A program made the position numbers and the translations under genes. This document shows positions 1 through 64,000 of a DNA stretch of 64,000 bases, one piece after another. The stretch is taken from positions 62,001-126,000 of the IMG/VR virus record IMGVR_UViG_3300021142_000002; one strand, given 5' to 3'. How positions within the stretch are numbered: the first letter of the stretch is position 1; every line of letters begins with the position of its first letter. A model generated the notes under the pieces. The model had not been told where the DNA came from and searched no databases. It worked only from the letters and a program-made list of their open reading frames with translations.

Positions 1-164
1 GCAACGCCTGAAATAGAGTACATAGGCTCAATAGTGCCATTAATTTCAGCAAAGGCATGCTGAGCATCAATGGAAATATCTGTTCTTTTAAAGGTAGGAA
101 TTAATCGCTTAAAATAATTCCCTAAGTTTGATAATTTAAACATAATTTAATTCCTGATAGTAGT

Positions 165-1268
165 TTATAGTTGAGCTGCATTGCCTAGATTATAAGCTCT
201 CATGATATCATCAATATTAACACCATTAGCCTTTTTAGAATTTTGTTTAATATCATCTAGCGTATACTCACCATAATGATCAATACCTCTTTGATACATG
301 GTGAATCTTTCCATTCTGGTATCAACAACTATTAACATCATAGTAAAGTTATTTTCAAAATACTTATTTCTAACATGAGTATCTTTTAAACTACCTTTTA
401 AAACGAGTTCTAAATCAGAAGCTGTTTGCTTACTGATAATGACCATAGTGGAAATAGAGTTAGGTGATCCATAACCAGAAGCTAATGACGCTAATGCATC
501 ATTGATCTTTTTACTACGTGCTTTAGATAATAAACCTGTTTTATCAGCTAAGATAGCTTTTTTATCAGCTTCAATTAAATCCTGGCATAATAAAAAATCT
601 CTAAAGAAAGAAATCTCACCAGAGCGCCACTGGTGATAACGAGTACCAAAGTTTAAATCAGCAGAGTTAGATTTAGCAATGAATAAAAAATCATCAGGTT
701 CAATAGATTTAGGGTTTAAACGACAAACCACAGGAATGCTGACTGTATTATTACCTTCTCTTAATTTTACATCTAATAGCTTGCCGACTGCTAAATTACT
801 CTCTTCCGTGATATTGTGTATAGTCTTATCAAACTCAAAAGACTTCTGTGAAGAAGATTGATCACCTAGTGCTTCGGTGCCATAAGAAGGTAGATAATGA
901 GCCGTATCATCAATGGAATTTAATCCAGTCCATCTCGATAACTCAGCGGCATGCATAACTGTTCTATCAGTAGAAAATTGGTCTAAAACCTGCATAACCC
1001 TAACACTATCTACTGACATAGCAATATTTACTGCAGATAAATAATATCCACAATAAATAGATAAAAGAGTTTGCATTAAAGATGAAACTTGTTTTGGATC
1101 TAAACCTAAAACTCTTTTGTCGATCAAGACAACTGGATTGAGTTGAGTCGGTTTAGTATATTCAGTTAATGAGCCATTAGACATACTGGCAAACTGATTA
1201 GCTGACTGAGCTGCAATAGATAATAAACTAAGGTCAGCACCTGCAATAGCACTTAAAATTTTAGACAT
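165..1268 (-). CDS. Virion structural (head) protein, phiKZ gp89-like
   Basis: 367-aa ORF with an SLTEYTK..LNPVVLID motif recalled from phiKZ-like virion proteins; G-T-E putative head-protease site; divergent from the two structural genes that follow. Confidence 0.55.
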   Translation of the reverse strand: MSKILSAIAGADLSLLSIAAQSANQFASMSNGSLTEYTKPTQLNPVVLIDKRVLGLDPKQVSSLMQTLLSIYCGYYLSAVNIAMSVDSVRVMQVLDQFSTDRTVMHAAELSRWTGLNSIDDTAHYLPSYGTEALGDQSSSQKSFEFDKTIHNITEESNLAVGKLLDVKLREGNNTVSIPVVCRLNPKSIEPDDFLFIAKSNSADLNFGTRYHQWRSGEISFFRDFLLCQDLIEADKKAILADKTGLLSKARSKKINDALASLASGYGSPNSISTMVIISKQTASDLELVLKGSLKDTHVRNKYFENNFTMMLIVVDTRMERFTMYQRGIDHYGEYTLDDIKQNSKKANGVNIDDIMRAYNLGNAAQL

Positions 1269-1306
1269 ACTACTTTTCCTTTTATAAATATTAATTTGGA
1301 CACGTT

Positions 1307-2488
1307 ATGAGCGATATCGGCAAAATAGACAGCGGACTAATAGATATCTCATCTAGAAGCCAACCCTTTGGGGGCAGTAACATATCCACTTATTCTGTCT
1401 TTAGAGGACTGAATGCTTTAGGGGGTATTCCTGCTCTTCTTCCTAACACCGACAACCAAGGCTATGTATTCTTTACAAAACCTTGCCTAAACTTATCATA
1501 CGATAATGTTATACCTTTTAGAAAATTAGTATATTTGGCGGATACTAGACCTACCTCGATGGGTAATGCTATTCGCTGTATGTTAAGTCCTAGCTTAATG
1601 GAAGGTAATGAAAACAATAGATCATTAATAGTAGATGATAAATGCGCTTTTTTACCCATTAGTAATTTACTTAGAAAACTCAGCGCACCACCTGATATTG
1701 TTGCTGATGTTTATACCTCTAGTGAAGGCTATAATAAAGAGCAGATTAGCTTTATTGATAGTAAAACAGGTATCTATAATGCCTATGATTTAACAGCTGA
1801 ATTCCAAAATATGGAGGGTGATCCCATTACTAGCATTTTTGATAGCTGGATCATTTATGCACAACGAGTCCTTGATGGCACTATGCTACCCTTTCCTAGA
1901 AATCAAATAGAAAGGCGAGTAGATTATCAAACGAGAATCTATAGATTGATTATGGATAGAAATAAAGAATATGTGCAAAAGATATCAGTCTCTGATGCAT
2001 GCTTTCCTACCTCAGTTCCAAGAGGTGGCGTGATGGGCTACGATAATACAGTTCATATTACACCAGAGAATGATGTTATACAAGTAAACTTTAGATGTAT
2101 TGGAGCAGAATATGATGATCCAATATTAATACAGGAATTTAATAACATTGTAGCTACGTTTAATCCTGCTATGTCAGAAAGTAACTATGGTGGTATGGTA
2201 AAGATTAAAGGATTAACAGATATTGGATTAAGCAAAAAAGCATTAATGAATTACAGAATGTATCCAAGGATTTCTGCAACAATGGAATTAGAATGGTATG
2301 CGGATCCCAACGATTATCAATTGATTATGGAAAATTCTAACAATTTATCACCTGCCCAGCGATCTGATTTTACCGATACTACCAGTACTGAATACATGTA
2401 TTCACCTTGGACTAATACAATCACTAAAGATAATGGTAATCCTAATGATGTATCTTACCCATCACAACCTACTACACTTATAGTCTAA
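1307..2488 (+). CDS. Virion structural protein (tail/baseplate), phiKZ gp88-like
   Basis: 393-aa ORF; GYVFFTKPCLNLSYDN and DYQTRIYRLIMD segments typical of this family; precedes the large baseplate-like gene. Confidence 0.5.
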   Translation: MSDIGKIDSGLIDISSRSQPFGGSNISTYSVFRGLNALGGIPALLPNTDNQGYVFFTKPCLNLSYDNVIPFRKLVYLADTRPTSMGNAIRCMLSPSLMEGNENNRSLIVDDKCAFLPISNLLRKLSAPPDIVADVYTSSEGYNKEQISFIDSKTGIYNAYDLTAEFQNMEGDPITSIFDSWIIYAQRVLDGTMLPFPRNQIERRVDYQTRIYRLIMDRNKEYVQKISVSDACFPTSVPRGGVMGYDNTVHITPENDVIQVNFRCIGAEYDDPILIQEFNNIVATFNPAMSESNYGGMVKIKGLTDIGLSKKALMNYRMYPRISATMELEWYADPNDYQLIMENSNNLSPAQRSDFTDTTSTEYMYSPWTNTITKDNGNPNDVSYPSQPTTLIV

Positions 2489-2500
2489 GGAGAGCTATCA

Positions 2501-5455
2501 ATGACAACCACCACTACTCAGTTTTTACTCAGTCGAATAAATCAATATTACTATAATCCTAGCAGTATAATGCAGGGAATGCTAGATACACTAGAATTAG
2601 GATTAAATGGAAATGATATCGTTGATCCAACATCTCCTTTTGTTCAGTTATTAGAATTTGCAGCCACTGCATCTACAGCCAGCATTATTAAATCTGAAGC
2701 GGTAACTAGAGCAATGTATCCAGCACTGTGTTTAACTCAATCTGATTTATTTAATCATTTATCAGATACCGATTATGTTGGGTTATTTGCTAGCCCAGCC
2801 AGCACTAGCATAACCATGATGATTCCTTATCAGCAATTAATAGCTGCAGCAATTGCACCCGATGCTAGTAATTTAAATATTAAACAAGTCATTATACCTG
2901 CCAATAGTCAAATTACTGTTAATGGAATTAATCTAGTTGTTGGTTATCCAGTTAATATTACTATTCAAACGGTAACTAATCTAGGGAGTACTTCAACAAC
3001 CATATTAACCACTCTAGATACTACAGTTACTAATCCTTTAGTTAAATTAAAAACAAACATCATTAGTAATGCCGTTGTTGCTTACAATGGTAGTCAATAC
3101 TTACAGTTTAATTTACCTGTACAACAGCTTAGTAATACGAGTACAGTTTATTCTTTAAATAGTGCAACTACGTTTGGACAGACTATTAATTTTAGTGATT
3201 CGTTTTGTTATGCTAGAGCCTATATTAATTTAGCTTCCAGTCCTGGTCAATGGACTGAAATACTCACCACACACAGTGTGATTAATTATGATATTAATTC
3301 ACCCACATTAAAAATGCGTGTTAATAATGGATCATTATCAGTTGCATTACCAGATATTTATAATAGTCTAAATCTAACAGGTAATTCTATTAGGATAGAT
3401 ATCTATACCTGTAAAGGATTAATGGATTTAGATCTATCCCAGTTAAATGCAGGTAGCTTTTCTGGCAAGTGGATGGATTTTAATACTTTTAATTCAAAGA
3501 ATACAACAGCCGCTATTGGTAAAGTCAGTGATATTATTATCTATTCTAATGATAGCTTAACTAATGGTATTAATGGTTTAACTTTAGAGCAAATAAGAGA
3601 GTTAGTGATTTATAGATCAAACTCTAGTAGTACGCCAGTAAGACTCAGTGATCTTACATTAGGTTTAGGTAAGTTAGGTTATGTAGTTCAAAAGATTGTA
3701 GACTCCGTTACTGATAGAATATTTGTAGCTAGTAAAAACATTCAATCTAGAGTAGTGGATGGATTAGTCACTAATCCATTAATCGCTAACATTGCAGTTA
3801 ATCTAAATGAACATTGGGGCGATGTAGGTGCAGCATATACAGACTCTATTATTAACCATAATAGTAATGCAGCTACACTGCTCCCTAATGCATTATTTTT
3901 AATGAGTAATGGGAATATAAACCTATTAACTAATGCTGATCTAGATAGCATTAATAACTTAGCTATGGATAGTTTAGCAGTTGCATTAAGCAATAACTTG
4001 TACTTCTATACACCTTTTCATTATGTAATAGATTATAGTCTTCCAACGATTAATGTGAGACCTTATTATTTAAGTGGTCCAATTGTTGTTAATAATAACT
4101 ATATTGCTAATAACCCATACAGGACTTATGGTATTAATACCATTATTTCTACCATTTCATTAACGGGAAATAATTATACATTAAGTCTAACGACTAAGAT
4201 ACCTACCGGATTAACTAACATTTATTGTCAATTAGTCTATACAGATCCTAGTAGCTATAAAAGCTATTATCTAGATAGTACAAGTATTATTAATCAGGCG
4301 AGTGCTACTTTTACTTTTGTATTAAATACTGAATTTGATATCAATCAGCAAGATGATATAGAAATGATCAATTTCTACGATGATAATAGAATGGTAGACT
4401 TTATCAATGTTAATTTAACTCAGCAATTTAGCGTATACTATTTTGTACAAGCTAATGCTATTGACTTAGAAATAACGCCTTATGGCACTAACTTTGATAG
4501 CCAGTATATGCCACCTACCGGCATAACTGTCATTGGTGCTACGCATGAAACCATTACATTAGAATTTGGCAATAGATTAACTTCTTTATATTGTCCTACT
4601 AAACAGTTATTAGCAACGACTAATTATGTAACTTACACTCAAGTGGTTAATGCAACTTATGCTGAAAACATTTATAAAGAAGGTCCACTAGGTAAGTTGT
4701 ATACTGTTAATACGGATGGTACGATTAGTTTTGAATTACTACACGCTAAAGGTGATCCAGTACTCGATGCTAATGGTCATAATGTTATTTTACATAATGT
4801 AGGCGATCCAGTGATGGATGCTAATGGTAATTCTATTCCAATAGAGCCTGCTAGTAATCAAATCTTAAGACAGCTTGGTGTTACTTTTGTAGATGCTAAA
4901 TATAGATTTGCTACCACAGCTAGTACAGCTAGTTATAATTTATCTATACCGACTCAAATTATCAATTATTTAAACTATGATATTGAGCCCTATATAGATA
5001 CTCTAAATGAAAGAACTGAGCTGTACTTTAAACCAATGGGTGAGGCTAATAGCATTAAGGTAAACTTTGGTAATGGTACTACAGGCACTGTAAATAGTTT
5101 ACTAAATATTAATATTATCTTTTACTTAAATGTAACTGCAGATAGTATTAAGAAACAGACGGCGGAAACACAGAATCTAATTAATAATACGACTATATTA
5201 GTTAGATCATTGATTAGTAAATACTTATCTAAAACAACTATTTCAATGAGTGAATTTACTGCAGAGCTAAACAATAATAAATCCCCTTTGGTAAGTGGTT
5301 TTGATATAGTGAGTTTCTTGCCAAATAATGCATCCATATTAACTATATTAGATGTTGGGGTAAGTTTCTCAGTGGCAGAAACATTAACATTATTAAGTGA
5401 TGGAACATTAGACGTAGTAGATTCAGTAAATTTAGTATTTGAATCACTATTGTAG
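2501..5455 (+). CDS. Baseplate wedge-like virion protein, phiKZ gp87-like
   Basis: 984-aa beta-rich ORF with an N-terminal DPTSPFVQLLE motif; GGAG RBS; assigned by recall and synteny. Confidence 0.55.
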   Translation: MTTTTTQFLLSRINQYYYNPSSIMQGMLDTLELGLNGNDIVDPTSPFVQLLEFAATASTASIIKSEAVTRAMYPALCLTQSDLFNHLSDTDYVGLFASPASTSITMMIPYQQLIAAAIAPDASNLNIKQVIIPANSQITVNGINLVVGYPVNITIQTVTNLGSTSTTILTTLDTTVTNPLVKLKTNIISNAVVAYNGSQYLQFNLPVQQLSNTSTVYSLNSATTFGQTINFSDSFCYARAYINLASSPGQWTEILTTHSVINYDINSPTLKMRVNNGSLSVALPDIYNSLNLTGNSIRIDIYTCKGLMDLDLSQLNAGSFSGKWMDFNTFNSKNTTAAIGKVSDIIIYSNDSLTNGINGLTLEQIRELVIYRSNSSSTPVRLSDLTLGLGKLGYVVQKIVDSVTDRIFVASKNIQSRVVDGLVTNPLIANIAVNLNEHWGDVGAAYTDSIINHNSNAATLLPNALFLMSNGNINLLTNADLDSINNLAMDSLAVALSNNLYFYTPFHYVIDYSLPTINVRPYYLSGPIVVNNNYIANNPYRTYGINTIISTISLTGNNYTLSLTTKIPTGLTNIYCQLVYTDPSSYKSYYLDSTSIINQASATFTFVLNTEFDINQQDDIEMINFYDDNRMVDFINVNLTQQFSVYYFVQANAIDLEITPYGTNFDSQYMPPTGITVIGATHETITLEFGNRLTSLYCPTKQLLATTNYVTYTQVVNATYAENIYKEGPLGKLYTVNTDGTISFELLHAKGDPVLDANGHNVILHNVGDPVMDANGNSIPIEPASNQILRQLGVTFVDAKYRFATTASTASYNLSIPTQIINYLNYDIEPYIDTLNERTELYFKPMGEANSIKVNFGNGTTGTVNSLLNINIIFYLNVTADSIKKQTAETQNLINNTTILVRSLISKYLSKTTISMSEFTAELNNNKSPLVSGFDIVSFLPNNASILTILDVGVSFSVAETLTLLSDGTLDVVDSVNLVFESLL

Positions 5456-5475
5456 AAAAAAAAAGTATAGAAAGA

Positions 5476-5505
5476 GAGTACACAGAGCCCAGGCTCTGTG
5501 TACTC
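5476..5505. terminator. Bidirectional hairpin terminator between convergent genes
   Basis: 14-bp inverted repeat GAGTACACAGAGCC/GGCTCTGTGTACTC; A-tract just left of it (~5456-5464). Confidence 0.7.
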
Positions 5506-5544
5506 CACTGTTAAATTTCCATCAGAAATGCAACGTTTAATTAA

Positions 5545-6999
5545 TTACTCATAACACTTCATTGAACTATGGATATAAGAAGTATATGCTCTACACGCCG
5601 CAGAAGCTACTCCCAATAAACCCATGGCAGGCTGTACTGAGCTTATTGCTGTTTGTCCAGCATGTACCGCTATTTTTTTCTTAAGTTCAGTTACGGAGTC
5701 CATATTCATAATACCCAAACGCTCATACTCTTCAGTTATTTTTTCAAGTGCTTTTATTTTTGACTCTATTTTAGAAAAACTACTAGTATTTCTTACATAA
5801 TTAGTTGCATCTTTTAAATCAGCAATAAAAACTTTATTTACCATTTCAATGGCGTTTTCTGCCTCTTCTATCGTTAAAGATTCAACCTTTTCAGCAGTTT
5901 TAATTTTTAATGGGGTAACTTTAATAGAAAACCCAGATACTAGTTTAAGTCCATTACCATTAGTGTTAGATATTCCTAAAGCTGAAACATAAACGCCATA
6001 ACCACCTATAAGTTTAAGTTCCGTATCAAAATTAGTTTTATCATAGCCATCATTCCGGAAATGAGTTCCACCAATACGTGCTACAAGAGTTTTAATATCT
6101 AAAAGTCCATAATGATCTGCATGTTTAATAAAGTATTCAACAGCCTCTTCGCCAAATTTATTTTTAACACTAGAATTCAAAATTCTAAAAAGTTCTTTAA
6201 TTTCGGAATTAATATTCTTAGGTTTTGTTTCCCCTAGCATACATGTTAATGCCTTTAAAGTCTGTGCACTAATTTTAATAGCTTTAACTTCAGGCTTTTT
6301 ATGTATTTCATGTGTTTGAGATTTAATATTGTTAGCATTATAACTATGTTGATGGTTAACCATTTGAGAATGCTGACTACCTGCATCATGCTCACCTGCA
6401 GTAAACATAACTGGTTTACCCTCTTCCACGGGCTGTTCTGTTTTTACTTTTGCACGTTTAGCTTTCTTTCTTTTTACAATTTCTTCGGTACCTTTAGCTA
6501 CTTGTTCAGTAACTTCAACACTTGTAAATAGTGATTTAATCCAATTATAGATCTTTAATGACCAATGTTTTAAAAAAATCCAAATCTTTTCCCAAATCTT
6601 TTTAATCCATTCACCAACTGCTTGAATTTTTTCTTTAGTATCTTCTAGTCCGTAAGACAAAGACTCTAATCCTGCAGTGTCTATTTTATAATTATCACCT
6701 ACTAAAGTTTTAATGGCTAAAGTAGACATAGCGTTAGCATGCTTATCTAATCCACCTTTCTCCAATGATTTAATCATTAGATCTTTAATAGCTTCTAAGC
6801 CTTCAATAGTTTCACCAGCATCTTCGATAATGTCAGATACAGCTTCTACTTCTTCATGCTCTCTATCTACACCGTCTTCAAAACTTTCAGGCAATGTTTC
6901 ATCAACATCTACTTCTTCATCATACACATCTTCAGCGTTATTAGCGTCTTCTAATAACTCTTCCATAGCTGCTTTATAAATTGATCTACGTTTTCCCAT
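5545..6999 (-). CDS. Internal head/ejection protein with acidic propeptide
   Basis: Acidic N-terminus, GLE/SLE sites (EGLEA, AGLES, YGLED) matching the S/A/G-X-E head-protease motif, then an amphipathic helix WIKKIWEKIW. Confidence 0.6.
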   Translation of the reverse strand: MGKRRSIYKAAMEELLEDANNAEDVYDEEVDVDETLPESFEDGVDREHEEVEAVSDIIEDAGETIEGLEAIKDLMIKSLEKGGLDKHANAMSTLAIKTLVGDNYKIDTAGLESLSYGLEDTKEKIQAVGEWIKKIWEKIWIFLKHWSLKIYNWIKSLFTSVEVTEQVAKGTEEIVKRKKAKRAKVKTEQPVEEGKPVMFTAGEHDAGSQHSQMVNHQHSYNANNIKSQTHEIHKKPEVKAIKISAQTLKALTCMLGETKPKNINSEIKELFRILNSSVKNKFGEEAVEYFIKHADHYGLLDIKTLVARIGGTHFRNDGYDKTNFDTELKLIGGYGVYVSALGISNTNGNGLKLVSGFSIKVTPLKIKTAEKVESLTIEEAENAIEMVNKVFIADLKDATNYVRNTSSFSKIESKIKALEKITEEYERLGIMNMDSVTELKKKIAVHAGQTAISSVQPAMGLLGVASAACRAYTSYIHSSMKCYE

Positions 7000-7003
7000 T
7001 TTC

Positions 7004-7309
7004 TTATCCTCTTAATATTTTATCTAAATAAGTTAATACTGCTTCTTTGTTAACAGCACTTAAGTTATTAGTAAAGGTATATAAAGGCATTTCAATGCTT
7101 AATAATCCAGGTACTCTTTCTTCAATAGAATTAGCAACCATAGCATTTACACCATTCAATTCTATATCGGCTTTTAATAAGCTTAGATCTAGATTAGGAT
7201 CTTCTTCTACTTCTTGGTTTTGTACCTGCTCTTCTAACTCACATAGACCCAGTCTTGAATCTTGTCGTCTAATTCTAAGGCGAGCTAATCTTTCTTCAAA
7301 ATCCATCAT
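7004..7309 (-). CDS. Small virion/head-associated protein
   Basis: 101-aa ORF inside the head-protein operon; SIE motifs. Confidence 0.4.
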   Translation of the reverse strand: MMDFEERLARLRIRRQDSRLGLCELEEQVQNQEVEEDPNLDLSLLKADIELNGVNAMVANSIEERVPGLLSIEMPLYTFTNNLSAVNKEAVLTYLDKILRG

Positions 7310-7320
7310 TATTTATTCTC

Positions 7321-9588
7321 CTACTTTGTAGTATAATATTTTCTCAGTTTCATTAAATATTCTCTAGTAAATAATATCTCTGCACTCTTGTATCTAAGAA
7401 AGGCTGATTGCATTTCACTGAGTCTTTTACCGATAACCATTAAATCTTTCATGGATTGATAAGTACCTGATAAAGCAGAAAATTGTTTAGATAGAATATT
7501 CTTTATAATGAGGTCTTTAATAACGTGTGTTCCATTATAAGTACCTTCTTGCATTTGATAAGGTATTCCGGCACTATGTTCTGGCCACATGACTTCCGTA
7601 TTCATAATTGAATCAGGTTGTTTTTGTTTAATAAAGGCTTTAGTAATAACAGAAAGTCCGTCTATTTCATGGACTAAATTTCTTCCTTTATTCTCAGCTT
7701 TCTTGCACTGACTAATAGCATATTTAATAGAATGTTCTACTTCTTCAGAATGGAAATAAACATTGCTAAATTTATCAGCAAATCCATGAATGGGCTCTAG
7801 ATTATCTAATCGTTTAAACCATGAGTATGGCATATCATTGGATACAAAAGGAAGATCTCTGTTATTGTGATCTACTGCATAATTAGTCCAAAACGCATTA
7901 GCTCTATTAGCAATGACTCTGTAAGGAATAGTACATTTATTTAAAACATCGGAAGGATGTGGTAATTTACCACCGTATTGCTTAACAGAATCGAGTATAG
8001 GCAACTTAGTATGGGAAGATAGGTAATAGTCCTTAAATAAATAAGATTGCTCTATGGCAGCTACAGTGCTATTAAACGGTACTTCTGCACCATAGCTATT
8101 AGCTGCTTTCTTTAATAACTCGACCGTTTTACCCATTTCGACCATGACTTCTTCAATGACTTTAATATGAGCATCAGCAGTGGCCATTAGATCATTCCAT
8201 CTATAACCTTCTATCTGATAAACAATCAATTCATCTAACTTTGTTTTAAAGTTTAAAGAGATTTCGATACCTAATCTGTTTAGCGCTAATTGATCCATAC
8301 CTAACATATTAGGTGTTGCTTTCTTTTTACCACTGAGTCTCCTACCTAATAAATGCATTTCCTCAACTCTTTCTTTTAATTCCTTTAGAGTTTGATTCAT
8401 GGTTCTATGCGCTTTAGCACTTAATTGCTTGCCTAACATAAAACTTAATATTCCACCAATGATAATAAAGATAAGTGGAATAGCTTTATTTAAACGAGCA
8501 ATTAATGTTTCAATTACTGATTTAATAGTATCTAAAATACCTTCTAAAGCATAATCTACATTTTCACAATTAATGCCAAAGTCATTAATGGCTTCTAAGC
8601 TATAAGTGTTTCCTGATTCAATATCCCTATAAAGAGTAGTAAGCATCTCTAGTCTGCTAAAACTATAGCTGATAGATTCTAGAGATGCTTCAAGCTGTTT
8701 TTCTAATGATCTCTCTTCTTGACCGAAATAAACAGCTTCAGTATCAATAATAGAATAAGCACTGGGATCAATAGATTCTAAACAAGGTACAGGTTCTGTC
8801 TTTGTGGTCGCTATACCTTCATGCATTATATCTTGTTCAGATAACCATTTAAAGGTGTGATAAATCTCTAATATTGGTTTAAGATTTATATCAGATTTAG
8901 CCAGTAAAGGTTCAGGTAGGACTAATGAAAAGAATACATCATCTAAATAACTAGAAACCACTTCATTATCGTCGGAGCAATATTTATTATCTAAAATAGC
9001 ATTACAGTTATTAATAAAAGAAAAACAAACTTCTCTCCATTTAGACGGAGGTAGAGTTGTTTCGTGTTTTTTTGCAATAGTTTCAATAGCTGATGTAATC
9101 CCTTTATGAATTTCTTCACTATTGGAAAGTAATTCACTTATTGAGTTATGCTGATCACAAACCATGCCCATTGTTTCTAAAACCGCACAGTAATTACTGT
9201 AATTATCTTTTTCAATATCAATTTTATCTTTATCTATTAAAGATTTAAAAATGACATAATGAAGATGATGTGATCTTAAAGTATTTCTTTTGATATATAC
9301 ATTTTCAGCCATTGAGTTAATAGCCTGTGTGTTAATAGCGATAGCTGTTTTTAGTCTGGCTAAGACTTTCATCATATCAGGTTCAAATTTCATATCCCAA
9401 ACTTTATTAGCTTCTTCATCACAGCCAGTTTGAGTAACAATTCTAGGGCCAAAACCAAATATTAATGCTAGAGCAGCATTTCTAAAATCTGGTGTCAATG
9501 GCCTCAATACTCTAATCAGTTTAGACTCTGCTCTCTCTGGAGCATCATCTAGATCGTCGGACATAAATCTCATAGGTACATTCCTCAA
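7321..9588 (-). CDS. Internal head protein with multiple protease-maturation sites
   Basis: 755 aa; clustered SLE/ALE sites (ASLESI, YSLEAI, YALEGI) followed by a hydrophobic segment. Confidence 0.55.
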   Translation of the reverse strand: MRNVPMRFMSDDLDDAPERAESKLIRVLRPLTPDFRNAALALIFGFGPRIVTQTGCDEEANKVWDMKFEPDMMKVLARLKTAIAINTQAINSMAENVYIKRNTLRSHHLHYVIFKSLIDKDKIDIEKDNYSNYCAVLETMGMVCDQHNSISELLSNSEEIHKGITSAIETIAKKHETTLPPSKWREVCFSFINNCNAILDNKYCSDDNEVVSSYLDDVFFSLVLPEPLLAKSDINLKPILEIYHTFKWLSEQDIMHEGIATTKTEPVPCLESIDPSAYSIIDTEAVYFGQEERSLEKQLEASLESISYSFSRLEMLTTLYRDIESGNTYSLEAINDFGINCENVDYALEGILDTIKSVIETLIARLNKAIPLIFIIIGGILSFMLGKQLSAKAHRTMNQTLKELKERVEEMHLLGRRLSGKKKATPNMLGMDQLALNRLGIEISLNFKTKLDELIVYQIEGYRWNDLMATADAHIKVIEEVMVEMGKTVELLKKAANSYGAEVPFNSTVAAIEQSYLFKDYYLSSHTKLPILDSVKQYGGKLPHPSDVLNKCTIPYRVIANRANAFWTNYAVDHNNRDLPFVSNDMPYSWFKRLDNLEPIHGFADKFSNVYFHSEEVEHSIKYAISQCKKAENKGRNLVHEIDGLSVITKAFIKQKQPDSIMNTEVMWPEHSAGIPYQMQEGTYNGTHVIKDLIIKNILSKQFSALSGTYQSMKDLMVIGKRLSEMQSAFLRYKSAEILFTREYLMKLRKYYTTK

Positions 9589-9658
9589 GTAATTTATATT
9601 AAGAAAACTTAATCATAAGATTCTCTTTAAGGGCAAAAAAAAAACAATGATATAAATA

Positions 9659-9688
9659 CTCTAGGATAGCTATATAGCTATCCTAGAG
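9659..9688. repeat. 30-bp perfect palindrome (terminator-like)
   Basis: CTCTAGGATAGCTAT|ATAGCTATCCTAGAG; displaced A-tract on the left. Confidence 0.85.
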
Positions 9689-9694
9689 ACTATG

Positions 9695-10138
9695 TTAAAG
9701 TAAATTCTTTTCTAAAAGCAGTTCGACTGTTTGATCTAACTTACAGAGTTTACTCAAAGCTTTTAATTCAGCAATCGTAAACCATTTCACTGCTTTGTGT
9801 TTTAATGGTTCTTTATTGATTATAGTGCCACTAAAATTAACCACCTCAAAGTAGGTATAGTTAGCGATTTTGATTACACGATTTTCATTATAATCAATAG
9901 TCTCATTAGTAATAACCTTTAAGTTATTTACAATGATATCTAATTCTTCAAACAGTTCACGAACTATTCCATCATGAAAGGTTTCATTATTTTCTACCTT
10001 CCCTCCTGGAAACATCCAGGAATTACATTTGACATGATCTAATAGTAATATTTTACCATGTCTTTTTATAATTCCGGATACTGCTTTTACTTTATTATCA
10101 TTCATTTTATAGTTTCTCCTTAGGGACAATACAGGCAT
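9695..10138 (-). CDS. Nudix hydrolase (likely start 10105)
   Basis: Nudix box PGGKVENNETFHDGIVRELFEELDI. Confidence 0.9.
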   Translation of the reverse strand: MPVLSLRRNYKMNDNKVKAVSGIIKRHGKILLLDHVKCNSWMFPGGKVENNETFHDGIVRELFEELDIIVNNLKVITNETIDYNENRVIKIANYTYFEVVNFSGTIINKEPLKHKAVKWFTIAELKALSKLCKLDQTVELLLEKNLL

Positions 10139-10162
10139 TGTATTACTCTAGTAAATAATGTA

Positions 10163-11488
10163 TCAAACATTTTCATTTGTTTTTAAAGATAATGCTGCTG
10201 CTGCTGAAAACAAATCATTATTGTAGAGTGCTTCAATATCATGATTAAACTTTATAATAGCTTCTGTTTTACTACCAGAGAATGTTAGTATTCCATACAT
10301 TAACTCTATTAGTGTTTTATTCTCATGCATTTTATCCAGTACTTTTTCAATACCTTTATAATCTAGCAATAGCTTTTCTTTTTGTTCTTTAGCTAGAGTA
10401 GTATCCTTTAAAGCATCATTGACTTGTTGTTTTAATTTTAATATTCTTTTATCTAATGGATCATACTCTGGGATATCTGGAGAATGTTTTATTAGCATGA
10501 CTAATATTACAAAAAAACCAATCCCTAGTGTACTCAATCCTGTTGCTACTGCAAAAAATGCAGAGCCTGCAGTAATACCAAATAGTGGACCTACAACTTC
10601 TAGAAAGAAAAAAGTTTTAGGAGATACATATTCTCTAGCGCCTTGAGTTCTATATAGCTTATCAAAGCGAGTAGCTAAATGTCTACCATAACCAAATCTA
10701 GCACAAAATTGATCGGCTAATACTTCCCATGTTCTAGCATCATAAATATCTAAATCTAATTCTCTCTTACTTTCTTCAACGGCAGCATTAAATAATAAGA
10801 CTCTATAAGAAGTTTCATTTAGATTTTGATTAGCCAGTAATTGTTTATCATCAAAAGTAATATCATATTCTTTTTCTAAAGAATGTAGGATAATTACTTT
10901 CTGTTCTACCTTAGTGGCATTGGCTAATCTTTTTACACCTTCATTGAGTAACAGATTAGTCTTTAATATTTTCCCAATAATTACAAAGTAGTAAAACCAG
11001 TGGCCTATTTCATGGAGTAATACAGCAACCACTTCCTTTACAGTATACATACTGCTATTAGATAGAAATAAATTACCTACTTCACAATATGTTTTAATCT
11101 TAGAATAATCACCTGTTACTTTAACAGTTTGTAAATTAATAGTTCCTTCAAAGTATTTCTTTTCATTTAAAATATTTAAAAAGGTTGGATTACGCACCTC
11201 ATAGTTTTCAGAAATGGTGTGATTATTTACTAATGAAGGCATGTATATACCGGCACCCAGTAAGTTAGGTCTATTAAAAAACACAATAGATAGTCCAGTA
11301 TGTTCAGATACTATTTTAGATAATGCTGATTTCTCTAATGTATCTTTTTCTATAATTAGACTATTTCTAACCTTAGTAATTTCTGCTTCTAAATCAGGTC
11401 CTAGAGTAGAGTTAAATTGATGTACAATACTCTCTATGGCATAAAAGTCTTTAATGCTTAGTTTAGGTCTCATAGCTTTTATATCCAA
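10163..11488 (-). CDS. Zincin-like metallopeptidase-domain protein, probably virion-associated
   Basis: HEXXH motif (LLHEIGH), downstream EVLADQF, and a hydrophobic hairpin near the C-terminus. Confidence 0.55.
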   Translation of the reverse strand: MDIKAMRPKLSIKDFYAIESIVHQFNSTLGPDLEAEITKVRNSLIIEKDTLEKSALSKIVSEHTGLSIVFFNRPNLLGAGIYMPSLVNNHTISENYEVRNPTFLNILNEKKYFEGTINLQTVKVTGDYSKIKTYCEVGNLFLSNSSMYTVKEVVAVLLHEIGHWFYYFVIIGKILKTNLLLNEGVKRLANATKVEQKVIILHSLEKEYDITFDDKQLLANQNLNETSYRVLLFNAAVEESKRELDLDIYDARTWEVLADQFCARFGYGRHLATRFDKLYRTQGAREYVSPKTFFFLEVVGPLFGITAGSAFFAVATGLSTLGIGFFVILVMLIKHSPDIPEYDPLDKRILKLKQQVNDALKDTTLAKEQKEKLLLDYKGIEKVLDKMHENKTLIELMYGILTFSGSKTEAIIKFNHDIEALYNNDLFSAAAALSLKTNENV

Positions 11489-11527
11489 AAAAAAATGGTT
11501 GGGTAAGTTCTATAAGATAATAAAGAT

Positions 11528-11555
11528 AAAAAAAAAAGAAGGGCCGAAGCCCCTC
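11528..11555 (-). terminator. Rho-independent terminator
   Basis: GAGGGGC-TTCG-GCCCTTC followed by T10 on the minus strand. Confidence 0.9.
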
Positions 11556-11659
11556 TTAATTATTACATGCCAGAAATAACTTCTGACACGCAGTTAAAAT
11601 AATCAAGCATATTCACCTTTAATTCTTCTGCCGTTTTGGCAGATAGAACATAATTAAGC
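11528..11659 (-). ncRNA. Candidate ~130-nt small RNA (or 15-aa peptide unit)
   Basis: Lies between a promoter-like motif and a UUCG terminator; two internal hairpins; no ORF longer than 15 aa. Confidence 0.3.
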
Positions 11660-11689
11660 AAGGTAATCATACATGAAAATAATTTGAAT
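11660..11689 (-). promoter_or_regulatory. Early-promoter-like motif
   Basis: ATTCAA-ATTATTTTCATG-TATGATTACC; upstream half nearly identical to 54918-54937. Confidence 0.5.
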
Positions 11690-11698
11690 TAACATAAA

Positions 11699-11734
11699 TA
11701 GATAGACTAGGGCTATATAGCCCTAGTCTATCTA
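11699..11734. repeat. 36-bp perfect palindrome
   Basis: TAGATAGACTAGGGCTAT|ATAGCCCTAGTCTATCTA directly after the Nudix stop. Confidence 0.85.
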
Positions 11735-11736
11735 AA

Positions 11737-12336
11737 TTAATGCAATAAATTATTGGCTATTAATACATCCATTAATTCACCTAATAGTTCTAATCTACTT
11801 AGGTTTAATAACTCTTGATAACTCACCCATCTCATCTGTGGATGTTTATGGGGTTCTTTATTAGTTACTTCATTGTCATAATCAGTAACCTTTATTACTA
11901 CAAAGTTAGTATCTGGTTTATAGACTACTGCTTTTCCACTATAGATTAATTCCATTTCTTTAATTACTATTCCTAATTCTTCCCACATCTCTCTAGTAAC
12001 TGCTTGTCTAAAAGTTTCTTCAGCATCTACTTTCCCCGCAGGAAAAACAAACTTATTCATTTTTAAATGTTCTACAATTAAAAACTTTCCATCCTTTTTA
12101 ATCATACAACTAATGACATTCTTACCAATAGCCTGTTCATCTAGATTGATAATCCTTTCATCAATGTCTTCGGTACCATGAGAGTTCTTTTCTTTCTTTT
12201 TAGTACTTTGCCAAAGACCTTCTTTTTTATCAGCATCTAGAAATTCTTTAGCTGTTTTTCTTTCTTCATCGGTAGAGTCTTTATCATGTAATTTATAAAG
12301 CCAGTAATTATGCTGGGCTTGAGATTTTGAAGGCAT
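11737..12336 (-). CDS. Nudix hydrolase with N-terminal extension
   Basis: Nudix box PAGKVDAEETFRQAVTREMWEELGI; ~55-aa charged N-terminal extension ending HGTED. Confidence 0.9.
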   Translation of the reverse strand: MPSKSQAQHNYWLYKLHDKDSTDEERKTAKEFLDADKKEGLWQSTKKKEKNSHGTEDIDERIINLDEQAIGKNVISCMIKKDGKFLIVEHLKMNKFVFPAGKVDAEETFRQAVTREMWEELGIVIKEMELIYSGKAVVYKPDTNFVVIKVTDYDNEVTNKEPHKHPQMRWVSYQELLNLSRLELLGELMDVLIANNLLH

Positions 12337-12383
12337 TTATAATACTCCTGAAAAGGGTTTTTAACTATATGATAAATAAAGGC

Positions 12384-12416
12384 AAAAAAAAAAGAGGATA
12401 ACATTAAGTTATCCTC
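12384..12416 (-). terminator. Rho-independent terminator
   Basis: GAGGATAAC/GTTATCCTC stem with an adjacent T10 on the minus strand. Confidence 0.8.
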
Positions 12417-12452
12417 CCTGACTACAATGAGTCAAGATTCCCCAGGAGATCC

Positions 12453-12626
12453 CTAGGATGTTTCACCATCTCCTTCAGTAGGAGATTCAGTGCCATCCGA
12501 GGATGAAGACTGGTTGTCAGCAGATGCTACTGGAGCATCTGCAATAATGTACTGAATAAAGGCATTGGCCGCGCCAGCGACCATGGCAGCTGCACCTGCA
12601 GCTACCATAATTGTTCTATAATTCAT
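12453..12626 (-). CDS. Small membrane/secreted protein (57 aa, not in ORF track)
   Basis: Manual translation MNYRTIMVAAGAAAMVAGAANAFIQYIIADAPVASADNQSSSSDGTESPTEGDGETS; GGAG RBS. Confidence 0.6.
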   Translation of the reverse strand: MNYRTIMVAAGAAAMVAGAANAFIQYIIADAPVASADNQSSSSDGTESPTEGDGETS

Positions 12627-12629
12627 TAT

Positions 12630-12734
12630 TTATTCTCCGGGCTGGTTTTGTGGTTTAGTTATTACTTCAATTATGGTGGTTAGGATAACCATATAGATGG
12701 TTAATCTCCCTACCACTTTAAAGAACTCAAACAT
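12630..12734 (-). CDS. Small membrane peptide (34 aa, not in ORF track)
   Basis: MFEFFKVVGRLTIYMVILTTIIEVITKPQNQPGE; strong AAGGAGG RBS. Confidence 0.65.
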   Translation of the reverse strand: MFEFFKVVGRLTIYMVILTTIIEVITKPQNQPGE

Positions 12735-12774
12735 GATATCCTCCTTATTAGGTTATACATGTAAATCCATTAAA

Positions 12775-12804
12775 ATAATATATATATATGAAAAAAATTT
12801 GAAT
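12775..12804 (-). promoter_or_regulatory. Early-promoter-like motif
   Basis: ATTCAA-N14-TATATATTAT upstream of the two small ORFs. Confidence 0.55.
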
Positions 12805-12863
12805 CCATTATTTATTATCTAAATTCAATATCTTTTGTCTAAACCTTTCAGGGACTCTATATA

Positions 12864-14543
12864 ATGAATGAAAATAAATCTAGTATTAAAAGGGAATTTG
12901 TATTTGGTACTTACTGCCCTAATAGAGTAGATAGAAATAAAGATGCTGTTTTTGTTAAAGAGATTTTACATAAAGATGGTATGATAAAAAGAAACTTAAG
13001 GATGATAGAAAACTATCAAAGACCTTTTTATATTACTAAACCAAATTACAGAGATCATCAGCAAAAGAAAGAATTTGAACATTTAGCTAAATTAGATACT
13101 TACTATACGAATCAAGCTAATTTATCTAAAAGTATCTTTAAAGTACTCAACGGCTATAGACCTAATAATTATATTTCTATTCAGGATATGAATGAATCAC
13201 CTTATGTCTATGGCACTGATGTAGCTACACCAGTACTGATAGCTAATGATTATAAAACTAAATATCCAGATTTATTAACACCTTCAACACTGGCTGTGCT
13301 GGACTATGAAACTGATGTAGTCATGGGAAAAGAATATATCATTTCTGGTGTATTAGCTATGAAAGATAAACTACATATTGCTGTATCTAAAGAGTTTTTA
13401 GGTTACTTAGCTAAAGATGCTAAAGAACTGATTAAGCAAGCTTTAAATAAGTATCTATCTGAGTACATGGAAAAAAATAAGATAGAGCCTATTATTACTA
13501 TAGTGGATAAGCCCTCTGACGTAGTATTAGCTTTAATTAAATCAGCTCATACTTGGCAACCTGACTTTGTAGCTTGCTGGAATATTAAGTTTGATATGAA
13601 TAAAATGCTAGAAGCTTTAGCGATGGATGATATAGACCCTGCTTTTGCTTTTAGTGATCCATCAGTACCTCCTGAATATAGATTTTTTAGATGGCGAGAA
13701 GATAAGGATAAAAAATCAACAGCCAGTGGTAAAGTAACCCCTAAACATATAGCTGATAAATGGCATACAGCAACCTGCCCTGCTAGTTTTTATTTTATTT
13801 GCTTAATGGCAGTCCATAGAACAGTAAGGGCCAGAGATCCTTATAGATCTAGTTATAAATTAGATGCTGTATTAAAAGACTTTGGTGTGGGTGGGAAATT
13901 AAAGTTTGAAAATCTACAAGAAGGTTTAACAGAGTTAGATTGGCATAAGGAAATGCAAAGGATGTATAAGATAGAATACATGGTCTATATGGCATGGGAT
14001 GGTGGGTCAGCGATAGAGCTAGATCAAAAAACTAAGGATGCTAGTAACTCTGTTAGAGGAATGATTGGATTATCTGAATTAAGTAATATGAAAAGTAATC
14101 CAAAAAGACTATCAGATGACATGTACTTTGAACTATTAAAAGAAGATAAAGTATTAACGGGTACTAGCAACTGTATGCGTGATGAACTCGATGCTCTTAC
14201 ACCATCCCTTGTAAATTGGATAATAACTTTACCTTCTGAGTTAGAACATCACATGGGTAGAGCATTAATCAATGAATATCCAAAGATGCATACTAACATT
14301 ACTACCCATGCCTTTGACATTGACGTAGTATCGGCCTATCCTAAAACAGAAATAGCTTTAAATGTTTCTAAAACGACTAGAGCATTAGAATTATGTAAGA
14401 TTAGCGGATTAAGTGATAAACAGCAAAAGTCATTGGGCATTAATATGACTAATGTTAAAGTCAATGCCTTATCATTAGCTGAAAAAGCTTATAAGTTTCC
14501 TGATGTAGATGTTTTACTACAAGCTTTTATAAATCAAATGTAA
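12864..14543 (+). CDS. Split family-B DNA polymerase, exonuclease-containing subunit (phiKZ gp82-like)
   Basis: ExoI LDYETD, ExoII WNIKFD, ExoIII YMAWD, and motif A-like FDIDVVSAYP. Confidence 0.8.
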   Translation: MNENKSSIKREFVFGTYCPNRVDRNKDAVFVKEILHKDGMIKRNLRMIENYQRPFYITKPNYRDHQQKKEFEHLAKLDTYYTNQANLSKSIFKVLNGYRPNNYISIQDMNESPYVYGTDVATPVLIANDYKTKYPDLLTPSTLAVLDYETDVVMGKEYIISGVLAMKDKLHIAVSKEFLGYLAKDAKELIKQALNKYLSEYMEKNKIEPIITIVDKPSDVVLALIKSAHTWQPDFVACWNIKFDMNKMLEALAMDDIDPAFAFSDPSVPPEYRFFRWREDKDKKSTASGKVTPKHIADKWHTATCPASFYFICLMAVHRTVRARDPYRSSYKLDAVLKDFGVGGKLKFENLQEGLTELDWHKEMQRMYKIEYMVYMAWDGGSAIELDQKTKDASNSVRGMIGLSELSNMKSNPKRLSDDMYFELLKEDKVLTGTSNCMRDELDALTPSLVNWIITLPSELEHHMGRALINEYPKMHTNITTHAFDIDVVSAYPKTEIALNVSKTTRALELCKISGLSDKQQKSLGINMTNVKVNALSLAEKAYKFPDVDVLLQAFINQM

Positions 14544-14559
14544 AAAAAAAGACATAGTA

Positions 14560-14592
14560 TTCCATACAGTAGCATTATGTTACTGTATGGAA
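14560..14592. terminator. Hairpin terminator between convergent genes
   Basis: TTCCATACAGTA...TACTGTATGGAA inverted repeat; A-tract on the left. Confidence 0.65.
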
Positions 14593-14604
14593 ATATGTTT
14601 ATTC

Positions 14605-15087
14605 TTATTCTTCTTTTTTAAACAAAGGGTCTAGTAACTCTACACAAGCTATTTGTAGAATTTCTTCAGTTGCTTCATAAGCATCCACTAATGATATCCT
14701 AGATAGAATGATATTGGCTATTAAGCTAAAGCATTCTCTAACACATTCAAACCATTCTTTATTAATACCGTTTAAACTGTACATATAAGCTACTACACCC
14801 TCTTTGTTAAAGAGATATTGTATTAGCCCTACCATTACATCGGTATTCATTTTATTGTCTTTAACAGCATTGTAGAGGTTTGTAATGTAATTAGTAATTA
14901 GATCATCACTAAAGCATTTATCAATAACTGTAGAGTTTTCTTTAGTTAATTGCAATAGTCTTTGAAATAACTCTTTTAAGTTAGTTTCTTCAATAGGCAT
15001 TCTGCAATTATAATCAGCTTTACTATTGGTATAGAAGACTGAAACAACGTAGTTTATTTTGTCAATTGCTAGTTCATTTAGTTTCAT
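14605..15087 (-). CDS. Hypothetical protein
   Basis: 160-aa ORF overlapping the upstream ORF by 4 nt. Confidence 0.6.
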   Translation of the reverse strand: MKLNELAIDKINYVVSVFYTNSKADYNCRMPIEETNLKELFQRLLQLTKENSTVIDKCFSDDLITNYITNLYNAVKDNKMNTDVMVGLIQYLFNKEGVVAYMYSLNGINKEWFECVRECFSLIANIILSRISLVDAYEATEEILQIACVELLDPLFKKEE

Positions 15088-15338
15088 AACTCATTAATTC
15101 CTGATAGTCTTCTAATGTTAATGTTGTTATTGAAAAGCATTTCTACTTCTTCATTGCTCGTACATCTATACCAATATAAATCATTCATTCCGGCATCACC
15201 GGTTACCGGATCATGCGTTATTCTTAAACCTTCCCACAAGACATGAGCTGTTGTACCATAGTCAGCTTTATCTTTTTCCCACTGTAATTTGTTCATATTT
15301 CCTCTAAATAAATAGTCATGTCTATGAAAGACATCCAT
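15084..15338 (-). CDS. Hypothetical protein
   Basis: 84-aa ORF. Confidence 0.5.
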   Translation of the reverse strand: MDVFHRHDYLFRGNMNKLQWEKDKADYGTTAHVLWEGLRITHDPVTGDAGMNDLYWYRCTSNEEVEMLFNNNINIRRLSGINEL

Positions 15339-15404
15339 TGGATAATGTAGTTATCAACATTTTTTGAATCTGTCCATACTATTTAAGTAATTAGGTACAA
15401 AAAA

Positions 15405-15840
15405 AAACTGAACATAAGTAGTACTACACTACCCAAACGAGTAGTGTAGTACTGATAGGCTAAGTGCTGATCACCGACGCCGCTGAGCCACTAATAATTA
15501 CATAGGTTATGAACCCCAGCTACTTTACTATAAAAGCGCTGGTGAATATATTGATTGCTGTTCGACATCAATGATTGAGGTTAATTTCATCGCCGAAATA
15601 TTTTGTTTAATGTCTCGTACTAGGAGAAAGAAATACTAACATTAAAACAAAGAATCAATATACTCATTTTTACTGGAGATTTCCACTATGGGTTAGACCG
15701 TAAACCATACAAAACGGAACATCATAATCTACTTTCTCAACAAACCATTTTCGCCAAATGTTCGCCAATAAAATGGTAGGCTAACTAAGAATGTTTCACT
15801 GGGATTCATATCCCATGCAACTACTAGTAGGTACTGCAAT
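15405..15840 (-). ncRNA. Candidate ~435-nt structured non-coding RNA
   Basis: Bounded by a consensus promoter (15842) and a hairpin plus T-tract (15405-15453); no ORF with an RBS; several helices. Confidence 0.4.
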
Positions 15841-15841
15841 A

Positions 15842-15871
15842 AGATAATGTATATTTCAAATTATCTTGAAT
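15842..15871 (-). promoter_or_regulatory. Early promoter (consensus)
   Basis: ATTCAA-N14-TACATTATCT. Confidence 0.65.
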
Positions 15872-15888
15872 TCACTCAAATAATAAAC

Positions 15889-16512
15889 TTACTGAATATT
15901 AAAAAATTTCTTTACTCGATTTAAAATAATTTCTGAAGTAGAAGAGACTAATGTACCTCTAATAGTTTCCCAGCTAATACTCTTAGCAGTAGCAAACCGA
16001 GACCCTTCATGTGCACAATCAACAAAGATCTTTACTAAAGAGAAAAACTCTCTTTGTTGTTCATTAGTGAGCATAGGCATTTTATCAACCGATGCAAACA
16101 TGTTTTCTGTCGTAAAGTGAGTGTTGAAGTTAGCATTAATGTATTTCAATAAATTTTGCATAAACTCAATAGCTTCTTCTTCTGAACCTTTAGATAAGAT
16201 TCTAGAGATACAGTTATAGAAAGTAGTTTGAGCTGCACCTACATCAGCAGGTGATCCTTGAGTAATACCTCTAAGCAGTGCAAAGGCTGATTCAAGGCGA
16301 GATGAGTTTAGAGCATCATTAGGGCACATATCTTTACCCAAAGTAGCAGGATGCACTGCATCTTCTACAACAGGGGCTACTTCTTTAGCGAGTGTATCAA
16401 AGACATTAACTACAGGTTCAGGTTGAGCAGGTACATTAGTTTCTGGCATAGCAGGGGCTATATCAGCAACCGCTGTAGTTTGTTCAGTAATAGTTTCTGT
16501 ACTATCGGACAT
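15889..16512 (-). CDS. Hypothetical protein
   Basis: 207-aa ORF; GAGG RBS; disordered N-terminus then a helical domain. Confidence 0.7.
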   Translation of the reverse strand: MSDSTETITEQTTAVADIAPAMPETNVPAQPEPVVNVFDTLAKEVAPVVEDAVHPATLGKDMCPNDALNSSRLESAFALLRGITQGSPADVGAAQTTFYNCISRILSKGSEEEAIEFMQNLLKYINANFNTHFTTENMFASVDKMPMLTNEQQREFFSLVKIFVDCAHEGSRFATAKSISWETIRGTLVSSTSEIILNRVKKFFNIQ

Positions 16513-16572
16513 GGGATTTTCCTCTTAATAGGATATTAAAGTGATAGAGTAAATTCTCTATATGATAAATAT

Positions 16573-17085
16573 TTATTTTGGTTTAATAGTGTAAAGTTTT
16601 AATTTCATAATTAATACATCGAGTACATTATGAAATTCTTGAATACCTCTGTTATTGTTAATAACAATATTGCAATCTGCCTGAGTAATGGTCATAGACT
16701 CTACATCTTCAGGTGGTAATCTTTCAGAAGCATCTACCCAGATAACTGTATCGACTAAACCAATCTTACGCATTTCTTTGAGCTCTTCAATGTTTCTTAA
16801 GCCACAGTAGATATTAGATTGACTAAAGATCAATTTACCCATTTTAGCTTTATCTTCTTCGTTATAGTCACAGATTAAATCATACCATTCTTTTCGATGA
16901 TTAACTCTATCGTTATAACACTCTTCTAAAGTCTGATAACCATATAACTCTTTTAGTTTAGGAAAGATATATTCTTCTGCTACTGCAAAACTAGAATTAG
17001 TAAATGTTAATCCAGTCTGTTCTTTAATATAGTCACAAGCAGTATCCTTGCCATGTCGTTTATGACCGGTTATAATTATATTCAT
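16573..17085 (-). CDS. Deoxynucleoside monophosphate kinase-like P-loop protein
   Basis: N-terminal ITGHKRHGKDT P-loop; GLRNIEE segment. Confidence 0.7.
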   Translation of the reverse strand: MNIIITGHKRHGKDTACDYIKEQTGLTFTNSSFAVAEEYIFPKLKELYGYQTLEECYNDRVNHRKEWYDLICDYNEEDKAKMGKLIFSQSNIYCGLRNIEELKEMRKIGLVDTVIWVDASERLPPEDVESMTITQADCNIVINNNRGIQEFHNVLDVLIMKLKLYTIKPK

Positions 17086-17141
17086 AATTTAAATGTCTCT
17101 TAATTTAAACAAATAATATTATAATTACTTTATTTAATATT

Positions 17142-18419
17142 TTAGGTTAATCTATCAAGATAGTTATAACGATGGGTTGTTAAAGCTTGTGTATGAACTA
17201 GTGCTAAGAAGATAGAGGTAAAGGTAGAAGTAATAGAGGTCATCTGAGCATTGATACCAACTTCAGACGTTGATACAATATCGCCCATACATTTTTTACA
17301 AAAAGAGGTATGCTGAGTAATGCAGTAAGTAGGTGATCTAATGATAACATGTTTGCCAATATAATGCTTTAATTCACCTGGCTTAATAGGCTCTTCTTTA
17401 CCCAATAGGTATCTGCCGATATAGTTATCATAATTATCTGATTTAATAACTATAATCAAGCCTCTAGGCGTGTGGCAATCTTCATTATTAATATTATAAT
17501 TTTGAAAGATACGTCCAGTAATCTTTACTTCTACACCTGCTAAAGCGGTTGATTGACCTCTATTAAATGATCCACCTCGAATCATATTAGCAATAGCAGG
17601 TATCTCTTTAATACCCCAGCCTTCAGATAAAGAATTAGTCATGACTGATATCTTAGACTCATCAATAAAGTCTTGTTCAGCTCCAACCATAGCGTGCGTT
17701 CTTAAACGACTATTTAATGTTTTAGGTGAAATATAAAACCGCTCAGATGGATCACCTTTTAAATACTGTTTATCTAAATCCATTAACTGATTTTGAATAT
17801 CAGATACAACAGATGGGTCATGTAATTCATCTTTATGTTTTTCTAATAATTCTTTTTTTAGTTTTTCAGCTTCAGGGTTTAGAGTCAATGTTTTACGCGT
17901 AGCACAAGGTACCGATACCATAGATAAAACAGTAATCATACAGACGGCGTTTTCAAAACGATGATGCATAGCTGTCGTACATTCATCCTTTTGCAACACA
18001 TCATACGCTATTTTGTTTAATATCTTAGGTGTCATTTCATCATTAAAATAAGGCACTAATCCCTGATAAGGATACTCTATTAATAGAGCATTCATTAATA
18101 GTCTTCCATAGATAGTTTCTATATCTTCCTTAATACACTTTAAGGTATGAGCTTTTATTTGTATTTTTTCATAGCGATCATATAAAGGTTTATCGAACTC
18201 ATAATCAGTAATGATTTCTTTTTTGCCATTATCTAAATGCACAGTTAGATGATGTCCGTCCGTTACTATACCTGTTTCATGGGATATTTTATCATCATGA
18301 TTTTTCTCAGGTAAAATACCAAAACAAGACAGTAACCAAGCTCTTTCTAAATACCTTTCTGTTTTTAATGAATAAATCATGTATTCTAATTTAGTCATTT
18401 TTATTCTCCCTATAAGCAT
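17142..18419 (-). CDS. rpoC: Virion RNA polymerase beta' subunit, C-terminal part (phiKZ gp80-like; likely start 18398)
   Basis: EDCHTPRG...IRSPTYC...FCKKCMG zinc motif of beta'; LSEGW and RGQSTA segments. Confidence 0.8.
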   Translation of the reverse strand: MLIGRIKMTKLEYMIYSLKTERYLERAWLLSCFGILPEKNHDDKISHETGIVTDGHHLTVHLDNGKKEIITDYEFDKPLYDRYEKIQIKAHTLKCIKEDIETIYGRLLMNALLIEYPYQGLVPYFNDEMTPKILNKIAYDVLQKDECTTAMHHRFENAVCMITVLSMVSVPCATRKTLTLNPEAEKLKKELLEKHKDELHDPSVVSDIQNQLMDLDKQYLKGDPSERFYISPKTLNSRLRTHAMVGAEQDFIDESKISVMTNSLSEGWGIKEIPAIANMIRGGSFNRGQSTALAGVEVKITGRIFQNYNINNEDCHTPRGLIIVIKSDNYDNYIGRYLLGKEEPIKPGELKHYIGKHVIIRSPTYCITQHTSFCKKCMGDIVSTSEVGINAQMTSITSTFTSIFLALVHTQALTTHRYNYLDRLT

Positions 18420-19245
18420 CTATCAAACCAGTTACTCTGATGATATCAGCTAGATTATCTAGTATATGTTCAGTGACTTCACTCATGGTAATATACAGAA
18501 CATTGTTAGGCGTAGAGCTACCTAATACCATTAGAATAATTTCATTAGCAATTAACTGCAGACTTTCAATAGTTGATTTACCTGTTAATTCTTCTTCTCT
18601 AATATCAGAAATAATTTCTGCATGCGCAACTAAGAAACTATCTAGATTATAGCCAAAATGATTAATAGCTTTAATAGTATCTACAACCACACCTTTCATA
18701 GGCAGATTACTATTTTTAAAGCGAGCTTCAGCCATTGCTTGAGTTTCTTTAATAATAGGCATAATAGGTTTATCTTCAGTTAAGTACTGAATGACTTCAG
18801 GTATGACTCGCTCTACATGTAATAGACTATCAGTAATTGATAAATCTGATAAAACAGATAAGATATGAGCAAACTGTATTTCCTCTGAATTATTTAAATC
18901 TATTGTAGTACTTGCAAATAATTCATGGGGTGGCTGAGTGGCTAGTAATACGACTACACCGAGTATCTTTACTAATGGAAATAGTTTATCTGCAAATGGA
19001 TTGGTTAAAAATATTCCTTGCATGGATAAAACTGTATTTAAATGTTCTCTATAAATACTATCAATCATATTAGTAATATCTTTACTGGTTAGATCCCCTG
19101 TATCTTCAAAAACAAAATCTACATCATCTTGATGAGCTTCATAATTTAAAGCTGCAAAACTATTCTCTATAGAAGTATACATCTCTATAACTTCTTCAGG
19201 ATAAATACCCACAAAATGATTAAAGTAATTTGGCAAAGTAGCCAT
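18391..19245 (-). CDS. Hypothetical protein (conserved phiKZ-like position)
   Basis: 284-aa ORF coupled to the vRNAP gene. Confidence 0.65.
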   Translation of the reverse strand: MATLPNYFNHFVGIYPEEVIEMYTSIENSFAALNYEAHQDDVDFVFEDTGDLTSKDITNMIDSIYREHLNTVLSMQGIFLTNPFADKLFPLVKILGVVVLLATQPPHELFASTTIDLNNSEEIQFAHILSVLSDLSITDSLLHVERVIPEVIQYLTEDKPIMPIIKETQAMAEARFKNSNLPMKGVVVDTIKAINHFGYNLDSFLVAHAEIISDIREEELTGKSTIESLQLIANEIILMVLGSSTPNNVLYITMSEVTEHILDNLADIIRVTGLIDAYRENKND

Positions 19246-19351
19246 TCTAATACCTCTACAAATTAGATATAAATAAATAGCTAATATATATTAGCTGTAC
19301 CATACGATAAACTCGTATACTTACTATAACATTTTTAGTTGGAATATAATA

Positions 19352-20074
19352 ATGAATTTAGACTCAGACAATCAATCTTTAGAAGAAAATCCTTGGACAG
19401 ATGCCAGTATCGTTAATTTACCCCCTTCAGATATGGTAGCTACATTAGAAGAACTAAAAAAAGTATCTAACTATATTGAAGATAAAGTAGCGATGCCTCA
19501 AGATGGTGGTGAGATTACTGAAGAGCAAATGGCCATTATCATTGCTAATAGCAATCTAGTATCCATTGAGCCCGTTACTGAAGAACAAGCATCTTCTTTA
19601 AAAAAGGATGTTGCTAAAAGAAAAGCTAGAAAAAAAGAAAGGGAAAAAGAGATAGAGTTAGAAAATATTGAAAAAGCATTGGAGGAAACTAATGTTAATT
19701 GGTCCGAAGCACATGAACTCTATGGACTGCTATTTAGTGGATTAGCTGAATATTCTAATATTGGATTAGCTGCACAAACAGTTATGTCATTGTTAGATGC
19801 TGAAAAACAAAAATTAATGACTTCTACTTTAACTAGCTTCTATAGAGATATTACTGCTTTTTCAAACAAACTAACAGCTATCTTTAGAAGAATTAAACCC
19901 CATAATCAAAAAACAACGACTGATGATCTAATGGAGTTTTATTCCATCTATGAAGATTTAGATGCTTTAAGAGTAGACTTTACCACTACATTAACTGAAC
20001 CATCTATTACTTTAACAGAAATCGTAGAAACATTAAGAGCTACTACTGCAGTAGTGGAGGAAGCAAATGCATAA
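19352..20074 (+). CDS. Hypothetical coiled-coil protein
   Basis: 240-aa ORF. Confidence 0.65.
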   Translation: MNLDSDNQSLEENPWTDASIVNLPPSDMVATLEELKKVSNYIEDKVAMPQDGGEITEEQMAIIIANSNLVSIEPVTEEQASSLKKDVAKRKARKKEREKEIELENIEKALEETNVNWSEAHELYGLLFSGLAEYSNIGLAAQTVMSLLDAEKQKLMTSTLTSFYRDITAFSNKLTAIFRRIKPHNQKTTTDDLMEFYSIYEDLDALRVDFTTTLTEPSITLTEIVETLRATTAVVEEANA

Positions 20075-21662
20075 TTACACACCTATTGATCCGACTGAAA
20101 TTATTAATGAAGTTAAAGCTTCATTAGAAGAAGAAATTATTGAAGTTAAAAAGCCAGAACATCAATATACTGCCTACACACCCTTTCTTTCTTTTGAAGA
20201 GGAAGATGTAAATCCATTAGATAGTACGCATTATCTTCCTATGGAAATATCTACAGATGAAGATTTAAACACTTGTTTTAAACTCTGTCAAGAAGAAATT
20301 AGAAAAACAAAAGATGATGATAAAAGAAGTGATTTAAGGAATTTAGTCGATGCATTTATTAACGTATCGCTGAACACCCATGGTAGTGACTATCTAACAT
20401 TCTTTAACAAGAATGTGGGTAACTTAGTTCAGTATGTTATTGGGGATAGAAATAGAAAGATCTGTATTAATCATCCAAAGATATCAATCCCTGATGATGT
20501 AGATACTTTAACTGGTAATATGGCCGTTCGGTTTATTGGAACCATTGCTAAAACTGGTAAGCCTACTCATGTTCCGTTATTTTCATCTTGTTTTTGGGTC
20601 AACATAACCCCATTTACTGAATTAGAAATGGCTAATTTAACAATGTCTTTGCAACAGACTAATGTTAACTTAGGTATTAATACTAGAGGTGCAGGTTTAA
20701 CAGGTGAAGATATCCACATTGTAGGAAACATCGTGGAATTTATTTTATCACATGTTGAAGACTGTAGCATTAAAGGTTACGAAAGAATAGATTTGCGAAA
20801 AATAATTAGTGCGAATGATATTAAAGTTTTAATGGCGGCAGCACTATCGGCTATCTATCCATCAGGTTATCCCATTTGGCATGTTTGCACCAATGTTGCT
20901 AAAGGACTTTGTTCCCACAACATCATGCCTCAAAGAAAGGAAAATGGCGACTATAAGCCAGATAGTTTATTAGACTTTACCAAAGTAGTGTGGACTAATA
21001 GGGAACATCTTTCTACCGAACAAATAACCCTACTGGATAGTCCATCTAGATCGGTAACTTATGAAGATGTTGTTAAAGCGCAAAAGGCATTGCAAAAAAG
21101 AATTATTAGTGATAAAAATAAAGTAAAGATAATTGACTTTGGTGACAAATCAATTAGCATTGGCTTTAAAGTACCTTCTTATGCTGAATACTCAATGACC
21201 AGTAATAACTGGGTAAACTCTATTAAGAAAATGGTAGAAGATGCTATTATGCATGATGAAACTGTAACGGCTGAAAATAGAGAAGAAAAAAGAAGTGCAT
21301 TTCTTAATACCTCTATTGCAGTTAGTAACTTAATTAAACATTTATGCTGGGTAGAGTTTATTGCCATTACTTATTCGTCTGGTAGAGAAATTACTATCAG
21401 TGATGATAAAACAATTAAAGCTGTTTTAGAAGATCTAATTAAAGCCAATGGATTTACACCAGCCTTTGAGAGAGCTGCACAAACCTTTAAAGAAATTAGC
21501 TTACTTTCTTATACAGGTGTAAACAACTATGTGTGTCCTCAATGTGGTGGCACTCAAGTCCATGAACACAGTCCTACTCCCAGTTTAATCCCAATTAATG
21601 TGGTGAGCTATTTTTTGTCTACAATGGTGTGGAGAGGGTCGACCCGTCAGGGGATGGAATAG
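20067..21662 (+). CDS. Hypothetical protein with Cys motifs (possible baseplate/hub-associated)
   Basis: 531 aa; HVCTN..LCSH and CPQCGG motifs. Confidence 0.55.
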   Translation: MHNYTPIDPTEIINEVKASLEEEIIEVKKPEHQYTAYTPFLSFEEEDVNPLDSTHYLPMEISTDEDLNTCFKLCQEEIRKTKDDDKRSDLRNLVDAFINVSLNTHGSDYLTFFNKNVGNLVQYVIGDRNRKICINHPKISIPDDVDTLTGNMAVRFIGTIAKTGKPTHVPLFSSCFWVNITPFTELEMANLTMSLQQTNVNLGINTRGAGLTGEDIHIVGNIVEFILSHVEDCSIKGYERIDLRKIISANDIKVLMAAALSAIYPSGYPIWHVCTNVAKGLCSHNIMPQRKENGDYKPDSLLDFTKVVWTNREHLSTEQITLLDSPSRSVTYEDVVKAQKALQKRIISDKNKVKIIDFGDKSISIGFKVPSYAEYSMTSNNWVNSIKKMVEDAIMHDETVTAENREEKRSAFLNTSIAVSNLIKHLCWVEFIAITYSSGREITISDDKTIKAVLEDLIKANGFTPAFERAAQTFKEISLLSYTGVNNYVCPQCGGTQVHEHSPTPSLIPINVVSYFLSTMVWRGSTRQGME

Positions 21663-22045
21663 TTAAAGCACCTAACTTCATAGCAGATTCTGAAGGTATA
21701 ACAGATCCATTGTGGTCATCATTTCTTACAATGGATTCAACTGATAATAGCATTAGTAATCAAATGCTGCTGTTAGAGAAATATGAAAAAGCCTTTGGAA
21801 TACAAACTGACTATGATAGTCCCATTGCCCTATGTACAAAGAAGTCTATTACTGATGTTTTTGAGGATAGTTATTTAGAGGCGGTATACTCTAGATTGCT
21901 CTATGAGAAAGCACCACAGAAGACAGGGATGTCTTTATCAGAACTAATAAACTTACCTAATTATGAATTGCATATCATTCTTAGAATACTAGGTAAGATG
22001 AGAAAGAAAGAAGATAAAATAATTGATAATTTAGATTTGGAGTAA
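21629..22045 (+). CDS. Hypothetical protein
   Basis: 138-aa ORF in the same operon. Confidence 0.55.
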   Translation: MERVDPSGDGIVKAPNFIADSEGITDPLWSSFLTMDSTDNSISNQMLLLEKYEKAFGIQTDYDSPIALCTKKSITDVFEDSYLEAVYSRLLYEKAPQKTGMSLSELINLPNYELHIILRILGKMRKKEDKIIDNLDLE

Positions 22046-22048
22046 ATA

Positions 22049-22618
22049 ATGTTTTCTGATTTATATAACTCAACAAAAGTAAGTAGAGATAATACTTATA
22101 CTGACTTAAAGGTATTAGATCCATTAGACACTGGGTTAGATTGTACACCTAAGTATGCTACCGATGGATCGGGAGCTTGTGATGCAATAGCCTGTATTAA
22201 AGAAGAGATTACTATATTGCCTGGTGAACATGCAATGATTCCATTAGGTTTTGCTTTGCATATTAAAGATCCTAATATTGTCTGTTTATTAACAGGTAGA
22301 TCAGGTATGTTCCATAAACAAAAATTAAGAGCTGGAAACTGTGTAGGTGTTATTGACTCAGACTATCAAGGTGAAGTCAAAGCTTTAATTCAAAATGATG
22401 GTAAGGAAGAACAAGTAATTAAACCAGGTGATCGTATTTGCCAGTTACTATTTATGCCTGTTAAAAGAGCATGGTTTAATGTCGTTGAAGAATTTGAATC
22501 TACTACAGAAAGAGGTGCTGGTGGATTTGGACATACTGGCATGACTGCCATCTTAACTGCACCTAATACAACTATGTTATTCCCAACACAAATAAAAGAA
22601 GCAGAAGGTGTATTTTAA
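22049..22618 (+). CDS. dut: Trimeric dUTPase
   Basis: Motifs GACD, GRSG, GVIDSDYQGE, GDRICQ, RGAGGFGHTG. Confidence 0.95.
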   Translation: MFSDLYNSTKVSRDNTYTDLKVLDPLDTGLDCTPKYATDGSGACDAIACIKEEITILPGEHAMIPLGFALHIKDPNIVCLLTGRSGMFHKQKLRAGNCVGVIDSDYQGEVKALIQNDGKEEQVIKPGDRICQLLFMPVKRAWFNVVEEFESTTERGAGGFGHTGMTAILTAPNTTMLFPTQIKEAEGVF

Positions 22619-23052
22619 TGGCTAAAGTATTTCTAGGTGGTACATGTTCGCACAGTAAATGGAGAGATCTACTCATTGAAAATAAAGCAATGGGCGCTAA
22701 ATTAGAAATAGACTATTTTAATCCTGTCATTGATGATTGGAAACCAGAATGTCAGGCTGAAGAAATTAAGCAAAGAGAAGAATGTGATTACTTTCTCTAT
22801 GTTATTACACCTAGAATGTCTGGCGTATACAGCATTGCTGAGGTAGTAGAAGATAGTATTAAAAGACCTGAAAAAACTATCTTTGCTATTATTAATGCGG
22901 ATACCTTAGATGATGTATCTCAGCAAATTACTCATTTTAGTGATAGTCAATTAAAATCATTAAAAGCGGTGGCTGGTTTGGTTAAAAGAAATGGTGCTAC
23001 AGTATTAAATAGTTTAAAACAAATAAGAGATTATTTAAATAGTAAAGCATAA
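22618..23052 (+). CDS. Nucleoside 2-deoxyribosyltransferase-like protein
   Basis: VFLGGT...WR...YFNP..DDW...YSIAE pattern; coupled to dut. Confidence 0.7.
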   Translation: MAKVFLGGTCSHSKWRDLLIENKAMGAKLEIDYFNPVIDDWKPECQAEEIKQREECDYFLYVITPRMSGVYSIAEVVEDSIKRPEKTIFAIINADTLDDVSQQITHFSDSQLKSLKAVAGLVKRNGATVLNSLKQIRDYLNSKA

Positions 23053-23059
23053 ATATGGT

Positions 23060-23093
23060 ATGCTAAATGGGTAAATATTTACCCATTTAGCAT
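23060..23093. repeat. 34-bp perfect palindrome
   Basis: ATGCTAAATGGGTAAAT|ATTTACCCATTTAGCAT. Confidence 0.85.
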
Positions 23094-23101
23094 TATGACT
23101 A

Positions 23102-23575
23102 ATGATTATTAAAACAGAAATAATAAATACTAAAACTACAGATTTAAATAAATTATTTAATATAGCTAATAATGTTTATACCATTCTTTCTAATTTAAAA
23201 AAAGATTATCCAAATTTTAAACAATGGTATACGATTAATGTATTTAATGGGTTATTGAGTGGTAATAGAACATTAATCATAAATATTGTAAATGACGAAA
23301 TAGCTGCTATATCCATAATTAAAAATGAAGTAGAAAAGAAAATATGTACTATTTACGTATTGTCAAAATATAGAAGATTTGGATTAGGAACTGATTTATT
23401 TATAAATAGCATGGATATATTAAATGAAGATAAGCCTTTGTTTAGTATATCTAGTAAAAAAATAAATGAATTCAGTAGGATTATAAAATATTTTGGTTAT
23501 GAATTTACTGAAGAGTATAGTGGGTTATATATTCCTAATAATAAAGAATTATCATTTAATGGATTAATAAAATAA
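23102..23575 (+). CDS. GNAT-family N-acetyltransferase
   Basis: KKICTIYVLSKYRRFGLGTDLF acetyl-CoA-binding motif A; very AT-rich. Confidence 0.75.
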   Translation: MIIKTEIINTKTTDLNKLFNIANNVYTILSNLKKDYPNFKQWYTINVFNGLLSGNRTLIINIVNDEIAAISIIKNEVEKKICTIYVLSKYRRFGLGTDLFINSMDILNEDKPLFSISSKKINEFSRIIKYFGYEFTEEYSGLYIPNNKELSFNGLIK

Positions 23576-23591
23576 AAAAGAAAGGCATAAT

Positions 23592-23625
23592 GTACCATAC
23601 GGTAGCCTAGGCTACCGTATGGTAC
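23592..23625. repeat. 34-bp perfect palindrome
   Basis: GTACCATACGGTAGCCT|AGGCTACCGTATGGTAC between convergent ORFs. Confidence 0.85.
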
Positions 23626-23629
23626 TATG

Positions 23630-23788
23630 TTAATGTTTTACTATATAAACATACAGTAAAACAACTATCACGTTTATACTCCACATCCAGTCAGGATATG
23701 GCATATTCTTTCTTATGTTACCAATATACCATGGTATATTGGCTAAGAATATTAAACCTAAGATTGGCAAGGCTGTTCCTATTATCAT
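23630..23788 (-). CDS. Small two-helix membrane protein (52 aa, not in ORF track)
   Basis: MIIGTALPILGLIFLANIPWYIGNIRKNMPYPDWMWSINVIVVLLYVYIVKH; GGAG RBS. Confidence 0.65.
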   Translation of the reverse strand: MIIGTALPILGLIFLANIPWYIGNIRKNMPYPDWMWSINVIVVLLYVYIVKH

Positions 23789-23822
23789 TTTATTACTCCA
23801 TTGATTAAAGGATATATCTAAT

Positions 23823-23852
23823 CAATGATGTATATATTCAAGTTATTTGAAT
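23823..23852 (-). promoter_or_regulatory. Early-promoter-like motif
   Basis: ATTCAA-N14-TACATCATTG. Confidence 0.55.
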
Positions 23853-23876
23853 TTATTGAGATTCTTTTATTTTCCC

Positions 23877-24959
23877 CTATGCCTTATTTACCCGTCTTTC
23901 CATTCTAGCACAAAAGCCTCTTATGTCTAAAGTTTGCTGAATCAAAAACTCTGCAATGTCTACTATTCTAGACGGCAATGGGTCACCTTTAGATTCAAGT
24001 ATTTTAATTAACTCTAACGCTAATGGACGACTAAAGCTAACATTAGCAATATTTTTATTCTTCAATACTTTTAATGTATGGCTAATAACGATACTAATTA
24101 ACTCCAATGCATCCTTATCATTATTACCTTCATAGTAACCTTCAAACAATTCAACAATGATATCATTTAACTCTAGCCTAGATAGGAAATTGGTAACACC
24201 TTCTAACTGTGGAAAATAACTAACAAAAACTTGGCAAATAGCTTGACGCCGTTTTTCATTAAGCTCATCAATTTCTTCACAGGTTAAAGCAATAGACTCA
24301 TTGTAATTGGCATCGTTATCATCACCCACCAAACCTGTTGCACAAATAGCTTTTTCTAATTTATTTAATCCATCTATGCTTTTAAAAACTGCTTTATTAA
24401 CAATGCCTTCTACAACATCACCAACTCCATTGTTGATAATGTCATTCATTAAGTCTTTTGAGTTTCCATAATTAATGACTAAAGGATAACTAGATCCTTC
24501 ATAGTTGTTAGCAGTTATATCTTTAAAGAACTTTTCCTTTTCTTTAATTTCTTTCTTAGCTCGTTCTTTTTGTAGTAATTGAGTTAACTCATTCATTTTG
24601 TCTGCTTTAACAAAACGAATTAAGATATGATTTTTACCTCGTTTATTAACTGAGTAAATTTCATATTCATTTAGTAACTTAACAATAGTTGGGTTACTAG
24701 TAAGGTTATTAATACCCTTACCAATAACTCGCATTGCACTTCTTAAATCTAAATCATTGTAATCTACTGAAATACCATTGACTTCTCTTTGAAATCTCAG
24801 TTCATCAATGGTGTCATAAAACGTTACAGGATCGCCTGTAGCGATGAATTCTAAATACCCATGTATTCCATCAGTGATATTAGAATAATAGCTGTGAGCT
24901 AAATCTAAGCCTTCTAATTCCACTAATACATCTTTCAAGTGATTGTTTGTTTCTAACAT
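23877..24959 (-). CDS. Hypothetical protein
   Basis: 360-aa ORF; last gene of a coupled array. Confidence 0.65.
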   Translation of the reverse strand: MLETNNHLKDVLVELEGLDLAHSYYSNITDGIHGYLEFIATGDPVTFYDTIDELRFQREVNGISVDYNDLDLRSAMRVIGKGINNLTSNPTIVKLLNEYEIYSVNKRGKNHILIRFVKADKMNELTQLLQKERAKKEIKEKEKFFKDITANNYEGSSYPLVINYGNSKDLMNDIINNGVGDVVEGIVNKAVFKSIDGLNKLEKAICATGLVGDDNDANYNESIALTCEEIDELNEKRRQAICQVFVSYFPQLEGVTNFLSRLELNDIIVELFEGYYEGNNDKDALELISIVISHTLKVLKNKNIANVSFSRPLALELIKILESKGDPLPSRIVDIAEFLIQQTLDIRGFCARMERRVNKA

Positions 24960-25316
24960 TTAACTTTCCTCTACTGTGTTGTAAGGTGTTTGCCAATCAT
25001 TGTTTTTATACAATGTTAAAATAGTCTGATTACTAATAGCTTTGGCATCGGTTAATATATAGCCGTCTCTATAGAGCCTCTGTAGCATATGTTTAGTATT
25101 CATTAATAAATTAGTAAGATTAGATCTTATCATACCTTCTATTATCAGGTATTGAGTGTCCGCATTAGGATCATCTCTTACTAACTCACTGATGCCTAAC
25201 TCTAATTCAGTTAATGTAAACCAATCATCTATAATAGCCTCTATCATTAACTGCAGGACATTAAACCTGCAGTGTAATAGATGATAATTGAAATTTACAA
25301 GGACATTAATGTTCAT
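24960..25316 (-). CDS. Hypothetical protein (possible paralog array)
   Basis: 118 aa; overlapping start/stop with neighbours. Confidence 0.6.
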   Translation of the reverse strand: MNINVLVNFNYHLLHCRFNVLQLMIEAIIDDWFTLTELELGISELVRDDPNADTQYLIIEGMIRSNLTNLLMNTKHMLQRLYRDGYILTDAKAISNQTILTLYKNNDWQTPYNTVEES

Positions 25317-25687
25317 TTCTTAATATGTTCATTAACTATCCTTGTTCTGCTGAATATAAGGACCGTGTTGCCACGGTAGCACTGAATAGAGTCTAAGGTA
25401 TACCTCCTCTCTAATTTACTCAGAGAATACAATACAGGCCGCATATGAGCTATTAACACTTTTCGTTTAGCTACATAAATTTCATGTAATCTATTTTGCT
25501 CAACCAGTAAGTCATCTTCTCTCTCAAAGAAATCATCAGTGATATCTAATATTTCGTCATAGATAAAATCTTCATCATTTCTAATAATACCTTCCATAAT
25601 GGACATGATAAAGAAAATATCAAACTCAACATCTCTGGTATCAACTGGTATTTGAAACTTGATTATTTGTTGAATGTCAGAATCCAT
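25313..25687 (-). CDS. Hypothetical protein (possible paralog array)
   Basis: 124 aa. Confidence 0.6.
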   Translation of the reverse strand: MDSDIQQIIKFQIPVDTRDVEFDIFFIMSIMEGIIRNDEDFIYDEILDITDDFFEREDDLLVEQNRLHEIYVAKRKVLIAHMRPVLYSLSKLERRYTLDSIQCYRGNTVLIFSRTRIVNEHIKK

Positions 25688-25998
25688 ACACCTCTCCCCT
25701 TAATCGTAACATCTTCCAAGTAGTAATGGAATGTATTAATTTTTGCTTTAATGAAATGTAAGTTACAATGAATCCTATTATAAAACTGTTCTATTATTTC
25801 GTACAGCTCACTTAGCTCTCTATCTCTACCTTTTTCATCAGTAGGATCTAACATTCCCTCAGTCACATCAAAAATAACAGAATCATCATTTTGCAAAAAT
25901 GATATAATGATAGCTTCTATTAGATCATCTGGTATAAGGTCTTTCGTCCAAGAAAAGTCTACTACAAACTGTACATCACCAGTTGTTATTGTGCCCAT
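25663..25998 (-). CDS. Hypothetical protein (possible paralog array)
   Basis: 111 aa. Confidence 0.6.
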   Translation of the reverse strand: MGTITTGDVQFVVDFSWTKDLIPDDLIEAIIISFLQNDDSVIFDVTEGMLDPTDEKGRDRELSELYEIIEQFYNRIHCNLHFIKAKINTFHYYLEDVTIKGRGVWILTFNK

Positions 25999-26362
25999 AT
26001 TTAGGTTGCATCTCCATTATTATACTTGTGCCACGTATTAATACATCGTGCACATAGTGAGTATCTATATACTTCTTAATAAACTTATCTATACCAGCAC
26101 GCATTAGATGGGCTTCCAGTACATTAGCCATCCCACCATAATAGTTTTGCATGGCATAAATAACACTTTTATCATCCATGATATTTTTATTAAATAGTAA
26201 ACTCTCACTGACTAAACAATCAAAAATATAACTATTATTATCAAACTTTAAATGGATAATACCGGCAATCATATACTCAATATCAGAGATTGAATACAGC
26301 ATGTCGGTATGTCCCAACGGAATAATAATTTTAATAGCTGATAGGGGTATGTCCTCGTCCAT
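25976..26362 (-). CDS. Hypothetical protein (possible paralog array)
   Basis: 128 aa. Confidence 0.6.
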   Translation of the reverse strand: MDEDIPLSAIKIIIPLGHTDMLYSISDIEYMIAGIIHLKFDNNSYIFDCLVSESLLFNKNIMDDKSVIYAMQNYYGGMANVLEAHLMRAGIDKFIKKYIDTHYVHDVLIRGTSIIMEMQPKYGHNNNW

Positions 26363-26371
26363 AAATATCCT

Positions 26372-27895
26372 TTAAATTTTATAACTCGTTTTAATACAAT
26401 TGATTATTTTTACCTTAGGGGTAAAAATAGCTACCTTATCTAAATGATAGTCCACATGCTTTTGTATGCTCATACAGACTAGATAACAAAATAATGGATC
26501 TAGATTAGGATATAGGTCACTAATGTCTCTAAGCCTTCCTAGCATTTGAATATTCTTTTCCATCGCATTAATGGCTACAGTCGATATAACAACCACTAAT
26601 CCTTTAATGTCTTTACCAGTACCTGCTTTATTGGGCGTAGAAACTACAATATCATGAGAGTGTAAAACCTCATCTTCATGCTTGCCATTATAAGCTGTGA
26701 TTCTAAAGTCTTTGCAGTTATAATCTCTTTTTATATACTTAGCGAGTCTTTCACTAAAATCAATGCTCGATACATAAATAAGAAGTTTCTGCTTAGGTAA
26801 GTAATTAGTTACGAATAGCTTAACGACTAAATTAGTGATCATATTCATGTAGTTTTCTAATAAGACTTTTTTAGCCATAATAGATTGCTCAAATAAGTTA
26901 TGGCTATAGCCCATAGACCCATTATACTTAATACTCTCTGGATCTATTAGATTATACCCAATAGCTTTAACTGCAATATATTTATGCCAATCTAAACCTT
27001 CATACCTAAGATGCCTAGGGAATATAATCTCATACATTCTGTTAGTAAAGCTATCATTAGACTGAATAGTAGCTGATAGATAGAGTACTTTAGAGATATT
27101 AGTTTCTATCGAATGCCTAAAATTAAAGTGTAAGTTTTCGTGAGCTTCATCAACAACTCTAAAGCCAATGCCTAATACTTTATAAAGATCTTTAGGTAAA
27201 CACCCATAAGTAGACTTTCCAGTTTTCTCATGATCTGTTAAATAATCCCTAATAGTGCCTGTAGTAAAGATTAATATAGAGGCATCTAGATCCCCAGATC
27301 TACCCAAAGATATTGCATTCTTTAATTCTTTTTTACCACGAATAACAACGACTTCTTTTCCCGCATTAGTAAATATCCAGTTAGCATCCTTTAACCATGT
27401 TTCTACATGAGATGCACCCAGCGTTATAGCTGCTCGTTTTTTATTCTTGTAAATAGAGTATAAAGCACAAAAGGTTTTTCCTTTACCTGTTTGTAGTGGT
27501 AATACTCTAGTATCATCTGCCTTATTAATAAAATCAATAATGGGGGGCTGATAGTCTCTAGGCTCTACACCTTCAGCTAAGATTAATTTATTATCTTCAC
27601 CTTTACAAGATCTATGATGAATGGTTTCTATTTCAGATTCAGATACATGAGATTTCTTTAAATGATCTAAAAAAGAAGGCATAAGGTTTTTATGCAATCC
27701 ATAGGTCATTGTCCTAGGGATATAAATGCTATAGCTGAGTTTAAATTTTCTAATGGATCGTTTTGCTCGCCAATCAAATCTAGATTCATAAACATTTAAG
27801 TTCTCAGTGAAACTAGACATAATCTTCTTATCTTGCTGAAAATTTACACTGATGGTAAAACCATGGGTGTAAACATTTAGTTTAAATCGGGTCAT
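26372..27895 (-). CDS. SF2 DExH helicase (UvsW-like, phiKZ gp75-like)
   Basis: Q-motif PRDYQ, Walker A QTGKGKT, DEAH, SAT, GTGKDI, QMLGRLR. Confidence 0.9.
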   Translation of the reverse strand: MTRFKLNVYTHGFTISVNFQQDKKIMSSFTENLNVYESRFDWRAKRSIRKFKLSYSIYIPRTMTYGLHKNLMPSFLDHLKKSHVSESEIETIHHRSCKGEDNKLILAEGVEPRDYQPPIIDFINKADDTRVLPLQTGKGKTFCALYSIYKNKKRAAITLGASHVETWLKDANWIFTNAGKEVVVIRGKKELKNAISLGRSGDLDASILIFTTGTIRDYLTDHEKTGKSTYGCLPKDLYKVLGIGFRVVDEAHENLHFNFRHSIETNISKVLYLSATIQSNDSFTNRMYEIIFPRHLRYEGLDWHKYIAVKAIGYNLIDPESIKYNGSMGYSHNLFEQSIMAKKVLLENYMNMITNLVVKLFVTNYLPKQKLLIYVSSIDFSERLAKYIKRDYNCKDFRITAYNGKHEDEVLHSHDIVVSTPNKAGTGKDIKGLVVVISTVAINAMEKNIQMLGRLRDISDLYPNLDPLFCYLVCMSIQKHVDYHLDKVAIFTPKVKIINCIKTSYKI

Positions 27896-27926
27896 TTCTA
27901 TTCACCTATTAAGTGCTTATCAATAT

Positions 27927-27956
27927 AGATAATATAGGTATAGTGATTAAATGAAT
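27927..27956 (-). promoter_or_regulatory. Early promoter
   Basis: ATTCAT-N14-TATATTATCT upstream of the helicase. Confidence 0.6.
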
Positions 27957-27978
27957 AATCACTATACCTTATTTAAGA

Positions 27979-28620
27979 TTATTTCCAAACAAATAATCTT
28001 AAATCTTTATAGCCGTTGAGTAAAGCCCTGCCATTATAGTCCCAAATTCTATCCGCACCAACAGTATCAATGTAAAAGGCTTCCGGATAACCAGCAGGCG
28101 TACACACTGTACCTAGGGCAATTAAGTAACCTTCGGAATCAGTAATGACACCAGGTCTATGACCTTCTAATATTTCACTGGCTGTAAAGAAATCAAAACT
28201 TACTTGGTTAAGCGTTTTTATCACGTAATCAAAAGAACCGTCATATAGCCCAGCACCTGATTTATCAGCCATCACTGTGCCTGTAGGTATAGCTATGTCT
28301 GATCCAACACCAGAAATAAAGGCTGGCTCTTCAGTAAACATTGTCACACCTTTTTGTTTTTTAGGCGCACTTCTATTAAATGAAGCATTCTCAAGATCTA
28401 CCCTATAATCACCGTGCGGGTATCTTTCCACAAATTCCTTTTGTTTAGCAGCAATAGCTTGTTCAGCTTCTGTATAGACAATTTCTACCTTTTCTAGTAC
28501 TTCTTCCACTGTTTTATTAATCTGTTTAATCCCTTCATGAAACCTGCATGGTATTTGTTTTTCTTCGAATACATTAATTACTTTTTCCATTGCATTGTCA
28601 AACATTTCTTTAATACACAT
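27979..28620 (-). CDS. Hypothetical protein (start revised to 28620)
   Basis: The ORF-track start at 28671 lies inside a palindrome; the ATG at 28620 has a GGAG RBS. Confidence 0.6.
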   Translation of the reverse strand: MCIKEMFDNAMEKVINVFEEKQIPCRFHEGIKQINKTVEEVLEKVEIVYTEAEQAIAAKQKEFVERYPHGDYRVDLENASFNRSAPKKQKGVTMFTEEPAFISGVGSDIAIPTGTVMADKSGAGLYDGSFDYVIKTLNQVSFDFFTASEILEGHRPGVITDSEGYLIALGTVCTPAGYPEAFYIDTVGADRIWDYNGRALLNGYKDLRLFVWK

Positions 28621-28649
28621 ACTCTCAATCTCCTGATTACATTTAAAAA

Positions 28650-28679
28650 TATAGACTATGGGATATCCCATAGTCTATA
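28650..28679. repeat. 30-bp perfect palindrome
   Basis: TATAGACTATGGGAT|ATCCCATAGTCTATA after the beta' stop. Confidence 0.85.
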
Positions 28680-28686
28680 GTATTGG

Positions 28687-30684
28687 TTACTTTACTTTCA
28701 AAATATCATCTAGCATATGTTTGGTCTTTAACTTACCAGTACGCCAGTGTATACTTAATAAAGATTTATACTGTTCTTGATGGGCTAACATTGAAGTCAA
28801 TGTCCTGTTATTAATAACCCAGGGTAATACTTTAAAGTTAAAATCATCACCAGGTCTTGGTAATTCATTTAACCTTTCTGGATTATTAGCTACTACCATT
28901 AGTGATCTAACAAATATTTCAGCTTGAGTGATATTAAACTCTTGACCATTATCTTTATTTAATCGTCTTCTTAGAACAGTAATTAATCCTTCAATAGCAC
29001 CTGTTACTGTTTTAAAGTCTGTTATCTTTTCATTAGATTTTCCTTGTGGTTCAATATAGGATTTAACATCATTAAAGAATGACATGATGTTATCACCTTT
29101 TCTTGGAATAATAAATACAGGTGTATTTACATTCCAGTTCTTTAAAGTAAATTCTACATAGTTCTTACCAGAACCCCAACCATGTTCTTTAAGATAAGTT
29201 AGTACTTGGGTAGACAGTGAAATGCCCATGCCCGATACTTCTAATTTCTTTAAGATATCAAAAGATCCAGACATCATACCTGACTTATCAGTTAAACTAA
29301 TACCAAGCTCTGGTATTCGAGTAATTCGGCTAGGCGATAGTTCGGTCGCATCAATGTGTAGAATTTGAGATAGATACTTTACATAATCAGAATCTATTCT
29401 AATCAATACATTTCCCTTACTAGCAAATTCAGTTAAGAATAACCTATCAGGCTGTTTTGGACTAATCCTAAACCATCGACTAGAATTTGAATCCAGTGTT
29501 AGTTTCTTGGATATGGAAGATCCCTCATAATGTTTAGTAGACATGATGATTTGGGATATCATAGCACACAGTGGTGTGGATAAAGAAAAGCCTAGATTAC
29601 TCTTAGGTGGAATAATTAAACTAATCCAACCTAAACAGACTTGACAGACTTCTTGAGCATCATGACATCCGCAGCCAGTAATTGTTCTATACTCAATGAC
29701 TTTACCAATCAGATGATCAATGCTGTCCCAGATTAATACAGGCTTATCAGTTTGCTCGTCCATATAGTACTTACCCTTTAATAGAGTAAGATCATCTTTA
29801 CTGACTAATCTTTTAGCGGTAATATAATTACTACATCCTCCTTCTATATAGACCTGTCTAAGAATAACAGAAGCTGCTAACTGCACCTTTCTATTAAACC
29901 ATTCAGACTGTTGCAATGGATCAGTATTCATGATAGAAGCTCTAGAGGCTGATCTAGATTCAATCATAGAGTCATATAAGTTATCTAATCCTTCACCATA
30001 GCCTACATCAATTGGATAAGGGAATACTGAACCATCAATGTCATGTACATAGCCACGAGGTCCTACCATTTGAATAACCTGACCTTTATTAACTAATCCA
30101 GCCATCGTCAGCTTCTTAATACCATTATGTTTTAGGTATTCTCTATCGGTATATAAAACCTTACTAACAACAGAATGTACTTTAGCAATTTCTTCTGCAC
30201 AGACATGTTCTGCGTAATCTGATTCTTCTGCTAATTTTCTATAATTATCTTTAGCTTCAACAATAGTAAATTCTTCCATTATCTCTATTAGATCAAACAA
30301 AGAAACTGTTGTTACATATTCAGATAGTTTTAAACAGCTAACATTATAGATCTCATTAGTAACTTCGTAAAAAGCTTTACTAAGATCCCATACATCAGCT
30401 CTAATACCTTTACTATTTAAATCATTAAATATGTGCCAGAATATTCTAGAGCCTATTTTTCTATGGGTAGATGCTCCAAAATCACCCACTAAACCAGTCT
30501 CTGAGATTAGTTCAGCACCTGGAAAACAACGATAGAGTTCCCAATATATCCAGCTAAGAATAATATTGGGTCTAGTCATTACTATCTCTTTATCAGAGAA
30601 TCTAATTAAATGTTCATGATCTGGTAAATTCCATACATCATTAAAACTATATTTATAAACTAGATCATTAGCTTCAATACTCAT
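28687..30684 (-). CDS. rpoC: Non-virion RNA polymerase beta' subunit, C-terminal part (phiKZ gp74-like)
   Basis: QMVGPRG, ESRSA, SEWFNRK, CGC...VCQVCLG and QIIMSTKH beta'-like motifs; synteny. Confidence 0.85.
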   Translation of the reverse strand: MSIEANDLVYKYSFNDVWNLPDHEHLIRFSDKEIVMTRPNIILSWIYWELYRCFPGAELISETGLVGDFGASTHRKIGSRIFWHIFNDLNSKGIRADVWDLSKAFYEVTNEIYNVSCLKLSEYVTTVSLFDLIEIMEEFTIVEAKDNYRKLAEESDYAEHVCAEEIAKVHSVVSKVLYTDREYLKHNGIKKLTMAGLVNKGQVIQMVGPRGYVHDIDGSVFPYPIDVGYGEGLDNLYDSMIESRSASRASIMNTDPLQQSEWFNRKVQLAASVILRQVYIEGGCSNYITAKRLVSKDDLTLLKGKYYMDEQTDKPVLIWDSIDHLIGKVIEYRTITGCGCHDAQEVCQVCLGWISLIIPPKSNLGFSLSTPLCAMISQIIMSTKHYEGSSISKKLTLDSNSSRWFRISPKQPDRLFLTEFASKGNVLIRIDSDYVKYLSQILHIDATELSPSRITRIPELGISLTDKSGMMSGSFDILKKLEVSGMGISLSTQVLTYLKEHGWGSGKNYVEFTLKNWNVNTPVFIIPRKGDNIMSFFNDVKSYIEPQGKSNEKITDFKTVTGAIEGLITVLRRRLNKDNGQEFNITQAEIFVRSLMVVANNPERLNELPRPGDDFNFKVLPWVINNRTLTSMLAHQEQYKSLLSIHWRTGKLKTKHMLDDILKVK

Positions 30685-30695
30685 TTATTCCTCTA

Positions 30696-32726
30696 TTAAG
30701 CATTTTTAATCTCTAAGCCGAATGAAAACAAAACATGGTTGATAAACATAAGGGGTCTAGAAGTACCCATCTTCATATCCATAATAGGCTCAAGTCTAGA
30801 GGGTGTACGAGAGGCTAATAAATTAGCCACTACATTTTTATGGGATTCTGGGCTATTAGACATGGTTAATAATTCTGCGATAATTTCTCCTCCCATATAC
30901 GCGCCATACATTCTTACTTCAGTTTCAGAAAATACTTTAACAGCTTGTACCTTACTAGGACTGCCCCATCTAGATATTTTATTAGGGCCAGCTAAAACCC
31001 CATGATGTTGTAGTTTACCAGAAGATACCGACATTGGATGCTGGTCAGTCTTTTCTAGAATGATGATTTGCTCAACGCCAATAAAGACATTATCCTTAGT
31101 GGTAACCATATTCCCTGCTAAATCTCTATAGGATACAGGTCCATAGCAAGGTTTAAATACTTTGAGTATTCTATTTAATATACCTATATCTACGTGTTCA
31201 CTGTCTACAGGAATATATAAATAAATCCCATCTTGAATAACAGTATCTAAATGTACCTTTCTTTGCTCAAATGTTCTGTAATTAGAATTAATGGTATTAA
31301 ATGTTAAAGGTGATGCTACTTCATAAAACTCCATTAATTTACCAAATACAGTATCGAAGGGTAAAGATTGATAATTGTTTCTAATCCACGTTGTTAAGTC
31401 TCTAGAAACTCCACCGATAAAGCCTTCATAGAGCTGACCATAATTCATCCTAGACACTGTCGATTTAGAAAACTTAATTAAATCTGCTCTATTACCGTAG
31501 GCGTCAACGGGCATATCTTCATCTTTAAAGATATAGCAAATGACTCCCTTATTTCCGCAATTTCCGGTCATCTTTGATCCAAGACTGATAGGCTGTTCTC
31601 TATAACAGAATATTTCTACTCTATATTCATCTAATGGTATCCTTTTTCGAGTACGTCTTATGATACCGCCTTGAGGTACTTTATACTTAGTTAAATTAGG
31701 TTTATCTGCAATCGCTCTAGTTATTAGCTGAGTTAATCTAGGTGATATATTTAAATTCTTGTCTGATCGTACCAGACTCTCATAGATGTTTACTATACCG
31801 GCATAATACTCACTGGCATGAGCTATATACCTTTCTGGCTGTACCGCCATGGCAGGTGGTGTTAATGGCTTAGCTTTAGTTTCACCAATACCAGATTCTA
31901 CGATAATATCATAGACTGTAGCACCTGGTACACCATAGATTCTAATATCATGCACCATGTCAATTTCCATGAGTGCTTTATTACTCATTTCTATTGCATC
32001 AAATGCATCATCATATTCAGCAAAGGCAAAGACTAATCCATCTTCTCTAATTTTATCACCGACTTCAGGATAGGGCTTAAAATGATTCTCATCCCCATAT
32101 GTGTTTTTAGGGTACATTTTCTTACCCCATTCACCGACTACTGAAGGCAATTCTAATAGACTTGCTCTTTCGCAAAATGATTCAGATGCACCATAGCCGT
32201 CTTCAATAGAGGCGGGTACTGATAGATTAACTACATTACAACTTAAACCATTACTATAAATACCACCGTCTTTAACATTAGGTGATTTAGCCAATATAGT
32301 ATCCTTTGCTATATGAGAGCCTGCTCTTAATTGCTTGACAATAGGATTTAATACCATTCGATTACCATATGTTCGATGTCTGGTATCGTATGTGTTAATG
32401 TCTAGACAATCATATTTGCCCGTTATCTGGCATTGATAGATAATTGTAATAGATGGGTTTTCTTTTATCTGATATTCATCTAATGTCTTTTTAAACTTTT
32501 GATGAACAGAAATAACAATACCATCTGTTGGCATCGTTACATTAAAGGCTTCTAGTTGAGTTTCTAAGCCTGTTAATATTCTGGGTATATCAGATTTCTT
32601 AGGCGTTACAGCTTGTGCTAAATGATGAGATAGCATAGCTAGTCGACTACTACTATTAAACCTAATAAAAGGATTAACAGCAGCCATAGCACCATAGGTG
32701 ACCAACGTATTTCTTCTTTTTAGCAT
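30696..32726 (-). CDS. rpoB: Non-virion RNA polymerase beta subunit, C-terminal part (phiKZ gp71-73-like)
   Basis: NSSSRLAM, SIEDG, GSKMTGNCGNKGVI, DMPVD, RMNYGQ, VFSETEVR. Confidence 0.9.
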   Translation of the reverse strand: MLKRRNTLVTYGAMAAVNPFIRFNSSSRLAMLSHHLAQAVTPKKSDIPRILTGLETQLEAFNVTMPTDGIVISVHQKFKKTLDEYQIKENPSITIIYQCQITGKYDCLDINTYDTRHRTYGNRMVLNPIVKQLRAGSHIAKDTILAKSPNVKDGGIYSNGLSCNVVNLSVPASIEDGYGASESFCERASLLELPSVVGEWGKKMYPKNTYGDENHFKPYPEVGDKIREDGLVFAFAEYDDAFDAIEMSNKALMEIDMVHDIRIYGVPGATVYDIIVESGIGETKAKPLTPPAMAVQPERYIAHASEYYAGIVNIYESLVRSDKNLNISPRLTQLITRAIADKPNLTKYKVPQGGIIRRTRKRIPLDEYRVEIFCYREQPISLGSKMTGNCGNKGVICYIFKDEDMPVDAYGNRADLIKFSKSTVSRMNYGQLYEGFIGGVSRDLTTWIRNNYQSLPFDTVFGKLMEFYEVASPLTFNTINSNYRTFEQRKVHLDTVIQDGIYLYIPVDSEHVDIGILNRILKVFKPCYGPVSYRDLAGNMVTTKDNVFIGVEQIIILEKTDQHPMSVSSGKLQHHGVLAGPNKISRWGSPSKVQAVKVFSETEVRMYGAYMGGEIIAELLTMSNSPESHKNVVANLLASRTPSRLEPIMDMKMGTSRPLMFINHVLFSFGLEIKNA

Positions 32727-32763
32727 ACTCTAGTTATTCTCCTTATTTTTAGTGTTTGCTATT

Positions 32764-32794
32764 AGATAATGTATTTATTAAAACTTTTTTAAAT
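32764..32794 (-). promoter_or_regulatory. Early promoter
   Basis: ATTTAA-N15-TACATTATCT upstream of beta. Confidence 0.6.
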
Positions 32795-32805
32795 ATGGAG
32801 CAAAA

Positions 32806-33150
32806 ATGACACTTTCAGTTAGTCGTTTTCAATTACCAATGGGTCAGGTTAATGTAAACAGTTCTGGGTTTAGAAACCTAATAGAGAACCATGTCCTATA
32901 CTTACAAACAAGTGTTAATACTAAAATATTAATTTTAGATCCTGCCGATGAATATAAATGGCAGGGTGATTTTTATGGATTACTTAATAAGTTGGGTATT
33001 ACCCAAGATATGTGGTGGATTACAATGAGGGTAAATAATCTATACTCTCCTGTTGATTATTCAGGTGATCTAGGACAAATTTATAGTCCAGGCATTGTAG
33101 ACATTACTACACTATTGTCTAGATACCTAGCCACAGCTACTGTTAAATAG
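32806..33150 (+). CDS. Small baseplate wedge-like protein (T4 gp53/LysM-like)
   Basis: YKWQGDFYGLL...WWITMRVNNL pattern; GGAG RBS. Confidence 0.45.
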   Translation: MTLSVSRFQLPMGQVNVNSSGFRNLIENHVLYLQTSVNTKILILDPADEYKWQGDFYGLLNKLGITQDMWWITMRVNNLYSPVDYSGDLGQIYSPGIVDITTLLSRYLATATVK

Positions 33151-33164
33151 AAAAAAATAAAGGT

Positions 33165-33188
33165 GAGTAGATGCAACTGCATCTACTC
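33165..33188. terminator. Hairpin between convergent genes
   Basis: GAGTAGATGCA/TGCATCTACTC. Confidence 0.65.
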
Positions 33189-33199
33189 GCTTTATGCCG

Positions 33200-34576
33200 T
33201 TATATCCGATAAGGATTATAAGGATATGGTTGCTGAGGTATGCCATTGTGCATAGGCGTTTGTTGATACCCAGTTTGATAAACTGGTAGCTGCTGCATAG
33301 GTGCACTACCAAAGGCTGCAGGTCTAGCAGAGGGTATACCTTGCTGCTGCATAACACCATATTGTGGTGGTTGCTGACTTCTTAGATAAGCATTGATAGC
33401 TTGTTCAGGTGTCATATTGACGGGTGGTGCAGCATACTGCTGCTGTGGTACTTGCATAGGTGGATATTGATTATAAGGATTTTGATAAACTGGTTGCTGA
33501 GGGGGAGCAGCATAATACGGTGTATTATTTACCATATTGCTAACCTGTGGGGCAGGGGCTGGATATTGCTCTACAGGTCTTTGCTGAGTTACATTGCTGC
33601 CAATAGGGACGGTTTTTACTAAACCAGAACTCAATACTACTTTCTTATAAGCACCTTCATTAGATAGCTCTTCATAAGCTTCAGAAACATCTTCAGCAGG
33701 TTTATTAATGTTGCCCTTAATACCTACATTGCCAGGCAATGACTGAGATAAATGACGCTTTGCCAATGCTGCTAAATCAGATAAGTTTTCATACCAGCTC
33801 ACAGGAATATCAGACATCACTGAATATTTACCTAGGATATTTCTAATCTTATTTAAGTGAACAGCTGTATGGTAATAACACTCTAATAATGCTTCAAGAT
33901 ATGGATAAGTATTGCTATTACTCCCATATGTATTTTCAGCCGGAATAACATACTCATATAAACTCCTTACTACTCTTTTAGCTTTTTCAGAAGAATTTTT
34001 AATACCACAAAAACTATCTTTACTGTTTAGAATATGAGGAATTAAAGTAGCTGTTCTGCTAAAGACTTCATCATTTACTTTACCACCACGCTCTAAGCGA
34101 ATAGAGATAATAGGATATCTTCCAGAAATACCTGTATTCTTTTTCTGTATTTCCATAAAGAGCTTTTCAGCACCGCCTTCAACGGCATCAAATCGTCCAA
34201 TCAATTCTAATTGTTTTTGATTTAATTTACTGTGAGCTTCTTTATTTAGTTTTAAAGCTATAATGCTACCCACAGCTCTTTGGATACTGTCATGAATTTT
34301 ACAGCTAATTAAAGTTTGATATACATTGAGTACTTCAGATTGACCTGATACAATGCTTTCACAAGCTGGATGAAAAGCTACAATCTCATTCCAGTTACCA
34401 TCTTTTAATATTCTTCTAGTAGGCAATACTAATCGCTTAACTTTACCTTCTAGCTTTACTGTAACGATCTCTGGATCTTTGTTAATGTCATGAGAATAAA
34501 TGACATTATCATCATTATCAATTTTACAATCTACTGCCCTTAGCAGTTCTTTATAATATTCGGTGACTGGATTCAT
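33200..34576 (-). CDS. Conserved nucleus-block protein (phiKZ gp70-like) with Q/P/Y-rich tail
   Basis: FHPACE motif; last ~130 aa are low-complexity; synteny. Confidence 0.55.
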   Translation of the reverse strand: MNPVTEYYKELLRAVDCKIDNDDNVIYSHDINKDPEIVTVKLEGKVKRLVLPTRRILKDGNWNEIVAFHPACESIVSGQSEVLNVYQTLISCKIHDSIQRAVGSIIALKLNKEAHSKLNQKQLELIGRFDAVEGGAEKLFMEIQKKNTGISGRYPIISIRLERGGKVNDEVFSRTATLIPHILNSKDSFCGIKNSSEKAKRVVRSLYEYVIPAENTYGSNSNTYPYLEALLECYYHTAVHLNKIRNILGKYSVMSDIPVSWYENLSDLAALAKRHLSQSLPGNVGIKGNINKPAEDVSEAYEELSNEGAYKKVVLSSGLVKTVPIGSNVTQQRPVEQYPAPAPQVSNMVNNTPYYAAPPQQPVYQNPYNQYPPMQVPQQQYAAPPVNMTPEQAINAYLRSQQPPQYGVMQQQGIPSARPAAFGSAPMQQLPVYQTGYQQTPMHNGIPQQPYPYNPYRI

Positions 34577-34579
34577 TTT

Positions 34580-36160
34580 TTATCCTATAGAAAATGGATT
34601 TTTGGCAATAGGTGTTTGAGTAAACGGCTGCTGAGGCTGCTGTGTAGTAAATGGATTATTTAATGCAGGTGTAGTAACTGTATTGGGCTGAATTGGCTGA
34701 ATGTTAAATGGATTACTGCCTCTAAACCCAGTATGCATTCCCGGCGTTGCTATTCCAGATACGAAGCTATTAGCTAATGATTCAATATCATGGCTAATAT
34801 TAACAATAGAATCTGCTGTTAATCCAATCATTGGGTTATAGCGATTGTGGCAGAACATTGGTGCTGAATAAGGAATCTGATGATTACCATTAATAGAGAT
34901 TACAAAATGGCTATTAGTTGTTAAATCCATAGATAATAATACACTAAAGCTATAAGCCTTTTGTGCCAATAGACCACGAACAACATCTAATTCTAATCTA
35001 CCAATCAATCCATGCATAGAGACTTCATCCATAGTCTCATCAAACATTTCATGATAACTCATAACCTGTATTTGCAATTGTCCACCAATAGTTTCATTGG
35101 TAATACTCACAACCATTTTTGCAAGCATGTAACGGGACATAATAGCTGGCATGATATGGGTTAAACTAAAAGCGATATTAGTTTCAGCAGTGGCGCCGCC
35201 CCAGTGCTCGTTATTATCCATGATAGATAATACTCTCGTTTTATCAGGTCTTAATACTGTCCAAAAACCAGCATCTCTAGGCCAACAGCGATTTAATTCC
35301 TCAAATGTAAAAGTATAACTAGTCGTTGGATTATTGCTAGACAAGCTATTGAACAAAAAGGATGTATTCATAGACTTTGCTCTAACATGTTCAACTACAG
35401 TCTCATACCCATCATAAACGTCATCGCTATAGCCTTGATCATTGCTAAATGGATTTAATGACCTTACATAGGCTTTAGAGATATCTGACAAATACTGCGC
35501 TGGAACATTATGATCTGTATTAGCTGTTTTTGCAATACCCATTAACATTGAGTCTGTGATATAGACTGGAATATCATTAGATCTAACTAATTCAGTTTGT
35601 TTATATCTAACAGCATCTTCAGGACGAAGAGCAACGGCTTCTTGATACTGAGGAATTTCAGTTAAAACAGCATTCGATTGCTCGATTCTATTATTAATGA
35701 TCTGGCCACGATGACCAACCGTTTTAGTGCCACGTACAGTAATTCTACTATTAACATAAAAGCGCATATTAGGATCAATATGACCATTGGCTGATACACC
35801 TTCATAGTCAGTATACCCAGAAATAATTTCTCGCTCGTTACCTAATGGAGTAGTCGTTGTGATTTCTAGATAAAATGCATAACGCCAGTTTTCCAGACCA
35901 TTAGTAATGATTACTCTATCTCTAGGCGTACTAGCCGGCGCTAATATAGTAGAGGCTACATCAACCATAGAGGCTGAAGATAAATTTCTACCACCGCCTG
36001 TGGATTCCATTATTTGGTTTAATGTCTCACCATTTAGATTAGATTCAAAAGGTCTATAAAAGACATCGTGAGTAGGTGGTAATGGTAATAAAATAGCTTT
36101 GGTTAGTTCAATTCTTGGAACCATATTTCTCTCTCCTTTGTTAATAAAACTATTGTGCAA
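34580..36160 (-). CDS. picA: Phage-nucleus protein-import factor PicA/Imp1 (phiKZ gp69-like; likely start 36124)
   Basis: Size and position directly after the gp68-like gene; no motif-level proof available. Confidence 0.55.
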   Translation of the reverse strand: MHNSFINKGERNMVPRIELTKAILLPLPPTHDVFYRPFESNLNGETLNQIMESTGGGRNLSSASMVDVASTILAPASTPRDRVIITNGLENWRYAFYLEITTTTPLGNEREIISGYTDYEGVSANGHIDPNMRFYVNSRITVRGTKTVGHRGQIINNRIEQSNAVLTEIPQYQEAVALRPEDAVRYKQTELVRSNDIPVYITDSMLMGIAKTANTDHNVPAQYLSDISKAYVRSLNPFSNDQGYSDDVYDGYETVVEHVRAKSMNTSFLFNSLSSNNPTTSYTFTFEELNRCWPRDAGFWTVLRPDKTRVLSIMDNNEHWGGATAETNIAFSLTHIMPAIMSRYMLAKMVVSITNETIGGQLQIQVMSYHEMFDETMDEVSMHGLIGRLELDVVRGLLAQKAYSFSVLLSMDLTTNSHFVISINGNHQIPYSAPMFCHNRYNPMIGLTADSIVNISHDIESLANSFVSGIATPGMHTGFRGSNPFNIQPIQPNTVTTPALNNPFTTQQPQQPFTQTPIAKNPFSIG

Positions 36161-37574
36161 TTAAGATGAGTAACTGTGCAATTTCTATTGCAATGTTTTC
36201 AAACTCACCTATTTGAAATTGATAATCAAAACCACTCACCTCTTTGATAATGGTTTCAATTAATTTTAAGCCAGGATTTTGATTACCCGCATATCTGTAG
36301 ATAGAATGCAACTGAGCATTAATTTGACTCATCAGAATATTCTGATTTTTGTTATTATTAACGCTCATGGTATTAAAATTCTTTTGTTTTGGATTGGATA
36401 TTATTAGTTCTGCCAGTGCTAATAAATTCCATCTTATTAATTTAATATGGGCTATTGTAATTAAATCAATCAATGGCTCATACCGAATCAATCGAATATT
36501 TCTACCACCTATTTCTTTGCCACAGACTGCGGCTAGAATTGGTGTATGATATTCTTTAATATCAAAGCTGGGTGGTAAAAGAGATCTTACTCTATTAAAC
36601 TCATCAGGGCTAATGTTTTCATACCTAGCATAATTGTTTTGAATAAAATAAGAGGTAATTACCTCAACTGAGGGTGGAATTCTTTGGACTATTTTATAAG
36701 TATCAACAATGCTGCGCTCAGCTTCTTTTTCATCATTGATATTCTTTTGATTAGGCCCACCGCCATTAATTCTATCACATCTATCTTTAAGTAATGCATG
36801 GATGTTTCTAATGATTGAATCATTATAAACTCTAGGATCAAAAATACACACTTTCTTCCATAAAGCAAAGGCTAACAGATAATCAGGTATCTCTTCACTA
36901 CCGATATCATTGGTAATACTAAAGCCAGTAATTTTAATCTTTTCACTAGCAATCGTATTAACATATTGCTCTAGTTTAGTAAAGGCTGGATTACTATCAG
37001 TATAATCATTTCTGATTAACTCCAATGCTGATAATAATACATATTCTTTACCTACTAATCTATTGAGGTTGTTATAATACATTCCCCAAATAGGCATAAT
37101 AGCTTTCATTATAATGCTAAAGAAAACTAAATCTTCATAGTCTTTAGTAAAATAAGTAAACTCTATTGAGTCTTTCTCACCGAGTTCATCTTTAATTCCG
37201 ACCGTTAGATTAAAGTCCCCATGAATAATGCACCAAAGCTTAAATCTATTCCAATCAAATAAACTCATTAGATTAAATATGATTCTATTAAGCTCTATGT
37301 TTAATTCATTTAATTCCAATTCAGAATCTAATGTATTATAAGCTTCTATATAAAGAGCTTCAAACTTTAACAATTCTTGCTGTGTTTGCATCCCCCAGTA
37401 TTTATTAATACAATTATAAAGATCTGGATTAACTTCTTCATCTAAACTATCATGAAGAATAATCTTATCTTTTATTTTAGATCTACTCCATATCTTACAA
37501 TTAAACTCCAGTACAGTTCCATCAAGTAGAAATGCTCTGGTAGCAGATAGGGTTGGTATCCACTCTAACTTCAT
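36150..37574 (-). CDS. nvRNAP promoter-specificity subunit (phiKZ gp68-like)
   Basis: TYFTKDYEDLVFFSIIMKAIMPIWGMY resembles the recalled gp68 segment TYLKHDY..L.....P.WGE; synteny. Confidence 0.7.
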   Translation of the reverse strand: MKLEWIPTLSATRAFLLDGTVLEFNCKIWSRSKIKDKIILHDSLDEEVNPDLYNCINKYWGMQTQQELLKFEALYIEAYNTLDSELELNELNIELNRIIFNLMSLFDWNRFKLWCIIHGDFNLTVGIKDELGEKDSIEFTYFTKDYEDLVFFSIIMKAIMPIWGMYYNNLNRLVGKEYVLLSALELIRNDYTDSNPAFTKLEQYVNTIASEKIKITGFSITNDIGSEEIPDYLLAFALWKKVCIFDPRVYNDSIIRNIHALLKDRCDRINGGGPNQKNINDEKEAERSIVDTYKIVQRIPPSVEVITSYFIQNNYARYENISPDEFNRVRSLLPPSFDIKEYHTPILAAVCGKEIGGRNIRLIRYEPLIDLITIAHIKLIRWNLLALAELIISNPKQKNFNTMSVNNNKNQNILMSQINAQLHSIYRYAGNQNPGLKLIETIIKEVSGFDYQFQIGEFENIAIEIAQLLILIAQ

Positions 37575-37603
37575 TTAAGCTCCTTTAAATAATGAGATCT
37601 ACT

Positions 37604-37633
37604 AGATAATGTATATACTAATATTATTTAAAC
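37604..37633 (-). promoter_or_regulatory. Early promoter
   Basis: GTTTAA-N14-TACATTATCT. Confidence 0.6.
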
Positions 37634-37640
37634 TAAAACA

Positions 37641-37670
37641 CTCCTATAGAGCTCAATAGCTCTATAGGAG
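37641..37670. terminator. Hairpin terminator
   Basis: CTCCTATAGAGCT/AGCTCTATAGGAG. Confidence 0.65.
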
Positions 37671-37684
37671 TAATATTTAGTCTA

Positions 37685-38362
37685 TTAGAAACTTACATCA
37701 TCATCCCAGCCTGCATCGGCTGGTTTGGTTTTAGAATAGCTAGAATTTGAAGATCCTGCATTAGATTGTTTCTCCTTTCCGGCTTCTGGATCTTTAGTTT
37801 GTGTAACTAAGAAAATTGCAAACATATTTTCCATTAATCTAGCCCATCCTTTAGCCATTAAGCTAGAACATAGACTAACATTTAATGACTCGCCTGTGGC
37901 ATCTTGTAGTGATGCAAAGTAATCATCTTGGAATAAGAAGATTGCAGGGTCTTTTTCGCCTTTAAATGAAAAGGCTAAGTAAACATAACCTTCGGTATCG
38001 CGGCCAATCGTTACTCTAGAAGTAACCATAGGTTTATCTAGTTTTTGCCCACCCATGTAACTTTCTTTAATGTCAAAAGTATACTTATCGGTCGCGGTAT
38101 TTTCAGCTACTAACTTTACAGTTTCTAACATTTGCGAAAAGATAAAAGGCGCTACTGCAACTGTCTTGCTGTTAGTAGAGCCGGGCGTATTGTTCATGTA
38201 GAGTCTAAATCTTGGATTACCATTGTGCACCTTTACAGTACAGTTAGGTGCTGCATTATCATCTCTGCTCCAAGGTTTTCCCTTTAGCTTTAATTTTGCT
38301 AAATCAAAAATATCCCATGGTGGTTTTGGGAAACTTCTTTTTGGATAATCATTTTGTGCCAT
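37685..38362 (-). CDS. chmC: ChmC-like (Whirly-fold) nucleic-acid-binding protein (phiKZ gp67-like)
   Basis: Synteny upstream of gp68; two beta-rich/helix repeats; disordered tail ending WDDDVSF. Confidence 0.5.
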   Translation of the reverse strand: MAQNDYPKRSFPKPPWDIFDLAKLKLKGKPWSRDDNAAPNCTVKVHNGNPRFRLYMNNTPGSTNSKTVAVAPFIFSQMLETVKLVAENTATDKYTFDIKESYMGGQKLDKPMVTSRVTIGRDTEGYVYLAFSFKGEKDPAIFLFQDDYFASLQDATGESLNVSLCSSLMAKGWARLMENMFAIFLVTQTKDPEAGKEKQSNAGSSNSSYSKTKPADAGWDDDVSF

Positions 38363-38420
38363 TTTATTATTCCTCTGTAGTTTATATAGAATGAATTAGT
38401 TAGGTATAATATTATTATAT

Positions 38421-39233
38421 TCAAATTAGCTTAACATGGGACATATTTAAAAGAATAGAAGCTAAATATTTATCATTTAACTTTCTAATATCATATTGTA
38501 CTTTAGCCATGTTAGTATTCGCATTCCAGTTATGATCAGTTGCTAACTGAACTAAATATTTAGTAAACTTAGTACCCATTGACTGAAACTGGTTATTATT
38601 ATCCCCTAAAATTTGAATAGATAAGATATTAAAGGGGATGTTTCTATAGATTTCATTTTTATTTAACTTAGTAATCCATTCCGTTTTTAACTTAATAGCT
38701 CCGGTATGAGATTCTAGTAATCCTAATTTCCTAAATAAATGACTGCTAATAAGATCTAAGGGTAAATGACTAACCATTAATGAAGATGTATTATTGCCTT
38801 TAACTAAACAGTTATAATTTTGTACATTAATATCTTTATTAGCCTTTAATGCTAGAGCAAATACAACTCTTTCTAAGTCGTAATACTCTTTTTGTTTAGG
38901 CGTATGAATGACTTTTAATTTAGCATCAGTAATTAATGAAGGAAGGGATGAACAACTGGCTAGATAAAATATGGGTTTTAATCGTCCAGGAATAGTTTCA
39001 GTAATTAATGACTGTATTGTTATTAGCTCTTCTAGAAAATCTTTAGCCATTACTTTACTAGTAGGGTATTGATCTCTAGGATAAGCACCATGAAAGTTTC
39101 TATACAGCGTTCTTAAATTAAGATAGATGAACTCATAGCCTTTATGAATATTATCAGCTAGCATTAATTCAAGAGGGATTGCTGTGCCAATAGAAACTCC
39201 TAATGTTTCCCCGAATTGTCTTTCTATTTTCAT
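38421..39233 (-). CDS. Conserved protein with FEN/PIN-like features (phiKZ gp66-like)
   Basis: YLNLRTLYRNF, SHLPLDL, LLESHTG; coupled to the SbcD gene. Confidence 0.5.
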   Translation of the reverse strand: MKIERQFGETLGVSIGTAIPLELMLADNIHKGYEFIYLNLRTLYRNFHGAYPRDQYPTSKVMAKDFLEELITIQSLITETIPGRLKPIFYLASCSSLPSLITDAKLKVIHTPKQKEYYDLERVVFALALKANKDINVQNYNCLVKGNNTSSLMVSHLPLDLISSHLFRKLGLLESHTGAIKLKTEWITKLNKNEIYRNIPFNILSIQILGDNNNQFQSMGTKFTKYLVQLATDHNWNANTNMAKVQYDIRKLNDKYLASILLNMSHVKLI

Positions 39234-40372
39234 AATCTCTTTATTTCATTAAGTAACTCCATTGAACAACCTATTAATTCCTCTTCTATCCCTAATGAAT
39301 TTAATCTATTTAATATAATTCCATTAATAGTATTTTCATTAATAGGAACTGGTTTATAAACTAAAGATGAAGTTATTGTTTTTTTGTCTTTTGAATCAGC
39401 TTCTTCAACTTCTGTAGTCCATTTGATATTAGCAAAACAACGTTTAAAGGCGTTGATAACATCATCATATCCTCCATTTTTCTCTAAGATTAATTTAATA
39501 TGCATTTCTTCTTCAGTTAAATTAGGTTTTAAATCTAAAATTAACTGGTTTAATATATCCTCTACTTCTTCCTTATCATAGCCTACTAAATTAAGTGTCT
39601 TAAAAATAGTAGCTTCTTTATTAACAATAAAGATAATGGTGTCTTGATCAAAAGAATCGTCATAAGAGACAACATTAAAAAATCCTTTATCATGTTCCTC
39701 GCCATGACATAATCTATCCGCACTCCCTTGAGCTAATATTCTATCATATCTGGACATGTGATGATGATGTCCAATGAAAATATATTTTCTTGTGATTGAT
39801 AAATAAAAGTCTGCATCGTGGTAGCTTAAATGTTTTAAATCAGGTAACTGATACTTAAAGCAGCCATGCATAAAGGCATAGTCTACTTTATCTATATTGT
39901 TTTCTTTTAATAGCTCAATGACTTCTAATTTAGTCTGGTTAGTATCCCCTCTCCACTCGTCTGGAACATAGAGAAAATGTTTATCAAATTGTTCATTATA
40001 TTCAATGGATAAAGTTTCTACATATTTCAGATCTACATTTAACTTAGTTACTCTATTTAAAATATTAAATTGTTTAGATTGCTTCCTATCATGGCTAGGT
40101 GTTCCGTATAATACCCTTAGAACAATGTTATAACGCTTACAGAGCGTCAATAATCTAACTATCCATATCTGTATATAGGCAATTGATTTATCGCCTAGAC
40201 TAAGATCTGCATCGAATACATCGCCTACCAAAACAATTAAATCAACTTCATTCATTGAATCATTAAAAGGGAGTAACTTATTTAACCTTTTAATGATGGT
40301 TTCAGCCTTTACCCTGCGATGACCTAAGTGAATATCAGATATAGAAATGATGTTAAGTTTATTACCAACCAT
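39230..40372 (-). CDS. sbcD: SbcD/Mre11-like metallophosphoesterase nuclease
   Basis: SDIHLG, VGDVFD, GTPSHD, MHG, GHHH motifs. Confidence 0.88.
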   Translation of the reverse strand: MVGNKLNIISISDIHLGHRRVKAETIIKRLNKLLPFNDSMNEVDLIVLVGDVFDADLSLGDKSIAYIQIWIVRLLTLCKRYNIVLRVLYGTPSHDRKQSKQFNILNRVTKLNVDLKYVETLSIEYNEQFDKHFLYVPDEWRGDTNQTKLEVIELLKENNIDKVDYAFMHGCFKYQLPDLKHLSYHDADFYLSITRKYIFIGHHHHMSRYDRILAQGSADRLCHGEEHDKGFFNVVSYDDSFDQDTIIFIVNKEATIFKTLNLVGYDKEEVEDILNQLILDLKPNLTEEEMHIKLILEKNGGYDDVINAFKRCFANIKWTTEVEEADSKDKKTITSSLVYKPVPINENTINGIILNRLNSLGIEEELIGCSMELLNEIKRL

Positions 40373-40850
40373 CTATATCCTCACTATAAAAGTTTTGATC
40401 TTTTATATCAGCACTCGCTTCTTTTTCATAGACTTCTTGATAGCCATATCTATCGAGTATAGCTTGCCATTCTTTAACATGTTCATTATCTCGATCTACT
40501 GTAAATTTAATTAATTTTGGCAGAGTCTTCTCAAGCAATGCGTATCCATAAACAGATTTAGCCTGTATCTCTAACTGAATATAGCCTAGTGTTTGACTAA
40601 CTACACTGTTAGTATCTGCTAATGGAGAATTCCTAATTGGTGGAACACTGAATAAAGCTTTATTTGTTTTACCATCGACCACATAGACTCTAGCATGAGG
40701 ATTACCAGCAACTTCATTTAGCCATCTATGATTAAATAAACCTGGATCTTCATTAAAGATTAAAGGAAGATAAAATCTAACAAACTTATCTTCAAAGATA
40801 GTCGGTGCAGACCCGTGAATGAGTCTTTTACAATCATCTTCAAAGCTCAT
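40362..40850 (-). CDS. Hypothetical conserved protein
   Basis: 162 aa; coupled to neighbours. Confidence 0.6.
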   Translation of the reverse strand: MSFEDDCKRLIHGSAPTIFEDKFVRFYLPLIFNEDPGLFNHRWLNEVAGNPHARVYVVDGKTNKALFSVPPIRNSPLADTNSVVSQTLGYIQLEIQAKSVYGYALLEKTLPKLIKFTVDRDNEHVKEWQAILDRYGYQEVYEKEASADIKDQNFYSEDIDGW

Positions 40851-41239
40851 TTGTTAATAGCCTTAAATAGATTAGTTAATACCCCACCAGCTACAGTAAA
40901 GGCTTGATTTAAAGAATAAGGTATTTGATTCCAGGTAACATTAACTGAAACATTTAACTGATACTTACCATCAGTAGGCGTTGTATTGCTAATAGTAACG
41001 TCAGCGGTATCAAATCCTCTTAGAAAATAAGTACTCAAAGCTGTTTCTAATTGGTTAGTCATTTCTATTGTATTATTTTGATAGACTCCAATTATGTAAG
41101 GTATTGATGTAATACTACCATTGTAGATAGTAGACTGCGAATTGTCTGCCAATAATGCATGAGCAAACATTAAAGTAAGTTTTTTATTAGGATCACTTAC
41201 CCAAGAATCACTTCCTAGATTTGGAATTACAGATGCCAT
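40847..41239 (-). CDS. Hypothetical protein, possibly gp25-like baseplate fold
   Basis: 130 aa; helix then beta strands (YQLNVSVNVTW); GGAGG RBS. Confidence 0.4.
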   Translation of the reverse strand: MASVIPNLGSDSWVSDPNKKLTLMFAHALLADNSQSTIYNGSITSIPYIIGVYQNNTIEMTNQLETALSTYFLRGFDTADVTISNTTPTDGKYQLNVSVNVTWNQIPYSLNQAFTVAGGVLTNLFKAINK

Positions 41240-41306
41240 TTTAACCTCCCAATTGTTGATAACATAAGGTTAGTTTAAGTCCTAAAAAAGAAAGGTTAGA
41301 AATAGA

Positions 41307-41336
41307 GATACTACCAGCTCATATGCTGGTAGTATC
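41307..41336 (-). terminator. Hairpin terminator
   Basis: GATACTACCAGC/GCTGGTAGTATC; displaced T-rich tract on the minus strand. Confidence 0.65.
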
Positions 41337-41351
41337 TAATAATTTACTTAA

Positions 41352-42845
41352 TTACGACATACCATCGGATAATGGTAGAACTTCACCACGAGCATGTGCT
41401 TCTAGCCACGCTTTAACATTTTCTTGAGACATATGTTTAAGCTCTTCTTTAACAGCATTTGATAAGTCATACTGATCTAAGTCAATTTCACCAGGAGCAT
41501 ATTCTTCAAGATGTTCCCAATCTTTAGCTAATTCATCAACTGAATCCTGGCCCACTTCTTCAGTATCTTCATTTACGTCAGTAAACTGAGCATAGGTTTC
41601 TTCAGGGTTAATCAATTGCAGCTTGTAGATGGGGATATAACCATTAACATCAATTGCCAGAACTAAACTAGCCAGCTTATCATTTTCAATTACGGTGCCA
41701 TTTTTGGCAACCAAAACAATATTACTAGCCGCTAATCTTTCTACTACGATATATGGACTAATAATGCCATATTCTGTCCCACTGGCCATTCTGCCAGTAT
41801 CATCATGACCTGTGGTAATTACAAGATCTAAATCAAAGTTAAAATTACCTAAGGCATCGCTAGTATCGCTATCTAAACCCAACACATCATTAATTTGACT
41901 AAATGAATTTATTAGACTCTCCATATTTTCAGGACGAGCCATGATATTGGTAATTTTAATAGTTTCTTGTGTGGTTACCTCACCAATAGCTTGTTCTACT
42001 TTAAGCGGAACAACAGGATCTTGCACCCAAACATGGAATGGAATTGCATTTGTTTCAAACTCACCGGACGATGGGTCAGTAACAGTGTAGAGTAGGTCAC
42101 ATACTACACCTGTAATAAAGGAGTCTTTATGTAGCCATACTTTACCTTTATACTCTTCTGGAACTGGCAGGGCCACTGGCCAACCATCTTCAATGGCCGC
42201 AGCATTGATAGTAACACCTTCCATATTAAGTGCTGGAATACCTTCATATCCCTTTAAAATGTAAATATTAAGATAACTGTTAGGCGTTTCAATAATTTCG
42301 TCATAGTTAATGCAGAAAGGCATATTTAAGCGTCTTTCATATTTGATTTGCTCAATGGATTTACCGGCATCTAATTCTTTTTGCTGGTAAGAATCATTGA
42401 TTAGCATATTTAACCAACCGTTAATAGTGGCTAACCAATCTTTATAGCTGGCAATGATTTCTTCTTCGGTAGCCATAGAAAGCATTTGAAGAAATAGTTT
42501 ATTCCAGTCTACAAATTGATTGCCTTTTTCCCAATGTAGATTATTATTAACCCACTCTGATTCATAGGCTAAAGCTAAAGTACCTAGATTACCAAAAATG
42601 AAATGCATGATCTCTTCACAGCGTTTATCTAGGATTTCACCAAAACCATTTTGCTCACGCAACGCATAGACCTCACGCTCAACCATAACAGGTTTAACAT
42701 AGGTCATTAAAACATGTTCCATAGAACGATCTAACTCAAATAGAGTAACACTAGCATCTTCAGCTTGAAGTTTAGTAATAGCTTCATAGTCTGGCACGCC
42801 ATCTTGTGCGCTCATAATTCTTTTATCTTTAAATACAATATGCAT
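41352..42845 (-). CDS. Hypothetical protein; N-terminal domain paralogous to the next gene
   Basis: 497 aa acidic; first ~160 aa resemble 42923-43540. Confidence 0.65.
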   Translation of the reverse strand: MHIVFKDKRIMSAQDGVPDYEAITKLQAEDASVTLFELDRSMEHVLMTYVKPVMVEREVYALREQNGFGEILDKRCEEIMHFIFGNLGTLALAYESEWVNNNLHWEKGNQFVDWNKLFLQMLSMATEEEIIASYKDWLATINGWLNMLINDSYQQKELDAGKSIEQIKYERRLNMPFCINYDEIIETPNSYLNIYILKGYEGIPALNMEGVTINAAAIEDGWPVALPVPEEYKGKVWLHKDSFITGVVCDLLYTVTDPSSGEFETNAIPFHVWVQDPVVPLKVEQAIGEVTTQETIKITNIMARPENMESLINSFSQINDVLGLDSDTSDALGNFNFDLDLVITTGHDDTGRMASGTEYGIISPYIVVERLAASNIVLVAKNGTVIENDKLASLVLAIDVNGYIPIYKLQLINPEETYAQFTDVNEDTEEVGQDSVDELAKDWEHLEEYAPGEIDLDQYDLSNAVKEELKHMSQENVKAWLEAHARGEVLPLSDGMS

Positions 42846-42880
42846 TTGTTGCTCCGAAAAATTAGGGAAAGAAATAACAT

Positions 42881-42910
42881 ATACTGAGACTAATTAATTA
42901 GTCTCAGTAT
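42881..42910. repeat. 30-bp perfect palindrome
   Basis: ATACTGAGACTAATT|AATTAGTCTCAGTAT. Confidence 0.85.
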
Positions 42911-42922
42911 ATTAATTAAATT

Positions 42923-43540
42923 TTAAGCATTTGCAGGGATTAGCTCACCTTCAATAGCAGGCTCTTGCATAGCGCTGTCTATGTCAGCCGCAGTGGCAAT
43001 AGGTGCCATAGTAGCATCAGACGGCATTACCGTGGCTTCTTCACCATTAGCAGCGACTTCTTCATCATAAGCCTGTGCATCAGTCAACATTTTGTTTTGT
43101 TTAGCGATAATATCAGCATTAACCGATTCACCATTAGCAGCGACTTCTTCATCATTCCAGATTTGCAAGAATCTGACCTGGCGAATGAACCAAACATTAA
43201 ATTCCTGCATAGCTTCTTCGTTATATTTGCGACCGCTGAATGCCCACAATGTATCAAACAAATAACGCAGCAGTGCTAAGCTATTAATCAAGTTAAACAA
43301 TGTATTAGCAGTTTCATGCGTAATATTACCTACACCATTTCCAGCACGACCAGAAACAATTGCATCACCTAATACTTTAGGGCGAACTACTTGCTGAATA
43401 GTATCTTCAACTGTTCTGCCTTCAATAGTAATAAGCTCAACACCTTCACCGTGTTCTGCAGCTAACGCATCTTGTTGGCCTTCTTCAGGCTGATTATCAC
43501 CATAAGCGAGTACACGACCACCTTTCATAAATACAAACAT
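42923..43540 (-). CDS. Hypothetical protein with internal repeat
   Basis: 205 aa; GAGG RBS; DEEVAANGE occurs twice. Confidence 0.7.
   Translation of the reverse strand: MFVFMKGGRVLAYGDNQPEEGQQDALAAEHGEGVELITIEGRTVEDTIQQVVRPKVLGDAIVSGRAGNGVGNITHETANTLFNLINSLALLRYLFDTLWAFSGRKYNEEAMQEFNVWFIRQVRFLQIWNDEEVAANGESVNADIIAKQNKMLTDAQAYDEEVAANGEEATVMPSDATMAPIATAADIDSAMQEPAIEGELIPANA
43040..43155. repeat. 29-bp exact direct repeat (43040-43068 and 43127-43155)
   Basis: TTCACCATTAGCAGCGACTTCTTCATCAT twice, 87 bp apart. Confidence 0.9.
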
Positions 43541-43748
43541 ATTTTTCCTCTTCTTTTAAACATTTAAGTGAAATTAGAGTTACCTACAATAGATAACTCT
43601 AATGGTTTAATTTTAATACTAGACTATAAATCCTTAACTACCATTTCAGAAGACTCTTCTTTGATTAGTAATACTACAGGCTCATTATTACTTCTGTTAC
43701 CTGGATCTAATAAAAATCTAAATCTCTACTCATCTTAATCTCCCCTGA

Positions 43749-44378
43749 TTAATATAACTCATTCCACTGACTCGTGTGATCATGATTATCACCACTGTCA
43801 ATATGCCTCTTAATAGTATCCCAAGAACCTAAGATACTCGTTTTATCCACTAAGCTCAGTATATCTTCACTATTGATAATTTCTTCATAGTAAACAGTAT
43901 ACTCACTTACTCCATCATCATTTAATGCAACTACACCATCCATTACCCTACGATAATCATAATGGCTATTACCCACGCCAATACGATCACTAGATGTGTA
44001 GCAATTTCCATAACCAGATATAGCTCCATTTAAATACCTCTCTCTAGTGATAGGCTCAGCCATAATCCATCGCCTCATGGTTTCTGATGCATTTTGAATA
44101 CTCGTTACATCAGACAAGTATCGAATGCTATCTGGCTGCCATATGCTATTAATTCTATTTTTCAAATTATTAACATATTGGATAGCTGCACTATTTTTTA
44201 TCTCTGCATATTTCTCTCCTACTATTCTAGCAAAATTAGGCGCTACATTTTTAACTGCACTCATGTAGCTGTTTACACCCTGATGGATATACTCCTGCAT
44301 AGATTGACTCGGTCTATAAAAGATCGAGTCAGTGGCTGCATTTAGATCATCCACCATTATTACATTGGCTTGAGCCAT
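43749..44378 (-). CDS. Conserved phiKZ-like core protein downstream of nvRNAP beta'
   Basis: 209 aa; GGAG RBS; own early promoter. Confidence 0.65.
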   Translation of the reverse strand: MAQANVIMVDDLNAATDSIFYRPSQSMQEYIHQGVNSYMSAVKNVAPNFARIVGEKYAEIKNSAAIQYVNNLKNRINSIWQPDSIRYLSDVTSIQNASETMRRWIMAEPITRERYLNGAISGYGNCYTSSDRIGVGNSHYDYRRVMDGVVALNDDGVSEYTVYYEEIINSEDILSLVDKTSILGSWDTIKRHIDSGDNHDHTSQWNELY

Positions 44379-44408
44379 TGTTTTCTCCTGTGAATACTAA
44401 TAGCCAAT

Positions 44409-44438
44409 AGATAATGTATTGATCTATTTTCATTGATT
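44409..44438 (-). promoter_or_regulatory. Early promoter
   Basis: AATCAA-N14-TACATTATCT. Confidence 0.6.
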
Positions 44439-44605
44439 TATCTGTTAATAAAATTACTCCAGATACTTGTTGTTACATCGGGTAAATTGATAACACTACT
44501 TAATTGCCCTAGATTAGTCGAATCATGAATACCATAGTGCGACTCTAGTAATCTACCCGCTTCTTGATGCCTTTTATCCATTAAAAGGAACATATTCATT
44601 TCGTC
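44438..44605 (-). CDS. nvRNAP beta' exon 4 (55 aa)
   Basis: DEMNMFLLMDKRHQEAGRLLESHYGIHDSTNLGQLSSVINLPDVTTSIWSNFINR*. Confidence 0.85.
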   Translation of the reverse strand, partial: DEMNMFLLMDKRHQEAGRLLESHYGIHDSTNLGQLSSVINLPDVTTSIWSNFINR

Positions 44606-47087
44606 CGTATTGTTCAGATAGAGTCGTTAATTCTATCCCGTAGTGATTAACTACTGCTAATACTCTCGTATTAGACCAGATCATGTCTTTACCGATTAGT
44701 ATTTCTTTAAAATACTAATGAAGGTACCTCCCATTTCTTCCCACTTGGGTTCTACTCCGCATAACCGGATGATCGTTGAACTTTTTCCATATACAAATAC
44801 TGTACTTAGGAACTTAGCTGCATAGTTATCTCTATTTACTATATTTTCAAACTGTGGCATTATCTTTCGATAATACAGTAGTATAGTAACTTAACAAGAT
44901 GTTCTAGCAATTAAAGAGGGTTCTATCTTAATATTTCTATTAAGTAGGGCATTTGCATACCATCATACGTATTGTTCAGATAGAATCGTTAATTCTATCC
45001 CGCAGCTTTACCTGCATCGCTAACACTTTCATGTTAGACCAGACTATATCTTCTACTAACTAGATTTAATTAGTAGCCCACCACTTCGAGATTACTTAAT
45101 CTCTACACCACGCAACCGGTTAGTCGTTGAACTTTACTCATATGCTCAGTAGAGCACTTAGAGTCTTAGCTGCTGATTGCCCAATCTTTATTATTTTTAA
45201 ACATTCATATTTCTTTTCAAAAATACAGTAGTTAATAAAGCTCTAAGGGGTTTCCAGCAATTCAATGGGATTCTTTATAACCTTACGACTATAAAGGACT
45301 CTAATTTCACTTATACTTAATTTAAATACCATCATAAAAAAGATGCTAGATAAAATAGGAATTATATAAGCATTTGATATCTGCATTGCATCCACGCAGC
45401 ACTAGAGTAGAAAAACTGATTGTTTTATCCTTTAAATCATTTTTTACTTTAGTTATATAAAAACATTGTGCAGATAGTCTTCCAAGACTAGGCATATATC
45501 TTTAAATAAGGTCGTTAATCTTATTTCTACTAATGTAGCTCTTACTCTCGTAAGATGTTGAGACTATATCATTACCTTTTACTTACTTTGTAAGTAAGCA
45601 TTCAGGCACACACCACTTCGAGATTACTTAATCTCTACTCTACTCGATTCAATTTATTCAATCGTCTTTCGATAGTCGTTGAACGTTCTCCTTATCTCGA
45701 TAATAGACTTAGGAGCTTCGCTGCTGATTGACTCTATTTACTATTTTTCAAACTATGGTATTATCTTTCAATAATACAGTAGTATAGTAACCTAACGAGT
45801 GATTCCAGCAATTAGATGTGTTTAATCAACAATATTTCTATTGAGGGGAACCCAATAACTTATGGTTATATGAAATAATAGTTTACAGAAATAAATCTGA
45901 TGATATTAAACTATAAATTATTTATATAAATTCCGTTGAAATAAAACCATAATCCCTCTGCATGGTAAAGGCGTTATTTCAAATTTTGTAACTCGTTTTA
46001 TTTCTGGCCCTTCATTAATTAGTTCTTGTATAATTTCGTCTATTAACTTATTATACATATTGCCACTATTTTCAACTAAATCATAGGCTCTTTTAGAACT
46101 AAAATTTCGCTGCATTAATTTAGAAACAATATGAACCTTTAACATCTCTAGACCCTGGGCCCAGGGTACATGTATTTCACTATATGAATGAGGTACATTT
46201 AAAGATGTGATCACCGCCCGCATACAAAAGTGTGATCTAGAACAATATAACTGTCCTCTAAACCATCCCTTCTTTAAACAGAATGTACCCTTAATCGTTG
46301 CAACATGATAAGCTACTAGATTAGCTATAACAGAGACTACTTTAGTTTCTATCTGGTTATCCGTTAATGGCTTAGACCTAGGCATGCTAATGTTAGCGAT
46401 TGTTCTACAAGCATCAATAGCGCCTGTAATAGATCGTTTATCTGCCCATGCGCCTGTTTGGGTATTTTCTACAATTAACATAGCCTTGGTAGGCACGGGT
46501 AAATACTTTGGAAATATTTTATTTCTAATGGCTTTAAGAAAGTAACAATAATCCAAAGCTTTATTCTTAGTTAATATAGGCAATATCTCTAAGAATTTAT
46601 CAAAGTTTCTAATAAAGTAATTTAATCCTCGCTCCCAACCTATGGATTCTAAATACTTTATTTTCTTTTGTGACTCTTTTGTTAAGTTACTAGGTACTTT
46701 AGCTCTGGAGTTTGTTAAATACTCCATGATGGAATAAGAGCCTCCTAGATGAGTATTTAACTGTACCCAGACTTCAGGTACAATAAATCCATCTATTCCA
46801 TCCGGTACTCTTATCCATGTTCGCATATCTATATTGCCTTCAGCAGGATAAGTAACAGGGGTATTGCAATTATCACAATACTTGTTTTCTTTAAATCCAT
46901 ACTTAGTATGCCCACAAGCGCAAGTAGGTACAGAGCCCAATACATCTGATTCATAAGTCGTTAGAATTAATGAATTAAAGGCAGCTCTATCTTCCTCTGT
47001 TTGATAAGGCACATCATTTAATACAACTGGTTTGACTACCTTAGTAAAAACAGTATCAAAGTCCGGTATATCAATGTAGTTTGACAA
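44438..47087 (-). CDS. rpoC: nvRNAP beta' catalytic subunit (phiKZ gp55-like), 4 exons, 482 aa spliced: join(47087-45930, 45492-45379, 44967-44959, 44605-44438)
   Basis: Zn motif CACG..CDNC in exon 1; the spliced junctions rebuild FQRN|PSL and GCNAD|YDG|DEMN; all phase 0; TTG start with GGAG RBS. Confidence 0.88.
44606..44958 (-). ncRNA. Group I intron 3 (353 nt, ORF-less, IA-like)
   Basis: 5' exon ends in U with P1 GGU/AU-GCAA-AU/GCC; P AAUUGCUAGAA; R GUUCAACGAUCA; S GACAUGAUCU; GAGA-capped P9; terminal G. Confidence 0.85.
44959..44967 (-). CDS. nvRNAP beta' exon 3: 9-nt microexon TAT GAT GGT (YDG)
   Basis: Preceded by the omega-G of intron 2, ends in U, and supplies the middle Asp of the catalytic DxDGD. 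Confidence 0.8.
44968..45378 (-). ncRNA. Group I intron 2 (411 nt, ORF-less, IA-like)
   Basis: P AAUUGCUGGAA; Q AAUCAGCAGC; R GUUCAACGACUA (45121-45132); S GAUAUAGUCU (45041-45050); GAAA-capped P9; terminal G. Confidence 0.85.
45379..45492 (-). CDS. nvRNAP beta' exon 2 (38 aa)
   Basis: PSLGRLSAQCFYITKVKNDLKDKTISFSTLVLRGCNAD. Confidence 0.85.
45493..45929 (-). ncRNA. Group I intron 1 (437 nt, ORF-less, IA-like)
   Basis: P AAUUGCUGGAA; Q AAUCAGCAGC; R GUUCAACGACUA (45673-45684); S GAUAUAGUCU (45561-45570); 5' exon ends in U; terminal G. Confidence 0.85.
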
Positions 47088-47099
47088 ATTTATAATCTC

Positions 47100-47192
47100 C
47101 TATAATAAATGTTCAAATAGATAATTTCCTATGGCAGAAGCTGTAATAAAAATAACTAATATATAGACTAACTCCCTGATAAAATGATACAT
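47100..47192 (-). CDS. Small membrane peptide (30 aa, not in ORF track)
   Basis: MYHFIRELVYILVIFITASAIGNYLFEHLL; AAGGAG RBS. Confidence 0.6.
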   Translation of the reverse strand: MYHFIRELVYILVIFITASAIGNYLFEHLL

Positions 47193-47196
47193 TGAC

Positions 47197-47331
47197 TTAC
47201 TCCTTTCTTTTATAGAAAAGAACTGTTAAACGCTTAGCGATAAAGTTAGCAATAGATTTTTCAGATGTTATCATTACTATTAAGAAAATGATAGCCAATA
47301 TAAAGGCCAATAAATCTGGATCAATTATCAT
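47197..47331 (-). CDS. Small membrane peptide (44 aa, not in ORF track)
   Basis: MIIDPDLLAFILAIIFLIVMITSEKSIANFIAKRLTVLFYKRKE; TAATG coupling to the upstream ORF. Confidence 0.6.
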   Translation of the reverse strand: MIIDPDLLAFILAIIFLIVMITSEKSIANFIAKRLTVLFYKRKE

Positions 47332-47537
47332 TAATGTCCTATTTGTAAAATGTTAAGTATAGTAGAAATAGATGAAATAATAACCGTTAATAAAAACCCT
47401 ACTAATAAAGGAATAGAAACATAAGGCACTTTATTATTAGCATCTAAATCCTTTAATTCTAAACGAATGATGTTTCTAATGAAGTAGGTTAATCCTAGCA
47501 TCATTATTATTAACATCAAAGAAATAATATACATCAT
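47331..47537 (-). CDS. Small two-helix membrane protein (68 aa)
   Basis: Two hydrophobic segments; GGAG RBS. Confidence 0.65.
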   Translation of the reverse strand: MMYIISLMLIIMMLGLTYFIRNIIRLELKDLDANNKVPYVSIPLLVGFLLTVIISSISTILNILQIGH

Positions 47538-47574
47538 AAAAATTCTCCAAAATTATTGACTAGATTTAAATGGG

Positions 47575-47691
47575 TTATTGAGTGAGCCCAAATAAAGAAA
47601 GTAATTTAGCCGCACTAGATGGATAAAAATTATATATAGTTATAGCTATAATTGTTGTTACTACCAGCACATAGCTGAGTATAAATAGCAT
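47575..47691 (-). CDS. Small membrane peptide (38 aa, not in ORF track)
   Basis: MLFILSYVLVVTTIIAITIYNFYPSSAAKLLSLFGLTQ; AGGAG RBS. Confidence 0.6.
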   Translation of the reverse strand: MLFILSYVLVVTTIIAITIYNFYPSSAAKLLSLFGLTQ

Positions 47692-47730
47692 TGTTTTCTC
47701 CTAAAATGAAAAAATAAAAGGGCATAAGAA

Positions 47731-47760
47731 AGGGATAGCAGATTTAAATCTGCTATCCCT
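47731..47760. repeat. 30-bp perfect palindrome after chmA
   Basis: AGGGATAGCAGATTT|AAATCTGCTATCCCT. Confidence 0.85.
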
Positions 47761-47771
47761 ATTTTACTTAA

Positions 47772-49757
47772 TTATCTTTGGTTCCAAGTAGAAGCCAAAG
47801 GTGATGTTGTTCCATAGTGCTGTGGATTATAACCTGGTTGGTTATAATTTCTTTGGTAGTAAGAAGAAACACCATGACCTTGCAGCGGAGTAATGTACTC
47901 GCTATTAAATGATTGACGTTGTACCATAGAAGACATATCAGATAGACCTTCAATAGTTACAGCAATGCCGCATTGTGCGTGCATTTCTTCAATAGTATTG
48001 ATGAAATCATTATTGAAGAAGAACCGTGAAATCAATCCAGTCACTGTAAAGTTAGGCGCCATTTGTTTACGGATATTACGTTTGATATCCATGTCTTCTA
48101 AAGAGTTATTGCCTGGATAGAAACCTAAGGCAAATGAATCAAAGAATGTCATGTCGCCTGCTGAATAACTTAAGCAGGTCAGATAATCAATAGTTCGACC
48201 ATCACGTGCTCTACCATTTGTATCAGTGTAATAACCGGCATGTAAATCCACACGCAGCGTAGAATTAGTAGCACGATCGTATTGCATGATAGGTTTATTC
48301 TTTGGCAGCCATAATTTGCTGAATACACCGCCTGAATAAGCATCCAATTCATTAATAATAATAGATTCTTCTTTAGAACCCGGTACAGCACCTGCAAACA
48401 AAGTTTGTAACCATTCAGTTGGACTGCCTTTAATGATATCCATAGCGACCAGCACAGTACGAGTGCAATACATAGCTGCCATCGCTTGAGCAGTTACTTT
48501 ATCTTCACCCACCATAGGGTCAGAGCCGCTAACAACAGTTAGTTCTTTAGGAACAAATTGTTTTTGTGGCATTGGCAATGGATCATGTTCAAGACCTAAG
48601 ATACCTAAGTTAGGTTTCAACTGATTATCACCTACAAAAGGTTCAAAGATAGTAGCCCATTTATTTTGGGTAGGGTCTAGTAATGGTAATAATGATGGCA
48701 GCGCTAATAGCTGAGTCAACAAATTATCATTAGACCGACTAGATGCACCTAAAGATGAAGTGTTTGTAATCACAAACACTGGATCATAGCCTGGAGTAGG
48801 TACTGGGTAACCAGTATAAGGTGCTTGCTGAGTAGGTACTCTGCGGTAGAAATCCATATAGCCCGCAATAGCCGTTAATGCAATTTCATCTTGTTGATTA
48901 CTAATAGCACGAACATCAGTGCTAATTGGTTTACCTGCTTGGCGTGCATAAAGGACCACGTTAACATCGGCGACATAAGGCTGATTAACAGATGATAAAT
49001 AAATGCCGCCTGGAGTGACATCAAACTTAGATACCAACTGTACAGTATTGTTAGCCAATACATTAACAGTGACTGGCGAGGTTGGTAAGTTTTGTTTGCT
49101 GCGCATAGTAGCGCTGATGGCAGCCAAGGCATGGTCATAGAACTTAGCGAGTGAATTAATATTCAACAACTCAACCGTTTTTGGCACCACCATGTTAGAT
49201 GCACAAACACTGCCATTTGATTTACCCGATACATTGCCAATAACATTTTCAACGATTTCTCGAGTTTGTTTGTTCCAGAATAGAGCTGGAAACATGTCAA
49301 TTTCAACCGAGCGATTATTTCTACCAATGTTTGCATGCTTATTAGCTAGTGGGCGAGCCATTTCTTCAAACATTAATGTACTATAGTACACTAAGTTTGT
49401 TCTGCTACATTTAAACCAAAGTGCAACAATCGCAATTGGAATGCGTGGATCTTCAACTGGAAGGACTTTAACTTGTAGAATGGTTGGATTATTTTCAACC
49501 CGTTTTTGCACATCCGCCAATGCTTTCAGCAATTCAGTAGTATTACCTGAACCTACATTGCCAGATGCAGTAACTGAAGATAAACCCATTAAGGCATCAA
49601 AACCGACTGTAGCTGCTGAACCTGCATTGCCACTTACATAGGCTGATGCTTGAGATTCAAACGTATCATTAGTTTTGTGCTGTTGCTGATTGCCACGACC
49701 TGTGGTTAGAATTACTTCATCTTCCTCAAAGCCTGGGCGATTAGTAGTATTATTCAT
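47772..49757 (-). CDS. chmA: Chimallin, phage nuclear shell protein
   Basis: 661 aa; position upstream of the gp55-like beta'; C-terminal segments (HAGYY..GRARDGRTIDYL; FTVTGLISRFFFNNDFINTIEEM..CGIAVTIEG) parallel the recalled ChmA sequence; disordered termini. Confidence 0.85.
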   Translation of the reverse strand: MNNTTNRPGFEEDEVILTTGRGNQQQHKTNDTFESQASAYVSGNAGSAATVGFDALMGLSSVTASGNVGSGNTTELLKALADVQKRVENNPTILQVKVLPVEDPRIPIAIVALWFKCSRTNLVYYSTLMFEEMARPLANKHANIGRNNRSVEIDMFPALFWNKQTREIVENVIGNVSGKSNGSVCASNMVVPKTVELLNINSLAKFYDHALAAISATMRSKQNLPTSPVTVNVLANNTVQLVSKFDVTPGGIYLSSVNQPYVADVNVVLYARQAGKPISTDVRAISNQQDEIALTAIAGYMDFYRRVPTQQAPYTGYPVPTPGYDPVFVITNTSSLGASSRSNDNLLTQLLALPSLLPLLDPTQNKWATIFEPFVGDNQLKPNLGILGLEHDPLPMPQKQFVPKELTVVSGSDPMVGEDKVTAQAMAAMYCTRTVLVAMDIIKGSPTEWLQTLFAGAVPGSKEESIIINELDAYSGGVFSKLWLPKNKPIMQYDRATNSTLRVDLHAGYYTDTNGRARDGRTIDYLTCLSYSAGDMTFFDSFALGFYPGNNSLEDMDIKRNIRKQMAPNFTVTGLISRFFFNNDFINTIEEMHAQCGIAVTIEGLSDMSSMVQRQSFNSEYITPLQGHGVSSYYQRNYNQPGYNPQHYGTTSPLASTWNQR

Positions 49758-49896
49758 ATATTTTCTTGCTCCTGTTTAAAACGTTTTAAGGGTATTATAC
49801 CCTAGTCAATAAGACTAGAGTACGAAGACTACTTTATTGTAGCTACATAATATCTACAATAAATACTTTTTTACATCATATCTAGATACTGCTAAC

Positions 49897-49926
49897 AGAT
49901 AATGTATCTGTTAGATATTTTTGGAT
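49897..49926 (-). promoter_or_regulatory. Early promoter of chmA
   Basis: ATCCAA-N14-TACATTATCT. Confidence 0.65.
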
Positions 49927-50472
49927 TTAGTCAAATAAATTTGGTACTAAAGTGATTAATACTTTAACCTTTTCTTCATCATTCTCATTAGCATGTGTTA
50001 AGTACTCAGCTATAAAACTAATAATAGCATGATGCTTTAAAGTTAGTATATAGAAAGTAGTTAAAGGGTTTTTTGAATTAACGACTTCCTCATAGGTCAT
50101 TAATCCATTATTAATTTGATAAACAGCACTAGGGTCTAGATTAAGGTACTTATTAGCAAAATCTATTAATGACTGCAGAGTTGAAATAAGATTAACTGCT
50201 GCTTCATTAATGTCTTTTAATAGATCTTTTACATTAACCATGTAATTAATGTATACATCCTCACCAATACTTAACTGTATGTCATTTAAACAACCTTCCT
50301 CTTCCATTAGAGTAATTTCATCATAAGTAGTAATAACTGATCCTAGAAATTCTTTTAATTTCTCTTTCCAGCCAGTCTCCCCAATGTTATCCATCGCACC
50401 CATTGCATTTGATAAGAAGTTCCTTTGCAAGATGAGTTTAGTTTTTAATATCTTTGCTCTTTCCTCTAGCAT
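49927..50472 (-). CDS. Hypothetical helical protein
   Basis: 181 aa. Confidence 0.6.
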   Translation of the reverse strand: MLEERAKILKTKLILQRNFLSNAMGAMDNIGETGWKEKLKEFLGSVITTYDEITLMEEEGCLNDIQLSIGEDVYINYMVNVKDLLKDINEAAVNLISTLQSLIDFANKYLNLDPSAVYQINNGLMTYEEVVNSKNPLTTFYILTLKHHAIISFIAEYLTHANENDEEKVKVLITLVPNLFD

Positions 50473-50852
50473 AATAGCCCCTTTAAATTGTCATCAATAA
50501 CTACAATAGTTATTGTTTTTGTTTCATCATTAAAAATTGTAGTTAAAGAAAGATTAAACTCATCCTTAGTCATAACAGTCTCTTCCTTATCTTTGATAAC
50601 TAAGTAATCAAAAGGTGTAGAGAGTTCATCTTGCTTTCTAGAAATAATTAAGGTATAAGAAGGGTCATACTTATCAATAAGTAATCTAGTCTTTAACATT
50701 AAGGTTAATGCTTTTTCTACATTACTGCTACAGTCAATGAAGTATTCATAATCACTAACATTGATAAACCCTAATCTGTACAGCGCAGCATCTAGCATAG
50801 CTGAATTAAAACAATCTTTAATAACGTCTTTAAACCATTTAATAATACTCAT
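50466..50852 (-). CDS. Hypothetical protein
   Basis: 128 aa; GAGG RBS. Confidence 0.6.
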   Translation of the reverse strand: MSIIKWFKDVIKDCFNSAMLDAALYRLGFINVSDYEYFIDCSSNVEKALTLMLKTRLLIDKYDPSYTLIISRKQDELSTPFDYLVIKDKEETVMTKDEFNLSLTTIFNDETKTITIVVIDDNLKGLLC

Positions 50853-50862
50853 TAATACCTCT

Positions 50863-51297
50863 TTAAATTAATTTATTAAACCATTTGATATATTGATTTT
50901 TATATTCAGTAAAAAAGGATTTAAACATTTTTAACGGAACTTTATTATCAATATTAAAAAAGTGCATCATTGCCATTTTAAAATCAGACATGACTTCACC
51001 TAGCTCATCTTTATTATCATCAATTTTAATTAGGCGATGATATAAATTATTAAACTGATCTTGTAAAAATATACATTTATTAATATGGTAAAAGATATTT
51101 TCATCTTGTTCAATCAATATGAGCTCATTAAAATACCAAATTTTAAATTCCCCTTCATGAGGATCCGTTACCAAATAATAACACAGACCAATGTTTTTAT
51201 CAGCTTCTACAAATTCTTTTATAGTTAATAACTGTATGCTACTTAACCAATTTCGTGTAATCCAAATAACTTTATGACCATTGGGTATTGGATGCAT
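50863..51297 (-). CDS. Hypothetical protein
   Basis: 144 aa; GAGG RBS. Confidence 0.6.
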   Translation of the reverse strand: MHPIPNGHKVIWITRNWLSSIQLLTIKEFVEADKNIGLCYYLVTDPHEGEFKIWYFNELILIEQDENIFYHINKCIFLQDQFNNLYHRLIKIDDNKDELGEVMSDFKMAMMHFFNIDNKVPLKMFKSFFTEYKNQYIKWFNKLI

Positions 51298-51318
51298 TAT
51301 TTACCTCATAATTGTTAT

Positions 51319-51819
51319 TTATACCGAATGTAGACAAAGATCCATTAATTCTTCAATAAATCCTTTTATAATTATATCATTTTCCTCAGTAGTATTTCCT
51401 GTAAGCGGATGATAGGCGGTTCGCAGATGACAATCAATACTAAATTTTAAGAGCTTAATATCTGCTTCTTGGTCTGGGCATTCACGTAAAATACAGTTTA
51501 ATAACTTTTTAGTACGGAATAATCTATCTACCCTTTTCATTGAGCTTTCTGTTTGTTTTAAAGGTATGATATCTTCTGCCTTACATTTTAAACTTACTTC
51601 AATTCCGTCATAGACATCAACCAAGATTTCTTCAACGACTTTTGTTTCTGGACAATCTTTAAGATCTTTAAATTCTTGACAGCTTGTAACCAAAGTTAAT
51701 TTACGTTTTTCTATGCCAAGAATTTCCACCAATACTAGATTATTTTTAAAACCTATTAAGGCTTTATCTTCTTCTTGAAATAACAATTCTTCAATCTTCT
51801 TTTTCATCTTTATTCCCAT
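51319..51819 (-). CDS. Hypothetical protein
   Basis: 166 aa. Confidence 0.6.
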   Translation of the reverse strand: MGIKMKKKIEELLFQEEDKALIGFKNNLVLVEILGIEKRKLTLVTSCQEFKDLKDCPETKVVEEILVDVYDGIEVSLKCKAEDIIPLKQTESSMKRVDRLFRTKKLLNCILRECPDQEADIKLLKFSIDCHLRTAYHPLTGNTTEENDIIIKGFIEELMDLCLHSV

Positions 51820-51899
51820 TAATTACATATATTATATTTTCAGTTATTACATTGCCATACTTAGAATCAATTGTAATATTTTCAATATTCATAATAAAT

Positions 51900-52370
51900 T
51901 TATCCTTCACGCCAAGCGCCATAGTCTGAAAAATCAACTTCAAAGTAATATCCTTTTTCAGGACCAACGTTCATTTTAATATCACCGAATAGTCTATTAC
52001 TACTAATTTTACAATAAGTCAGTAAATGGCTAAGTGGGTCAGTAGATGTATTATCATTTAAGTGATGGTAATAATGATGATAGAGCACTATTCCGCCTGG
52101 CTTTTTACCCTCTCCTTTAAACTTAAAGGTAATATCATTAGCCTTATACTTACCCAGTATGGGTTGAAGCATATTGTCAGTATGTTTATTAACCAATAAA
52201 GGATTGCCGCCCTCACAGTCAATGACATAGTCAGATATCTGCCTATAGACATAGCTATCTTTAAAGAATAAATACTCATCATTAACCAAGGCTGCTCTAA
52301 TGGGCGATTCCAACCACTTAGTCATGCCCCCGAATAGTCTAACTAAAGCATTATCGTAAAATTCAAACAT
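51900..52370 (-). CDS. Hypothetical early protein
   Basis: 156 aa; GGAG RBS and promoter cassette. Confidence 0.65.
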   Translation of the reverse strand: MFEFYDNALVRLFGGMTKWLESPIRAALVNDEYLFFKDSYVYRQISDYVIDCEGGNPLLVNKHTDNMLQPILGKYKANDITFKFKGEGKKPGGIVLYHHYYHHLNDNTSTDPLSHLLTYCKISSNRLFGDIKMNVGPEKGYYFEVDFSDYGAWREG

Positions 52371-52372
52371 TA

Positions 52373-52431
52373 TTTTCTCCTATTTAATATTAACATCAGA
52401 TAGATAATGTAAGTATTAAAATAACTCCAAT
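52373..52431 (-). promoter_or_regulatory. Early promoter + leader/RBS cassette (copy 1)
   Basis: TACATTATCT box at 52402-52411; 36 bp identical to 58543-58578. Confidence 0.7.
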
Positions 52432-52453
52432 TTTAAACAAAAAAAAACATAAG

Positions 52454-52487
52454 TGTGGATACTAGGGAGTACTCCCTAGTATCCACA
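52454..52487. repeat. 34-bp perfect palindrome
   Basis: TGTGGATACTAGGGAGT|ACTCCCTAGTATCCACA. Confidence 0.85.
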
Positions 52488-52495
52488 AAAGCAGT

Positions 52496-52687
52496 TTAGT
52501 CTATAACAGAAATAATGTTTTCTAACTTAATGTTTCTATATGGATTACTATTACTCTCCCGTGTTAAATCATTCTTCACACAAGTAATAGAGTATTCTGT
52601 AAATTCATTGCCTTCTGAATCTAGACTAATAGCAGCTGAAACAATCATGCCAACTTTAGCTGAAATTCCTTTTTCATCTTTCCACAC
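52496..52687 (-). CDS. Small SH3/KOW-like hypothetical protein
   Basis: 63+ aa; AKVGMIV pattern; start uncertain. Confidence 0.4.
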   Translation of the reverse strand: MWKDEKGISAKVGMIVSAAISLDSEGNEFTEYSITCVKNDLTRESNSNPYRNIKLENIISVID

Positions 52688-52698
52688 AACAATCTGAC

Positions 52699-52926
52699 CT
52701 AATCTATAATCAAATTTAACAGTTTCTGCCTGATGTATACGATACAGATAAATAAGAAGCAGTTCATCACTATTGCTAAGGGAGATATAACGTGATAAAC
52801 ATCGCCGCTTTTTCTATCAGAAATTTTAACTTTGACAGTTCTTTCTTTTATTAACTCTACCGAGCCGGAATAGAAAACTCCATTTTCTATAAAACTAACT
52901 TCATCACCTCTTCTAAGTTCATTCAT
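52699..52926 (-). CDS. Small SH3/KOW-like hypothetical protein (start revised to 52926)
   Basis: MNELRRGDEVSF...YSGSVE; GGAG RBS. Confidence 0.5.
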   Translation of the reverse strand: MNELRRGDEVSFIENGVFYSGSVELIKERTVKVKISDRKSGDVYHVISPLAIVMNCFLFICIVYIRQKLLNLIID

Positions 52927-52927
52927 T

Positions 52928-53452
52928 TTATTTCTCCTCTGTTTCAAACAAATCTTTATAGTTTTCAATTCTAGCAATATCATTAACATCTAAATCTGTG
53001 GTAATGTGGGAGAAATCTGGTTTTCCGCGATTACCCATTTTAGCTACAGAGTAATGCTCACGTATAGAACCATTACATCGTTTAGAAAGTCCTTGACCTG
53101 CAATAAAACCAACTTCCACAAAACCATTAGACGTGTGTCTAAATATAACGGCTTCATCTAACTGATATTTAAAACGAGTAGAGTTAGCGCCAAAGATTAA
53201 GCCAAATTCTTCTTTAGTGATAACATCATCTATCAGAATTATCCATGATTTTCCATTAATAATTTTTTCTGGAATACCTTGGTTAAGTAAAGGCTTAACA
53301 TATACATAATGTCTTCCTTCTTCAGGATTACCACACACTACTTCAGCCGCTATTAAAATACCACAATGTATATAAAATACATTATCTCCTACTTTAATTC
53401 CCCTTTCGTTTGGGGCTATAGAGGCTACATCAATATCTTTTTTCTTACTCAT
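52928..53452 (-). CDS. Two-domain SH3/KOW-like hypothetical protein
   Basis: IKVGDNVFY and FKYQLDEAVIF repeats; GGAG RBS. Confidence 0.6.
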   Translation of the reverse strand: MSKKKDIDVASIAPNERGIKVGDNVFYIHCGILIAAEVVCGNPEEGRHYVYVKPLLNQGIPEKIINGKSWIILIDDVITKEEFGLIFGANSTRFKYQLDEAVIFRHTSNGFVEVGFIAGQGLSKRCNGSIREHYSVAKMGNRGKPDFSHITTDLDVNDIARIENYKDLFETEEK

Positions 53453-53550
53453 TTTTTTCTCCTAAATTAAAACTAACTTATAATACAAAAATTATTTCTT
53501 CTGAGGTGATTGTTCTTGCACAGCAGCCAAGATCAGGTGTTCCATCTTGG

Positions 53551-53895
53551 TTAACATTTAATAAGTAACAATCGAAATTCTTCATTAACTCTTTTGCTAA
53601 AATGTTCTATTTCATCTGCAGATGAATAGAGCTTTTTGGGTTCAAATAATGCATTTAATACCTCATCACGAAGAAGTAGTAATTTAGTTATACTTTCCTC
53701 AGCATGAATTATCTGCTTCCTTTCAATTGCATATTTTAGTCTAGCTAAAATAAACCGTAAATCCTGCAGTGTCAACATATACCGCATGTTATCATTATTT
53801 AATTTAAATATGAATCTATTGCGAAGATAAAAAGTATCAGCAGAATAAATAAAATATTTATGTTTATTAAACCTTTCTTTGTTTCTTTTTAACAC
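53551..53895 (-). CDS. Hypothetical protein
   Basis: 114 aa. Confidence 0.55.
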   Translation of the reverse strand: MLKRNKERFNKHKYFIYSADTFYLRNRFIFKLNNDNMRYMLTLQDLRFILARLKYAIERKQIIHAEESITKLLLLRDEVLNALFEPKKLYSSADEIEHFSKRVNEEFRLLLIKC

Positions 53896-54078
53896 GTTTA
53901 ATTTCTCCTATTAACATCTTTCGTCATCTGGAAACCAAGGCTCTTCAAAAGCCTCTAAAATTGTCTCTGTGGGTATTTCTGCAATTACCATAGGCTTAGT
54001 ATCACTTTCCAATAATAATTCAATAGAGAGCATTTCAGGATCATTATCAGGTATTTATCTATAAACTTTAACTCTACT

Positions 54079-54345
54079 TTACATCTTTCTTCTCCCCATT
54101 AGTAATAACACTTTAGGATCAAAAACAAACTTTTCATTAACCCAGCCCACAACAGACTTTTCAATCGTATCCAAATCACGATCTACTCGCTGAATATAAT
54201 ACTCAGTTACTTTATTTACCGTATTATCAGACATAATCACTTCACTTAACCGTATCAGTGTTACCCTACCTAAAGACAGATGGTCACCATTAGTTTCTAC
54301 TAATACAAAATCATTTATCCCAAACTGTGTTTCAAAAATAGCCAT
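54079..54345 (-). CDS. SH3-like hypothetical protein
   Basis: QFGINDFVLV..GRVTLI pattern. Confidence 0.55.
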   Translation of the reverse strand: MAIFETQFGINDFVLVETNGDHLSLGRVTLIRLSEVIMSDNTVNKVTEYYIQRVDRDLDTIEKSVVGWVNEKFVFDPKVLLLMGRRKM

Positions 54346-54389
54346 CTTTATTTTCCCCTAATATTACTATTGATATTAATACATCTAAT

Positions 54390-54419
54390 AGATAATATAT
54401 AAATAACTATATATTGATT
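54390..54419 (-). promoter_or_regulatory. Early promoter
   Basis: AATCAA-N14-TATATTATCT. Confidence 0.6.
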
Positions 54420-54547
54420 AATATTAGTATTATTAATATCTACTATAAATACTAGTATTAAAGATTACTAGTATTATTAAATGAATAATAGAAACTATAC
54501 GTTTCTATTATGCTATATATTTACGTACCTATTATTACCTAAATGAG

Positions 54548-54573
54548 GATTAATACACTTAAGTGTATTAATC
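54548..54573. repeat. 26-bp perfect palindrome
   Basis: GATTAATACACTT|AAGTGTATTAATC. Confidence 0.8.
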
Positions 54574-54753
54574 ACTATTAGTATACATTAAAGAAGTATT
54601 ATTTATATACGTTAATGTAGTAGTCTATTATATACGCTAAGGAAGGTTGTTTATATATTGTTTTTACCCCCACTCCAGACCACGATTCCATCAACCCCTC
54701 GCAACCAGATTTCTCTAGTCGCGGGTAATGTATTAGTTATTCACTAAGACATA

Positions 54754-54840
54754 CTATACTGGTAATAGTAATATAAAAATAAAGAAAAAAAAAAGAATAA
54801 GTAATACAGTGCCAATAACCAAATAAATTAATTCAGTCAT
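54754..54840 (-). CDS. Hydrophobic peptide (28 aa, not in ORF track)
   Basis: MTELIYLVIGTVLLILFFFFIFILLLPV; GGAG RBS; promoter-like motif upstream. Confidence 0.6.
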   Translation of the reverse strand: MTELIYLVIGTVLLILFFFFIFILLLPV

Positions 54841-54907
54841 TTTAATCTCCTGCCCTTATAGGGACTTAAATGTTATAGTTAAATGGATTACTGGTGTAAT
54901 TCCAATT

Positions 54908-54937
54908 AAATGGTATATACATGAAAATAATTTGAAT
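54908..54937 (-). promoter_or_regulatory. Early-promoter-like motif
   Basis: ATTCAA-N14-TATACCATTT. Confidence 0.5.
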
Positions 54938-54982
54938 CCATTCTTACCGTATGTATAGCAGTCTACTAATAGAGGATAATCA

Positions 54983-56083
54983 ATGTATAGACTTTTTCCT
55001 AACCAACCTTTTGAGTTGAGTAAAACTAATTCTCCATTAATGCCTAGAATTAGAAATTTAATTTTTGATCATTATAAATACCAGCTAGAGTTTTATAATG
55101 AATATGGAGCTTACTATAATGACTCCTCTGTGATCCCTAGTAACCATGTTTTACTAAAGTTACTCTATCTATTAGCTGATTATGTTTCATATGGCAAAGA
55201 CGTTTATAGAGCGGTTAATGAGCATGTTCATCAAATCTGTTCAGTGCTTAGAATTACTAGTGAGTTTACACCAGGCGTTATTCACACCGATGCCCTATAT
55301 ACGGATACCTGTATCATAATGGCTCAGTCTTATGAAACAGAATTGTTTAATAAAACAGACTGGAAGACCATGAGGCCTTTAAGGTGTTTAACTCATCCTT
55401 TTACCAGTATGGAACTGCATGTACCTAAAGTTACTAAATCCCAATTAGGTAAAGGAATATCAGCCGTAGGAATAGATCTAGGACTATTAGGTTATATGCT
55501 ACAACAATGGCTAATTGAAAACAATATAGCCGTAGAGACTATAGCCGATGAAAGAGAATCTATTAATTTATTTCTATCCAGATTTGTAGTACCTGGATTA
55601 CTGCCTGAGCAAATAGATATTAGTTTAAGAAATAGAATGATGTTTATCTACACTGATTCTAAAGTACCTCTAGAACAGCCTGAGAGGTCTTTTGTAAAGA
55701 CTTATGAAGAAGCCCTAGTGCATCCTATGAAAATGATTTTTAATGTCATAGATACCAGTAGAGCTCGTTATTTACAGGCTTTAAAAGAAATACCTTTAGT
55801 ATTCACTGAAACTTATTTTGAAGCTATCCCTAAAGATCTCTATGGATTAAATACCTATACATACTGGGCTATGGCATTAATACTACTCGACTGGATAGAG
55901 CCCTGGATAGAAATAGTAAAAGGAGATCAAACCAGTAATACGGATATAATGAAGATATTAATTAGAGCTGATAGATTTATCTATGGAACGGGCTGTATGA
56001 GATATTGTCGATCTGATATACGAGGAGATTTCTTTAATAGGTACAAAAGACTAAAAGAAGTATTAATGAGTATGAAAGAATAG
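54983..56083 (+). CDS. Conserved phiKZ-like hypothetical protein (gp52-like by position)
   Basis: 366 aa; GAGG RBS; lone plus-strand gene upstream of chmA. Confidence 0.6.
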   Translation: MYRLFPNQPFELSKTNSPLMPRIRNLIFDHYKYQLEFYNEYGAYYNDSSVIPSNHVLLKLLYLLADYVSYGKDVYRAVNEHVHQICSVLRITSEFTPGVIHTDALYTDTCIIMAQSYETELFNKTDWKTMRPLRCLTHPFTSMELHVPKVTKSQLGKGISAVGIDLGLLGYMLQQWLIENNIAVETIADERESINLFLSRFVVPGLLPEQIDISLRNRMMFIYTDSKVPLEQPERSFVKTYEEALVHPMKMIFNVIDTSRARYLQALKEIPLVFTETYFEAIPKDLYGLNTYTYWAMALILLDWIEPWIEIVKGDQTSNTDIMKILIRADRFIYGTGCMRYCRSDIRGDFFNRYKRLKEVLMSMKE

Positions 56084-56370
56084 AGTATTATTTTATTACT
56101 ACTAGTATTATAATATGTCTTTCTAGACATCTTCTCTGAGTGGAGGGGATTATAGGGGAGGTATTAGAGGGGTAGTGTGTGAGTGAAACGAACACACTCT
56201 CTACTAAAGTAATAATAGTAATATAGAGAGATAATAACAATCTCTTGTATTAATATCAATCAGTCATTATTAGTATTAGTATTTAATATAGTAATAATGA
56301 TATATTAAAAATTTGTATGAAAAATAAAGTGTAATATTATTAGATTAAAAAATAAAAAAAAATACAATGA

Positions 56371-56402
56371 ATAGAGTAGAGTGCCTAGGCACTCTACTCT
56401 AT
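56371..56402. repeat. 32-bp perfect palindrome
   Basis: ATAGAGTAGAGTGCCT|AGGCACTCTACTCTAT. Confidence 0.85.
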
Positions 56403-56408
56403 GTATGA

Positions 56409-56885
56409 TTACTCGAAAGGAGGAAAGATTGTTATATAAGAAAGATCGCTTTTATTTCTTTCAAAGTATTCTGCATAAGGATCATCAATAGGCTTACACC
56501 GAATGATATCCGATCTATCTAAATCAAAGTTGTAGTCAAAGACGAGTACTAGCTCTGAGGTTACTTTATCCTTTAGTGGTAGTCCAGCCATGTATTCTTT
56601 TTTATAACTACAGCTCATGTGCATTAGGAGAAGATTAGCTCTTGTATAGAAATCTAAGCTCTTATCACTAATGTTGAAAAAGTAATGGAGTACAGTACGG
56701 TGGAATATGATTCCCATTGTCTCTCTAAGGACTGTAGTTTTTATAGCAATCAGTAGTGTTAAAAGGACACAGGTCTGTTCGACTAACTGTCTACTTCTTA
56801 CTGTTTCAATATCGAATACTTTAAAGCTATCGGCGTTATAACGTTTTATTAGTTCATTGACTAATAATAGGATGAGTTCTTTCAT
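56409..56885 (-). CDS. Hypothetical protein (paralog 3 of triad)
   Basis: 158 aa; RANLLLMHM..Y..EYMAG. Confidence 0.65.
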   Translation of the reverse strand: MKELILLLVNELIKRYNADSFKVFDIETVRSRQLVEQTCVLLTLLIAIKTTVLRETMGIIFHRTVLHYFFNISDKSLDFYTRANLLLMHMSCSYKKEYMAGLPLKDKVTSELVLVFDYNFDLDRSDIIRCKPIDDPYAEYFERNKSDLSYITIFPPFE

Positions 56886-56898
56886 TTTTGTATATCTC

Positions 56899-57360
56899 CT
56901 AGATATTGTTTAGAAACATAAAGTCTGCTTCAGTAGAGTCAATGACAATTTGCTTTTTGCCATTGGGTGATTTAAGACAAGTGAGCACAGTAGAGCCATC
57001 ATTGTAATTAATGACTTCTATGACCTTAAGGTAAGAAAAGTCAGTATTATGACGGAGCATTACACCTGGCATGTAGGTGGATGTAAAGAAGCAATGCATT
57101 TGAAATAATGCTGCATTAGCTTTTTCAATCGTCTTAAAAAACTTTTTATTAGGTGAAATGAGTTCTTTATGAAATTGGCTCGATAGACGCTTAGAGACAT
57201 TAGGCTTAGAGCAGATTTCTAATAGCGATACTAATGTTTTGGCTGTTTCTATTTCCTCCAACATATTTTCAATGAAGATTTCACTAACAACTTTAATGTC
57301 ATCTATTTCATTGTAATTTTTGATGATTTTATTAATGGTGAGTCTTAATAGCTTAGTCAT
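56899..57360 (-). CDS. Hypothetical protein (paralog 2 of triad)
   Basis: 153 aa; KANAALFQMH..F..TYMPG. Confidence 0.65.
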   Translation of the reverse strand: MTKLLRLTINKIIKNYNEIDDIKVVSEIFIENMLEEIETAKTLVSLLEICSKPNVSKRLSSQFHKELISPNKKFFKTIEKANAALFQMHCFFTSTYMPGVMLRHNTDFSYLKVIEVINYNDGSTVLTCLKSPNGKKQIVIDSTEADFMFLNNI

Positions 57361-57847
57361 AAAGGTACTCCAGCTCAGGGTAAATAACTTCAGTGGTTGA
57401 TTTAATAAGGGTAGTTTTACCTCTAGGATAAAGCCTGCACTTTAAGGTAATAGGTACTTGGTTAATGACTTCAATAACAATCATTTCTTTTTGGGTTTTA
57501 GAGCATGTTACTAACATGCCTGGTAAATAGGCTCTATTAAGGTAAGCTTCAATAGTCCTTAAGTAAAGATTAGCTTTATTGCAGAATCGAGTAAAGTTTT
57601 TAGAAGGACTACTTAACTCTTTGATTAAGTTAGGTGACTTATTGTAAGTATTTTTAAACCTACTTTCAGTGACCACTAGAGCTGTATTGAAATACTGTAA
57701 TTGGGTGACTAGATAAATGATTTTTTGAGCACTAGTTACCTCTTTTAGTATTTCTTCTACTCTTCCATCAATGTTAGATGAAAGACCGAAAGCGGATTCA
57801 TAGTCAGTTATTAATGGATTGACCAAAAGTTTAATTGCATTTTTCAT
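57353..57847 (-). CDS. Hypothetical protein (paralog 1 of triad)
   Basis: 164 aa; KANLYLRTIE.Y..AYLPG. Confidence 0.65.
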   Translation of the reverse strand: MKNAIKLLVNPLITDYESAFGLSSNIDGRVEEILKEVTSAQKIIYLVTQLQYFNTALVVTESRFKNTYNKSPNLIKELSSPSKNFTRFCNKANLYLRTIEAYLNRAYLPGMLVTCSKTQKEMIVIEVINQVPITLKCRLYPRGKTTLIKSTTEVIYPELEYLYD

Positions 57848-57877
57848 TTTTTATTTCTCCTTTAATTCATGAAAGTA

Positions 57878-58540
57878 CTAACCTGTTTTATAGACCTTTA
57901 ATTGATTAACAGGAATATTTAAAACATACTCATCTTCTACTGCGGTAATTTGGTTAGTGACTATGCTATAAAGAATGGCATTATCAGATTCAGAATATCT
58001 ATAATACACCACTTTACCAGCATATTGGTGTTTATCATCCGGGCAGTACCAAATTTTATCATCTAAATTAAATGATAAATTAATAGGGGAATTGTTTTCA
58101 GATAGCAATTCCCCCTTAAGTCCCCCATAATGCCATAATCTTAATTGATTTTCACAATCCAATAGAGTAAAATTCACATCATAGTAGAAATCAGTCCCTA
58201 TTCTTTCTATGTTAGTAACAACGCCTTCATAAGTGACATCTTGGGGTAAAACACCACTTCCTTTAAAGGTCGCTAACTGACCTTTAACAAATTTATTAAA
58301 GATAGGTTTAAAGCAGTTATCGGTAGCCATGTAAATATCTTCTTGCAATACTTTAAGTTTTATATCACAGGCTGTGATATTGCCATTGAGTCTTACTGCT
58401 ACTAAATAAATCCATTTATTTAAAAAATCGCTAAAGAAAATTTTTTCTATCTTCCCTCTTAATAATATTCGTTCATTACTATTTTCTTTTTTATTCTCGT
58501 AAAAGAGTATTTCATCATTTACTTTATGTTTTGAACTCAT
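57878..58540 (-). CDS. Three-domain SH3/KOW-like protein
   Basis: KHKVNDEILF, KFVKGQLATF, SFNLDDKIWY repeats. Confidence 0.6.
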   Translation of the reverse strand: MSSKHKVNDEILFYENKKENSNERILLRGKIEKIFFSDFLNKWIYLVAVRLNGNITACDIKLKVLQEDIYMATDNCFKPIFNKFVKGQLATFKGSGVLPQDVTYEGVVTNIERIGTDFYYDVNFTLLDCENQLRLWHYGGLKGELLSENNSPINLSFNLDDKIWYCPDDKHQYAGKVVYYRYSESDNAILYSIVTNQITAVEDEYVLNIPVNQLKVYKTG

Positions 58541-58542
58541 TG

Positions 58543-58601
58543 TTTTCTCCTATTTAATATTAACATCAGATAGATAATATAAATATAAAAAATAATAGAA
58601 C
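58543..58601 (-). promoter_or_regulatory. Early promoter + leader/RBS cassette (copy 2)
   Basis: GTTCTA-N14-TATATTATCT; 36-bp identity with copy 1. Confidence 0.7.
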
Positions 58602-58606
58602 ATAGA

Positions 58607-58638
58607 GGAGTAGGGATAGCCTAGGCTATCCCTACTCC
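58607..58638. repeat. 32-bp perfect palindrome
   Basis: GGAGTAGGGATAGCCT|AGGCTATCCCTACTCC. Confidence 0.85.
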
Positions 58639-58684
58639 ATTTTAGTCTAAGATTACTGAGGATATCCTCAGTGCTCCAGTTGTT

Positions 58685-58858
58685 TTACCAATACATTTCT
58701 GCCATATAACAGTCTTCACAAACATTTAAAGTTTGTTGTTCATCCTTAATGGGTTTAATGATTGGTTTTAAAAGATAAACTTCTCGATGACATAAATCAC
58801 ATGTTAAAGGGAGTATTATAATTTCCTTCTTAGTTTTTTTAGGCTTTAGTAAGTTCAT
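58685..58858 (-). CDS. Small zinc-finger protein (57 aa, not in ORF track)
   Basis: MNLLKPKKTKKEIIILPLTCDLCHREV...VCEDCYMAEMYW; CxxC...CxxC. Confidence 0.55.
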   Translation of the reverse strand: MNLLKPKKTKKEIIILPLTCDLCHREVYLLKPIIKPIKDEQQTLNVCEDCYMAEMYW

Positions 58859-61457
58859 CTTCGGTGTATCTATAAATACAGCCCATTGGCATGACCATTA
58901 CATCATACCAGTTTGCATCAATGCCTTTGAACTTTGATGTACCTCTATTGATAATTGTACCTTCCTGCTTACCCTTATTGAGTACTTGAGAATCTATTTC
59001 AAAAAGGAAAACATTAGTTTCTCTGTGTCGTTCAGTTAGTGTATTGATACCATCCTCTACTGCATTAAGAATAAGGGTGATATCAGGAACTCTTCTTAAT
59101 ACATTAAAAAGACCTGTTAAGATGTCTATATCTTCTTCTAAGCAACGTTCAGTGATTATCCTTGATAACCCTTCAGGTAGAGTAAAACGTTCAGTAGAAC
59201 GCCTTGTATCGCGTTTTACAGTATCCTTTGGAACGATGGCTGTTAACTGACCTTCATAAGCAAAATCAGTGAATTGTAAATCGCCGAGCGATGCCGGATA
59301 AAGATATTCAAAGGCATATTTAAGACTAGATTTGTCAATATCGGTTATCTTTACTTTTCTTTTACCATACATGACTTCTTTACCGACTCTAGGATCTTTA
59401 TAGGGAAAGAGTTCTTCTTCTGCAATACCACTGTAACACCAGCCATCCAAAGCCTTGTTATTAAAGACATCTAAAATAGCATAGAAAAATTTATGCTGTA
59501 GGGATGAATATTCAATCTTAGTTATTTTTACAGGAAGACCTCTGTACAGTACTATATTGCCTGGAACGTAACGAGATTGTCTAGGATGACATTGAGGAAT
59601 TGGGGAAAATACAGGATTATAACTGGTCAGCGGCAATGGCCTAAAGGTCGAATTAATTTCATCATTAATCTTTTCGCATTGGGTCGCAGCCCAAGCTATA
59701 AAATCTAATGTCATTGGCTCCACTACAGTAAGGCTTTCATAACTTACAAGTAAGGGTGGCACAACCATCATATTGGGTGGACGAGAATGTGGTTTTACCA
59801 AAATACCATTGGTTTGATAGATGTCAGTAACCCTTCCTCTAATGGGATGAATCTTAAGTTTGTGTTGAGCTTGTAGATAGGCGAATATGTCTTCTATAAC
59901 TCTATTCCCAGTGACCGGATCTTCTACTAAAAAGAAGACTACTTCATCGTCTATTTTAATCAAAGAATCTATGTGTTCCATAGGCTTATGACATGAAGCT
60001 TTTGCTTCAAGTTTACTCACTACATCCATTACCTCTTCACTTTGTGGGAAAATTAACCAGTCATTAACACTATAGGTGTCACCTAAGAGACTTAATTCTG
60101 GTACCTTATCAATGAGTTTAATCATTGATATGGACTTCTTTTCATCCTTACGCAATATTAGACACTTAACCGGATATACTTCCTTCGTTAAAGAAATAGA
60201 ATCGTTATCTGTTTTGTTTTGCATTTTAATGTCATCCAGCTTTTTTCTGGCTAAATCTAAACTTATTACATCCCATTCAGAAAGGTCAAATGATTCTTTA
60301 AAAATGAAGATAAATCCTTTATCTCCAACTTCTAAAGCAGGTTCTTTATCTTCGCTTAATCTATCTATGCTTCCTTGAGCTAATATTTTACCATGAAAGG
60401 CATTTTCTTTAGTTTCTTCTTCTTCATTCATAAATTCCTCTGCCAATTGTTTATCTACATCAGTTATCTCTTCATCCACAAAGGCAGCAATGGCTACCCT
60501 GGTAATACCTTCATCTTGATATACACTATCAATCCCGCCAGCCCAGATGACAGAATATTTCCATCTGTTAGGTTCAGCACCAATATCGGAGATAGCCTTA
60601 ATAGTGGCCGGCGTATACCCACTAGGTTTAGCGATATTAACCTCATCCCCAATATTAAAGAGAGGATACTCATCACCATCTAGTGTTAAGCAAACGGCCG
60701 ATTTGCTATATTCTTCTGCCTTACTATCGGCAAAGTCCAAATAAACTGTATTGGCAACCATATTAGTTACAATCCTTCTTTCTGGCATCCCATTAGTTGG
60801 GAATAGCCAAACCGTACAACCCACTTCAATATCGTCCCTAGTAGGCTTTCTTAAAGACTGTTCAGAAATTCTACCATATGTGTTTTTACCTCTTTCTAGT
60901 AAATAGACCCACCCTTTGCTTTTATTTGCCATTTCTTCCAGCTTTGTTTTAACAACTGTACAAAGGCCTAGTTTGCTCTTTTTATCATGGTGCAGTACAG
61001 TTTCACCTTGAACAAACTTTGGACCAGATGCCTCGGTTAGAGTTTTTAGCAAAACAGGAGACACTTCAACGATATCGTCATCCTTAACAAATCTTTTTTG
61101 ACCGTTTGGATTGCCATAAGGCTGACAAATATACTCAAAGGAGTAGTGAGATGGGAAGACGTTAACTTTATGCCCAATTACTGTAAGATAGCCAACATTG
61201 TTTTCAACCCGAATTACATTGCCAACAATGCACTTCATTTTTACATGGTCAGCCACTGGTCTAGTTATCCTTATTAGTCTATCTATGTTCACCTGTTTGA
61301 TTGACGTTCTAGGTGTGCCGATATGGTAAATAATCGAGTGGATTATAGCCAGTTTATTAAGTGTGGAATGGATATACCAAGCACCCATTCCATCTTTAAA
61401 CTGAACGACATCACCTTGGACTAAAGGCGGGTTAAAAGGGTATTCAACTTTACTCAT
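58839..61457 (-). CDS. Large multi-SH3/KOW-like repeat protein
   Basis: 872 aa with about nine F/L-x-x-G-D/E-x-V repeats. Confidence 0.6.
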   Translation of the reverse strand: MSKVEYPFNPPLVQGDVVQFKDGMGAWYIHSTLNKLAIIHSIIYHIGTPRTSIKQVNIDRLIRITRPVADHVKMKCIVGNVIRVENNVGYLTVIGHKVNVFPSHYSFEYICQPYGNPNGQKRFVKDDDIVEVSPVLLKTLTEASGPKFVQGETVLHHDKKSKLGLCTVVKTKLEEMANKSKGWVYLLERGKNTYGRISEQSLRKPTRDDIEVGCTVWLFPTNGMPERRIVTNMVANTVYLDFADSKAEEYSKSAVCLTLDGDEYPLFNIGDEVNIAKPSGYTPATIKAISDIGAEPNRWKYSVIWAGGIDSVYQDEGITRVAIAAFVDEEITDVDKQLAEEFMNEEEETKENAFHGKILAQGSIDRLSEDKEPALEVGDKGFIFIFKESFDLSEWDVISLDLARKKLDDIKMQNKTDNDSISLTKEVYPVKCLILRKDEKKSISMIKLIDKVPELSLLGDTYSVNDWLIFPQSEEVMDVVSKLEAKASCHKPMEHIDSLIKIDDEVVFFLVEDPVTGNRVIEDIFAYLQAQHKLKIHPIRGRVTDIYQTNGILVKPHSRPPNMMVVPPLLVSYESLTVVEPMTLDFIAWAATQCEKINDEINSTFRPLPLTSYNPVFSPIPQCHPRQSRYVPGNIVLYRGLPVKITKIEYSSLQHKFFYAILDVFNNKALDGWCYSGIAEEELFPYKDPRVGKEVMYGKRKVKITDIDKSSLKYAFEYLYPASLGDLQFTDFAYEGQLTAIVPKDTVKRDTRRSTERFTLPEGLSRIITERCLEEDIDILTGLFNVLRRVPDITLILNAVEDGINTLTERHRETNVFLFEIDSQVLNKGKQEGTIINRGTSKFKGIDANWYDVMVMPMGCIYRYTEDELTKA

Positions 61458-61678
61458 TTTATTTCCCCTATAGTGTTGTACATTTCATCAACTTGTTCTT
61501 TTGAAGCAGTTTGAATAGTTTTAACATCATCCTCATACTGGGCCTCCATAGCTGCCAGTATTTCTCCTAATGTTTTCCCATCTCCTGTTAATGGGGTTGA
61601 ACGTTTTGGCAGTTCTCTACCTTCTTTATTCATCTTTTCCATTCTTTCGATATGGCGTTGTACTCTTAATGAATACAT
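61454..61678 (-). CDS. Hypothetical early protein
   Basis: 74 aa; GGAG RBS and promoter. Confidence 0.6.
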   Translation of the reverse strand: MYSLRVQRHIERMEKMNKEGRELPKRSTPLTGDGKTLGEILAAMEAQYEDDVKTIQTASKEQVDEMYNTIGEIK

Positions 61679-61719
61679 TTTGCTTCTCCTAAGATTAGTT
61701 TATTGTATTTACTACATGC

Positions 61720-61749
61720 AGATAATATATTTATTAAAAATAGTAGAAT
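61720..61749 (-). promoter_or_regulatory. Early promoter
   Basis: ATTCTA-N14-TATATTATCT. Confidence 0.6.
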
Positions 61750-61775
61750 AGAGCATTAATGCTCTATTCTACTAT
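61740..61775. repeat. 36-bp perfect palindrome
   Basis: ATAGTAGAATAGAGCATT|AATGCTCTATTCTACTAT. Confidence 0.85.
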
Positions 61776-61779
61776 AAAT

Positions 61780-62064
61780 TTAATTAGTGTTTACCGAAGC
61801 CCACGTATCTGTTAACCAAATACTACAATCTTCTTTATTTTTAATGATTAAATAACCATCACTGGTTATTACTTTAACATCATAGCTAAAGTATTTAATT
61901 TTCTTATAGCTACCTGCTAGCCAGTAATAATCAGTTTTAACCTTTAAAATAGTGCCTGCTAAGATATCACCACAGACATTAACATAAACAGGTTGACCTA
62001 CTTTAAATCTCGGAATAAATTTGTTATCTATTAGCCATTGTTTAATTTTACAAATCATGAACAT
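61780..62064 (-). CDS. SH3/KOW-like hypothetical protein
   Basis: PRFKVGQPVYV...GTILKV. Confidence 0.6.
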   Translation of the reverse strand: MFMICKIKQWLIDNKFIPRFKVGQPVYVNVCGDILAGTILKVKTDYYWLAGSYKKIKYFSYDVKVITSDGYLIIKNKEDCSIWLTDTWASVNTN

Positions 62065-62693
62065 TTACTCCATGAACAACTTAAACAGGTTTTACAACCA
62101 TCCATCACAACCACTCCATATTCTCCGCAGGAGGGACATAATAATTTATTGGTGCTAGTACTACCTTTTGTTTTTTCTTCAATGATGGCAATTACATGAG
62201 GTTCTAGGACAGGTTTAATGATCATGTTTAGTTTAGTTAAATGATCTTCAATACAAAGACCAATTTTAGCCACTAAACTAGGCACAAAAACACCTTTCTC
62301 CCAATGCCCACCTTTAGGGTCAAATACATCTTTTAATTCTTTTACTAAGAAACAGATGTCACCACCTTTTCTAAAGACTGCTGAAGCTAGTCGAGTTAAT
62401 GCGATTACCCACTGGAAATGCTCCATGTTTTTAGAGTTAATAAATATCTCATAGGGATGCTTTTGTTCAAACTCAGTACCTTCATTAAGAATGATATCAT
62501 TAATGGTTAAATACAGAGCATGTTCAGACTGAGGTGTTTTAATTTTGTAAGTAGAGCCCGTAAGCATTTCAGGACGTTTAATACTTTCGTTCATGGTATC
62601 AAACTGAGCTGTTTCAGTAACCCCATCGACTGTTTCTGTATTTTTATTTTTTACTGCAAAGCCTACAATTTTCTTAGTAATTTTAGTGGTCAT
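62055..62693 (-). CDS. nrdJb: Class II ribonucleotide reductase C-terminal subunit (NrdJb, TSCPD domain)
   Basis: RPEMLTGSTYKIKTP, PYEIFINSKN, ELKDVFDPKGG, PSLVAKIG; terminal CPSC...CLSC..SKC zinc ribbon. Confidence 0.85.
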   Translation of the reverse strand: MTTKITKKIVGFAVKNKNTETVDGVTETAQFDTMNESIKRPEMLTGSTYKIKTPQSEHALYLTINDIILNEGTEFEQKHPYEIFINSKNMEHFQWVIALTRLASAVFRKGGDICFLVKELKDVFDPKGGHWEKGVFVPSLVAKIGLCIEDHLTKLNMIIKPVLEPHVIAIIEEKTKGSTSTNKLLCPSCGEYGVVVMDGCKTCLSCSWSKCS

Positions 62694-63205
62694 TAAGCGA
62701 TCCTTTTAAATATTTTAAATGCATAGTTAAAGTTAACGGTTTTATCATCAAGAATTAGTTTATCATCTATTAATTCCCAATTATCCATTGAGAAATTAGA
62801 AAAAAAAGTATCTCCTGGCATAAAGGTATTAATACTGGTTAAATATAGGTGAGTAGCCATGTCTATAAAGTAATTATAGATATCAGCACCGCCAATAATC
62901 CATACTTTATCAGCCTCGGTATTCATCGCATAATGCAATGCCATATCTGGATTATTAGTATATTTTACACCCTCTTTTTCACCATATTGAGATCGACTAA
63001 TAACAATATTAGTTCTATTGGGCAAGGCTCTACCAATAGAGTCAAAAGTATGTCTACCCATAATGACAGGATAGCCTGTGGTGAGTTCTTTAAATCGTTT
63101 TAAATCAGCACTGCAGTGCCAGGGTATTTTACCTTCATTACCTATTACATCGCCGTAAGATACGGCTGCAATAATGTTAATTTCTATTTGTCTAGTCGCA
63201 TTCAC
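62693..63205 (-). CDS. folA: Dihydrofolate reductase (GTG start 63205 preferred)
   Basis: IGNEGKIPWHCSADLKRFK, VIMGRHTFDSIGRALPNRTNIVISR, IIGGADIY, GDTFF; GGAG RBS before the GTG. Confidence 0.95.
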   Translation of the reverse strand: MNATRQIEINIIAAVSYGDVIGNEGKIPWHCSADLKRFKELTTGYPVIMGRHTFDSIGRALPNRTNIVISRSQYGEKEGVKYTNNPDMALHYAMNTEADKVWIIGGADIYNYFIDMATHLYLTSINTFMPGDTFFSNFSMDNWELIDDKLILDDKTVNFNYAFKIFKRIA

Positions 63206-63206
63206 T

Positions 63207-64000
63207 CTAATTATCTCCTGGTAATCCAAATTCTTCTCTATAGGGAATATCATCATGCAGTAGCATCGTACTGTTTTTATTCTTTACATACATACCCGTC
63301 ATTTCTAGTACTATATAAAAGCCTGCTACTAACTCTGATACAATTGATCTAATGTTAATGGTGTTAACAAAATCTTTAGGTAATCCACCTTCAAATAATT
63401 CATAAGGCAATAATAGATTGCCACCTAAACCTGTTTTATTATTGACAGCCATCCACTCTTTTAATGGGGTAGAAATAACCACATCTAAACTATCTACCCA
63501 GTTAATAAATTCTCTTTTATTATCAATCTTAGTCGTAATCTTAACGGCTCTGTAAGGGGGCAGTGCAATCTGACCGTATTTATTAGAGAATACTTTCTCC
63601 CATAAGTCATAATGCATATACTTGCTACTCATTGGTTTCTTATAGCTACCAATACCTGATATGTTAACGGTTGATAAATACTCTATTTTACCTTCTTCTA
63701 AAGATCTAGTAATAACATGCTCTAGATTAGCAATCTTTTGCATAAGAGGATAAATGTCAATGCCTTGCCCACTCATTAAACCATCCATGGCTATTTCAAT
63801 AGCACCTTCCAACTTATTCATGATATTCTTAGGTATCTTAGAGTCTTTTAACCCCACCCCTTTAATATCAATCTTAGGTTTTTTATAAACAACACCTTCT
63901 CGACTAGTAATCATTGTTGCATAATGCTTAGCTCTATTTGCCCTCATGTAGATAGCAAAGGCATATTCATTTTTCATTTGCAACGTAAATAACTCATCCT
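63207..64000 (-). CDS. Split family-B DNA polymerase, palm/thumb subunit (phiKZ gp50-like), 5'-truncated by window edge
   Basis: MKNEY..RAKHYA..IDIKGVGLKDS; the frame stays open to base 64000 (DELFTLQMKNE). Confidence 0.8.
   Translation of the reverse strand, partial: DELFTLQMKNEYAFAIYMRANRAKHYATMITSREGVVYKKPKIDIKGVGLKDSKIPKNIMNKLEGAIEIAMDGLMSGQGIDIYPLMQKIANLEHVITRSLEEGKIEYLSTVNISGIGSYKKPMSSKYMHYDLWEKVFSNKYGQIALPPYRAVKITTKIDNKREFINWVDSLDVVISTPLKEWMAVNNKTGLGGNLLLPYELFEGGLPKDFVNTINIRSIVSELVAGFYIVLEMTGMYVKNKNSTMLLHDDIPYREEFGLPGDN

What the first reader, a model, noticed from the sequence alone, without database searches (positions are those of the whole stretch)
9659..61775. Family of twelve loop-less perfect palindromes (26-36 bp), all with a TpA centre
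Sites: 9659, 11699, 23060, 23592, 28650, 42881, 47731, 52454, 54548, 56371, 58607 and 61740. Arm sequences differ, yet every centre is T|A (CCT|AGG three times, CTAT|ATAG twice, ATT|AAT twice, and others). Most follow a stop codon. Several are followed on the minus strand by TATG and then a T-tract displaced by 5-15 nt instead of an adjacent U-tract. Inference: phage-RNAP-specific terminators or RNA-processing sites, or DNA cruciform/protein-binding sites cut or recognised at TA.
Basis: partly seen in the sequence, partly recalled or inferred. Interest (0 to 1): 0.62.

Follow-up and report, generated by a model that had tools for sequence, protein, structure and literature searches.

The report
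Loop-less palindromic terminators of a jumbo phage
The twelve perfect palindromes are real and far beyond chance, and are most likely the transcription terminators of an uncultivated phiKZ-like, nucleus-forming jumbo phage: a long-stemmed, fully symmetric variant of the hairpin-plus-TTATG terminator already mapped in phiKZ.

Summary
All 12 sites are perfect, loop-less palindromes with a T|A axis. The window lies in a 220-kb viral contig (33% GC) that encodes chimallin and phiKZ-type multisubunit RNA polymerases.

- **Not chance:** genome-wide there are 36 such palindromes with 12-19-bp arms, whereas ordinary palindromes stop at 9 bp. Of the 36, 32 have a T|A axis (p about 1e-7).
- **Terminator-like position:** they start about 6-14 nt after stop codons. 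Strong hairpins fill 14 of 18 convergent gaps but only 2 of 18 divergent gaps.
- **Terminator-like flank:** TATG lies within 12 nt downstream far more often than background, followed by a displaced T-run.
- **Known relative:** this matches the phiKZ and 201phi2-1 terminator motif mapped by ONT-cappable-seq (hairpin followed by TTATK). I recovered that motif in the phiKZ genome, often on both sides of the hairpin.
- **What is new:** the stems are 15-18 bp rather than 8-10 bp. The apex is self-complementary in 69% of hairpins, against 7-8% expected and 10% in phiKZ. Stems almost never carry a mismatch.
- **Conservation:** relatives at 40-57% protein identity share the trait at the same gene junction with unrelated sequences.

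No RNA data could be obtained, so termination is inferred. The reason for the loop-less T|A symmetry is unexplained.

The parts
9659..9688 (-). Loop-less palindrome with 15-bp arms and a T|A axis. It begins 6 nt after the stop of the NUDIX-like ORF 9695-10138(-).
   Evidence: RNA hairpin -20.4 kcal/mol. Two paralogous copies elsewhere in the contig carry 1-nt indels at the axis.
11699..11734 (-). Loop-less palindrome with 18-bp arms and a T|A axis. It begins 2 nt after the stop of the NUDIX-like ORF 11737-12336(-). TTTATG follows on the sense strand.
23060..23093 (+). Loop-less palindrome with 17-bp arms and a T|A axis. It begins 7 nt after the stop of ORF 22618-23052(+). TATG follows directly.
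23592..23625 (.). Loop-less palindrome with 17-bp arms and a CCT|AGG axis, between convergent ORFs. TATG lies on both sides, so it looks bidirectional.
   Evidence: Contigs from other assemblies break here.
28650..28679 (-). Loop-less palindrome with 15-bp arms and a T|A axis. It begins 7 nt after the stop of the RNAP subunit gene 28687-30684(-).
   Evidence: Relatives carry a hairpin at the same junction with unrelated sequence.
42879..42912 (-). It begins 10 nt after the stop of ORF 42923-43540(-).
47731..47760 (-). Loop-less palindrome with 15-bp arms and a T|A axis. It begins 11 nt after the stop of the chimallin gene 47772-49757(-). TTCTTATG and then a T-run follow.
52454..52487 (-). Loop-less palindrome with 17-bp arms and a GT|AC axis. 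It begins 8 nt after the stop of a possible 63-aa ORF 52496-52687(-). CTTATG and a T9 run follow.
54548..54573 (.). Outlier: 13-bp AT-rich arms in a 640-nt divergent intergenic region full of ATTAATAC-like repeats. Probably not a terminator.
   Evidence: (-10.9 kcal/mol).
56371..56402 (-). Loop-less palindrome with 16-bp arms and a GCCT|AGGC axis. It begins 6 nt after the stop of ORF 56409-56885(-). A displaced T9 run follows.
58607..58638 (-). Loop-less palindrome with 16-bp arms and a GCCT|AGGC axis. TCTATG and then a T-run follow on the sense strand.
61740..61775 (-). Loop-less palindrome with 18-bp arms and an ATT|AAT axis. It begins 4 nt after the stop of a small ORF on the minus strand.
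14560..14592 (.). Family member with a 1-nt loop and one G.T mismatch (16-bp stem), between the convergent DNA polymerase gene (stop at 14543) and ORF 14605-15087(-). TATG lies on both sides.
5476..5505 (.). Family member with a 14-bp stem and axis CA instead of TA (GCC-ca-GGC), one transition away from the GCCTAGGC type.
15420..15453 (-). Looped family member with a 13-bp stem and an 8-nt loop. ACTTATG follows.
27936..28004 (-). Two adjacent looped hairpins, each with a 14-bp stem and a 6-nt loop.
37640..37671 (.). Looped family member with a 14-bp stem and a 4-nt loop.
41306..41337 (.). Looped family member with a 13-bp stem and a 6-nt loop.
33165..33188 (.). Short family member with an 11-bp stem and axis AC. 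GCTTTATG follows.

Best explanation
The palindromes are transcription-unit boundaries of a phiKZ-like (Chimalliviridae-type) jumbo phage.

**Proposed mechanism**
- When transcribed in either direction, each palindrome gives a very stable RNA hairpin: 13-17 paired bases around a 4-nt N-U-A-N' apex, -16 to -28 kcal/mol.
- This hairpin stops the phage's own multisubunit RNA polymerases and caps the 3' end of the mRNA.
- It acts together with a short downstream signal (0-5 nt, then TATG or TTAT, then pyrimidines, then a T-run).
- This is a long-stemmed, AT-rich version of the 'hairpin followed by TTATK' terminator mapped in phiKZ and 201phi2-1.
- Because the element is a palindrome, and often carries TATG on both flanks, it can work in both directions.

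**Shown**
- The structure, the statistics, the position relative to genes and the flank motif.
- The presence of the phiKZ-type RNAP genes.
- The same architecture in the phiKZ genome.
- Positional conservation with sequence turnover in relatives.

**Inferred**
- That RNA 3' ends form at these sites.
- That TATG acts in termination. One possibility is that the elongating polymerase pauses when its beta-like subunit binds non-template TATG, as that subunit does at late promoters.
- That the hairpin can begin only 6-10 nt after the stop codon because transcription inside the phage nucleus is uncoupled from translation.

**Not explained**
- Why the apex is self-complementary and centred on T|A.
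For: **Identity of the phage**
- Chimallin (Pfam PF25677) is at 47772-49757.
- phiKZ-type RNAP subunits are at 28687-30684, 30696-32726 and 45918-47087. One is 33% identical to phiKZ gp71-73.
- A gp123 homologue lies elsewhere in the contig.

**Position relative to genes**
- All 36 long palindromes are intergenic, mostly 2-24 nt after a stop codon.
- A strong hairpin is present in 14 of 18 convergent, 44 of 177 co-directional and 2 of 18 divergent intergenic regions. Fisher p for convergent against divergent is 1.3e-4.

**Flanks**
- TATG lies within 12 nt downstream in 15 of 45 sense sides (p 1e-8), 14 of 28 convergent sides (p 5e-11) and 8 of 45 antisense sides, against 5.5% background.
- The enrichment is highest where a promoter would make no sense.
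- The T fraction is higher downstream, and the sequence upstream is A-rich.

**Known counterpart**
- phiKZ terminators mapped by ONT-cappable-seq share a stem-loop followed by a TTAT region, with a similar motif in 201phi2-1 (PMC10914365; PMC11512511).
- My scan of phiKZ found 69 perfect stems of 8 bp or more flanked by TTAT(G), many on both sides. Where I checked against the annotation, they sit 6-14 nt after stop codons.
- The six GC-rich loop-less phiKZ examples all have a T|A axis.

**Conservation**
- Relatives at 40-57% identity in the RNAP subunit carry 12-19-bp hairpins, half of them loop-less.
- One lies 10-20 nt after the orthologous RNAP gene, with unrelated arm sequences.

**Stability**
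- Folding energies are -16 to -28 kcal/mol. The median for TATG-flanked hairpins is -22 here and -17 in phiKZ.
Against: - There is no transcript data.
- TATG is present at only about a third to a half of sides, and is weak in the closest relatives.
- The T-run is displaced by 5-15 nt, which does not fit the canonical hairpin-plus-adjacent-U-tract mechanism.
- TATG is also the phiKZ late-promoter core with the start at G (PMC4666361), so it could be an initiation signal rather than a termination signal.
- RNA-level selection alone does not predict a self-complementary loop, the 59:10 excess of even over odd loops, or the near absence of G.U pairs and mismatches.
- The purine-rich 5' arm here is the opposite of the C-rich 5' arm in phiKZ.
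Confidence: 0.7

Rival explanations
1. The element is a combined terminator and promoter. The hairpin ends the upstream transcript, and the TATG just after it is the start site (at G) for the non-virion RNAP to transcribe the next gene. On this reading TATG is an initiation signal, not part of termination.
For: [quoted passage not shown]
- A gp123 homologue is present in the contig.
- The next gene usually starts 20-130 nt after the hairpin.
Against: - TATG is most frequent on the sides of convergent-gene hairpins (14 of 28), where initiation would only give antisense RNA.
- In phiKZ the well-studied late promoter P119L lies in a divergent region without any such hairpin.
- phiKZ late promoters show no upstream conservation (PMC7598289).
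Confidence: 0.15
2. The hairpins are only 3'-end protection or processing elements. They block 3'-to-5' exonucleases, or serve as substrates for a double-strand-specific RNase, on long read-through transcripts. The polymerase does not stop at them.
For: - The hairpins are very stable and sit right after stop codons.
- The T-run is not adjacent to the stem.
- Long perfect stems resemble RNase III-type substrates (my own knowledge).
Against: - No RNase III or dsRBD domain was found in the contig, although a host enzyme could act.
- The phiKZ counterparts were classed as termination sites, and selected 201phi2-1 terminators worked in a terminator trap.
- The strong enrichment in convergent gaps and the directional TATG signal fit polymerase stopping.
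Confidence: 0.12
3. The elements are read as DNA. Either supercoiling extrudes the perfect palindromes as cruciforms or the non-template strand folds into a hairpin. Alternatively a two-fold symmetric protein binds the axis, for example at GCCTAGGC. Either event blocks or regulates the polymerase, replication or packaging.
For: - Only a DNA-level reading directly predicts a self-complementary apex (38 of 55 against 7-8% expected, p 1e-29), an even total length (59:10) and strictly Watson-Crick arms.
- The T|A step is the easiest to unstack (my own knowledge).
- All 11 GCCTAGGC octamers in the contig lie on palindrome axes.
- The flanks are AT-rich.
Against: - Arms are unrelated between sites, and information content away from the axis is low.
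- The commonest apex is GC-rich around TA, which disfavours central melting.
- About 40% of equally long hairpins carry ordinary loops at equivalent positions, including paralogues and orthologous junctions, so symmetry is not required.
- The GCCTAGGC group may simply share ancestry.
Confidence: 0.08
4. The perfect symmetry is a mutational by-product rather than a selected feature. Long inverted repeats are kept, or made, perfect by template switching between the arms during replication (quasi-palindrome correction or inverted duplication at short palindromic microhomologies). The hairpins are still terminators, but loop-lessness and the T|A axis have no function.
For: [quoted passage not shown]
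- Stems here are almost always mismatch-free although similar-looking sites (for example the GCCTAGGC group) differ at several positions, each mirrored in the other arm.
- Paralogous copies differ by 1-nt indels exactly at the axis, which shows that the axis is mutable and tolerant.
- Short TA-centred palindromes outnumber AT-centred ones in the background.
Against: - Fold-back template switching needs a loop and does not by itself symmetrise it.
- The background TA share (43-65%) does not reach 89%.
- CTAG makes up 42% of apexes but only 5.6% of palindromic tetramers in the genome, which points to selection on the apex.
- phiKZ does not show the effect (10 of 101).
Confidence: 0.2

Closest known systems
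phiKZ / 201phi2-1 conserved intrinsic terminator motif (stem-loop followed by a TTAT region; ONT-cappable-seq, PMC10914365 and PMC11512511)
   Same: - Found in a nucleus-forming jumbo phage with its own multisubunit RNAPs.
- The hairpin sits a few nt after the stop codon.
- TTATG or TATG and pyrimidines follow directly, then a T-rich stretch, often mirrored on the other side.
- Purines and pyrimidines are segregated between the two arms.
- The loop-less examples have a T|A axis.
   Different: - Stems are 15-18 bp and AT-rich instead of 8-10 bp and GC-rich.
- The 5' arm is purine-rich (G:C 2:1) instead of C-rich.
- The apex is self-complementary in 69% of cases against 10%. phiKZ mostly uses UUCG or 5-nt loops.
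- Arm sequences vary widely instead of following a single consensus.
Bacterial bidirectional intrinsic terminators (A-tract, hairpin, U-tract)
   Same: - Concentrated between convergent genes.
- A-rich upstream and T-rich downstream.
- The hairpin is usable from both strands.
   Different: - The T-run is displaced 5-15 nt by a TATG-containing spacer.
- Stems are far longer and mismatch-free.
- The hairpin starts 6-10 nt after the stop codon. In E. coli that spacing represses a terminator through the ribosome (PMC4824070, abstract seen).
- Only a handful of canonical hairpin-plus-adjacent-U-run sites exist in this contig.
Mimivirus 'hairpin rule' (palindromes marking mRNA 3' ends in giant eukaryotic viruses; recalled from memory, not checked here)
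   Same: AT-rich large virus with its own transcription machinery. Intergenic palindromes of variable sequence mark transcript ends.
   Different: A different viral realm and polymerase. There the hairpin is a processing and polyadenylation signal. No homology is implied, and the comparison was not tested.
REP/BIME-type or MITE-like intergenic palindromic repeats
   Same: Intergenic, after stop codons and palindromic. A few copies are clearly paralogous, flanks included.
   Different: - There is no shared repeat consensus across the 36 sites.
- No transposase association was seen.
- Arm sequences are site-specific.

Membership tests
phiKZ-type (Chimalliviridae) hairpin-TTATK terminator | The genome encodes phiKZ-like virion and non-virion multisubunit RNAPs and is independent of host RNAP. 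| tested here: met
   RNAP subunit homologues were found together with chimallin. Independence from host RNAP is inferred from family membership.
phiKZ-type (Chimalliviridae) hairpin-TTATK terminator | A stable stem-loop lies at gene 3' ends or in intergenic regions. | tested here: met
   The gap from stop codon to hairpin is mostly 2-24 nt. Hairpins fill 14 of 18 convergent gaps and 2 of 18 divergent gaps.
phiKZ-type (Chimalliviridae) hairpin-TTATK terminator | A conserved TTAT(K)YY tail lies directly 3' of the stem. | tested here: met
   TATG lies within 12 nt on 33-50% of sense sides against 5.5% background. TATG or TTAT is present in 28 of 45. The signal is enriched but not universal.
phiKZ-type (Chimalliviridae) hairpin-TTATK terminator | The consensus stem is CCYCCCC / GGGRRGG (8-9 bp) with a 4-nt AT-rich loop. 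| tested here: not met
   Stems are 12-19 bp with variable sequence and a G-rich 5' arm, and most have no free loop. For this reason I file it as a variant, not a copy of the motif.
phiKZ-type (Chimalliviridae) hairpin-TTATK terminator | RNA 3' ends map at the element. | not testable with these tools
No reads were laid.
Canonical bacterial intrinsic terminator | A GC-rich hairpin is immediately followed (0-2 nt) by a U-tract. | tested here: inconclusive
   The consensus scan flagged 3 of the 5 palindromes in 9001-29000 through T-rich tails. With a strict T-run criterion only a handful of sites qualify genome-wide. Real T-runs are displaced 5-15 nt.
Operator or dimeric-protein binding palindrome | A conserved half-site sequence is shared by the sites. 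| tested here: not met
   Axis-anchored information content is about 1 bit at position 1, 0.4-0.8 bits at positions 2-4 and near zero further out.
Dispersed repeat (REP/MITE-like) | The copies share sequence, including flanks. | tested here: not met
   Only one triplet of paralogous copies was found. The other arms are unrelated.
Cruciform-forming DNA element | The cruciform extrudes in supercoiled DNA. | not testable with these tools
   This needs nuclease or chemical probing.

The most novel reading that the evidence does not exclude
The complete two-fold symmetry (no loop, T|A axis, Watson-Crick pairs only, even length) is selected because the phage's non-canonical multisubunit RNAP terminates with help from DNA structure. 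This would be a non-template-strand hairpin or an extruded cruciform, together with recognition of non-template TATG by the beta-like subunit. That would be a termination mechanism distinct from the RNA-hairpin-plus-U-tract rule of cellular RNAPs.
Probability: 0.1. Interest if true: 0.75.

Novelty: new variant of a known kind. Interest (0 to 1): 0.4.

Why it matters
- Termination by the sigma-less, split-subunit RNA polymerases of nucleus-forming jumbo phages is poorly understood. Only a sequence motif is known, from phiKZ and 201phi2-1.
- This uncultivated, deeply divergent lineage keeps the hairpin-plus-TATG architecture while changing every other parameter. That singles out TATG and the hairpin as the conserved core.
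- The termination tail is the same four bases that the beta-like subunit reads at late promoters. This gives a directly testable idea for how these polymerases pause and release.
- The extreme symmetry of the hairpins is a clean, quantifiable anomaly. It could report either a DNA-level step in termination or an active palindrome-perfecting mutational process in phage replication.
- Practically, these sites can be used to delimit transcription units in related metagenomic phages, and they explain why assemblies of these phages break at such points.

Tried and rejected
- **Close relatives for counting compensatory changes:**
  - The phage collection had no nucleotide match.
  - Single-protein scans of viral contigs found nothing.
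  - Identical-protein contigs were 99.8-100% identical and showed no variation in the palindromes.
  - The next relatives are only 57% identical or less in protein, so only positional conservation could be assessed.
  - Two look-ups had no DNA on file, and records behind metagenome loci could not be extended.
- **gp123 homology of the gene upstream of 28650:** it is not the phiKZ gp123 homologue. The gp123 homologue lies outside the window.
- **phiKZ motif as an exact pattern:** my transcription of the motif found nothing in phiKZ. A structural scan did find it.
- **Supplementary terminator tables** of the phiKZ paper are not held.
- **Phage-encoded RNase III or dsRBD:** none found.
- **Bidirectional use as the cause of loop-lessness:** loop-less sites make up 10 of 14 hairpins in convergent gaps and 23 of 44 in co-directional gaps, p 0.23.
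- **Wobble test for RNA-level selection:** only about 7 mismatched sites exist and they show no strand preference, so the test is inconclusive.
- **GC content against stem length across loci:** there is a trend only (rho -0.47, p 0.17, n 10).
- **Assembly artefact:** rejected, because the palindromes sit inside long contigs from independent assemblies.
- **tRNA, known RNA family or CRISPR:** rejected.
Full report
**1. Observation**

The twelve listed sites are exact palindromes without a spacer, and each has T|A at the axis.
- The site given as 42881 extends to 42879-42912.
- The window is bases 62001-126000 of a 220,366-bp viral contig with 33% G+C.
- In that contig the arm lengths of perfect palindromes are bimodal. 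The background tail ends at 9 bp, and a separate class of 36 sites has arms of 12-19 bp with a mode of 16-17.
- Second-order Markov shuffles give a longest arm of 8-13 bp and at most four palindromes with arms of 10 bp or more.
- The axis is T|A in 32 sites and A|T in 4. T|A is 43-47% of self-complementary dinucleotides, so p is 1e-8 to 1e-7.

**2. What the genome is**

- ORF 47772-49757(-) is a chimallin (phage-nucleus shell protein; Pfam PF25677).
- ORFs 28687-30684(-), 30696-32726(-) and 45918-47087(-) are phiKZ-type RNA polymerase subunits. One is 33% identical to phiKZ gp71-73.
- A homologue of gp123 lies elsewhere in the contig.
- The nearest cultured phages share 36% or less protein identity.

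It is therefore a deep, uncultivated relative of the nucleus-forming jumbo phages, which transcribe with their own polymerases. The same phage occurs almost unchanged in several independent metagenome assemblies.

**3. Anatomy and context**

- All 36 palindromes are intergenic and begin mostly 2-24 nt, typically 6-10 nt, after the stop codon of the upstream gene.
- With loops allowed, the contig holds 69 strong hairpins: 40 loop-less and 29 with loops of 1-9 nt. The window has 22, of which 13 are loop-less.
- A strong hairpin is present in 14 of 18 convergent, 44 of 177 co-directional and 2 of 18 divergent intergenic regions. Fisher p for convergent against divergent is 1.3e-4. This is the distribution expected of terminators.
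- Downstream in the direction of transcription come 0-5 nt, then TATG or TTAT, then pyrimidines, and often a T-run starting 5-15 nt from the stem.
- TATG within 12 nt occurs on 15 of 45 sense sides, 8 of 45 antisense sides and 14 of 28 sides at convergent genes, against 5.5% background.
- As RNA the palindromes fold at -16 to -28 kcal/mol with a 4-nt apex.
- The 5' arm is purine-rich, with G:C of 158:76. The apex consensus is RRRRGCCT|AGGCYYYY.

**4. Link to what is known**

- ONT-cappable-seq of phiKZ found that most of its predicted intrinsic terminators share a stem-loop followed by a TTAT region, written as BCCYCCCCHWWDGGGRRGGBYTTATKYYGT (PMC10914365).
- 201phi2-1 has a strongly similar motif, and selected terminators from that phage worked in a terminator trap (PMC11512511).
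- I fetched the phiKZ genome and found 69 perfect stems of 8 bp or more with TTAT(G) within 9 nt. Many have it on both sides, that is CATAA, hairpin, TTATG.
- Where I checked against the annotation, these stems sit 6-14 nt after stop codons.
- The loops are mostly UUCG or 5 nt. The six GC-rich loop-less cases all have a T|A axis.

TATG is also the core of phiKZ late promoters, with the start at G (PMC4666361). [quoted passage not shown] I infer that the same pocket could pause an elongating polymerase at TATG just after the hairpin has formed. This is an untested idea.

A promoter role for these TATGs is less likely for two reasons:
- They are most frequent at convergent gene ends.
- The model late promoter P119L has no such hairpin.

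A hairpin that begins only 6-10 nt after a stop codon would be masked by the ribosome in a coupled system (PMC4824070, abstract only). It is unproblematic if transcription occurs inside a phage nucleus. This too is inference.

**5. What is different here**

- Stems have a median of 16 bp, against 8 bp in phiKZ. Folding energies are similar or somewhat stronger, at -22 against -17 kcal/mol.
- Among even-length hairpins with at least 9 bp outside the central four bases, the central tetranucleotide is self-complementary in 38 of 55. Only 7-8% of tetramers in this genome are self-complementary, giving p 1e-29. In phiKZ the figure is 10 of 101.
- Even loops outnumber odd loops 59:10.
- CTAG makes up 42% of apexes but 5.6% of palindromic tetramers. 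All 11 GCCTAGGC octamers in the contig lie on axes.
- Stems are almost always free of mismatches or G.T pairs. About seven family-like sites carry one or two transitions, against about sixty perfect ones.

**6. Relatives**

- A protein search found a clade at 40-58% identity.
- Its contigs (L007, L008, L009/L037, L039) carry 12-19-bp hairpins, half of them loop-less and mostly with a T|A axis.
- One lies 10-20 nt after the orthologous RNAP gene in four lineages. Arm sequences are unrelated, and both loop-less and looped states occur.
- Among 75 more distant chimallivirus-like loci, 48 of 154 apexes are self-complementary, with T|A again commonest.

The trait is graded across the family and strongest in this clade. 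Three paralogous copies within the contig differ by 1-nt indels exactly at the axis, giving a loop-less form, a 3-nt loop and a 5-nt loop. Symmetry is therefore favoured but not obligatory.

**7. Interpretation**

The best-supported reading (confidence about 0.7) is that these are terminators and 3'-end hairpins for the phage RNAPs, usable in both directions, and a long-stemmed variant of the phiKZ-type element.

The loop-less T|A symmetry is not explained by RNA folding alone. Three candidate explanations remain:
- A DNA-level step (cruciform or non-template-strand hairpin).
- Selection for a particular apex such as C-CUAG-G.
- Arm-to-arm template switching that keeps long inverted repeats perfect (PMC3820800).

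None could be tested here.

Site 54548 is probably not a family member. It has short AT-rich arms, lies in a divergent repeat-rich region, and is built from an over-represented ATTAATAC-like motif.

**8. Limits**

- No RNA data could be obtained.
- Gene calls are my own simple ORF filter.
- The perfect-palindrome set is defined by perfection, so the fair measure of stem perfection is the mismatch-tolerant scan.
- The comparison with Mimivirus and some remarks on DNA and RNA loop chemistry rest on memory.

Noticed in passing
window 44657-45867 (-), with ORF 45918-47087 (-): Three group I introns lie in tandem (Rfam RF00028, 54-91 bits) directly downstream of an ORF that matches only the first 380 of 478 positions of an RNAP beta-subunit family. 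This looks like an intron-split RNAP subunit gene, as reported for phiKZ-like phages.
   Followed up: partly
window 2124, 4131, 11758, 14760, 20674, 24707, 26035, 37403, 54374, 56247, 62826: TATTAATAC, often as the 10-bp palindrome GTATTAATAC, occurs 15 times against 3.1 expected (0 of 100 shuffles reach 15). Several copies lie inside genes. It may be a promoter or another recognition motif.
   Followed up: no
window 54345-54983: This 640-nt divergent, very AT-rich intergenic region is packed with inverted and direct ATTAATA-type repeats and holds the outlier palindrome 54548. It is a candidate regulatory region or replication origin.
   Followed up: no
window 23596 and 28651 (loci L013, L014, L017): Contigs of the same phage from other assemblies end exactly at palindromes 23592 and 28650. 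Perfect palindromes appear to break de Bruijn assemblies of these phages.
   Followed up: partly
window 11536-11557 (-) and 12391-12419 (-): Two conventional-looking terminators are present: a short GC-rich hairpin (one with a UUCG loop) immediately followed by a T8-T9 run. The first lies 140 nt downstream of palindrome 11699 in the same gap. They may represent a second, rare terminator class.
   Followed up: partly
genome 71659 (= window 9659), 150040, 190095 (loci L001-L003): Three paralogous terminator cassettes of about 55-60 nt, flanks included, are 89-93% identical. They differ by 1-nt indels at the axis, giving a loop-less form, a 5-nt loop and a 3-nt loop.
   Followed up: partly
window 9695-10138 (-) and 11737-12336 (-): Two NUDIX-hydrolase-like paralogues lie 1.6 kb apart, each followed within 2-6 nt by a loop-less palindrome.
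   Followed up: no
window 23094-23104: ORF 23102-23575(+) starts only 8 nt after the 3' arm of palindrome 23060-23093. This leaves no room for a free ribosome-binding site.
   Followed up: no
genome 189477-189508 (outside the window): A hairpin with a C10 homopolymer loop lies 4 nt from the loop-less palindrome at genome 189438-189473.
   Followed up: no
L008:12390-12419 and L008:2239-2264: A relative carries 13-15-bp loop-less palindromes with a G|C axis inside called genes, including the helicase gene. This is unlike the intergenic T|A class.
   Followed up: no

What the first reader, a model, noticed from the sequence alone, without database searches (positions are those of the whole stretch)
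12384..54937. Stand-alone mini-operons of tiny membrane peptides, each with its own promoter
Three units missed by the ORF track share one design: promoter motif, strong RBS, small hydrophobic ORF(s). They are 12630-12734 + 12453-12626 (34 and 57 aa, ending at a terminator), 23630-23788 (52 aa, ending at a palindrome) and 54754-54840 (28 aa). Their upstream promoter halves are very similar (ATTCAAAT...). Inference: immediate-early inner-membrane effectors for superinfection exclusion, early phage infection vesicle remodelling or anti-defence.
Basis: partly seen in the sequence, partly recalled or inferred. Interest (0 to 1): 0.62.

Follow-up and report, generated by a model that had tools for sequence, protein, structure and literature searches.

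The report
Small early membrane-peptide genes of a chimallivirus
An uncultivated nucleus-forming jumbo phage carries many tiny membrane-peptide genes behind its ordinary early promoters; most look real, but they have no known relatives or function, which is common in large phages.

Summary
The three units exist at the stated coordinates, all on the minus strand. Each has a Shine-Dalgarno site, and units 1 and 2 end at a terminator or palindrome.

The "shared design" is not special to them. It is the phage's general early-gene layout. A core TAYATYAT-N6-G occurs at 31-33 intergenic minus-strand sites, against 2 in genes. It matches the virion-RNA-polymerase early consensus of phage AR9.

Units 1 and 3 belong to a 7-copy promoter-plus-leader cassette. 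The other copies drive unrelated genes of 151-213 aa (one with a frame break). This resembles the PeSL cassettes of T4-type phages.

The genome holds about 12 such ORFs. Hydrophobic, SD-preceded small ORFs in intergenic DNA number 10, against 0.24 expected.

Coding support:
- Strong for the 57/64-aa ORF, from codon usage.
- Good for the 34-aa ORF (pN/pS 0.23 between strains).
- Circumstantial for the 52-aa ORF.
- Weak for the 28-aa ORF.

All are ORFans, so function is only inferred: early inner-membrane accessory proteins. This is a new member of a known kind, of modest interest.

The parts
12768..12804 (-). Unit 1 early promoter: ATTCAAAT (12804-12797), core TATATTAT (12782-12775), predicted +1 G at 12768. 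This is a truncated copy of the 7-copy cassette.
12630..12734 (-). 34-aa single-TM ORF (unit 1a), SD AAGGAGG at 12746-12740.
   Evidence: Strain L008/L009 keeps it open at 34 aa despite 9 substitutions and a 14-nt deletion; pN/pS 0.23, Fisher p 0.023.
12453..12626 (-). 57-aa ORF (unit 1b): N-terminal Ala/Gly-rich TM helix plus an acidic Ser/Asp/Glu tail. It is 64 aa in other strains (TAG to CAG at 12455).
   Evidence: Codon score 0.645, above all 433 wrong-frame ORFs; 48% GC in a 32% GC genome.
12382..12419 (-). Intrinsic terminator of unit 1 (12-bp stem, then a T run).
23818..23852 (-). Unit 2 early promoter: ATTCAAAT (23852-23845), core TACATCAT (23832-23825), predicted +1 G at 23818. An inverted repeat overlaps the core and +1.
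23630..23788 (-). 52-aa ORF with two TM helices and a basic loop (unit 2), SD GGAG at 23799-23796.
   Evidence: Identical on at least 22 contigs. No relative anywhere.
23592..23625 (.). Perfect 34-nt palindrome centred on CCTAGG. It is a bidirectional terminator-like element shared with the convergent acetyltransferase gene and is one of a 14-copy genome family.
54841..54937 (-). Unit 3 promoter-leader cassette: ATTCAAAT (54937-54930), core TATACCAT (54917-54910), predicted +1 G at 54903, a 5' stem-loop, a second stem-loop with compensatory changes, and SD AGGAG (54851-54847).
54754..54840 (-). 28-aa extremely hydrophobic ORF (unit 3). It contains a T10 run and has no basic residue. It is the weakest coding candidate.
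   Evidence: Invariant among strains.
54400..54753 (-). ORF-poor, hairpin-rich stretch downstream of unit 3. It includes a possible 30-aa second ORF (54691..54599) and ends at the next early promoter (core at 54399).
47100..47691 (-). They lie between the chimallin and RNAP beta genes.
   Evidence: Absent from the same junction in Vibrio phage sm033 and from four distant relatives.
47731..47760 (-). 13-bp hairpin directly after the chimallin stop codon and before the cluster.

Best explanation
The units are ordinary early transcription units of an uncultivated nucleus-forming jumbo phage (chimallivirus). Their cargo is very small inner-membrane proteins specific to this lineage.

Transcription (inferred from motifs): it starts at a G six bases after an AT-rich core (TAYATYAT). 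This is the signature of promoters read by the injected virion RNA polymerase in AR9 and phiKZ-type phages. A TTCAAR element 13-15 nt upstream is present in about 40% of these promoters, including all three units.

The transcript starts with, or soon reaches, a stem-loop. It carries a strong Shine-Dalgarno site and ends at a hairpin terminator.

Units 1 and 3 use copies of a 7-copy promoter-plus-leader cassette that has been spread to unrelated genes. Such a cassette can act as a portable expression module and as a recombination point.

The peptides (one or two TM helices, 28-68 aa) are probably inserted into the host inner membrane within minutes of infection. By analogy only, they act there as small modulators of host envelope proteins, in host take-over or exclusion of competing phages. 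They are unlikely to be lysis proteins.

Shown: the ORFs, the motifs, their statistics and the lack of relatives. Inferred: the early timing, the membrane location and the function.
For: Phage identity: chimallin, three RNAP beta-like genes and a phiKZ-type DNA polymerase.

Promoter:
- TAYATYAT-N6-G occurs at 31 intergenic minus-strand sites, 2 genic minus-strand sites and 0 intergenic plus-strand sites.
- G at +7 is the most informative flanking position.
- The sites precede chimallin, an RNAP beta gene and about 30 other genes, with leaders mostly of 25-70 nt (chimallin 135 nt).
- It matches the AR9 early consensus and the phiKZ rule of a TSS 6 nt downstream (PMC5312081; PMC7598289; PMC8244752).
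- TTCAAR at fixed spacing in 13/33 sites against 1.8% background.
- The same motif occurs in a relative with 55% DNA polymerase identity.

Cassette: 7 copies. Cargo proteins are unrelated. Compensatory changes occur in the SD-proximal stem. Assemblies break at copies.

Coding:
- 10 observed against 0.24 expected hydrophobic SD-ORFs, and a 16:1 strand bias.
- Codon score of the 57-aa ORF.
- pN/pS 0.23 for the 34-aa ORF, with the frame kept across a 14-nt deletion.
- Overlapping stop/start and tight packing in the chimallin cluster.

Terminators.
Against: There is no homologue of any peptide. There is no conservation by position in relatives.

Codon scores of the hydrophobic ORFs are intermediate (0.01-0.25, against 0.42 for true genes and -0.09 for wrong frames). 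This may reflect TM amino-acid composition or non-coding status.

The 28-aa ORF could be a chance ORF behind a cassette ATG in T-rich DNA.

TM calls rest on hydropathy windows only.

The TTCAAA-N15-YATTAT geometry could also be read as a weak sigma-70 promoter.
Confidence: 0.55

Rival explanations
1. Some of the small ORFs, above all the 28-aa ORF of unit 3, are not genes. In this reading the cassette there is an orphaned or regulatory promoter-leader, it drives a structured non-coding transcript, and the hydrophobic ORF is a by-product of T-rich sequence behind the cassette's built-in SD and ATG.
For: The SD and ATG belong to the cassette itself. Another copy is followed by only a 9-codon ORF. 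28 codons is within chance for 32% GC DNA (my estimate). The ORF contains a T10 run, has no basic residue, and its codon score of 0.135 is reached by 21% of wrong-frame ORFs. The 361 nt downstream fold far better than shuffles (z -4.85) and contain several perfect hairpins.
Against: As a class such ORFs are about 40-fold over shuffle expectation and all lie on the coding strand. The 9-codon case looks like a homopolymer frame error in front of a real gene. No Rfam family matches the region.
Confidence: 0.2
2. The promoters are read by the host sigma-70 RNA polymerase (TTCAAA as -35, YATTAT as -10), as in T4 early genes, and not by a virion RNA polymerase.
For: The consensus scan reports TTCAAA-17-TATTAT for unit 1. 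The distance from the hexamer to the conserved G fits sigma-70 geometry (my reading). T4 PeSL cassettes use sigma-70-like promoters (PMC2839356).
Against: Only 13 of 33 sites have TTCAAR, and the usual spacing to YATTAT is 15 nt, which is short for sigma-70. The core is nearly identical to the AR9 virion-RNAP consensus. Sigma-70-like matches are not enriched in these regions. Published work cited holds that phiKZ-type phages do not need host RNAP. The phage encodes multisubunit RNAP genes.
Confidence: 0.12
3. The peptides are lysis proteins: holin, antiholin, pinholin or spanin-like.
For: They are small proteins with one or two TM helices.
Against: They sit behind early-type promoters. Their neighbours are NUDIX, DNA polymerase, acetyltransferase, chimallin and RNAP genes, not an endolysin. 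No holin family was hit in PHROGs, Pfam or NCBIfam. The tails are acidic or absent rather than basic.
Confidence: 0.06
4. They are type I toxin-like or addiction peptides that depolarise the membrane and are controlled by RNA structure or an antisense RNA.
For: They are very short and very hydrophobic. Unit 3 has a structured leader, with a stem-loop next to the SD.
Against: The same leader drives ordinary soluble proteins. No antisense promoter motif occurs on the plus strand (0 intergenic plus-strand sites). No toxin family was hit.
Confidence: 0.05

Closest known systems
Virion-RNA-polymerase early promoters of phiKZ-type and AR9 jumbo phages
   Same: An extended AT-rich core around -10 (here TAYATYAT, often TATATTATCT). 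A conserved G start 6 nt downstream, as in AR9 AAATATATATTAT-N6-G(+1). About 30 copies per genome, nearly all on one strand. Leaders of tens of nucleotides (PMC5312081, PMC7598289, PMC8244752).
   Different: A second element, TTCAAR, sits 13-15 nt upstream in 13 of 33 sites. Nothing was tested biochemically, and start sites are predicted, not mapped.
PeSL (promoter-early stem-loop) mobile regulatory cassettes of T4-type phages
   Same: Repeated composite modules of a terminator stem-loop plus an early promoter, placed in front of unrelated and often ORFan genes. The sequence difference between close strains sits at a cassette-driven unit (PMC2839356, PMC4122927).
   Different: The promoter is of the virion-RNAP type, not sigma-70. 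The cassette extends through a conserved 5' leader, SD and ATG. There are only 7 copies. There is no evidence of mini-circles or of cassette-to-cassette recombination. The cassette was not found in other IMG/VR phages.
Small early membrane proteins of large lytic phages (from my own knowledge, not tested here): T4 Imm and Sp for superinfection exclusion, T4 Ac, and SPO1 host-takeover proteins such as the TM protein gp56
   Same: Very small proteins with one or two TM helices, early promoters and strong ribosome-binding sites, non-conserved, often clustered.
   Different: No sequence similarity to any PHROG family. These are shorter (28-68 aa). Their function is unknown.
Bacterial small membrane regulators and type I toxins (from my own knowledge): AcrZ, MgrB, SgrT, Hok, TisB
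   Same: The size range and the single TM helix. A plausible mode of action is binding a larger membrane protein or disturbing the membrane.
   Different: No family match. No antisense partner was seen. The context is a phage early gene.

Membership tests
phiKZ/AR9-type virion-RNAP early promoter | Highly conserved AT-rich element of about 10 nt centred near -10, over-represented upstream of operons | tested here: met
   TAYATYAT-N6-G: 31 intergenic minus-strand sites, 2 genic, 0 intergenic plus-strand. Units 1 and 2 fit it; unit 3 (TATACCAT) is included only under the looser TAYAYYAT (33 sites).
phiKZ/AR9-type virion-RNAP early promoter | Transcription start 6 nt downstream of the element (G in AR9) | tested here: inconclusive
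   G is conserved at that position (highest flanking information content).
phiKZ/AR9-type virion-RNAP early promoter | Precedes known early genes (chimallin, non-virion RNAP subunits) | tested here: met
   Sites at 49906 (chimallin) and 32773 (RNAP beta, 676 aa).
phiKZ/AR9-type virion-RNAP early promoter | The phage packages its own multisubunit RNAP | not testable with these tools
   Three beta-like subunit genes lie in the window. Which set is virion-borne cannot be told from sequence.
PeSL-like mobile regulatory cassette | Repeated composite of terminator stem-loop plus early promoter | tested here: met
   7 copies. Three copies (genome 190071, 150017, 140099) have a stem-loop directly upstream of the promoter.
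PeSL-like mobile regulatory cassette | Linked to unrelated, mostly ORFan genes | tested here: met
   All-against-all BLASTP of the cargo proteins gives no hit below E 0.5.
PeSL-like mobile regulatory cassette | Sigma-70-like promoter | tested here: not met
   The core is the virion-RNAP type. Hence an analogue, not a member.
PeSL-like mobile regulatory cassette | Recombination between cassettes causes indels or replacements between close strains | tested here: inconclusive
   Nearly all differences between strain L008 and the window over 3.7 kb lie inside unit 1 (12455-12779); the one exception is a 1-nt indel at 14541. No cassette-bounded swap was seen.
Holin / lysis cassette protein | Adjacent to an endolysin or spanin gene, late expression, charged C-terminal tail | tested here: not met
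   The neighbours are replication, transcription and shell genes. The promoters are early-type. No holin family was hit.
Known superinfection-exclusion proteins (T4 Imm/Sp and similar) | Sequence membership in the family | tested here: not met
   No PHROG or Pfam hit at E below 0.001 for any peptide. Similarity of function is not excluded.
Type I toxin-antitoxin | Overlapping or adjacent antisense RNA gene that controls the toxin mRNA | tested here: inconclusive
   There is no plus-strand promoter motif in intergenic DNA and no Rfam hit. A host-type antisense promoter cannot be excluded.

The most novel reading that the evidence does not exclude
The small TM peptides, especially the four inserted between the chimallin and RNA polymerase genes and probably co-transcribed with them, might be phage-made membrane factors. 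They might act on the early phage infection (EPI) vesicle or its hand-over of the genome to the protein nucleus. The review says no channel or remodelling factor is yet known for that step.
Probability: 0.05. Interest if true: 0.8.

Novelty: new member of a known kind. Interest (0 to 1): 0.3.

Why it matters
Small membrane ORFans behind early promoters are routine in large lytic phages. The peptides alone would therefore not surprise a specialist, and without relatives or expression data their function stays open.

The useful products are practical:
- A clean early-promoter consensus, derived from sequence alone, for an uncultivated freshwater chimallivirus. It has about 33 sites and a TTCAAR upstream element in about 40% of them.
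- A PeSL-like promoter-leader cassette in a nucleus-forming phage.
- About a dozen small membrane-protein candidates, some missed by gene callers. These include a lineage-specific four-gene insertion at the conserved chimallin-RNAP junction and one unit that is the local hot spot of strain variation.

If any of them acted on the EPI vesicle or on host defences at the membrane, that would be of real interest. Nothing here shows that they do.

Tried and rejected
- Megablast of 8 kb against phage genomes: no match.
- tblastn of the 52-aa and 57-aa peptides against phage genomes at E up to 1: none.
- PHROGs, Pfam and NCBIfam scans of eight peptides: nothing below E 0.001.
- Word search of 5.8 billion protein clusters with the 52-aa and 64-aa proteins: only themselves.
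- Exhaustive HMMER search of 1.84 billion representatives with the 52-aa protein: only itself.
- ESM Atlas with the 64-aa protein: best feature score 0.78, which is chance level; structure rows uninformative.
- The search for related loci with the DNA polymerase alone: nothing. With an alignment: only relatives at 48% identity or less.
- Syntenic sites next to the DNA polymerase gene in relatives at 52-55% DNA polymerase identity lack the TM pair.
- No small TM ORFs follow chimallin in four IMG/VR relatives or in Vibrio phage sm033.
- The genome search on loci L010-L012: records not held.
- Population variation: the phage is nearly clonal, so units 2 and 3 and the chimallin cluster show no informative SNPs.
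- Codon-usage test: decisive only for the 57-aa ORF. The model was trained on soluble proteins, so it is inconclusive for the TM ORFs.
- RNAalifold on the cassette leaders: the automatic alignment mis-registers the first stem-loop between subfamilies, so only the second stem is usable.
- Cassette pattern in IMG/VR: only fragments of this same phage plus chance hits.
- tblastn of cassette cargo proteins against the unit regions, to test for a decayed paralogue: none.
- Structure and complex prediction were not run, because no binding claim is made.

Full report
CONTEXT

The window is bases 62001-126000 of a 220,366-bp IMG/VR virus record. It has about 32% GC and most genes lie on the minus strand.

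It is a nucleus-forming jumbo phage (chimallivirus):
- ORF 49757..47772 is the nuclear shell protein chimallin (phrog_4795, E 5e-34; PF25677 on the identical protein).
- Three RNA polymerase beta-like subunit genes lie in the window (45918..47087, 28687..30684, 30696..32726).
- The DNA polymerase (12864..14543) is 35-39% identical to those of phiKZ-like phages.

Nothing close is in GenBank phages. The nearest non-identical DNA polymerase among 5.8 billion protein clusters is 58% identical. The same phage, nearly clonal, occurs on more than 20 contigs of one metagenome series.

OBSERVATION

Their Shine-Dalgarno sites are AGGAGG, GGAG, GGAG and AGGAG, at 5-8 nt. Each has a hydropathy window above the classical 1.6 threshold; the 52-aa protein has two, separated by a basic loop.

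Unit 1 ends at a textbook intrinsic terminator. Unit 2 ends at a perfect 34-nt palindrome. That palindrome is one of 14 similar palindromes centred on CCTAGG that sit 20-40 nt after gene ends across the genome.

THE PROMOTER

ATTCAAAT alone is not enriched in the window (11 found, 9.2 expected), but it is part of something real.

- Intergenic k-mer enrichment pointed to TATATTAT. Aligning its 16 intergenic minus-strand sites showed a conserved G seven bases after the core.
- The pattern TAYATYAT-N6-G occurs at 31 intergenic sites on the minus strand. It occurs at 2 genic sites on that strand and at no intergenic site on the plus strand.
- Allowing TAYAYYAT gives 33 sites. Each lies 25-70 nt (chimallin: 135 nt) upstream of an SD-preceded start. 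The downstream genes include chimallin and a 676-aa RNAP beta gene.
- This is essentially the AR9 early consensus AAATATATATTAT-N6-G(+1). It also fits the statement that phiKZ-type virion-RNAP promoters are extended AT-rich elements with the start 6 nt downstream (PMC5312081; PMC7598289). Promoter number, strand bias and leader lengths resemble the phiKZ map (PMC8244752).
- TTCAAR lies 13-15 nt upstream of the core in 13 of the 33 sites, against 1.8% of background windows. All three units are among these 13.

But the "design" is the phage's general early-gene design. Predicted starts are 12768, 23818 and 54903. None is mapped.

THE CASSETTE

Units 1 and 3 share far more than a motif. They are copies of a promoter-plus-leader cassette of about 110 nt with seven copies in the genome, all on the minus strand. 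In order, the cassette holds:
- often a terminator stem-loop,
- TTCAAA,
- the core,
- the +1 G, which opens a 7-9 bp stem-loop,
- a spacer,
- a second short stem-loop abutting the SD,
- the ATG.

The unit 3 copy has two compensatory pair changes in the second stem (CCTC/GAGG becomes CCCT/AGGG). The unit 1 copy is truncated after the first stem.

Four other copies drive proteins of 151-168 aa. One is followed by a 9-codon ORF and then a 213-aa ORF in another frame. These five cargo proteins show no similarity to one another. The cassette has therefore spread independently of its cargo. Metagenome assemblies break at the copies.

The closest known analogue is the PeSL cassette of T4-type phages (PMC2839356; PMC4122927). 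It differs in the type of promoter and in including the leader. The cassette was not found in other IMG/VR phages.

MORE PEPTIDES THAN REPORTED

It consists of four tandem hydrophobic ORFs at 47691..47100 (38, 68, 44 and 30 aa), one with an ATGA stop/start overlap. They are packed between the chimallin stop (followed by a 13-bp hairpin) and the TTG start of the RNAP beta gene.

In Vibrio phage sm033 the chimallin and RNAP beta genes are 93 nt apart with nothing between them. The cluster is therefore a lineage-specific insertion in a conserved junction.

Outside the window there are further small TM ORFs of 53, 49, 79 and 76 aa, the last directly behind an early promoter. The genome thus holds about twelve.

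As a class they are well beyond chance:
- 10 hydrophobic SD-ORFs in 21.6 kb of intergenic DNA, against 0.24 in shuffles.
- 16 of the 17 intergenic SD-ORFs lie on the coding strand.
- Only 10 occur in wrong frames across 199 kb of genes.

CODING EVIDENCE, ORF BY ORF

- 57-aa ORF: the codon score is 0.645, above every one of 433 wrong-frame ORFs. It has 48% GC in a 32% GC genome. It is 64 aa in other strains because TAG is CAG at 12455.
- 34-aa ORF: a divergent strain (L008/L009) differs from the window over 3.7 kb almost only inside unit 1. The differences are 12 substitutions, a 14-nt deletion and a 2-nt promoter indel; the one exception is a 1-nt indel at 14541. The ORF nevertheless stays open at exactly 34 codons. 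In its alignable 28 codons, 5 of 9 substitutions are synonymous (pN/pS 0.23, Fisher p 0.023). In the other two frames the same changes are mostly non-synonymous.
- 52-aa ORF: it has an SD, two TM helices with a basic loop, and its own promoter and terminator. It shows no polymorphism and has a neutral codon score.
- Chimallin cluster: operon-like packing; codon scores 0.05-0.25.
- 28-aa ORF: the weakest. The SD and ATG come with the cassette, the length is within chance, it contains a T10 run and has no basic residue. The next 361 nt are hairpin-rich (z -4.85). They contain a possible 30-aa second ORF, and the only local SNP (54674) is synonymous in that ORF.

My estimates that each is a real gene: 57-aa 0.9; cluster 0.85; 34-aa 0.8; 52-aa 0.75; 28-aa 0.5.

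RELATIVES

None was found for any peptide by any method. Relatives with 52-55% DNA polymerase identity lack the unit 1 pair at the syntenic site, although one carries the same promoter motif. The peptides are lineage-specific ORFans.

MECHANISM

Shown: the anatomy and the statistics.

Inferred: the injected virion RNAP transcribes these units at the start of infection. The 5' stem-loop and strong SD give stable, well-translated short mRNAs. The peptides insert into the host inner membrane.

By the positive-inside rule:
- The 57/64-aa protein would expose its acidic tail to the periplasm.
- The 52-aa protein would be a helical hairpin with a cytoplasmic loop.
- The 44-aa protein would be N-out, C-in.

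By analogy with T4 Imm/Sp, SPO1 host-takeover proteins and bacterial small membrane regulators (my own knowledge), the most likely role is modulation of host envelope proteins or exclusion of competitors. I give that specific role about 0.3.

A lysis role is unlikely, given the early promoters, the absence of an endolysin neighbour and the absence of any holin family match. An EPI-vesicle role is not excluded, but newly made peptides would reach the cell membrane first. The review only says that vesicle channels are unknown (PMC12908238).

The concentration of strain differences in unit 1 fits either an arms-race target or a recombination patch next to a cassette.

VERDICT

The "special design" turns out to be the phage's standard early promoter and leader. 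This is a new member of a known kind, with interest 0.3.

Noticed in passing
window 44657-45867, minus strand: Three group I introns (Rfam RF00028; 91, 68 and 54 bits) lie directly 3' of the 389-aa RNAP beta-like ORF 45918..47087. That ORF matches only positions 1-380 of a 478-position profile, so the RNA polymerase gene appears split by three introns.
   Followed up: no
genome-wide; in the window at 23592-23625 and, by palindrome centre, at 56386 and 58622: A family of 14 perfect 24-34-nt palindromes centred on CCTAGG (mostly AGCCTAGGCT) lies 20-40 nt after gene ends. The arms differ between copies but always pair. They are terminator-like elements without U tracts. GCCTAGGC is the most enriched intergenic 8-mer.
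   Followed up: partly
window 47517-47531, minus strand: A perfect early-promoter match (TATATTAT-N6-G) overlaps codons 2-5 of the 68-aa ORF. It could be an internal promoter for the 44-aa and 30-aa ORFs and the RNAP beta gene downstream.
   Followed up: no
L065:560-630 (genome 149860-149930), outside the window: One cassette copy is followed by a 9-codon ORF and then a 213-aa ORF in another frame. One extra A in the A7 run after the ATG would join them. This is a homopolymer assembly error, a broken gene or a frameshift site.
   Followed up: partly
window 54400-54760, minus strand: This ORF-poor stretch after unit 3 folds much better than shuffles (z -4.85) and has four or five perfect hairpins. 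It includes a 50% GC segment and a possible 30-aa ORF (54691..54599) with a GAGG SD. The SNP at 54674 is synonymous in that frame.
   Followed up: partly
window 23800-23828, minus strand: A 12-bp inverted repeat (z -3.5) overlaps the core and predicted +1 of the unit 2 promoter. It cannot be wholly in the RNA if the start is at 23818, so it may be a protein-binding operator rather than an RNA hairpin.
   Followed up: no
window 12455: The stop codon of the 57-aa ORF is polymorphic. TAG occurs in the window and L007; CAG in L006, L008 and L009 gives 64 aa.
   Followed up: yes
genome 138702-139231 and 195603-196494, outside the window: There are further small ORFs of 53, 49, 79 and 76 aa with TM segments. 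The 76-aa one lies directly behind an early promoter. A 40-aa ORF without a clear TM segment follows another early promoter.
   Followed up: partly
window 53911-54033, minus strand: A 40-aa acidic, non-hydrophobic small ORF was called by gene finders after the 88-aa gene on all strain contigs.
   Followed up: no

What the first reader, a model, noticed from the sequence alone, without database searches (positions are those of the whole stretch)
15405..15871. Candidate ~435-nt structured non-coding RNA with its own consensus promoter and terminator
A perfect-consensus promoter (15842-15871) faces 435 nt with no RBS-bearing ORF, ending in a 13-bp hairpin plus T9. Visible helices include UGGGAU/AUCCCA (15800-15815), ACCAUUUU/AAAAUGGU enclosing a TTCGCCAA tandem (15744-15777), and a 13-bp long-range helix GAGUAUAUUGAUU/AAUCAAUAUAUUC (~15653-15665 with ~15544-15556). 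TTAGCCTA occurs near both ends. It matches no tRNA, tmRNA, RNase P or intron signature I can recognise.
Basis: partly seen in the sequence, partly recalled or inferred. Interest (0 to 1): 0.62.

Follow-up and report, generated by a model that had tools for sequence, protein, structure and literature searches.

The report
Orphan structured RNA gene, jumbo phage
An uncultured freshwater nucleus-forming jumbo phage carries a ~440-base stretch with its own phage-type early promoter and terminator, no gene for a protein and an unusually stable fold, so it is most likely a new non-coding RNA of unknown function, though no RNA data or covariation yet prove it.

Summary
The window lies in a 220-kb chimallin-encoding jumbo phage from lake metagenomes. 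On the minus strand, 15837 to about 15399 is an ORF-less unit. It starts behind a copy of the phage's own early-promoter motif (AATTCAA..ATACATTATCT..G), which is not a sigma-70 consensus. It ends at a 15-bp hairpin, a 12-nt spacer and T9, the phage's usual gene-end signal.

The RNA folds at -139.6 kcal/mol (z -7.6; -5.9 without the terminator), against -101.9 (z -3.0) for the opposite strand. A 32-bp long-range helix encloses about 280 nt. It is the best long-range inverted repeat in the genome, and all six transition mismatches are G.U on the transcribed strand.

No Rfam family, tRNA or tmRNA matches. No open frame has an RBS, coding-like codon usage or a family hit.

Four relatives (46-53% RNAP-beta identity) carry ORF-less, early-promoter-driven units, three of them at the same gene position. 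Three of the four have 26-39-bp long-range helices. The unit bodies share no detectable sequence similarity.

One exposed loop is the exact complement of the phage's commonest RBS.

There are no RNA-seq data and no relatives close enough for covariation. Verdict: probably a real orphan structured RNA; its function is inferred only.

The parts
15866..15872 (-). Upstream promoter element AATTCAA (-35-like)
   Evidence: Aligned with the promoters of the units in L009, L004, L006 and L024, and with the chimallin and next-gene promoters. Columns A15, T16, C18 and A20 are invariant.
15842..15852 (-). Core of the phage early-promoter motif, ATACATTATCT (-10-like)
   Evidence: PWM score 25.7. There are 21 intergenic copies, all on the strand of the downstream gene. 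The motif type matches what is described for early promoters of jumbo phages read by the virion RNA polymerase (PMC7598289).
15837..15837 (-). Predicted transcription start (invariant G)
   Evidence: Invariant G, five bases after the motif, in alignment A3. The placement is inferred from the rule that the motif is centred near -10. It has not been mapped.
15798..15831 (-). 5' arm of the long-range closing helix
   Evidence: Pairs with 15520-15488 in 17+13 bp plus 2 bp, pairing probability about 1.0. The strand-neutral scan gives 25 Watson-Crick pairs, 6 G.U, 0 A.C and 1 other. It is the best long-range helix in the genome.
15744..15777 (-). Hairpin ACCAUUU/AAAUGGU enclosing two UUGGCGAA copies
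   Evidence: Pairing probability 0.96. The sequence is shown.
15543..15666 (-). Inner domain closed by a 14-bp helix (15666-15653/15556-15543), holding two hairpins
   Evidence: Pairing probability 0.97. The helix has one G.U and no A.C.
15602..15651 (-). Extended hairpin (7+6+5 bp) with the 10-nt apical loop UCUUUCUCCU at 15631-15622
   Evidence: The loop is unpaired with probability 1.00. It contains UUUCUCCUA, the only antisense copy in the genome of the RBS 9-mer UAGGAGAAA, which occurs 19 times as an RBS.
15488..15520 (-). 3' arm of the long-range closing helix
15777..15784 (-). First UUAGCCUA copy
   Evidence: It is a half-site of the AGCCTAGGCT palindrome at the centre of many terminator hairpins.
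15456..15463 (-). Second UUAGCCUA copy, inside a small G+C-rich 3' hairpin (15481-15458)
15420..15453 (-). Terminator hairpin: 15-bp stem, GUUU loop
   Evidence: pairing probability 0.99.
15399..15419 (-). Spacer ACUUAUGUUCAG, then T9; likely 3' end region
   Evidence: The hairpin + (A/C/T)TATG(TT) + T-run layout recurs at many gene ends. The run is T10 in some lake samples and in L014.
15340..15369 (-). Weaker second promoter (ATTCAAA..ACATTATCC) for the next gene, whose likely start is the ATG at 15296
   Evidence: PWM score 17.6, alignment A3. An RBS, AGAGGAAAT, precedes the second ATG.

Best explanation
The region is a stand-alone gene for a structured non-coding RNA of about 438 nt, from 15837 to about 15400 on the minus strand, in a nucleus-forming (chimallin-encoding) jumbo phage.

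SHOWN BY SEQUENCE
- It begins behind a full copy of the phage's early-promoter motif. Its nearest match in the genome is the chimallin promoter.
- It ends at the phage's standard gene-end hairpin.
- It holds no credible ORF.
- It folds into a strand-specific structure dominated by a 32-bp helix. That helix pairs bases about 8-39 with bases about 319-350 and encloses a branched core of about 280 nt.

INFERRED
- The virion RNA polymerase transcribes it immediately after infection.
- The long duplex is long enough to be an RNase III-type substrate. It ties the ends together and either serves as a processing stem or protects a stable core.
- The RNA acts in trans through exposed loops.

The one concrete candidate for how it acts is the 10-nt apical loop UCUUUCUCCU. 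It is the exact complement of the phage's commonest ribosome-binding site, UAGGAGAAA. That site is enriched at the first genes of early operons. The RNA could therefore pair with those Shine-Dalgarno regions and damp or time early-gene translation.
For: CONTEXT
- Chimallin, split RNA polymerase subunits and DNA polymerase are present.
- The record is a 220-kb virus contig from freshwater metagenomes.

PROMOTER
- The motif has 21 intergenic copies, all on the coding strand. Only this copy has no start codon within 150 nt.
- BLAST of the region against its own genome pairs it with the chimallin promoter.

GENE END
- The terminator belongs to the phage's hairpin family.

FOLD
- -139.6 kcal/mol, z -7.6.
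- Body alone, z -5.9.
- Antisense strand, -101.9 kcal/mol, z -3.0.
- Lowest energy of 401 genome windows sampled.

CLOSING HELIX
- Top long-range inverted repeat in 220 kb.
- Six G.U and no A.C. Over the long helices of all five units the count is 21 G.U to 3 A.C, p = 0.0035 after allowing for base composition.

NOT CODING
- No RBS-bearing ORF.
- The open frames give no Pfam match and only one weak PHROG match (E 0.3).
- The 48-codon plus-strand frame scores -0.17 per codon, below every true coding window tested.

RELATIVES
- ORF-less, promoter-led units follow the p207 homologue in L009, L004/L005 and L006. L024 has one displaced by two genes.
- Their z-scores are -4.0, -8.1 and -10.5.
- In each locus the only helices scoring 20 or more with spans of 257-301 nt lie inside these units.

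ANTI-RBS LOOP
-.
- The exact RBS 9-mer follows 7 of 21 early promoters against 12 of 192 other genes, p = 0.0008.
- L004's unit carries loops complementary to its own commonest RBS, AAUAGGAA.
Against: - No expression data. No listed public run holding the sequence is on record as RNA.
- No covariation. Lake samples and contig L014 carry the same sequence apart from T9/T10. The nearest relatives are only 40-53% identical in RNAP beta.
- The unit bodies share no detectable sequence similarity, so homology between them is not shown.
- Five related loci have no such unit after the p207 homologue: L011, L021, L022, L023 and L012, whose gap there is only 260 nt. The element is therefore dispensable.
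- The U-run is 12 nt from the hairpin, so termination efficiency is unknown.
- After correction for G+C content the stability is only 3.1 sd from the genome trend, and two other sampled windows come close.
- The anti-RBS signal is absent from L006, L024 and L009, and it was noticed post hoc.
- The phage encodes no RNase III of its own, so any processing would depend on an unknown host.
Confidence: 0.55

Rival explanations
1. The region is a long structured 5' leader that ends in a conditional terminator. Most transcripts stop at the hairpin and some read through into the 70-aa and 160-aa genes downstream. The RNA would then be a by-product or a cis-regulator, like the 5'UTR-derived short RNAs mapped in phiKZ.
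For: - In phiKZ, 17 candidate ncRNAs arise by premature termination inside 5'UTRs, and two were confirmed by Northern blot (PMC10914365).
- In L024 the structured modules run straight into the RBS of a 130-aa gene, with no terminator or promoter between.
- In L004 a terminator is followed by an ORF with no new promoter.
- Here the U-run lies 12 nt from the hairpin, which may weaken termination.
Against: - The next gene has its own promoter copy, PWM score 17.6, at the usual distance from its ATG.
- L006 also has a separate promoter after its unit.
- The downstream genes differ between phages and show no homology.
- No ligand- or protein-sensing family matches.
- No convincing anti-terminator pairing was seen by eye.
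Confidence: 0.2
2. The element works at the DNA level and not as a functional RNA. It could be a transcription-activated replication origin or single-strand initiation site. It could also be a small non-autonomous mobile element, with the 26-39-bp 'helices' being terminal inverted repeats.
For: - Long, near-perfect inverted repeats 257-343 nt apart: 27/27 matches in L024, 25/26 in L006.
- Patchy presence among relatives, and a shifted position in L024.
- The location is among replication genes: DNA polymerase, dNMP kinase and RNAP.
- The unit bodies are unrelated in sequence.
Against: - It is single-copy in the genome.
- The arms share no sequence between phages, and no target-site duplication is visible at the helix ends.
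- Mismatches are almost all G.U on the transcribed strand (21 to 3). Random decay of DNA repeats does not predict that. A single-stranded DNA form of the same strand would also tolerate G.T.
- A dedicated promoter and a terminator bracket the unit, and a terminator argues against an R-loop primer.
- The cumulative GC skew shows no turn at this position.
Confidence: 0.1
3. The region is a decayed or very small protein gene: either the 48-codon plus-strand frame behind the perfect RBS TAGGAGAAA, which has ATA where a start codon should be, or a short minus-strand peptide. The apparent structure would be incidental.
For: - On the plus strand, TAGGAGAAAGAAATA has exactly the RBS-to-start spacing of real genes and opens a 48-codon frame at 15633-15776.
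- Table 11 lists ATA as a possible start codon.
Against: - Codon-usage score is -0.17 per codon, below every true coding window and typical of non-coding frames.
- The 48-codon plus-strand frame has no Pfam or PHROG match even at E = 1; among the six frames tested the only match is a weak PHROG one (E 0.3) for a 35-aa minus-strand frame.
- No phage promoter motif lies on the plus strand here.
- About 1.5 frames of this length are expected by chance in this A+T-rich stretch (own estimate).
- It explains neither the promoter and terminator on the minus strand nor the strand-specific fold.
Confidence: 0.05

Closest known systems
phiKZ 5'UTR-derived and intergenic ncRNA candidates (ONT-cappable-seq, Grad-seq; PMC10914365)
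   Same: - Same virus family.
- A short ORF-less transcript bounded by a phage promoter and a terminator upstream of a gene.
- Function unknown.
   Different: - Those RNAs are 71-196 nt; this one is about 438 nt.
- This one has a 32-bp long-range helix, and the next gene has a second promoter.
- No sequence relation could be tested. Expression here is not shown.
GOLLD and ROOL large ornate RNAs (Rfam RF01998, RF03087)
   Same: - Large (hundreds of nt), ORF-less, highly structured RNAs of phages and prophages, often next to tRNA genes.
- GOLLD was first seen in lake metagenomes.
- The relative L004 has a tRNA-Leu right beside its unit.
   Different: - No match to either model, even at E = 10 on a 2.4-kb search. 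Nor in L004 and L006 at E 0.1, or in the L006 and L024 unit regions at E 5.
- No conserved sequence core was found among the units.
phi29 prohead (packaging) RNA
   Same: - A phage-encoded stable RNA made from an early promoter.
- Its 5' and 3' ends pair in a long helix.
- Sequence is poorly conserved among relatives while structure is kept (own knowledge).
   Different: - pRNA is 120-174 nt and belongs to a small podovirus with protein-primed DNA.
- Nothing here links the RNA to packaging.
RNase III processing stems (rRNA precursors; phage T7 early RNA)
   Same: A long-range duplex of about 30 bp, formed by sequences flanking a functional core (own knowledge).
   Different: - Cleavage is untested and the host is unknown.
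- The phage has no RNase III gene.
Group I introns
   Same: Similar size (about 300 nt), and the same genome holds three of them in an RNAP-beta gene.
   Different: - No Intron_gpI match at E = 10, while the true introns score 54-91 bits.
- The unit has its own promoter and terminator, and no flanking exons.
T4 RegB-type shut-off of early mRNAs at their Shine-Dalgarno sequence
   Same: If the anti-RBS loop is functional, both would silence early messages through the GGAG ribosome-binding site (own knowledge of RegB).
   Different: RegB is a protein nuclease. Here an RNA loop would act by pairing. This is entirely hypothetical.

Membership tests
Sigma-70 consensus promoter | TTGACA, 16-18 nt spacer, TATAAT | tested here: not met
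   The scan finds no minus-strand site at 15842-15871. Read by eye, the best reading gives about 3/6 and 2/6 matches.
Jumbo-phage early (virion RNAP) promoter | A phage-specific, roughly 10-nt A+T-rich motif, highly conserved, repeated upstream of early operons and centred near -10 | tested here: met
   ATACATTATCT is an exact match. There are 21 intergenic copies on the coding strand, including the one upstream of chimallin. The definition comes from PMC7598289. Timing and the polymerase involved are inferred.
Intrinsic terminator | G+C-rich hairpin followed immediately by a U-run | tested here: inconclusive
   The 15-bp hairpin is present and the scan lists it. The T9 run starts 12 nt after the stem. 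The same layout recurs at many gene ends of this phage.
Any Rfam 15 family (including GOLLD, ROOL, 6S, RNase P, tmRNA, riboswitches, ribozymes) | Covariance-model score at or near the gathering threshold | tested here: not met
   The best hits overlapping the unit score 16-21 bits against gathering thresholds of 50-84.
tRNA / tmRNA | Cloverleaf detected by ARAGORN | tested here: not met
   None in the window or in the whole genome.
Group I intron | Conserved P3-P8 catalytic core; sits inside a gene | tested here: not met
   No Intron_gpI hit at E = 10. The same model finds three introns at 44657-45867. The unit lies between complete genes.
Conserved structured RNA family (covariation-supported) | Compensatory base changes in helices across homologues | not testable with these tools
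   Only identical or 99.8%-identical copies were found. The relatives' units cannot be aligned.
Miniature inverted-repeat mobile element | Terminal inverted repeats | tested here: met
   32-bp arms.
Miniature inverted-repeat mobile element | Multiple copies, shared repeat sequence, target-site duplication | tested here: not met
   Single copy in the genome. The arms are unrelated between phages. No duplication is visible at the helix ends.
Small protein gene | Start codon with RBS, coding-like codon usage, homologues | tested here: not met

The most novel reading that the evidence does not exclude
This clade of freshwater chimalliviruses keeps a slot, next to a conserved gene, for early-expressed RNA genes. 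The slot holds a tRNA in one phage and long-stem structured RNAs in others.

The RNA in this phage would be an 'anti-Shine-Dalgarno' regulator. Its exposed loop pairs with the UAGGAGAAA ribosome-binding sites of the first genes of early operons, and so times or shuts off early protein synthesis. The loop would co-evolve with each phage's own RBS: UUUCUCCUA here, UUUUCCUAUU in L004.

Alternatively, the long duplexes could act as decoys for host RNA-sensing defences.
Probability: 0.15. Interest if true: 0.8.

Novelty: new variant of a known kind. Interest (0 to 1): 0.55.

Why it matters
Nucleus-forming jumbo phages separate transcription from translation and run their own polymerases, yet almost nothing is known about regulatory RNAs in them. 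phiKZ has only short, uncharacterised candidates.

A 440-nt RNA with its own promoter, expressed early and strongly structured, would be one of the largest candidate ncRNAs in this virus family. Analogues in related phages, three of them at the same gene position, add weight. It would also be a concrete handle on how early gene expression is timed, or how host RNA-directed functions are countered.

The work also yields the phage's promoter and terminator rules, which make the rest of this uncultured genome readable.

The value is limited for now. The host is unknown, the phage is uncultured, and neither expression nor covariation can be shown.

Tried and rejected
SEARCHES FOR RELATIVES OR KNOWN FAMILIES
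- blastn of the region against 50,697 phage records found no match.
- tblastn of the upstream 207-aa protein against phages found no match.
- The word search for that protein found only itself.
- The search for related loci with that protein found nothing in viral contigs. With RNAP beta it found one distant locus, L003, with no synteny.
- The promoter pattern scan found nothing in viral contigs. In metagenome contigs it found only the phage itself, a 99.8%-identical strain, and chance hits in coding DNA.
- Rfam at permissive thresholds found nothing credible: on the region, on the whole loci L004, L006 and L007 (which found only the L004 tRNA), and on the L006 and L024 unit regions. At gathering threshold L009, L012 and the window gave no hit in any unit. 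L009 was never scanned permissively.

READS
- No listed run that holds the stretch is on record as RNA.
- Laying contigs of four lake runs (1,701 letters, under the 6,000 limit) showed no variants except T9/T10.

COMPARING THE UNITS
- Pairwise and semi-global alignments of the unit bodies against shuffles gave local z no higher than 1.6; semi-global z reached 2.9 and 2.3 for two pairs (L009-L004, L006-L024). These were not taken as homology.
- blastn with word size 7 found only promoter similarity.
- L004 and L005 differ only by one copy of a 13-nt repeat, so they give no substitutions to test.

THE 207-AA NEIGHBOUR
- The AlphaFold model (mean pLDDT 79) has no PDB match.
- It resembles uncharacterised and 'virion structural' proteins of other chimalliviruses.
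- It therefore gives no clue that it is a partner protein or an origin-binding protein.

OTHER
- No RNase III family member is encoded in the phage.
- A self-BLAST for inverted repeats was too insensitive. It was replaced by a strand-neutral diagonal scan.
- Three folding scripts timed out; one search had already printed results for 13 of its 27 regions. They were replaced by a smaller genome scan.
- The idea that the AATTCAA..TTGAA palindrome is an operator specific to this RNA was dropped, because the chimallin and next-gene promoters share the element.
- No covariance model of the full RNA was built. It would exceed 400 columns, and only sequences already held could have been searched.
Full report
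CONTEXT

The window is bases 62001-126000 of a 220,366-bp virus record. G+C content is about 32%. The sequence is found nearly identical in many freshwater metagenome runs.

It encodes a chimallin-family nuclear shell protein (47772-49757), split multisubunit RNA polymerase pieces (17142-18419 and 45918-47087), a DNA polymerase (12864-14543) and a dNMP kinase (16573-17085). It is therefore a nucleus-forming, phiKZ-like jumbo phage. It is only about 33% identical in RNAP beta to any cultured phage.

CHECK OF THE OBSERVATION

On the minus strand a 550-nt gap separates the 207-aa ORF (15889-16512) from an 84-aa ORF (15084-15338). The real start of the 84-aa ORF is probably the RBS-preceded ATG at 15296.

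Three points needed correction.

1. The promoter is not a sigma-70 consensus.
 - The sigma-70 scan finds nothing there on the minus strand.
 - BLAST of the gap against the phage's own genome matched the region upstream of chimallin. That led to a genome-wide motif, ATACATTATCT, then 4 nt, then G.
 - The motif has 21 intergenic copies. All lie on the strand of the gene that follows, 10-82 nt before a start codon with an AGGAG-type RBS. The two exceptions are chimallin (148 nt) and this copy (512 nt, with a terminator in between).
 - This matches the published description of jumbo-phage early promoters: a phage-specific, A+T-rich, roughly 10-nt motif centred near -10 and read by the virion RNA polymerase (PMC7598289). 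phiKZ's shell gene also has an early promoter (PMC8244752).
 - An upstream AATTCAA element is shared with the chimallin promoter and with the units of four related phages.
 - By that rule the start is the invariant G at 15837. This is an inference.

2. The terminal hairpin has 15 bp, and a 12-nt spacer containing TATG separates it from T9. About 15 other gene ends in this genome use the same design: a perfect 13-16-bp hairpin, often centred on CCTAGG, then (A/C/T)TATG(TT), then a T-run.

THE FOLD

- The 440-nt RNA folds at -139.6 kcal/mol, z = -7.6 against dinucleotide shuffles.
- Without the terminator, z = -5.9.
- The opposite strand gives -101.9 kcal/mol, z = -3.0.

A helix of 17+13 (+2) bp pairs 15831-15798 with 15520-15488, with pairing probability about 1.0. 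It encloses about 280 nt. Inside are the ACCAUUU/AAAUGGU hairpin, a 14-bp helix (15666-15653/15556-15543) and several hairpins. The local UGGGAU/AUCCCA hairpin competes with this helix and loses.

Three controls were run.
- Among 400 other windows of 440 nt sampled across the genome on both strands, none folds better. The minimum is -139.1 kcal/mol. After correction for G+C content the unit lies 3.1 sd below the trend.
- In a strand-neutral scan of all inverted repeats within 700 nt, this helix scores 18.9. It is the best long-range pair (span over 100 nt) in 220 kb. The next scores 15.9 and lies in coding DNA. All other high scorers are local terminator hairpins.
- The six transition mismatches in the helix are all G.U on the transcribed strand. 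None is A.C. Over the long helices of this unit and four related units the count is 21 to 3, p = 0.0035 against the composition-adjusted expectation. This asymmetry points to selection on the RNA, or at least on that single strand, and not on duplex DNA.

NOT CODING, NOT A KNOWN RNA

- No start-codon ORF exceeds 36 aa and none has an RBS.
- The stop-to-stop frames (up to 51 codons) have no Pfam match and only one weak PHROG match (E 0.3), even at E = 1.
- One frame needed care. On the plus strand a perfect RBS, TAGGAGAAA, is followed at the normal spacing by ATA and 47 open codons. Its codon-usage score, -0.17 per codon, is below every true coding window tested (mean +0.33) and is typical of non-coding frames.
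- Rfam 15 at E = 10 gives only noise.
- ARAGORN finds no tRNA or tmRNA in the window or the genome.
- The same Rfam run finds three group I introns elsewhere in the window. The group I model therefore works on this phage and does not match this unit.

RELATIVES

There are no close relatives.
- Four lake runs and contig L014 (99.8% identical) add only a T9/T10 length difference.
- The word search with RNAP beta found a star-like clade at 40-53% identity. I fetched ten of its contigs.

Gene order is conserved: RNAP beta, dNMP kinase, a homologue of the 207-aa protein, and a DNA polymerase on the other strand.

Directly after the 207-aa homologue:
- L009 (nearest relative, same promoter GATACATTATCTAATAGCA) has an ORF-less unit of about 450 nt ending in a hairpin, z = -4.0.
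- L004/L005 have a tRNA-Leu(UAA) with its own promoter. A 447-nt ORF-less unit follows, z = -8.1.
- L006 has an ORF-less unit of about 790 nt, z = -10.5.
- L024 has a 650-nt unit two genes further on, acting as the leader of a 130-aa gene.
- L011, L021, L022 and L023 have none, and L012 has only a 260-nt gap there.

The unit bodies share no detectable sequence similarity; only the promoters align.

They do share an architecture. Long-range helices of 26-39 bp span 257-343 nt:
- target: 32 bp, span 343
- L004: 39 bp, span 299
- L006: 26 bp, span 260
- L024: 27 bp, span 257, and 28 bp, span 301
- L009: none

In each 13-21-kb locus, the only long-range helices scoring 20 or more lie inside these units.

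This is evidence for a recurring kind of element in this genomic neighbourhood. It is not proof of common descent, and it is not covariation.

HOW IT MIGHT WORK

Shown:
- a promoter of the chimallin type
- an ORF-less body
- a strand-specific fold with a 32-bp closing duplex
- a standard gene end

Inferred:
- very early transcription by the virion polymerase
- a closing duplex long enough (more than two helical turns) to be an RNase III-type substrate, or a clamp that protects both ends
- action in trans

One specific lead exists.
- The 10-nt apical loop UCUUUCUCCU (15631-15622) is unpaired with probability 1.0. It contains UUUCUCCUA.
- Its complement, UAGGAGAAA, occurs 19 times on the minus strand, all as ribosome-binding sites. 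It occurs only once on the plus strand, at this position.
- Seven of the 19 copies follow early promoters directly: 7 of 21 such genes against 12 of 192 others, p = 0.0008.
- Only 0.8% of same-strand windows hold an equally good anti-RBS word.
- L004's unit carries UUUUCCUAUUU in an 11-nt loop, plus a second UUCCUAU. Both are complementary to that phage's commonest RBS, AAUAGGAA; the background rate there is 6%.
- L006, L024 and L009 show nothing comparable.

I treat RBS pairing as a testable hypothesis, not a finding.

RIVALS

- Leader with a conditional terminator. phiKZ makes 17 short RNAs in this way (PMC10914365), and L024 and L004 look leader-like. Here and in L006, however, the next gene has its own promoter.
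- DNA-level element, either a replication origin or a small mobile element. Near-perfect inverted repeats, patchy distribution and the replication-gene neighbourhood fit. Single copy, unrelated arms, no visible target duplication, the G.U bias and the bracketing promoter and terminator do not.
- Small or decayed protein gene. Rejected on codon usage, absence of homologues and absence of an RBS.

THE NEIGHBOURING 207-AA PROTEIN

It has a disordered N-terminus and a confident all-alpha C-terminal domain (mean pLDDT 79). It has no PDB match. It resembles uncharacterised and 'virion structural' proteins of other chimalliviruses. It also occurs in relatives that lack the RNA unit. Nothing links it to the RNA.

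COMPARISON WITH KNOWN SYSTEMS

- The nearest known things by kind are the phiKZ ncRNA candidates. They are in the same virus family and have the same promoter-to-terminator layout, but they are much shorter.
- Next are the large phage-associated RNAs GOLLD and ROOL. They are similar in size and in keeping company with tRNAs, but their models do not match.
- phi29 pRNA is a precedent for an early phage RNA whose ends pair and whose sequence drifts while the structure stays.

The unit fails every family membership test that could be run. I therefore file it as a new orphan class within the known kind 'phage-encoded structured ncRNA'.

VERDICT

The promoter type and the hairpin details needed correcting, and the main helix had been overlooked. 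Function, expression and evolutionary conservation of the fold remain open.

Noticed in passing
window 44657-44966, 45020-45316, 45539-45867 (minus strand): Three ORF-less group I introns in tandem (Rfam 54-91 bits) fill the 1.5-kb 'gap' after ORF 45918-47087. That ORF matches only positions 1-380 of a 478-position RNA polymerase beta profile. The polymerase gene is therefore apparently split into four exons. An intron in an RNAP gene is known from PhiPA3.
   Followed up: partly
window 11699-11734, 23592-23625, 37640-37671, 42879-42912, 52454-52487, 56371-56402, 58607-58638, 61740-61775, and elsewhere in the genome: Gene ends use perfect 14-16-bp palindromic hairpins. Many are centred on (A)GCCTAGGC(T): 17 of the genome's 25 CCTAGG sites sit at hairpin centres. 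An (A/C/T)TATG(TT) word and a T-run often follow, on both strands at convergent junctions. TATG is the phiKZ late-promoter core, so these may be combined terminator and late-promoter signals.
   Followed up: partly
window 15348, 32772, 37612, 44417, 49905, 52410, 54398, 58580 (minus strand; first A of ACATTATC or variant): These are further copies of the early-promoter motif, each 10-148 nt upstream of a start codon. One of them serves chimallin (49905). Together they give a ready-made map of early operons.
   Followed up: yes
L004 12807-12891 (and L005): A related phage carries a tRNA-Leu(UAA) with its own early promoter exactly where this phage has the ncRNA promoter. The window's phage has no tRNA gene in 220 kb.
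   Followed up: partly
window 15889-16512; L023 17004-18278: The 207-aa protein upstream is conserved across the clade (25-38% identity to the window's protein, C-terminus ..LKKFFNI). It has a disordered N-terminus and an all-alpha domain. It resembles uncharacterised and virion proteins of other chimalliviruses, and in L023 it is fused to the dNMP kinase.
   Followed up: partly
window 54346-54982: A 637-nt gap between divergent genes also folds well (z about -5.3 on the minus strand and -4.2 on the plus strand). It was not examined further. Sampled 440-nt windows starting at genome positions 138800 and 158600 (outside the window) fold nearly as well as the target.
   Followed up: no
L009 5855-6310: The nearest relative's unit has a strong Shine-Dalgarno sequence followed by AUG-UAA (a start-stop pair) near its 5' end. 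It lacks a strong long-range helix.
   Followed up: no
window 15399-15407; L004 vs L005 around 12975: There are length polymorphisms inside the units. The T-run is T9 or T10 in lake samples. L004 and L005 differ by one copy of a 13-nt repeat (AAATATTAATATT) in the 5' part of their unit.
   Followed up: yes
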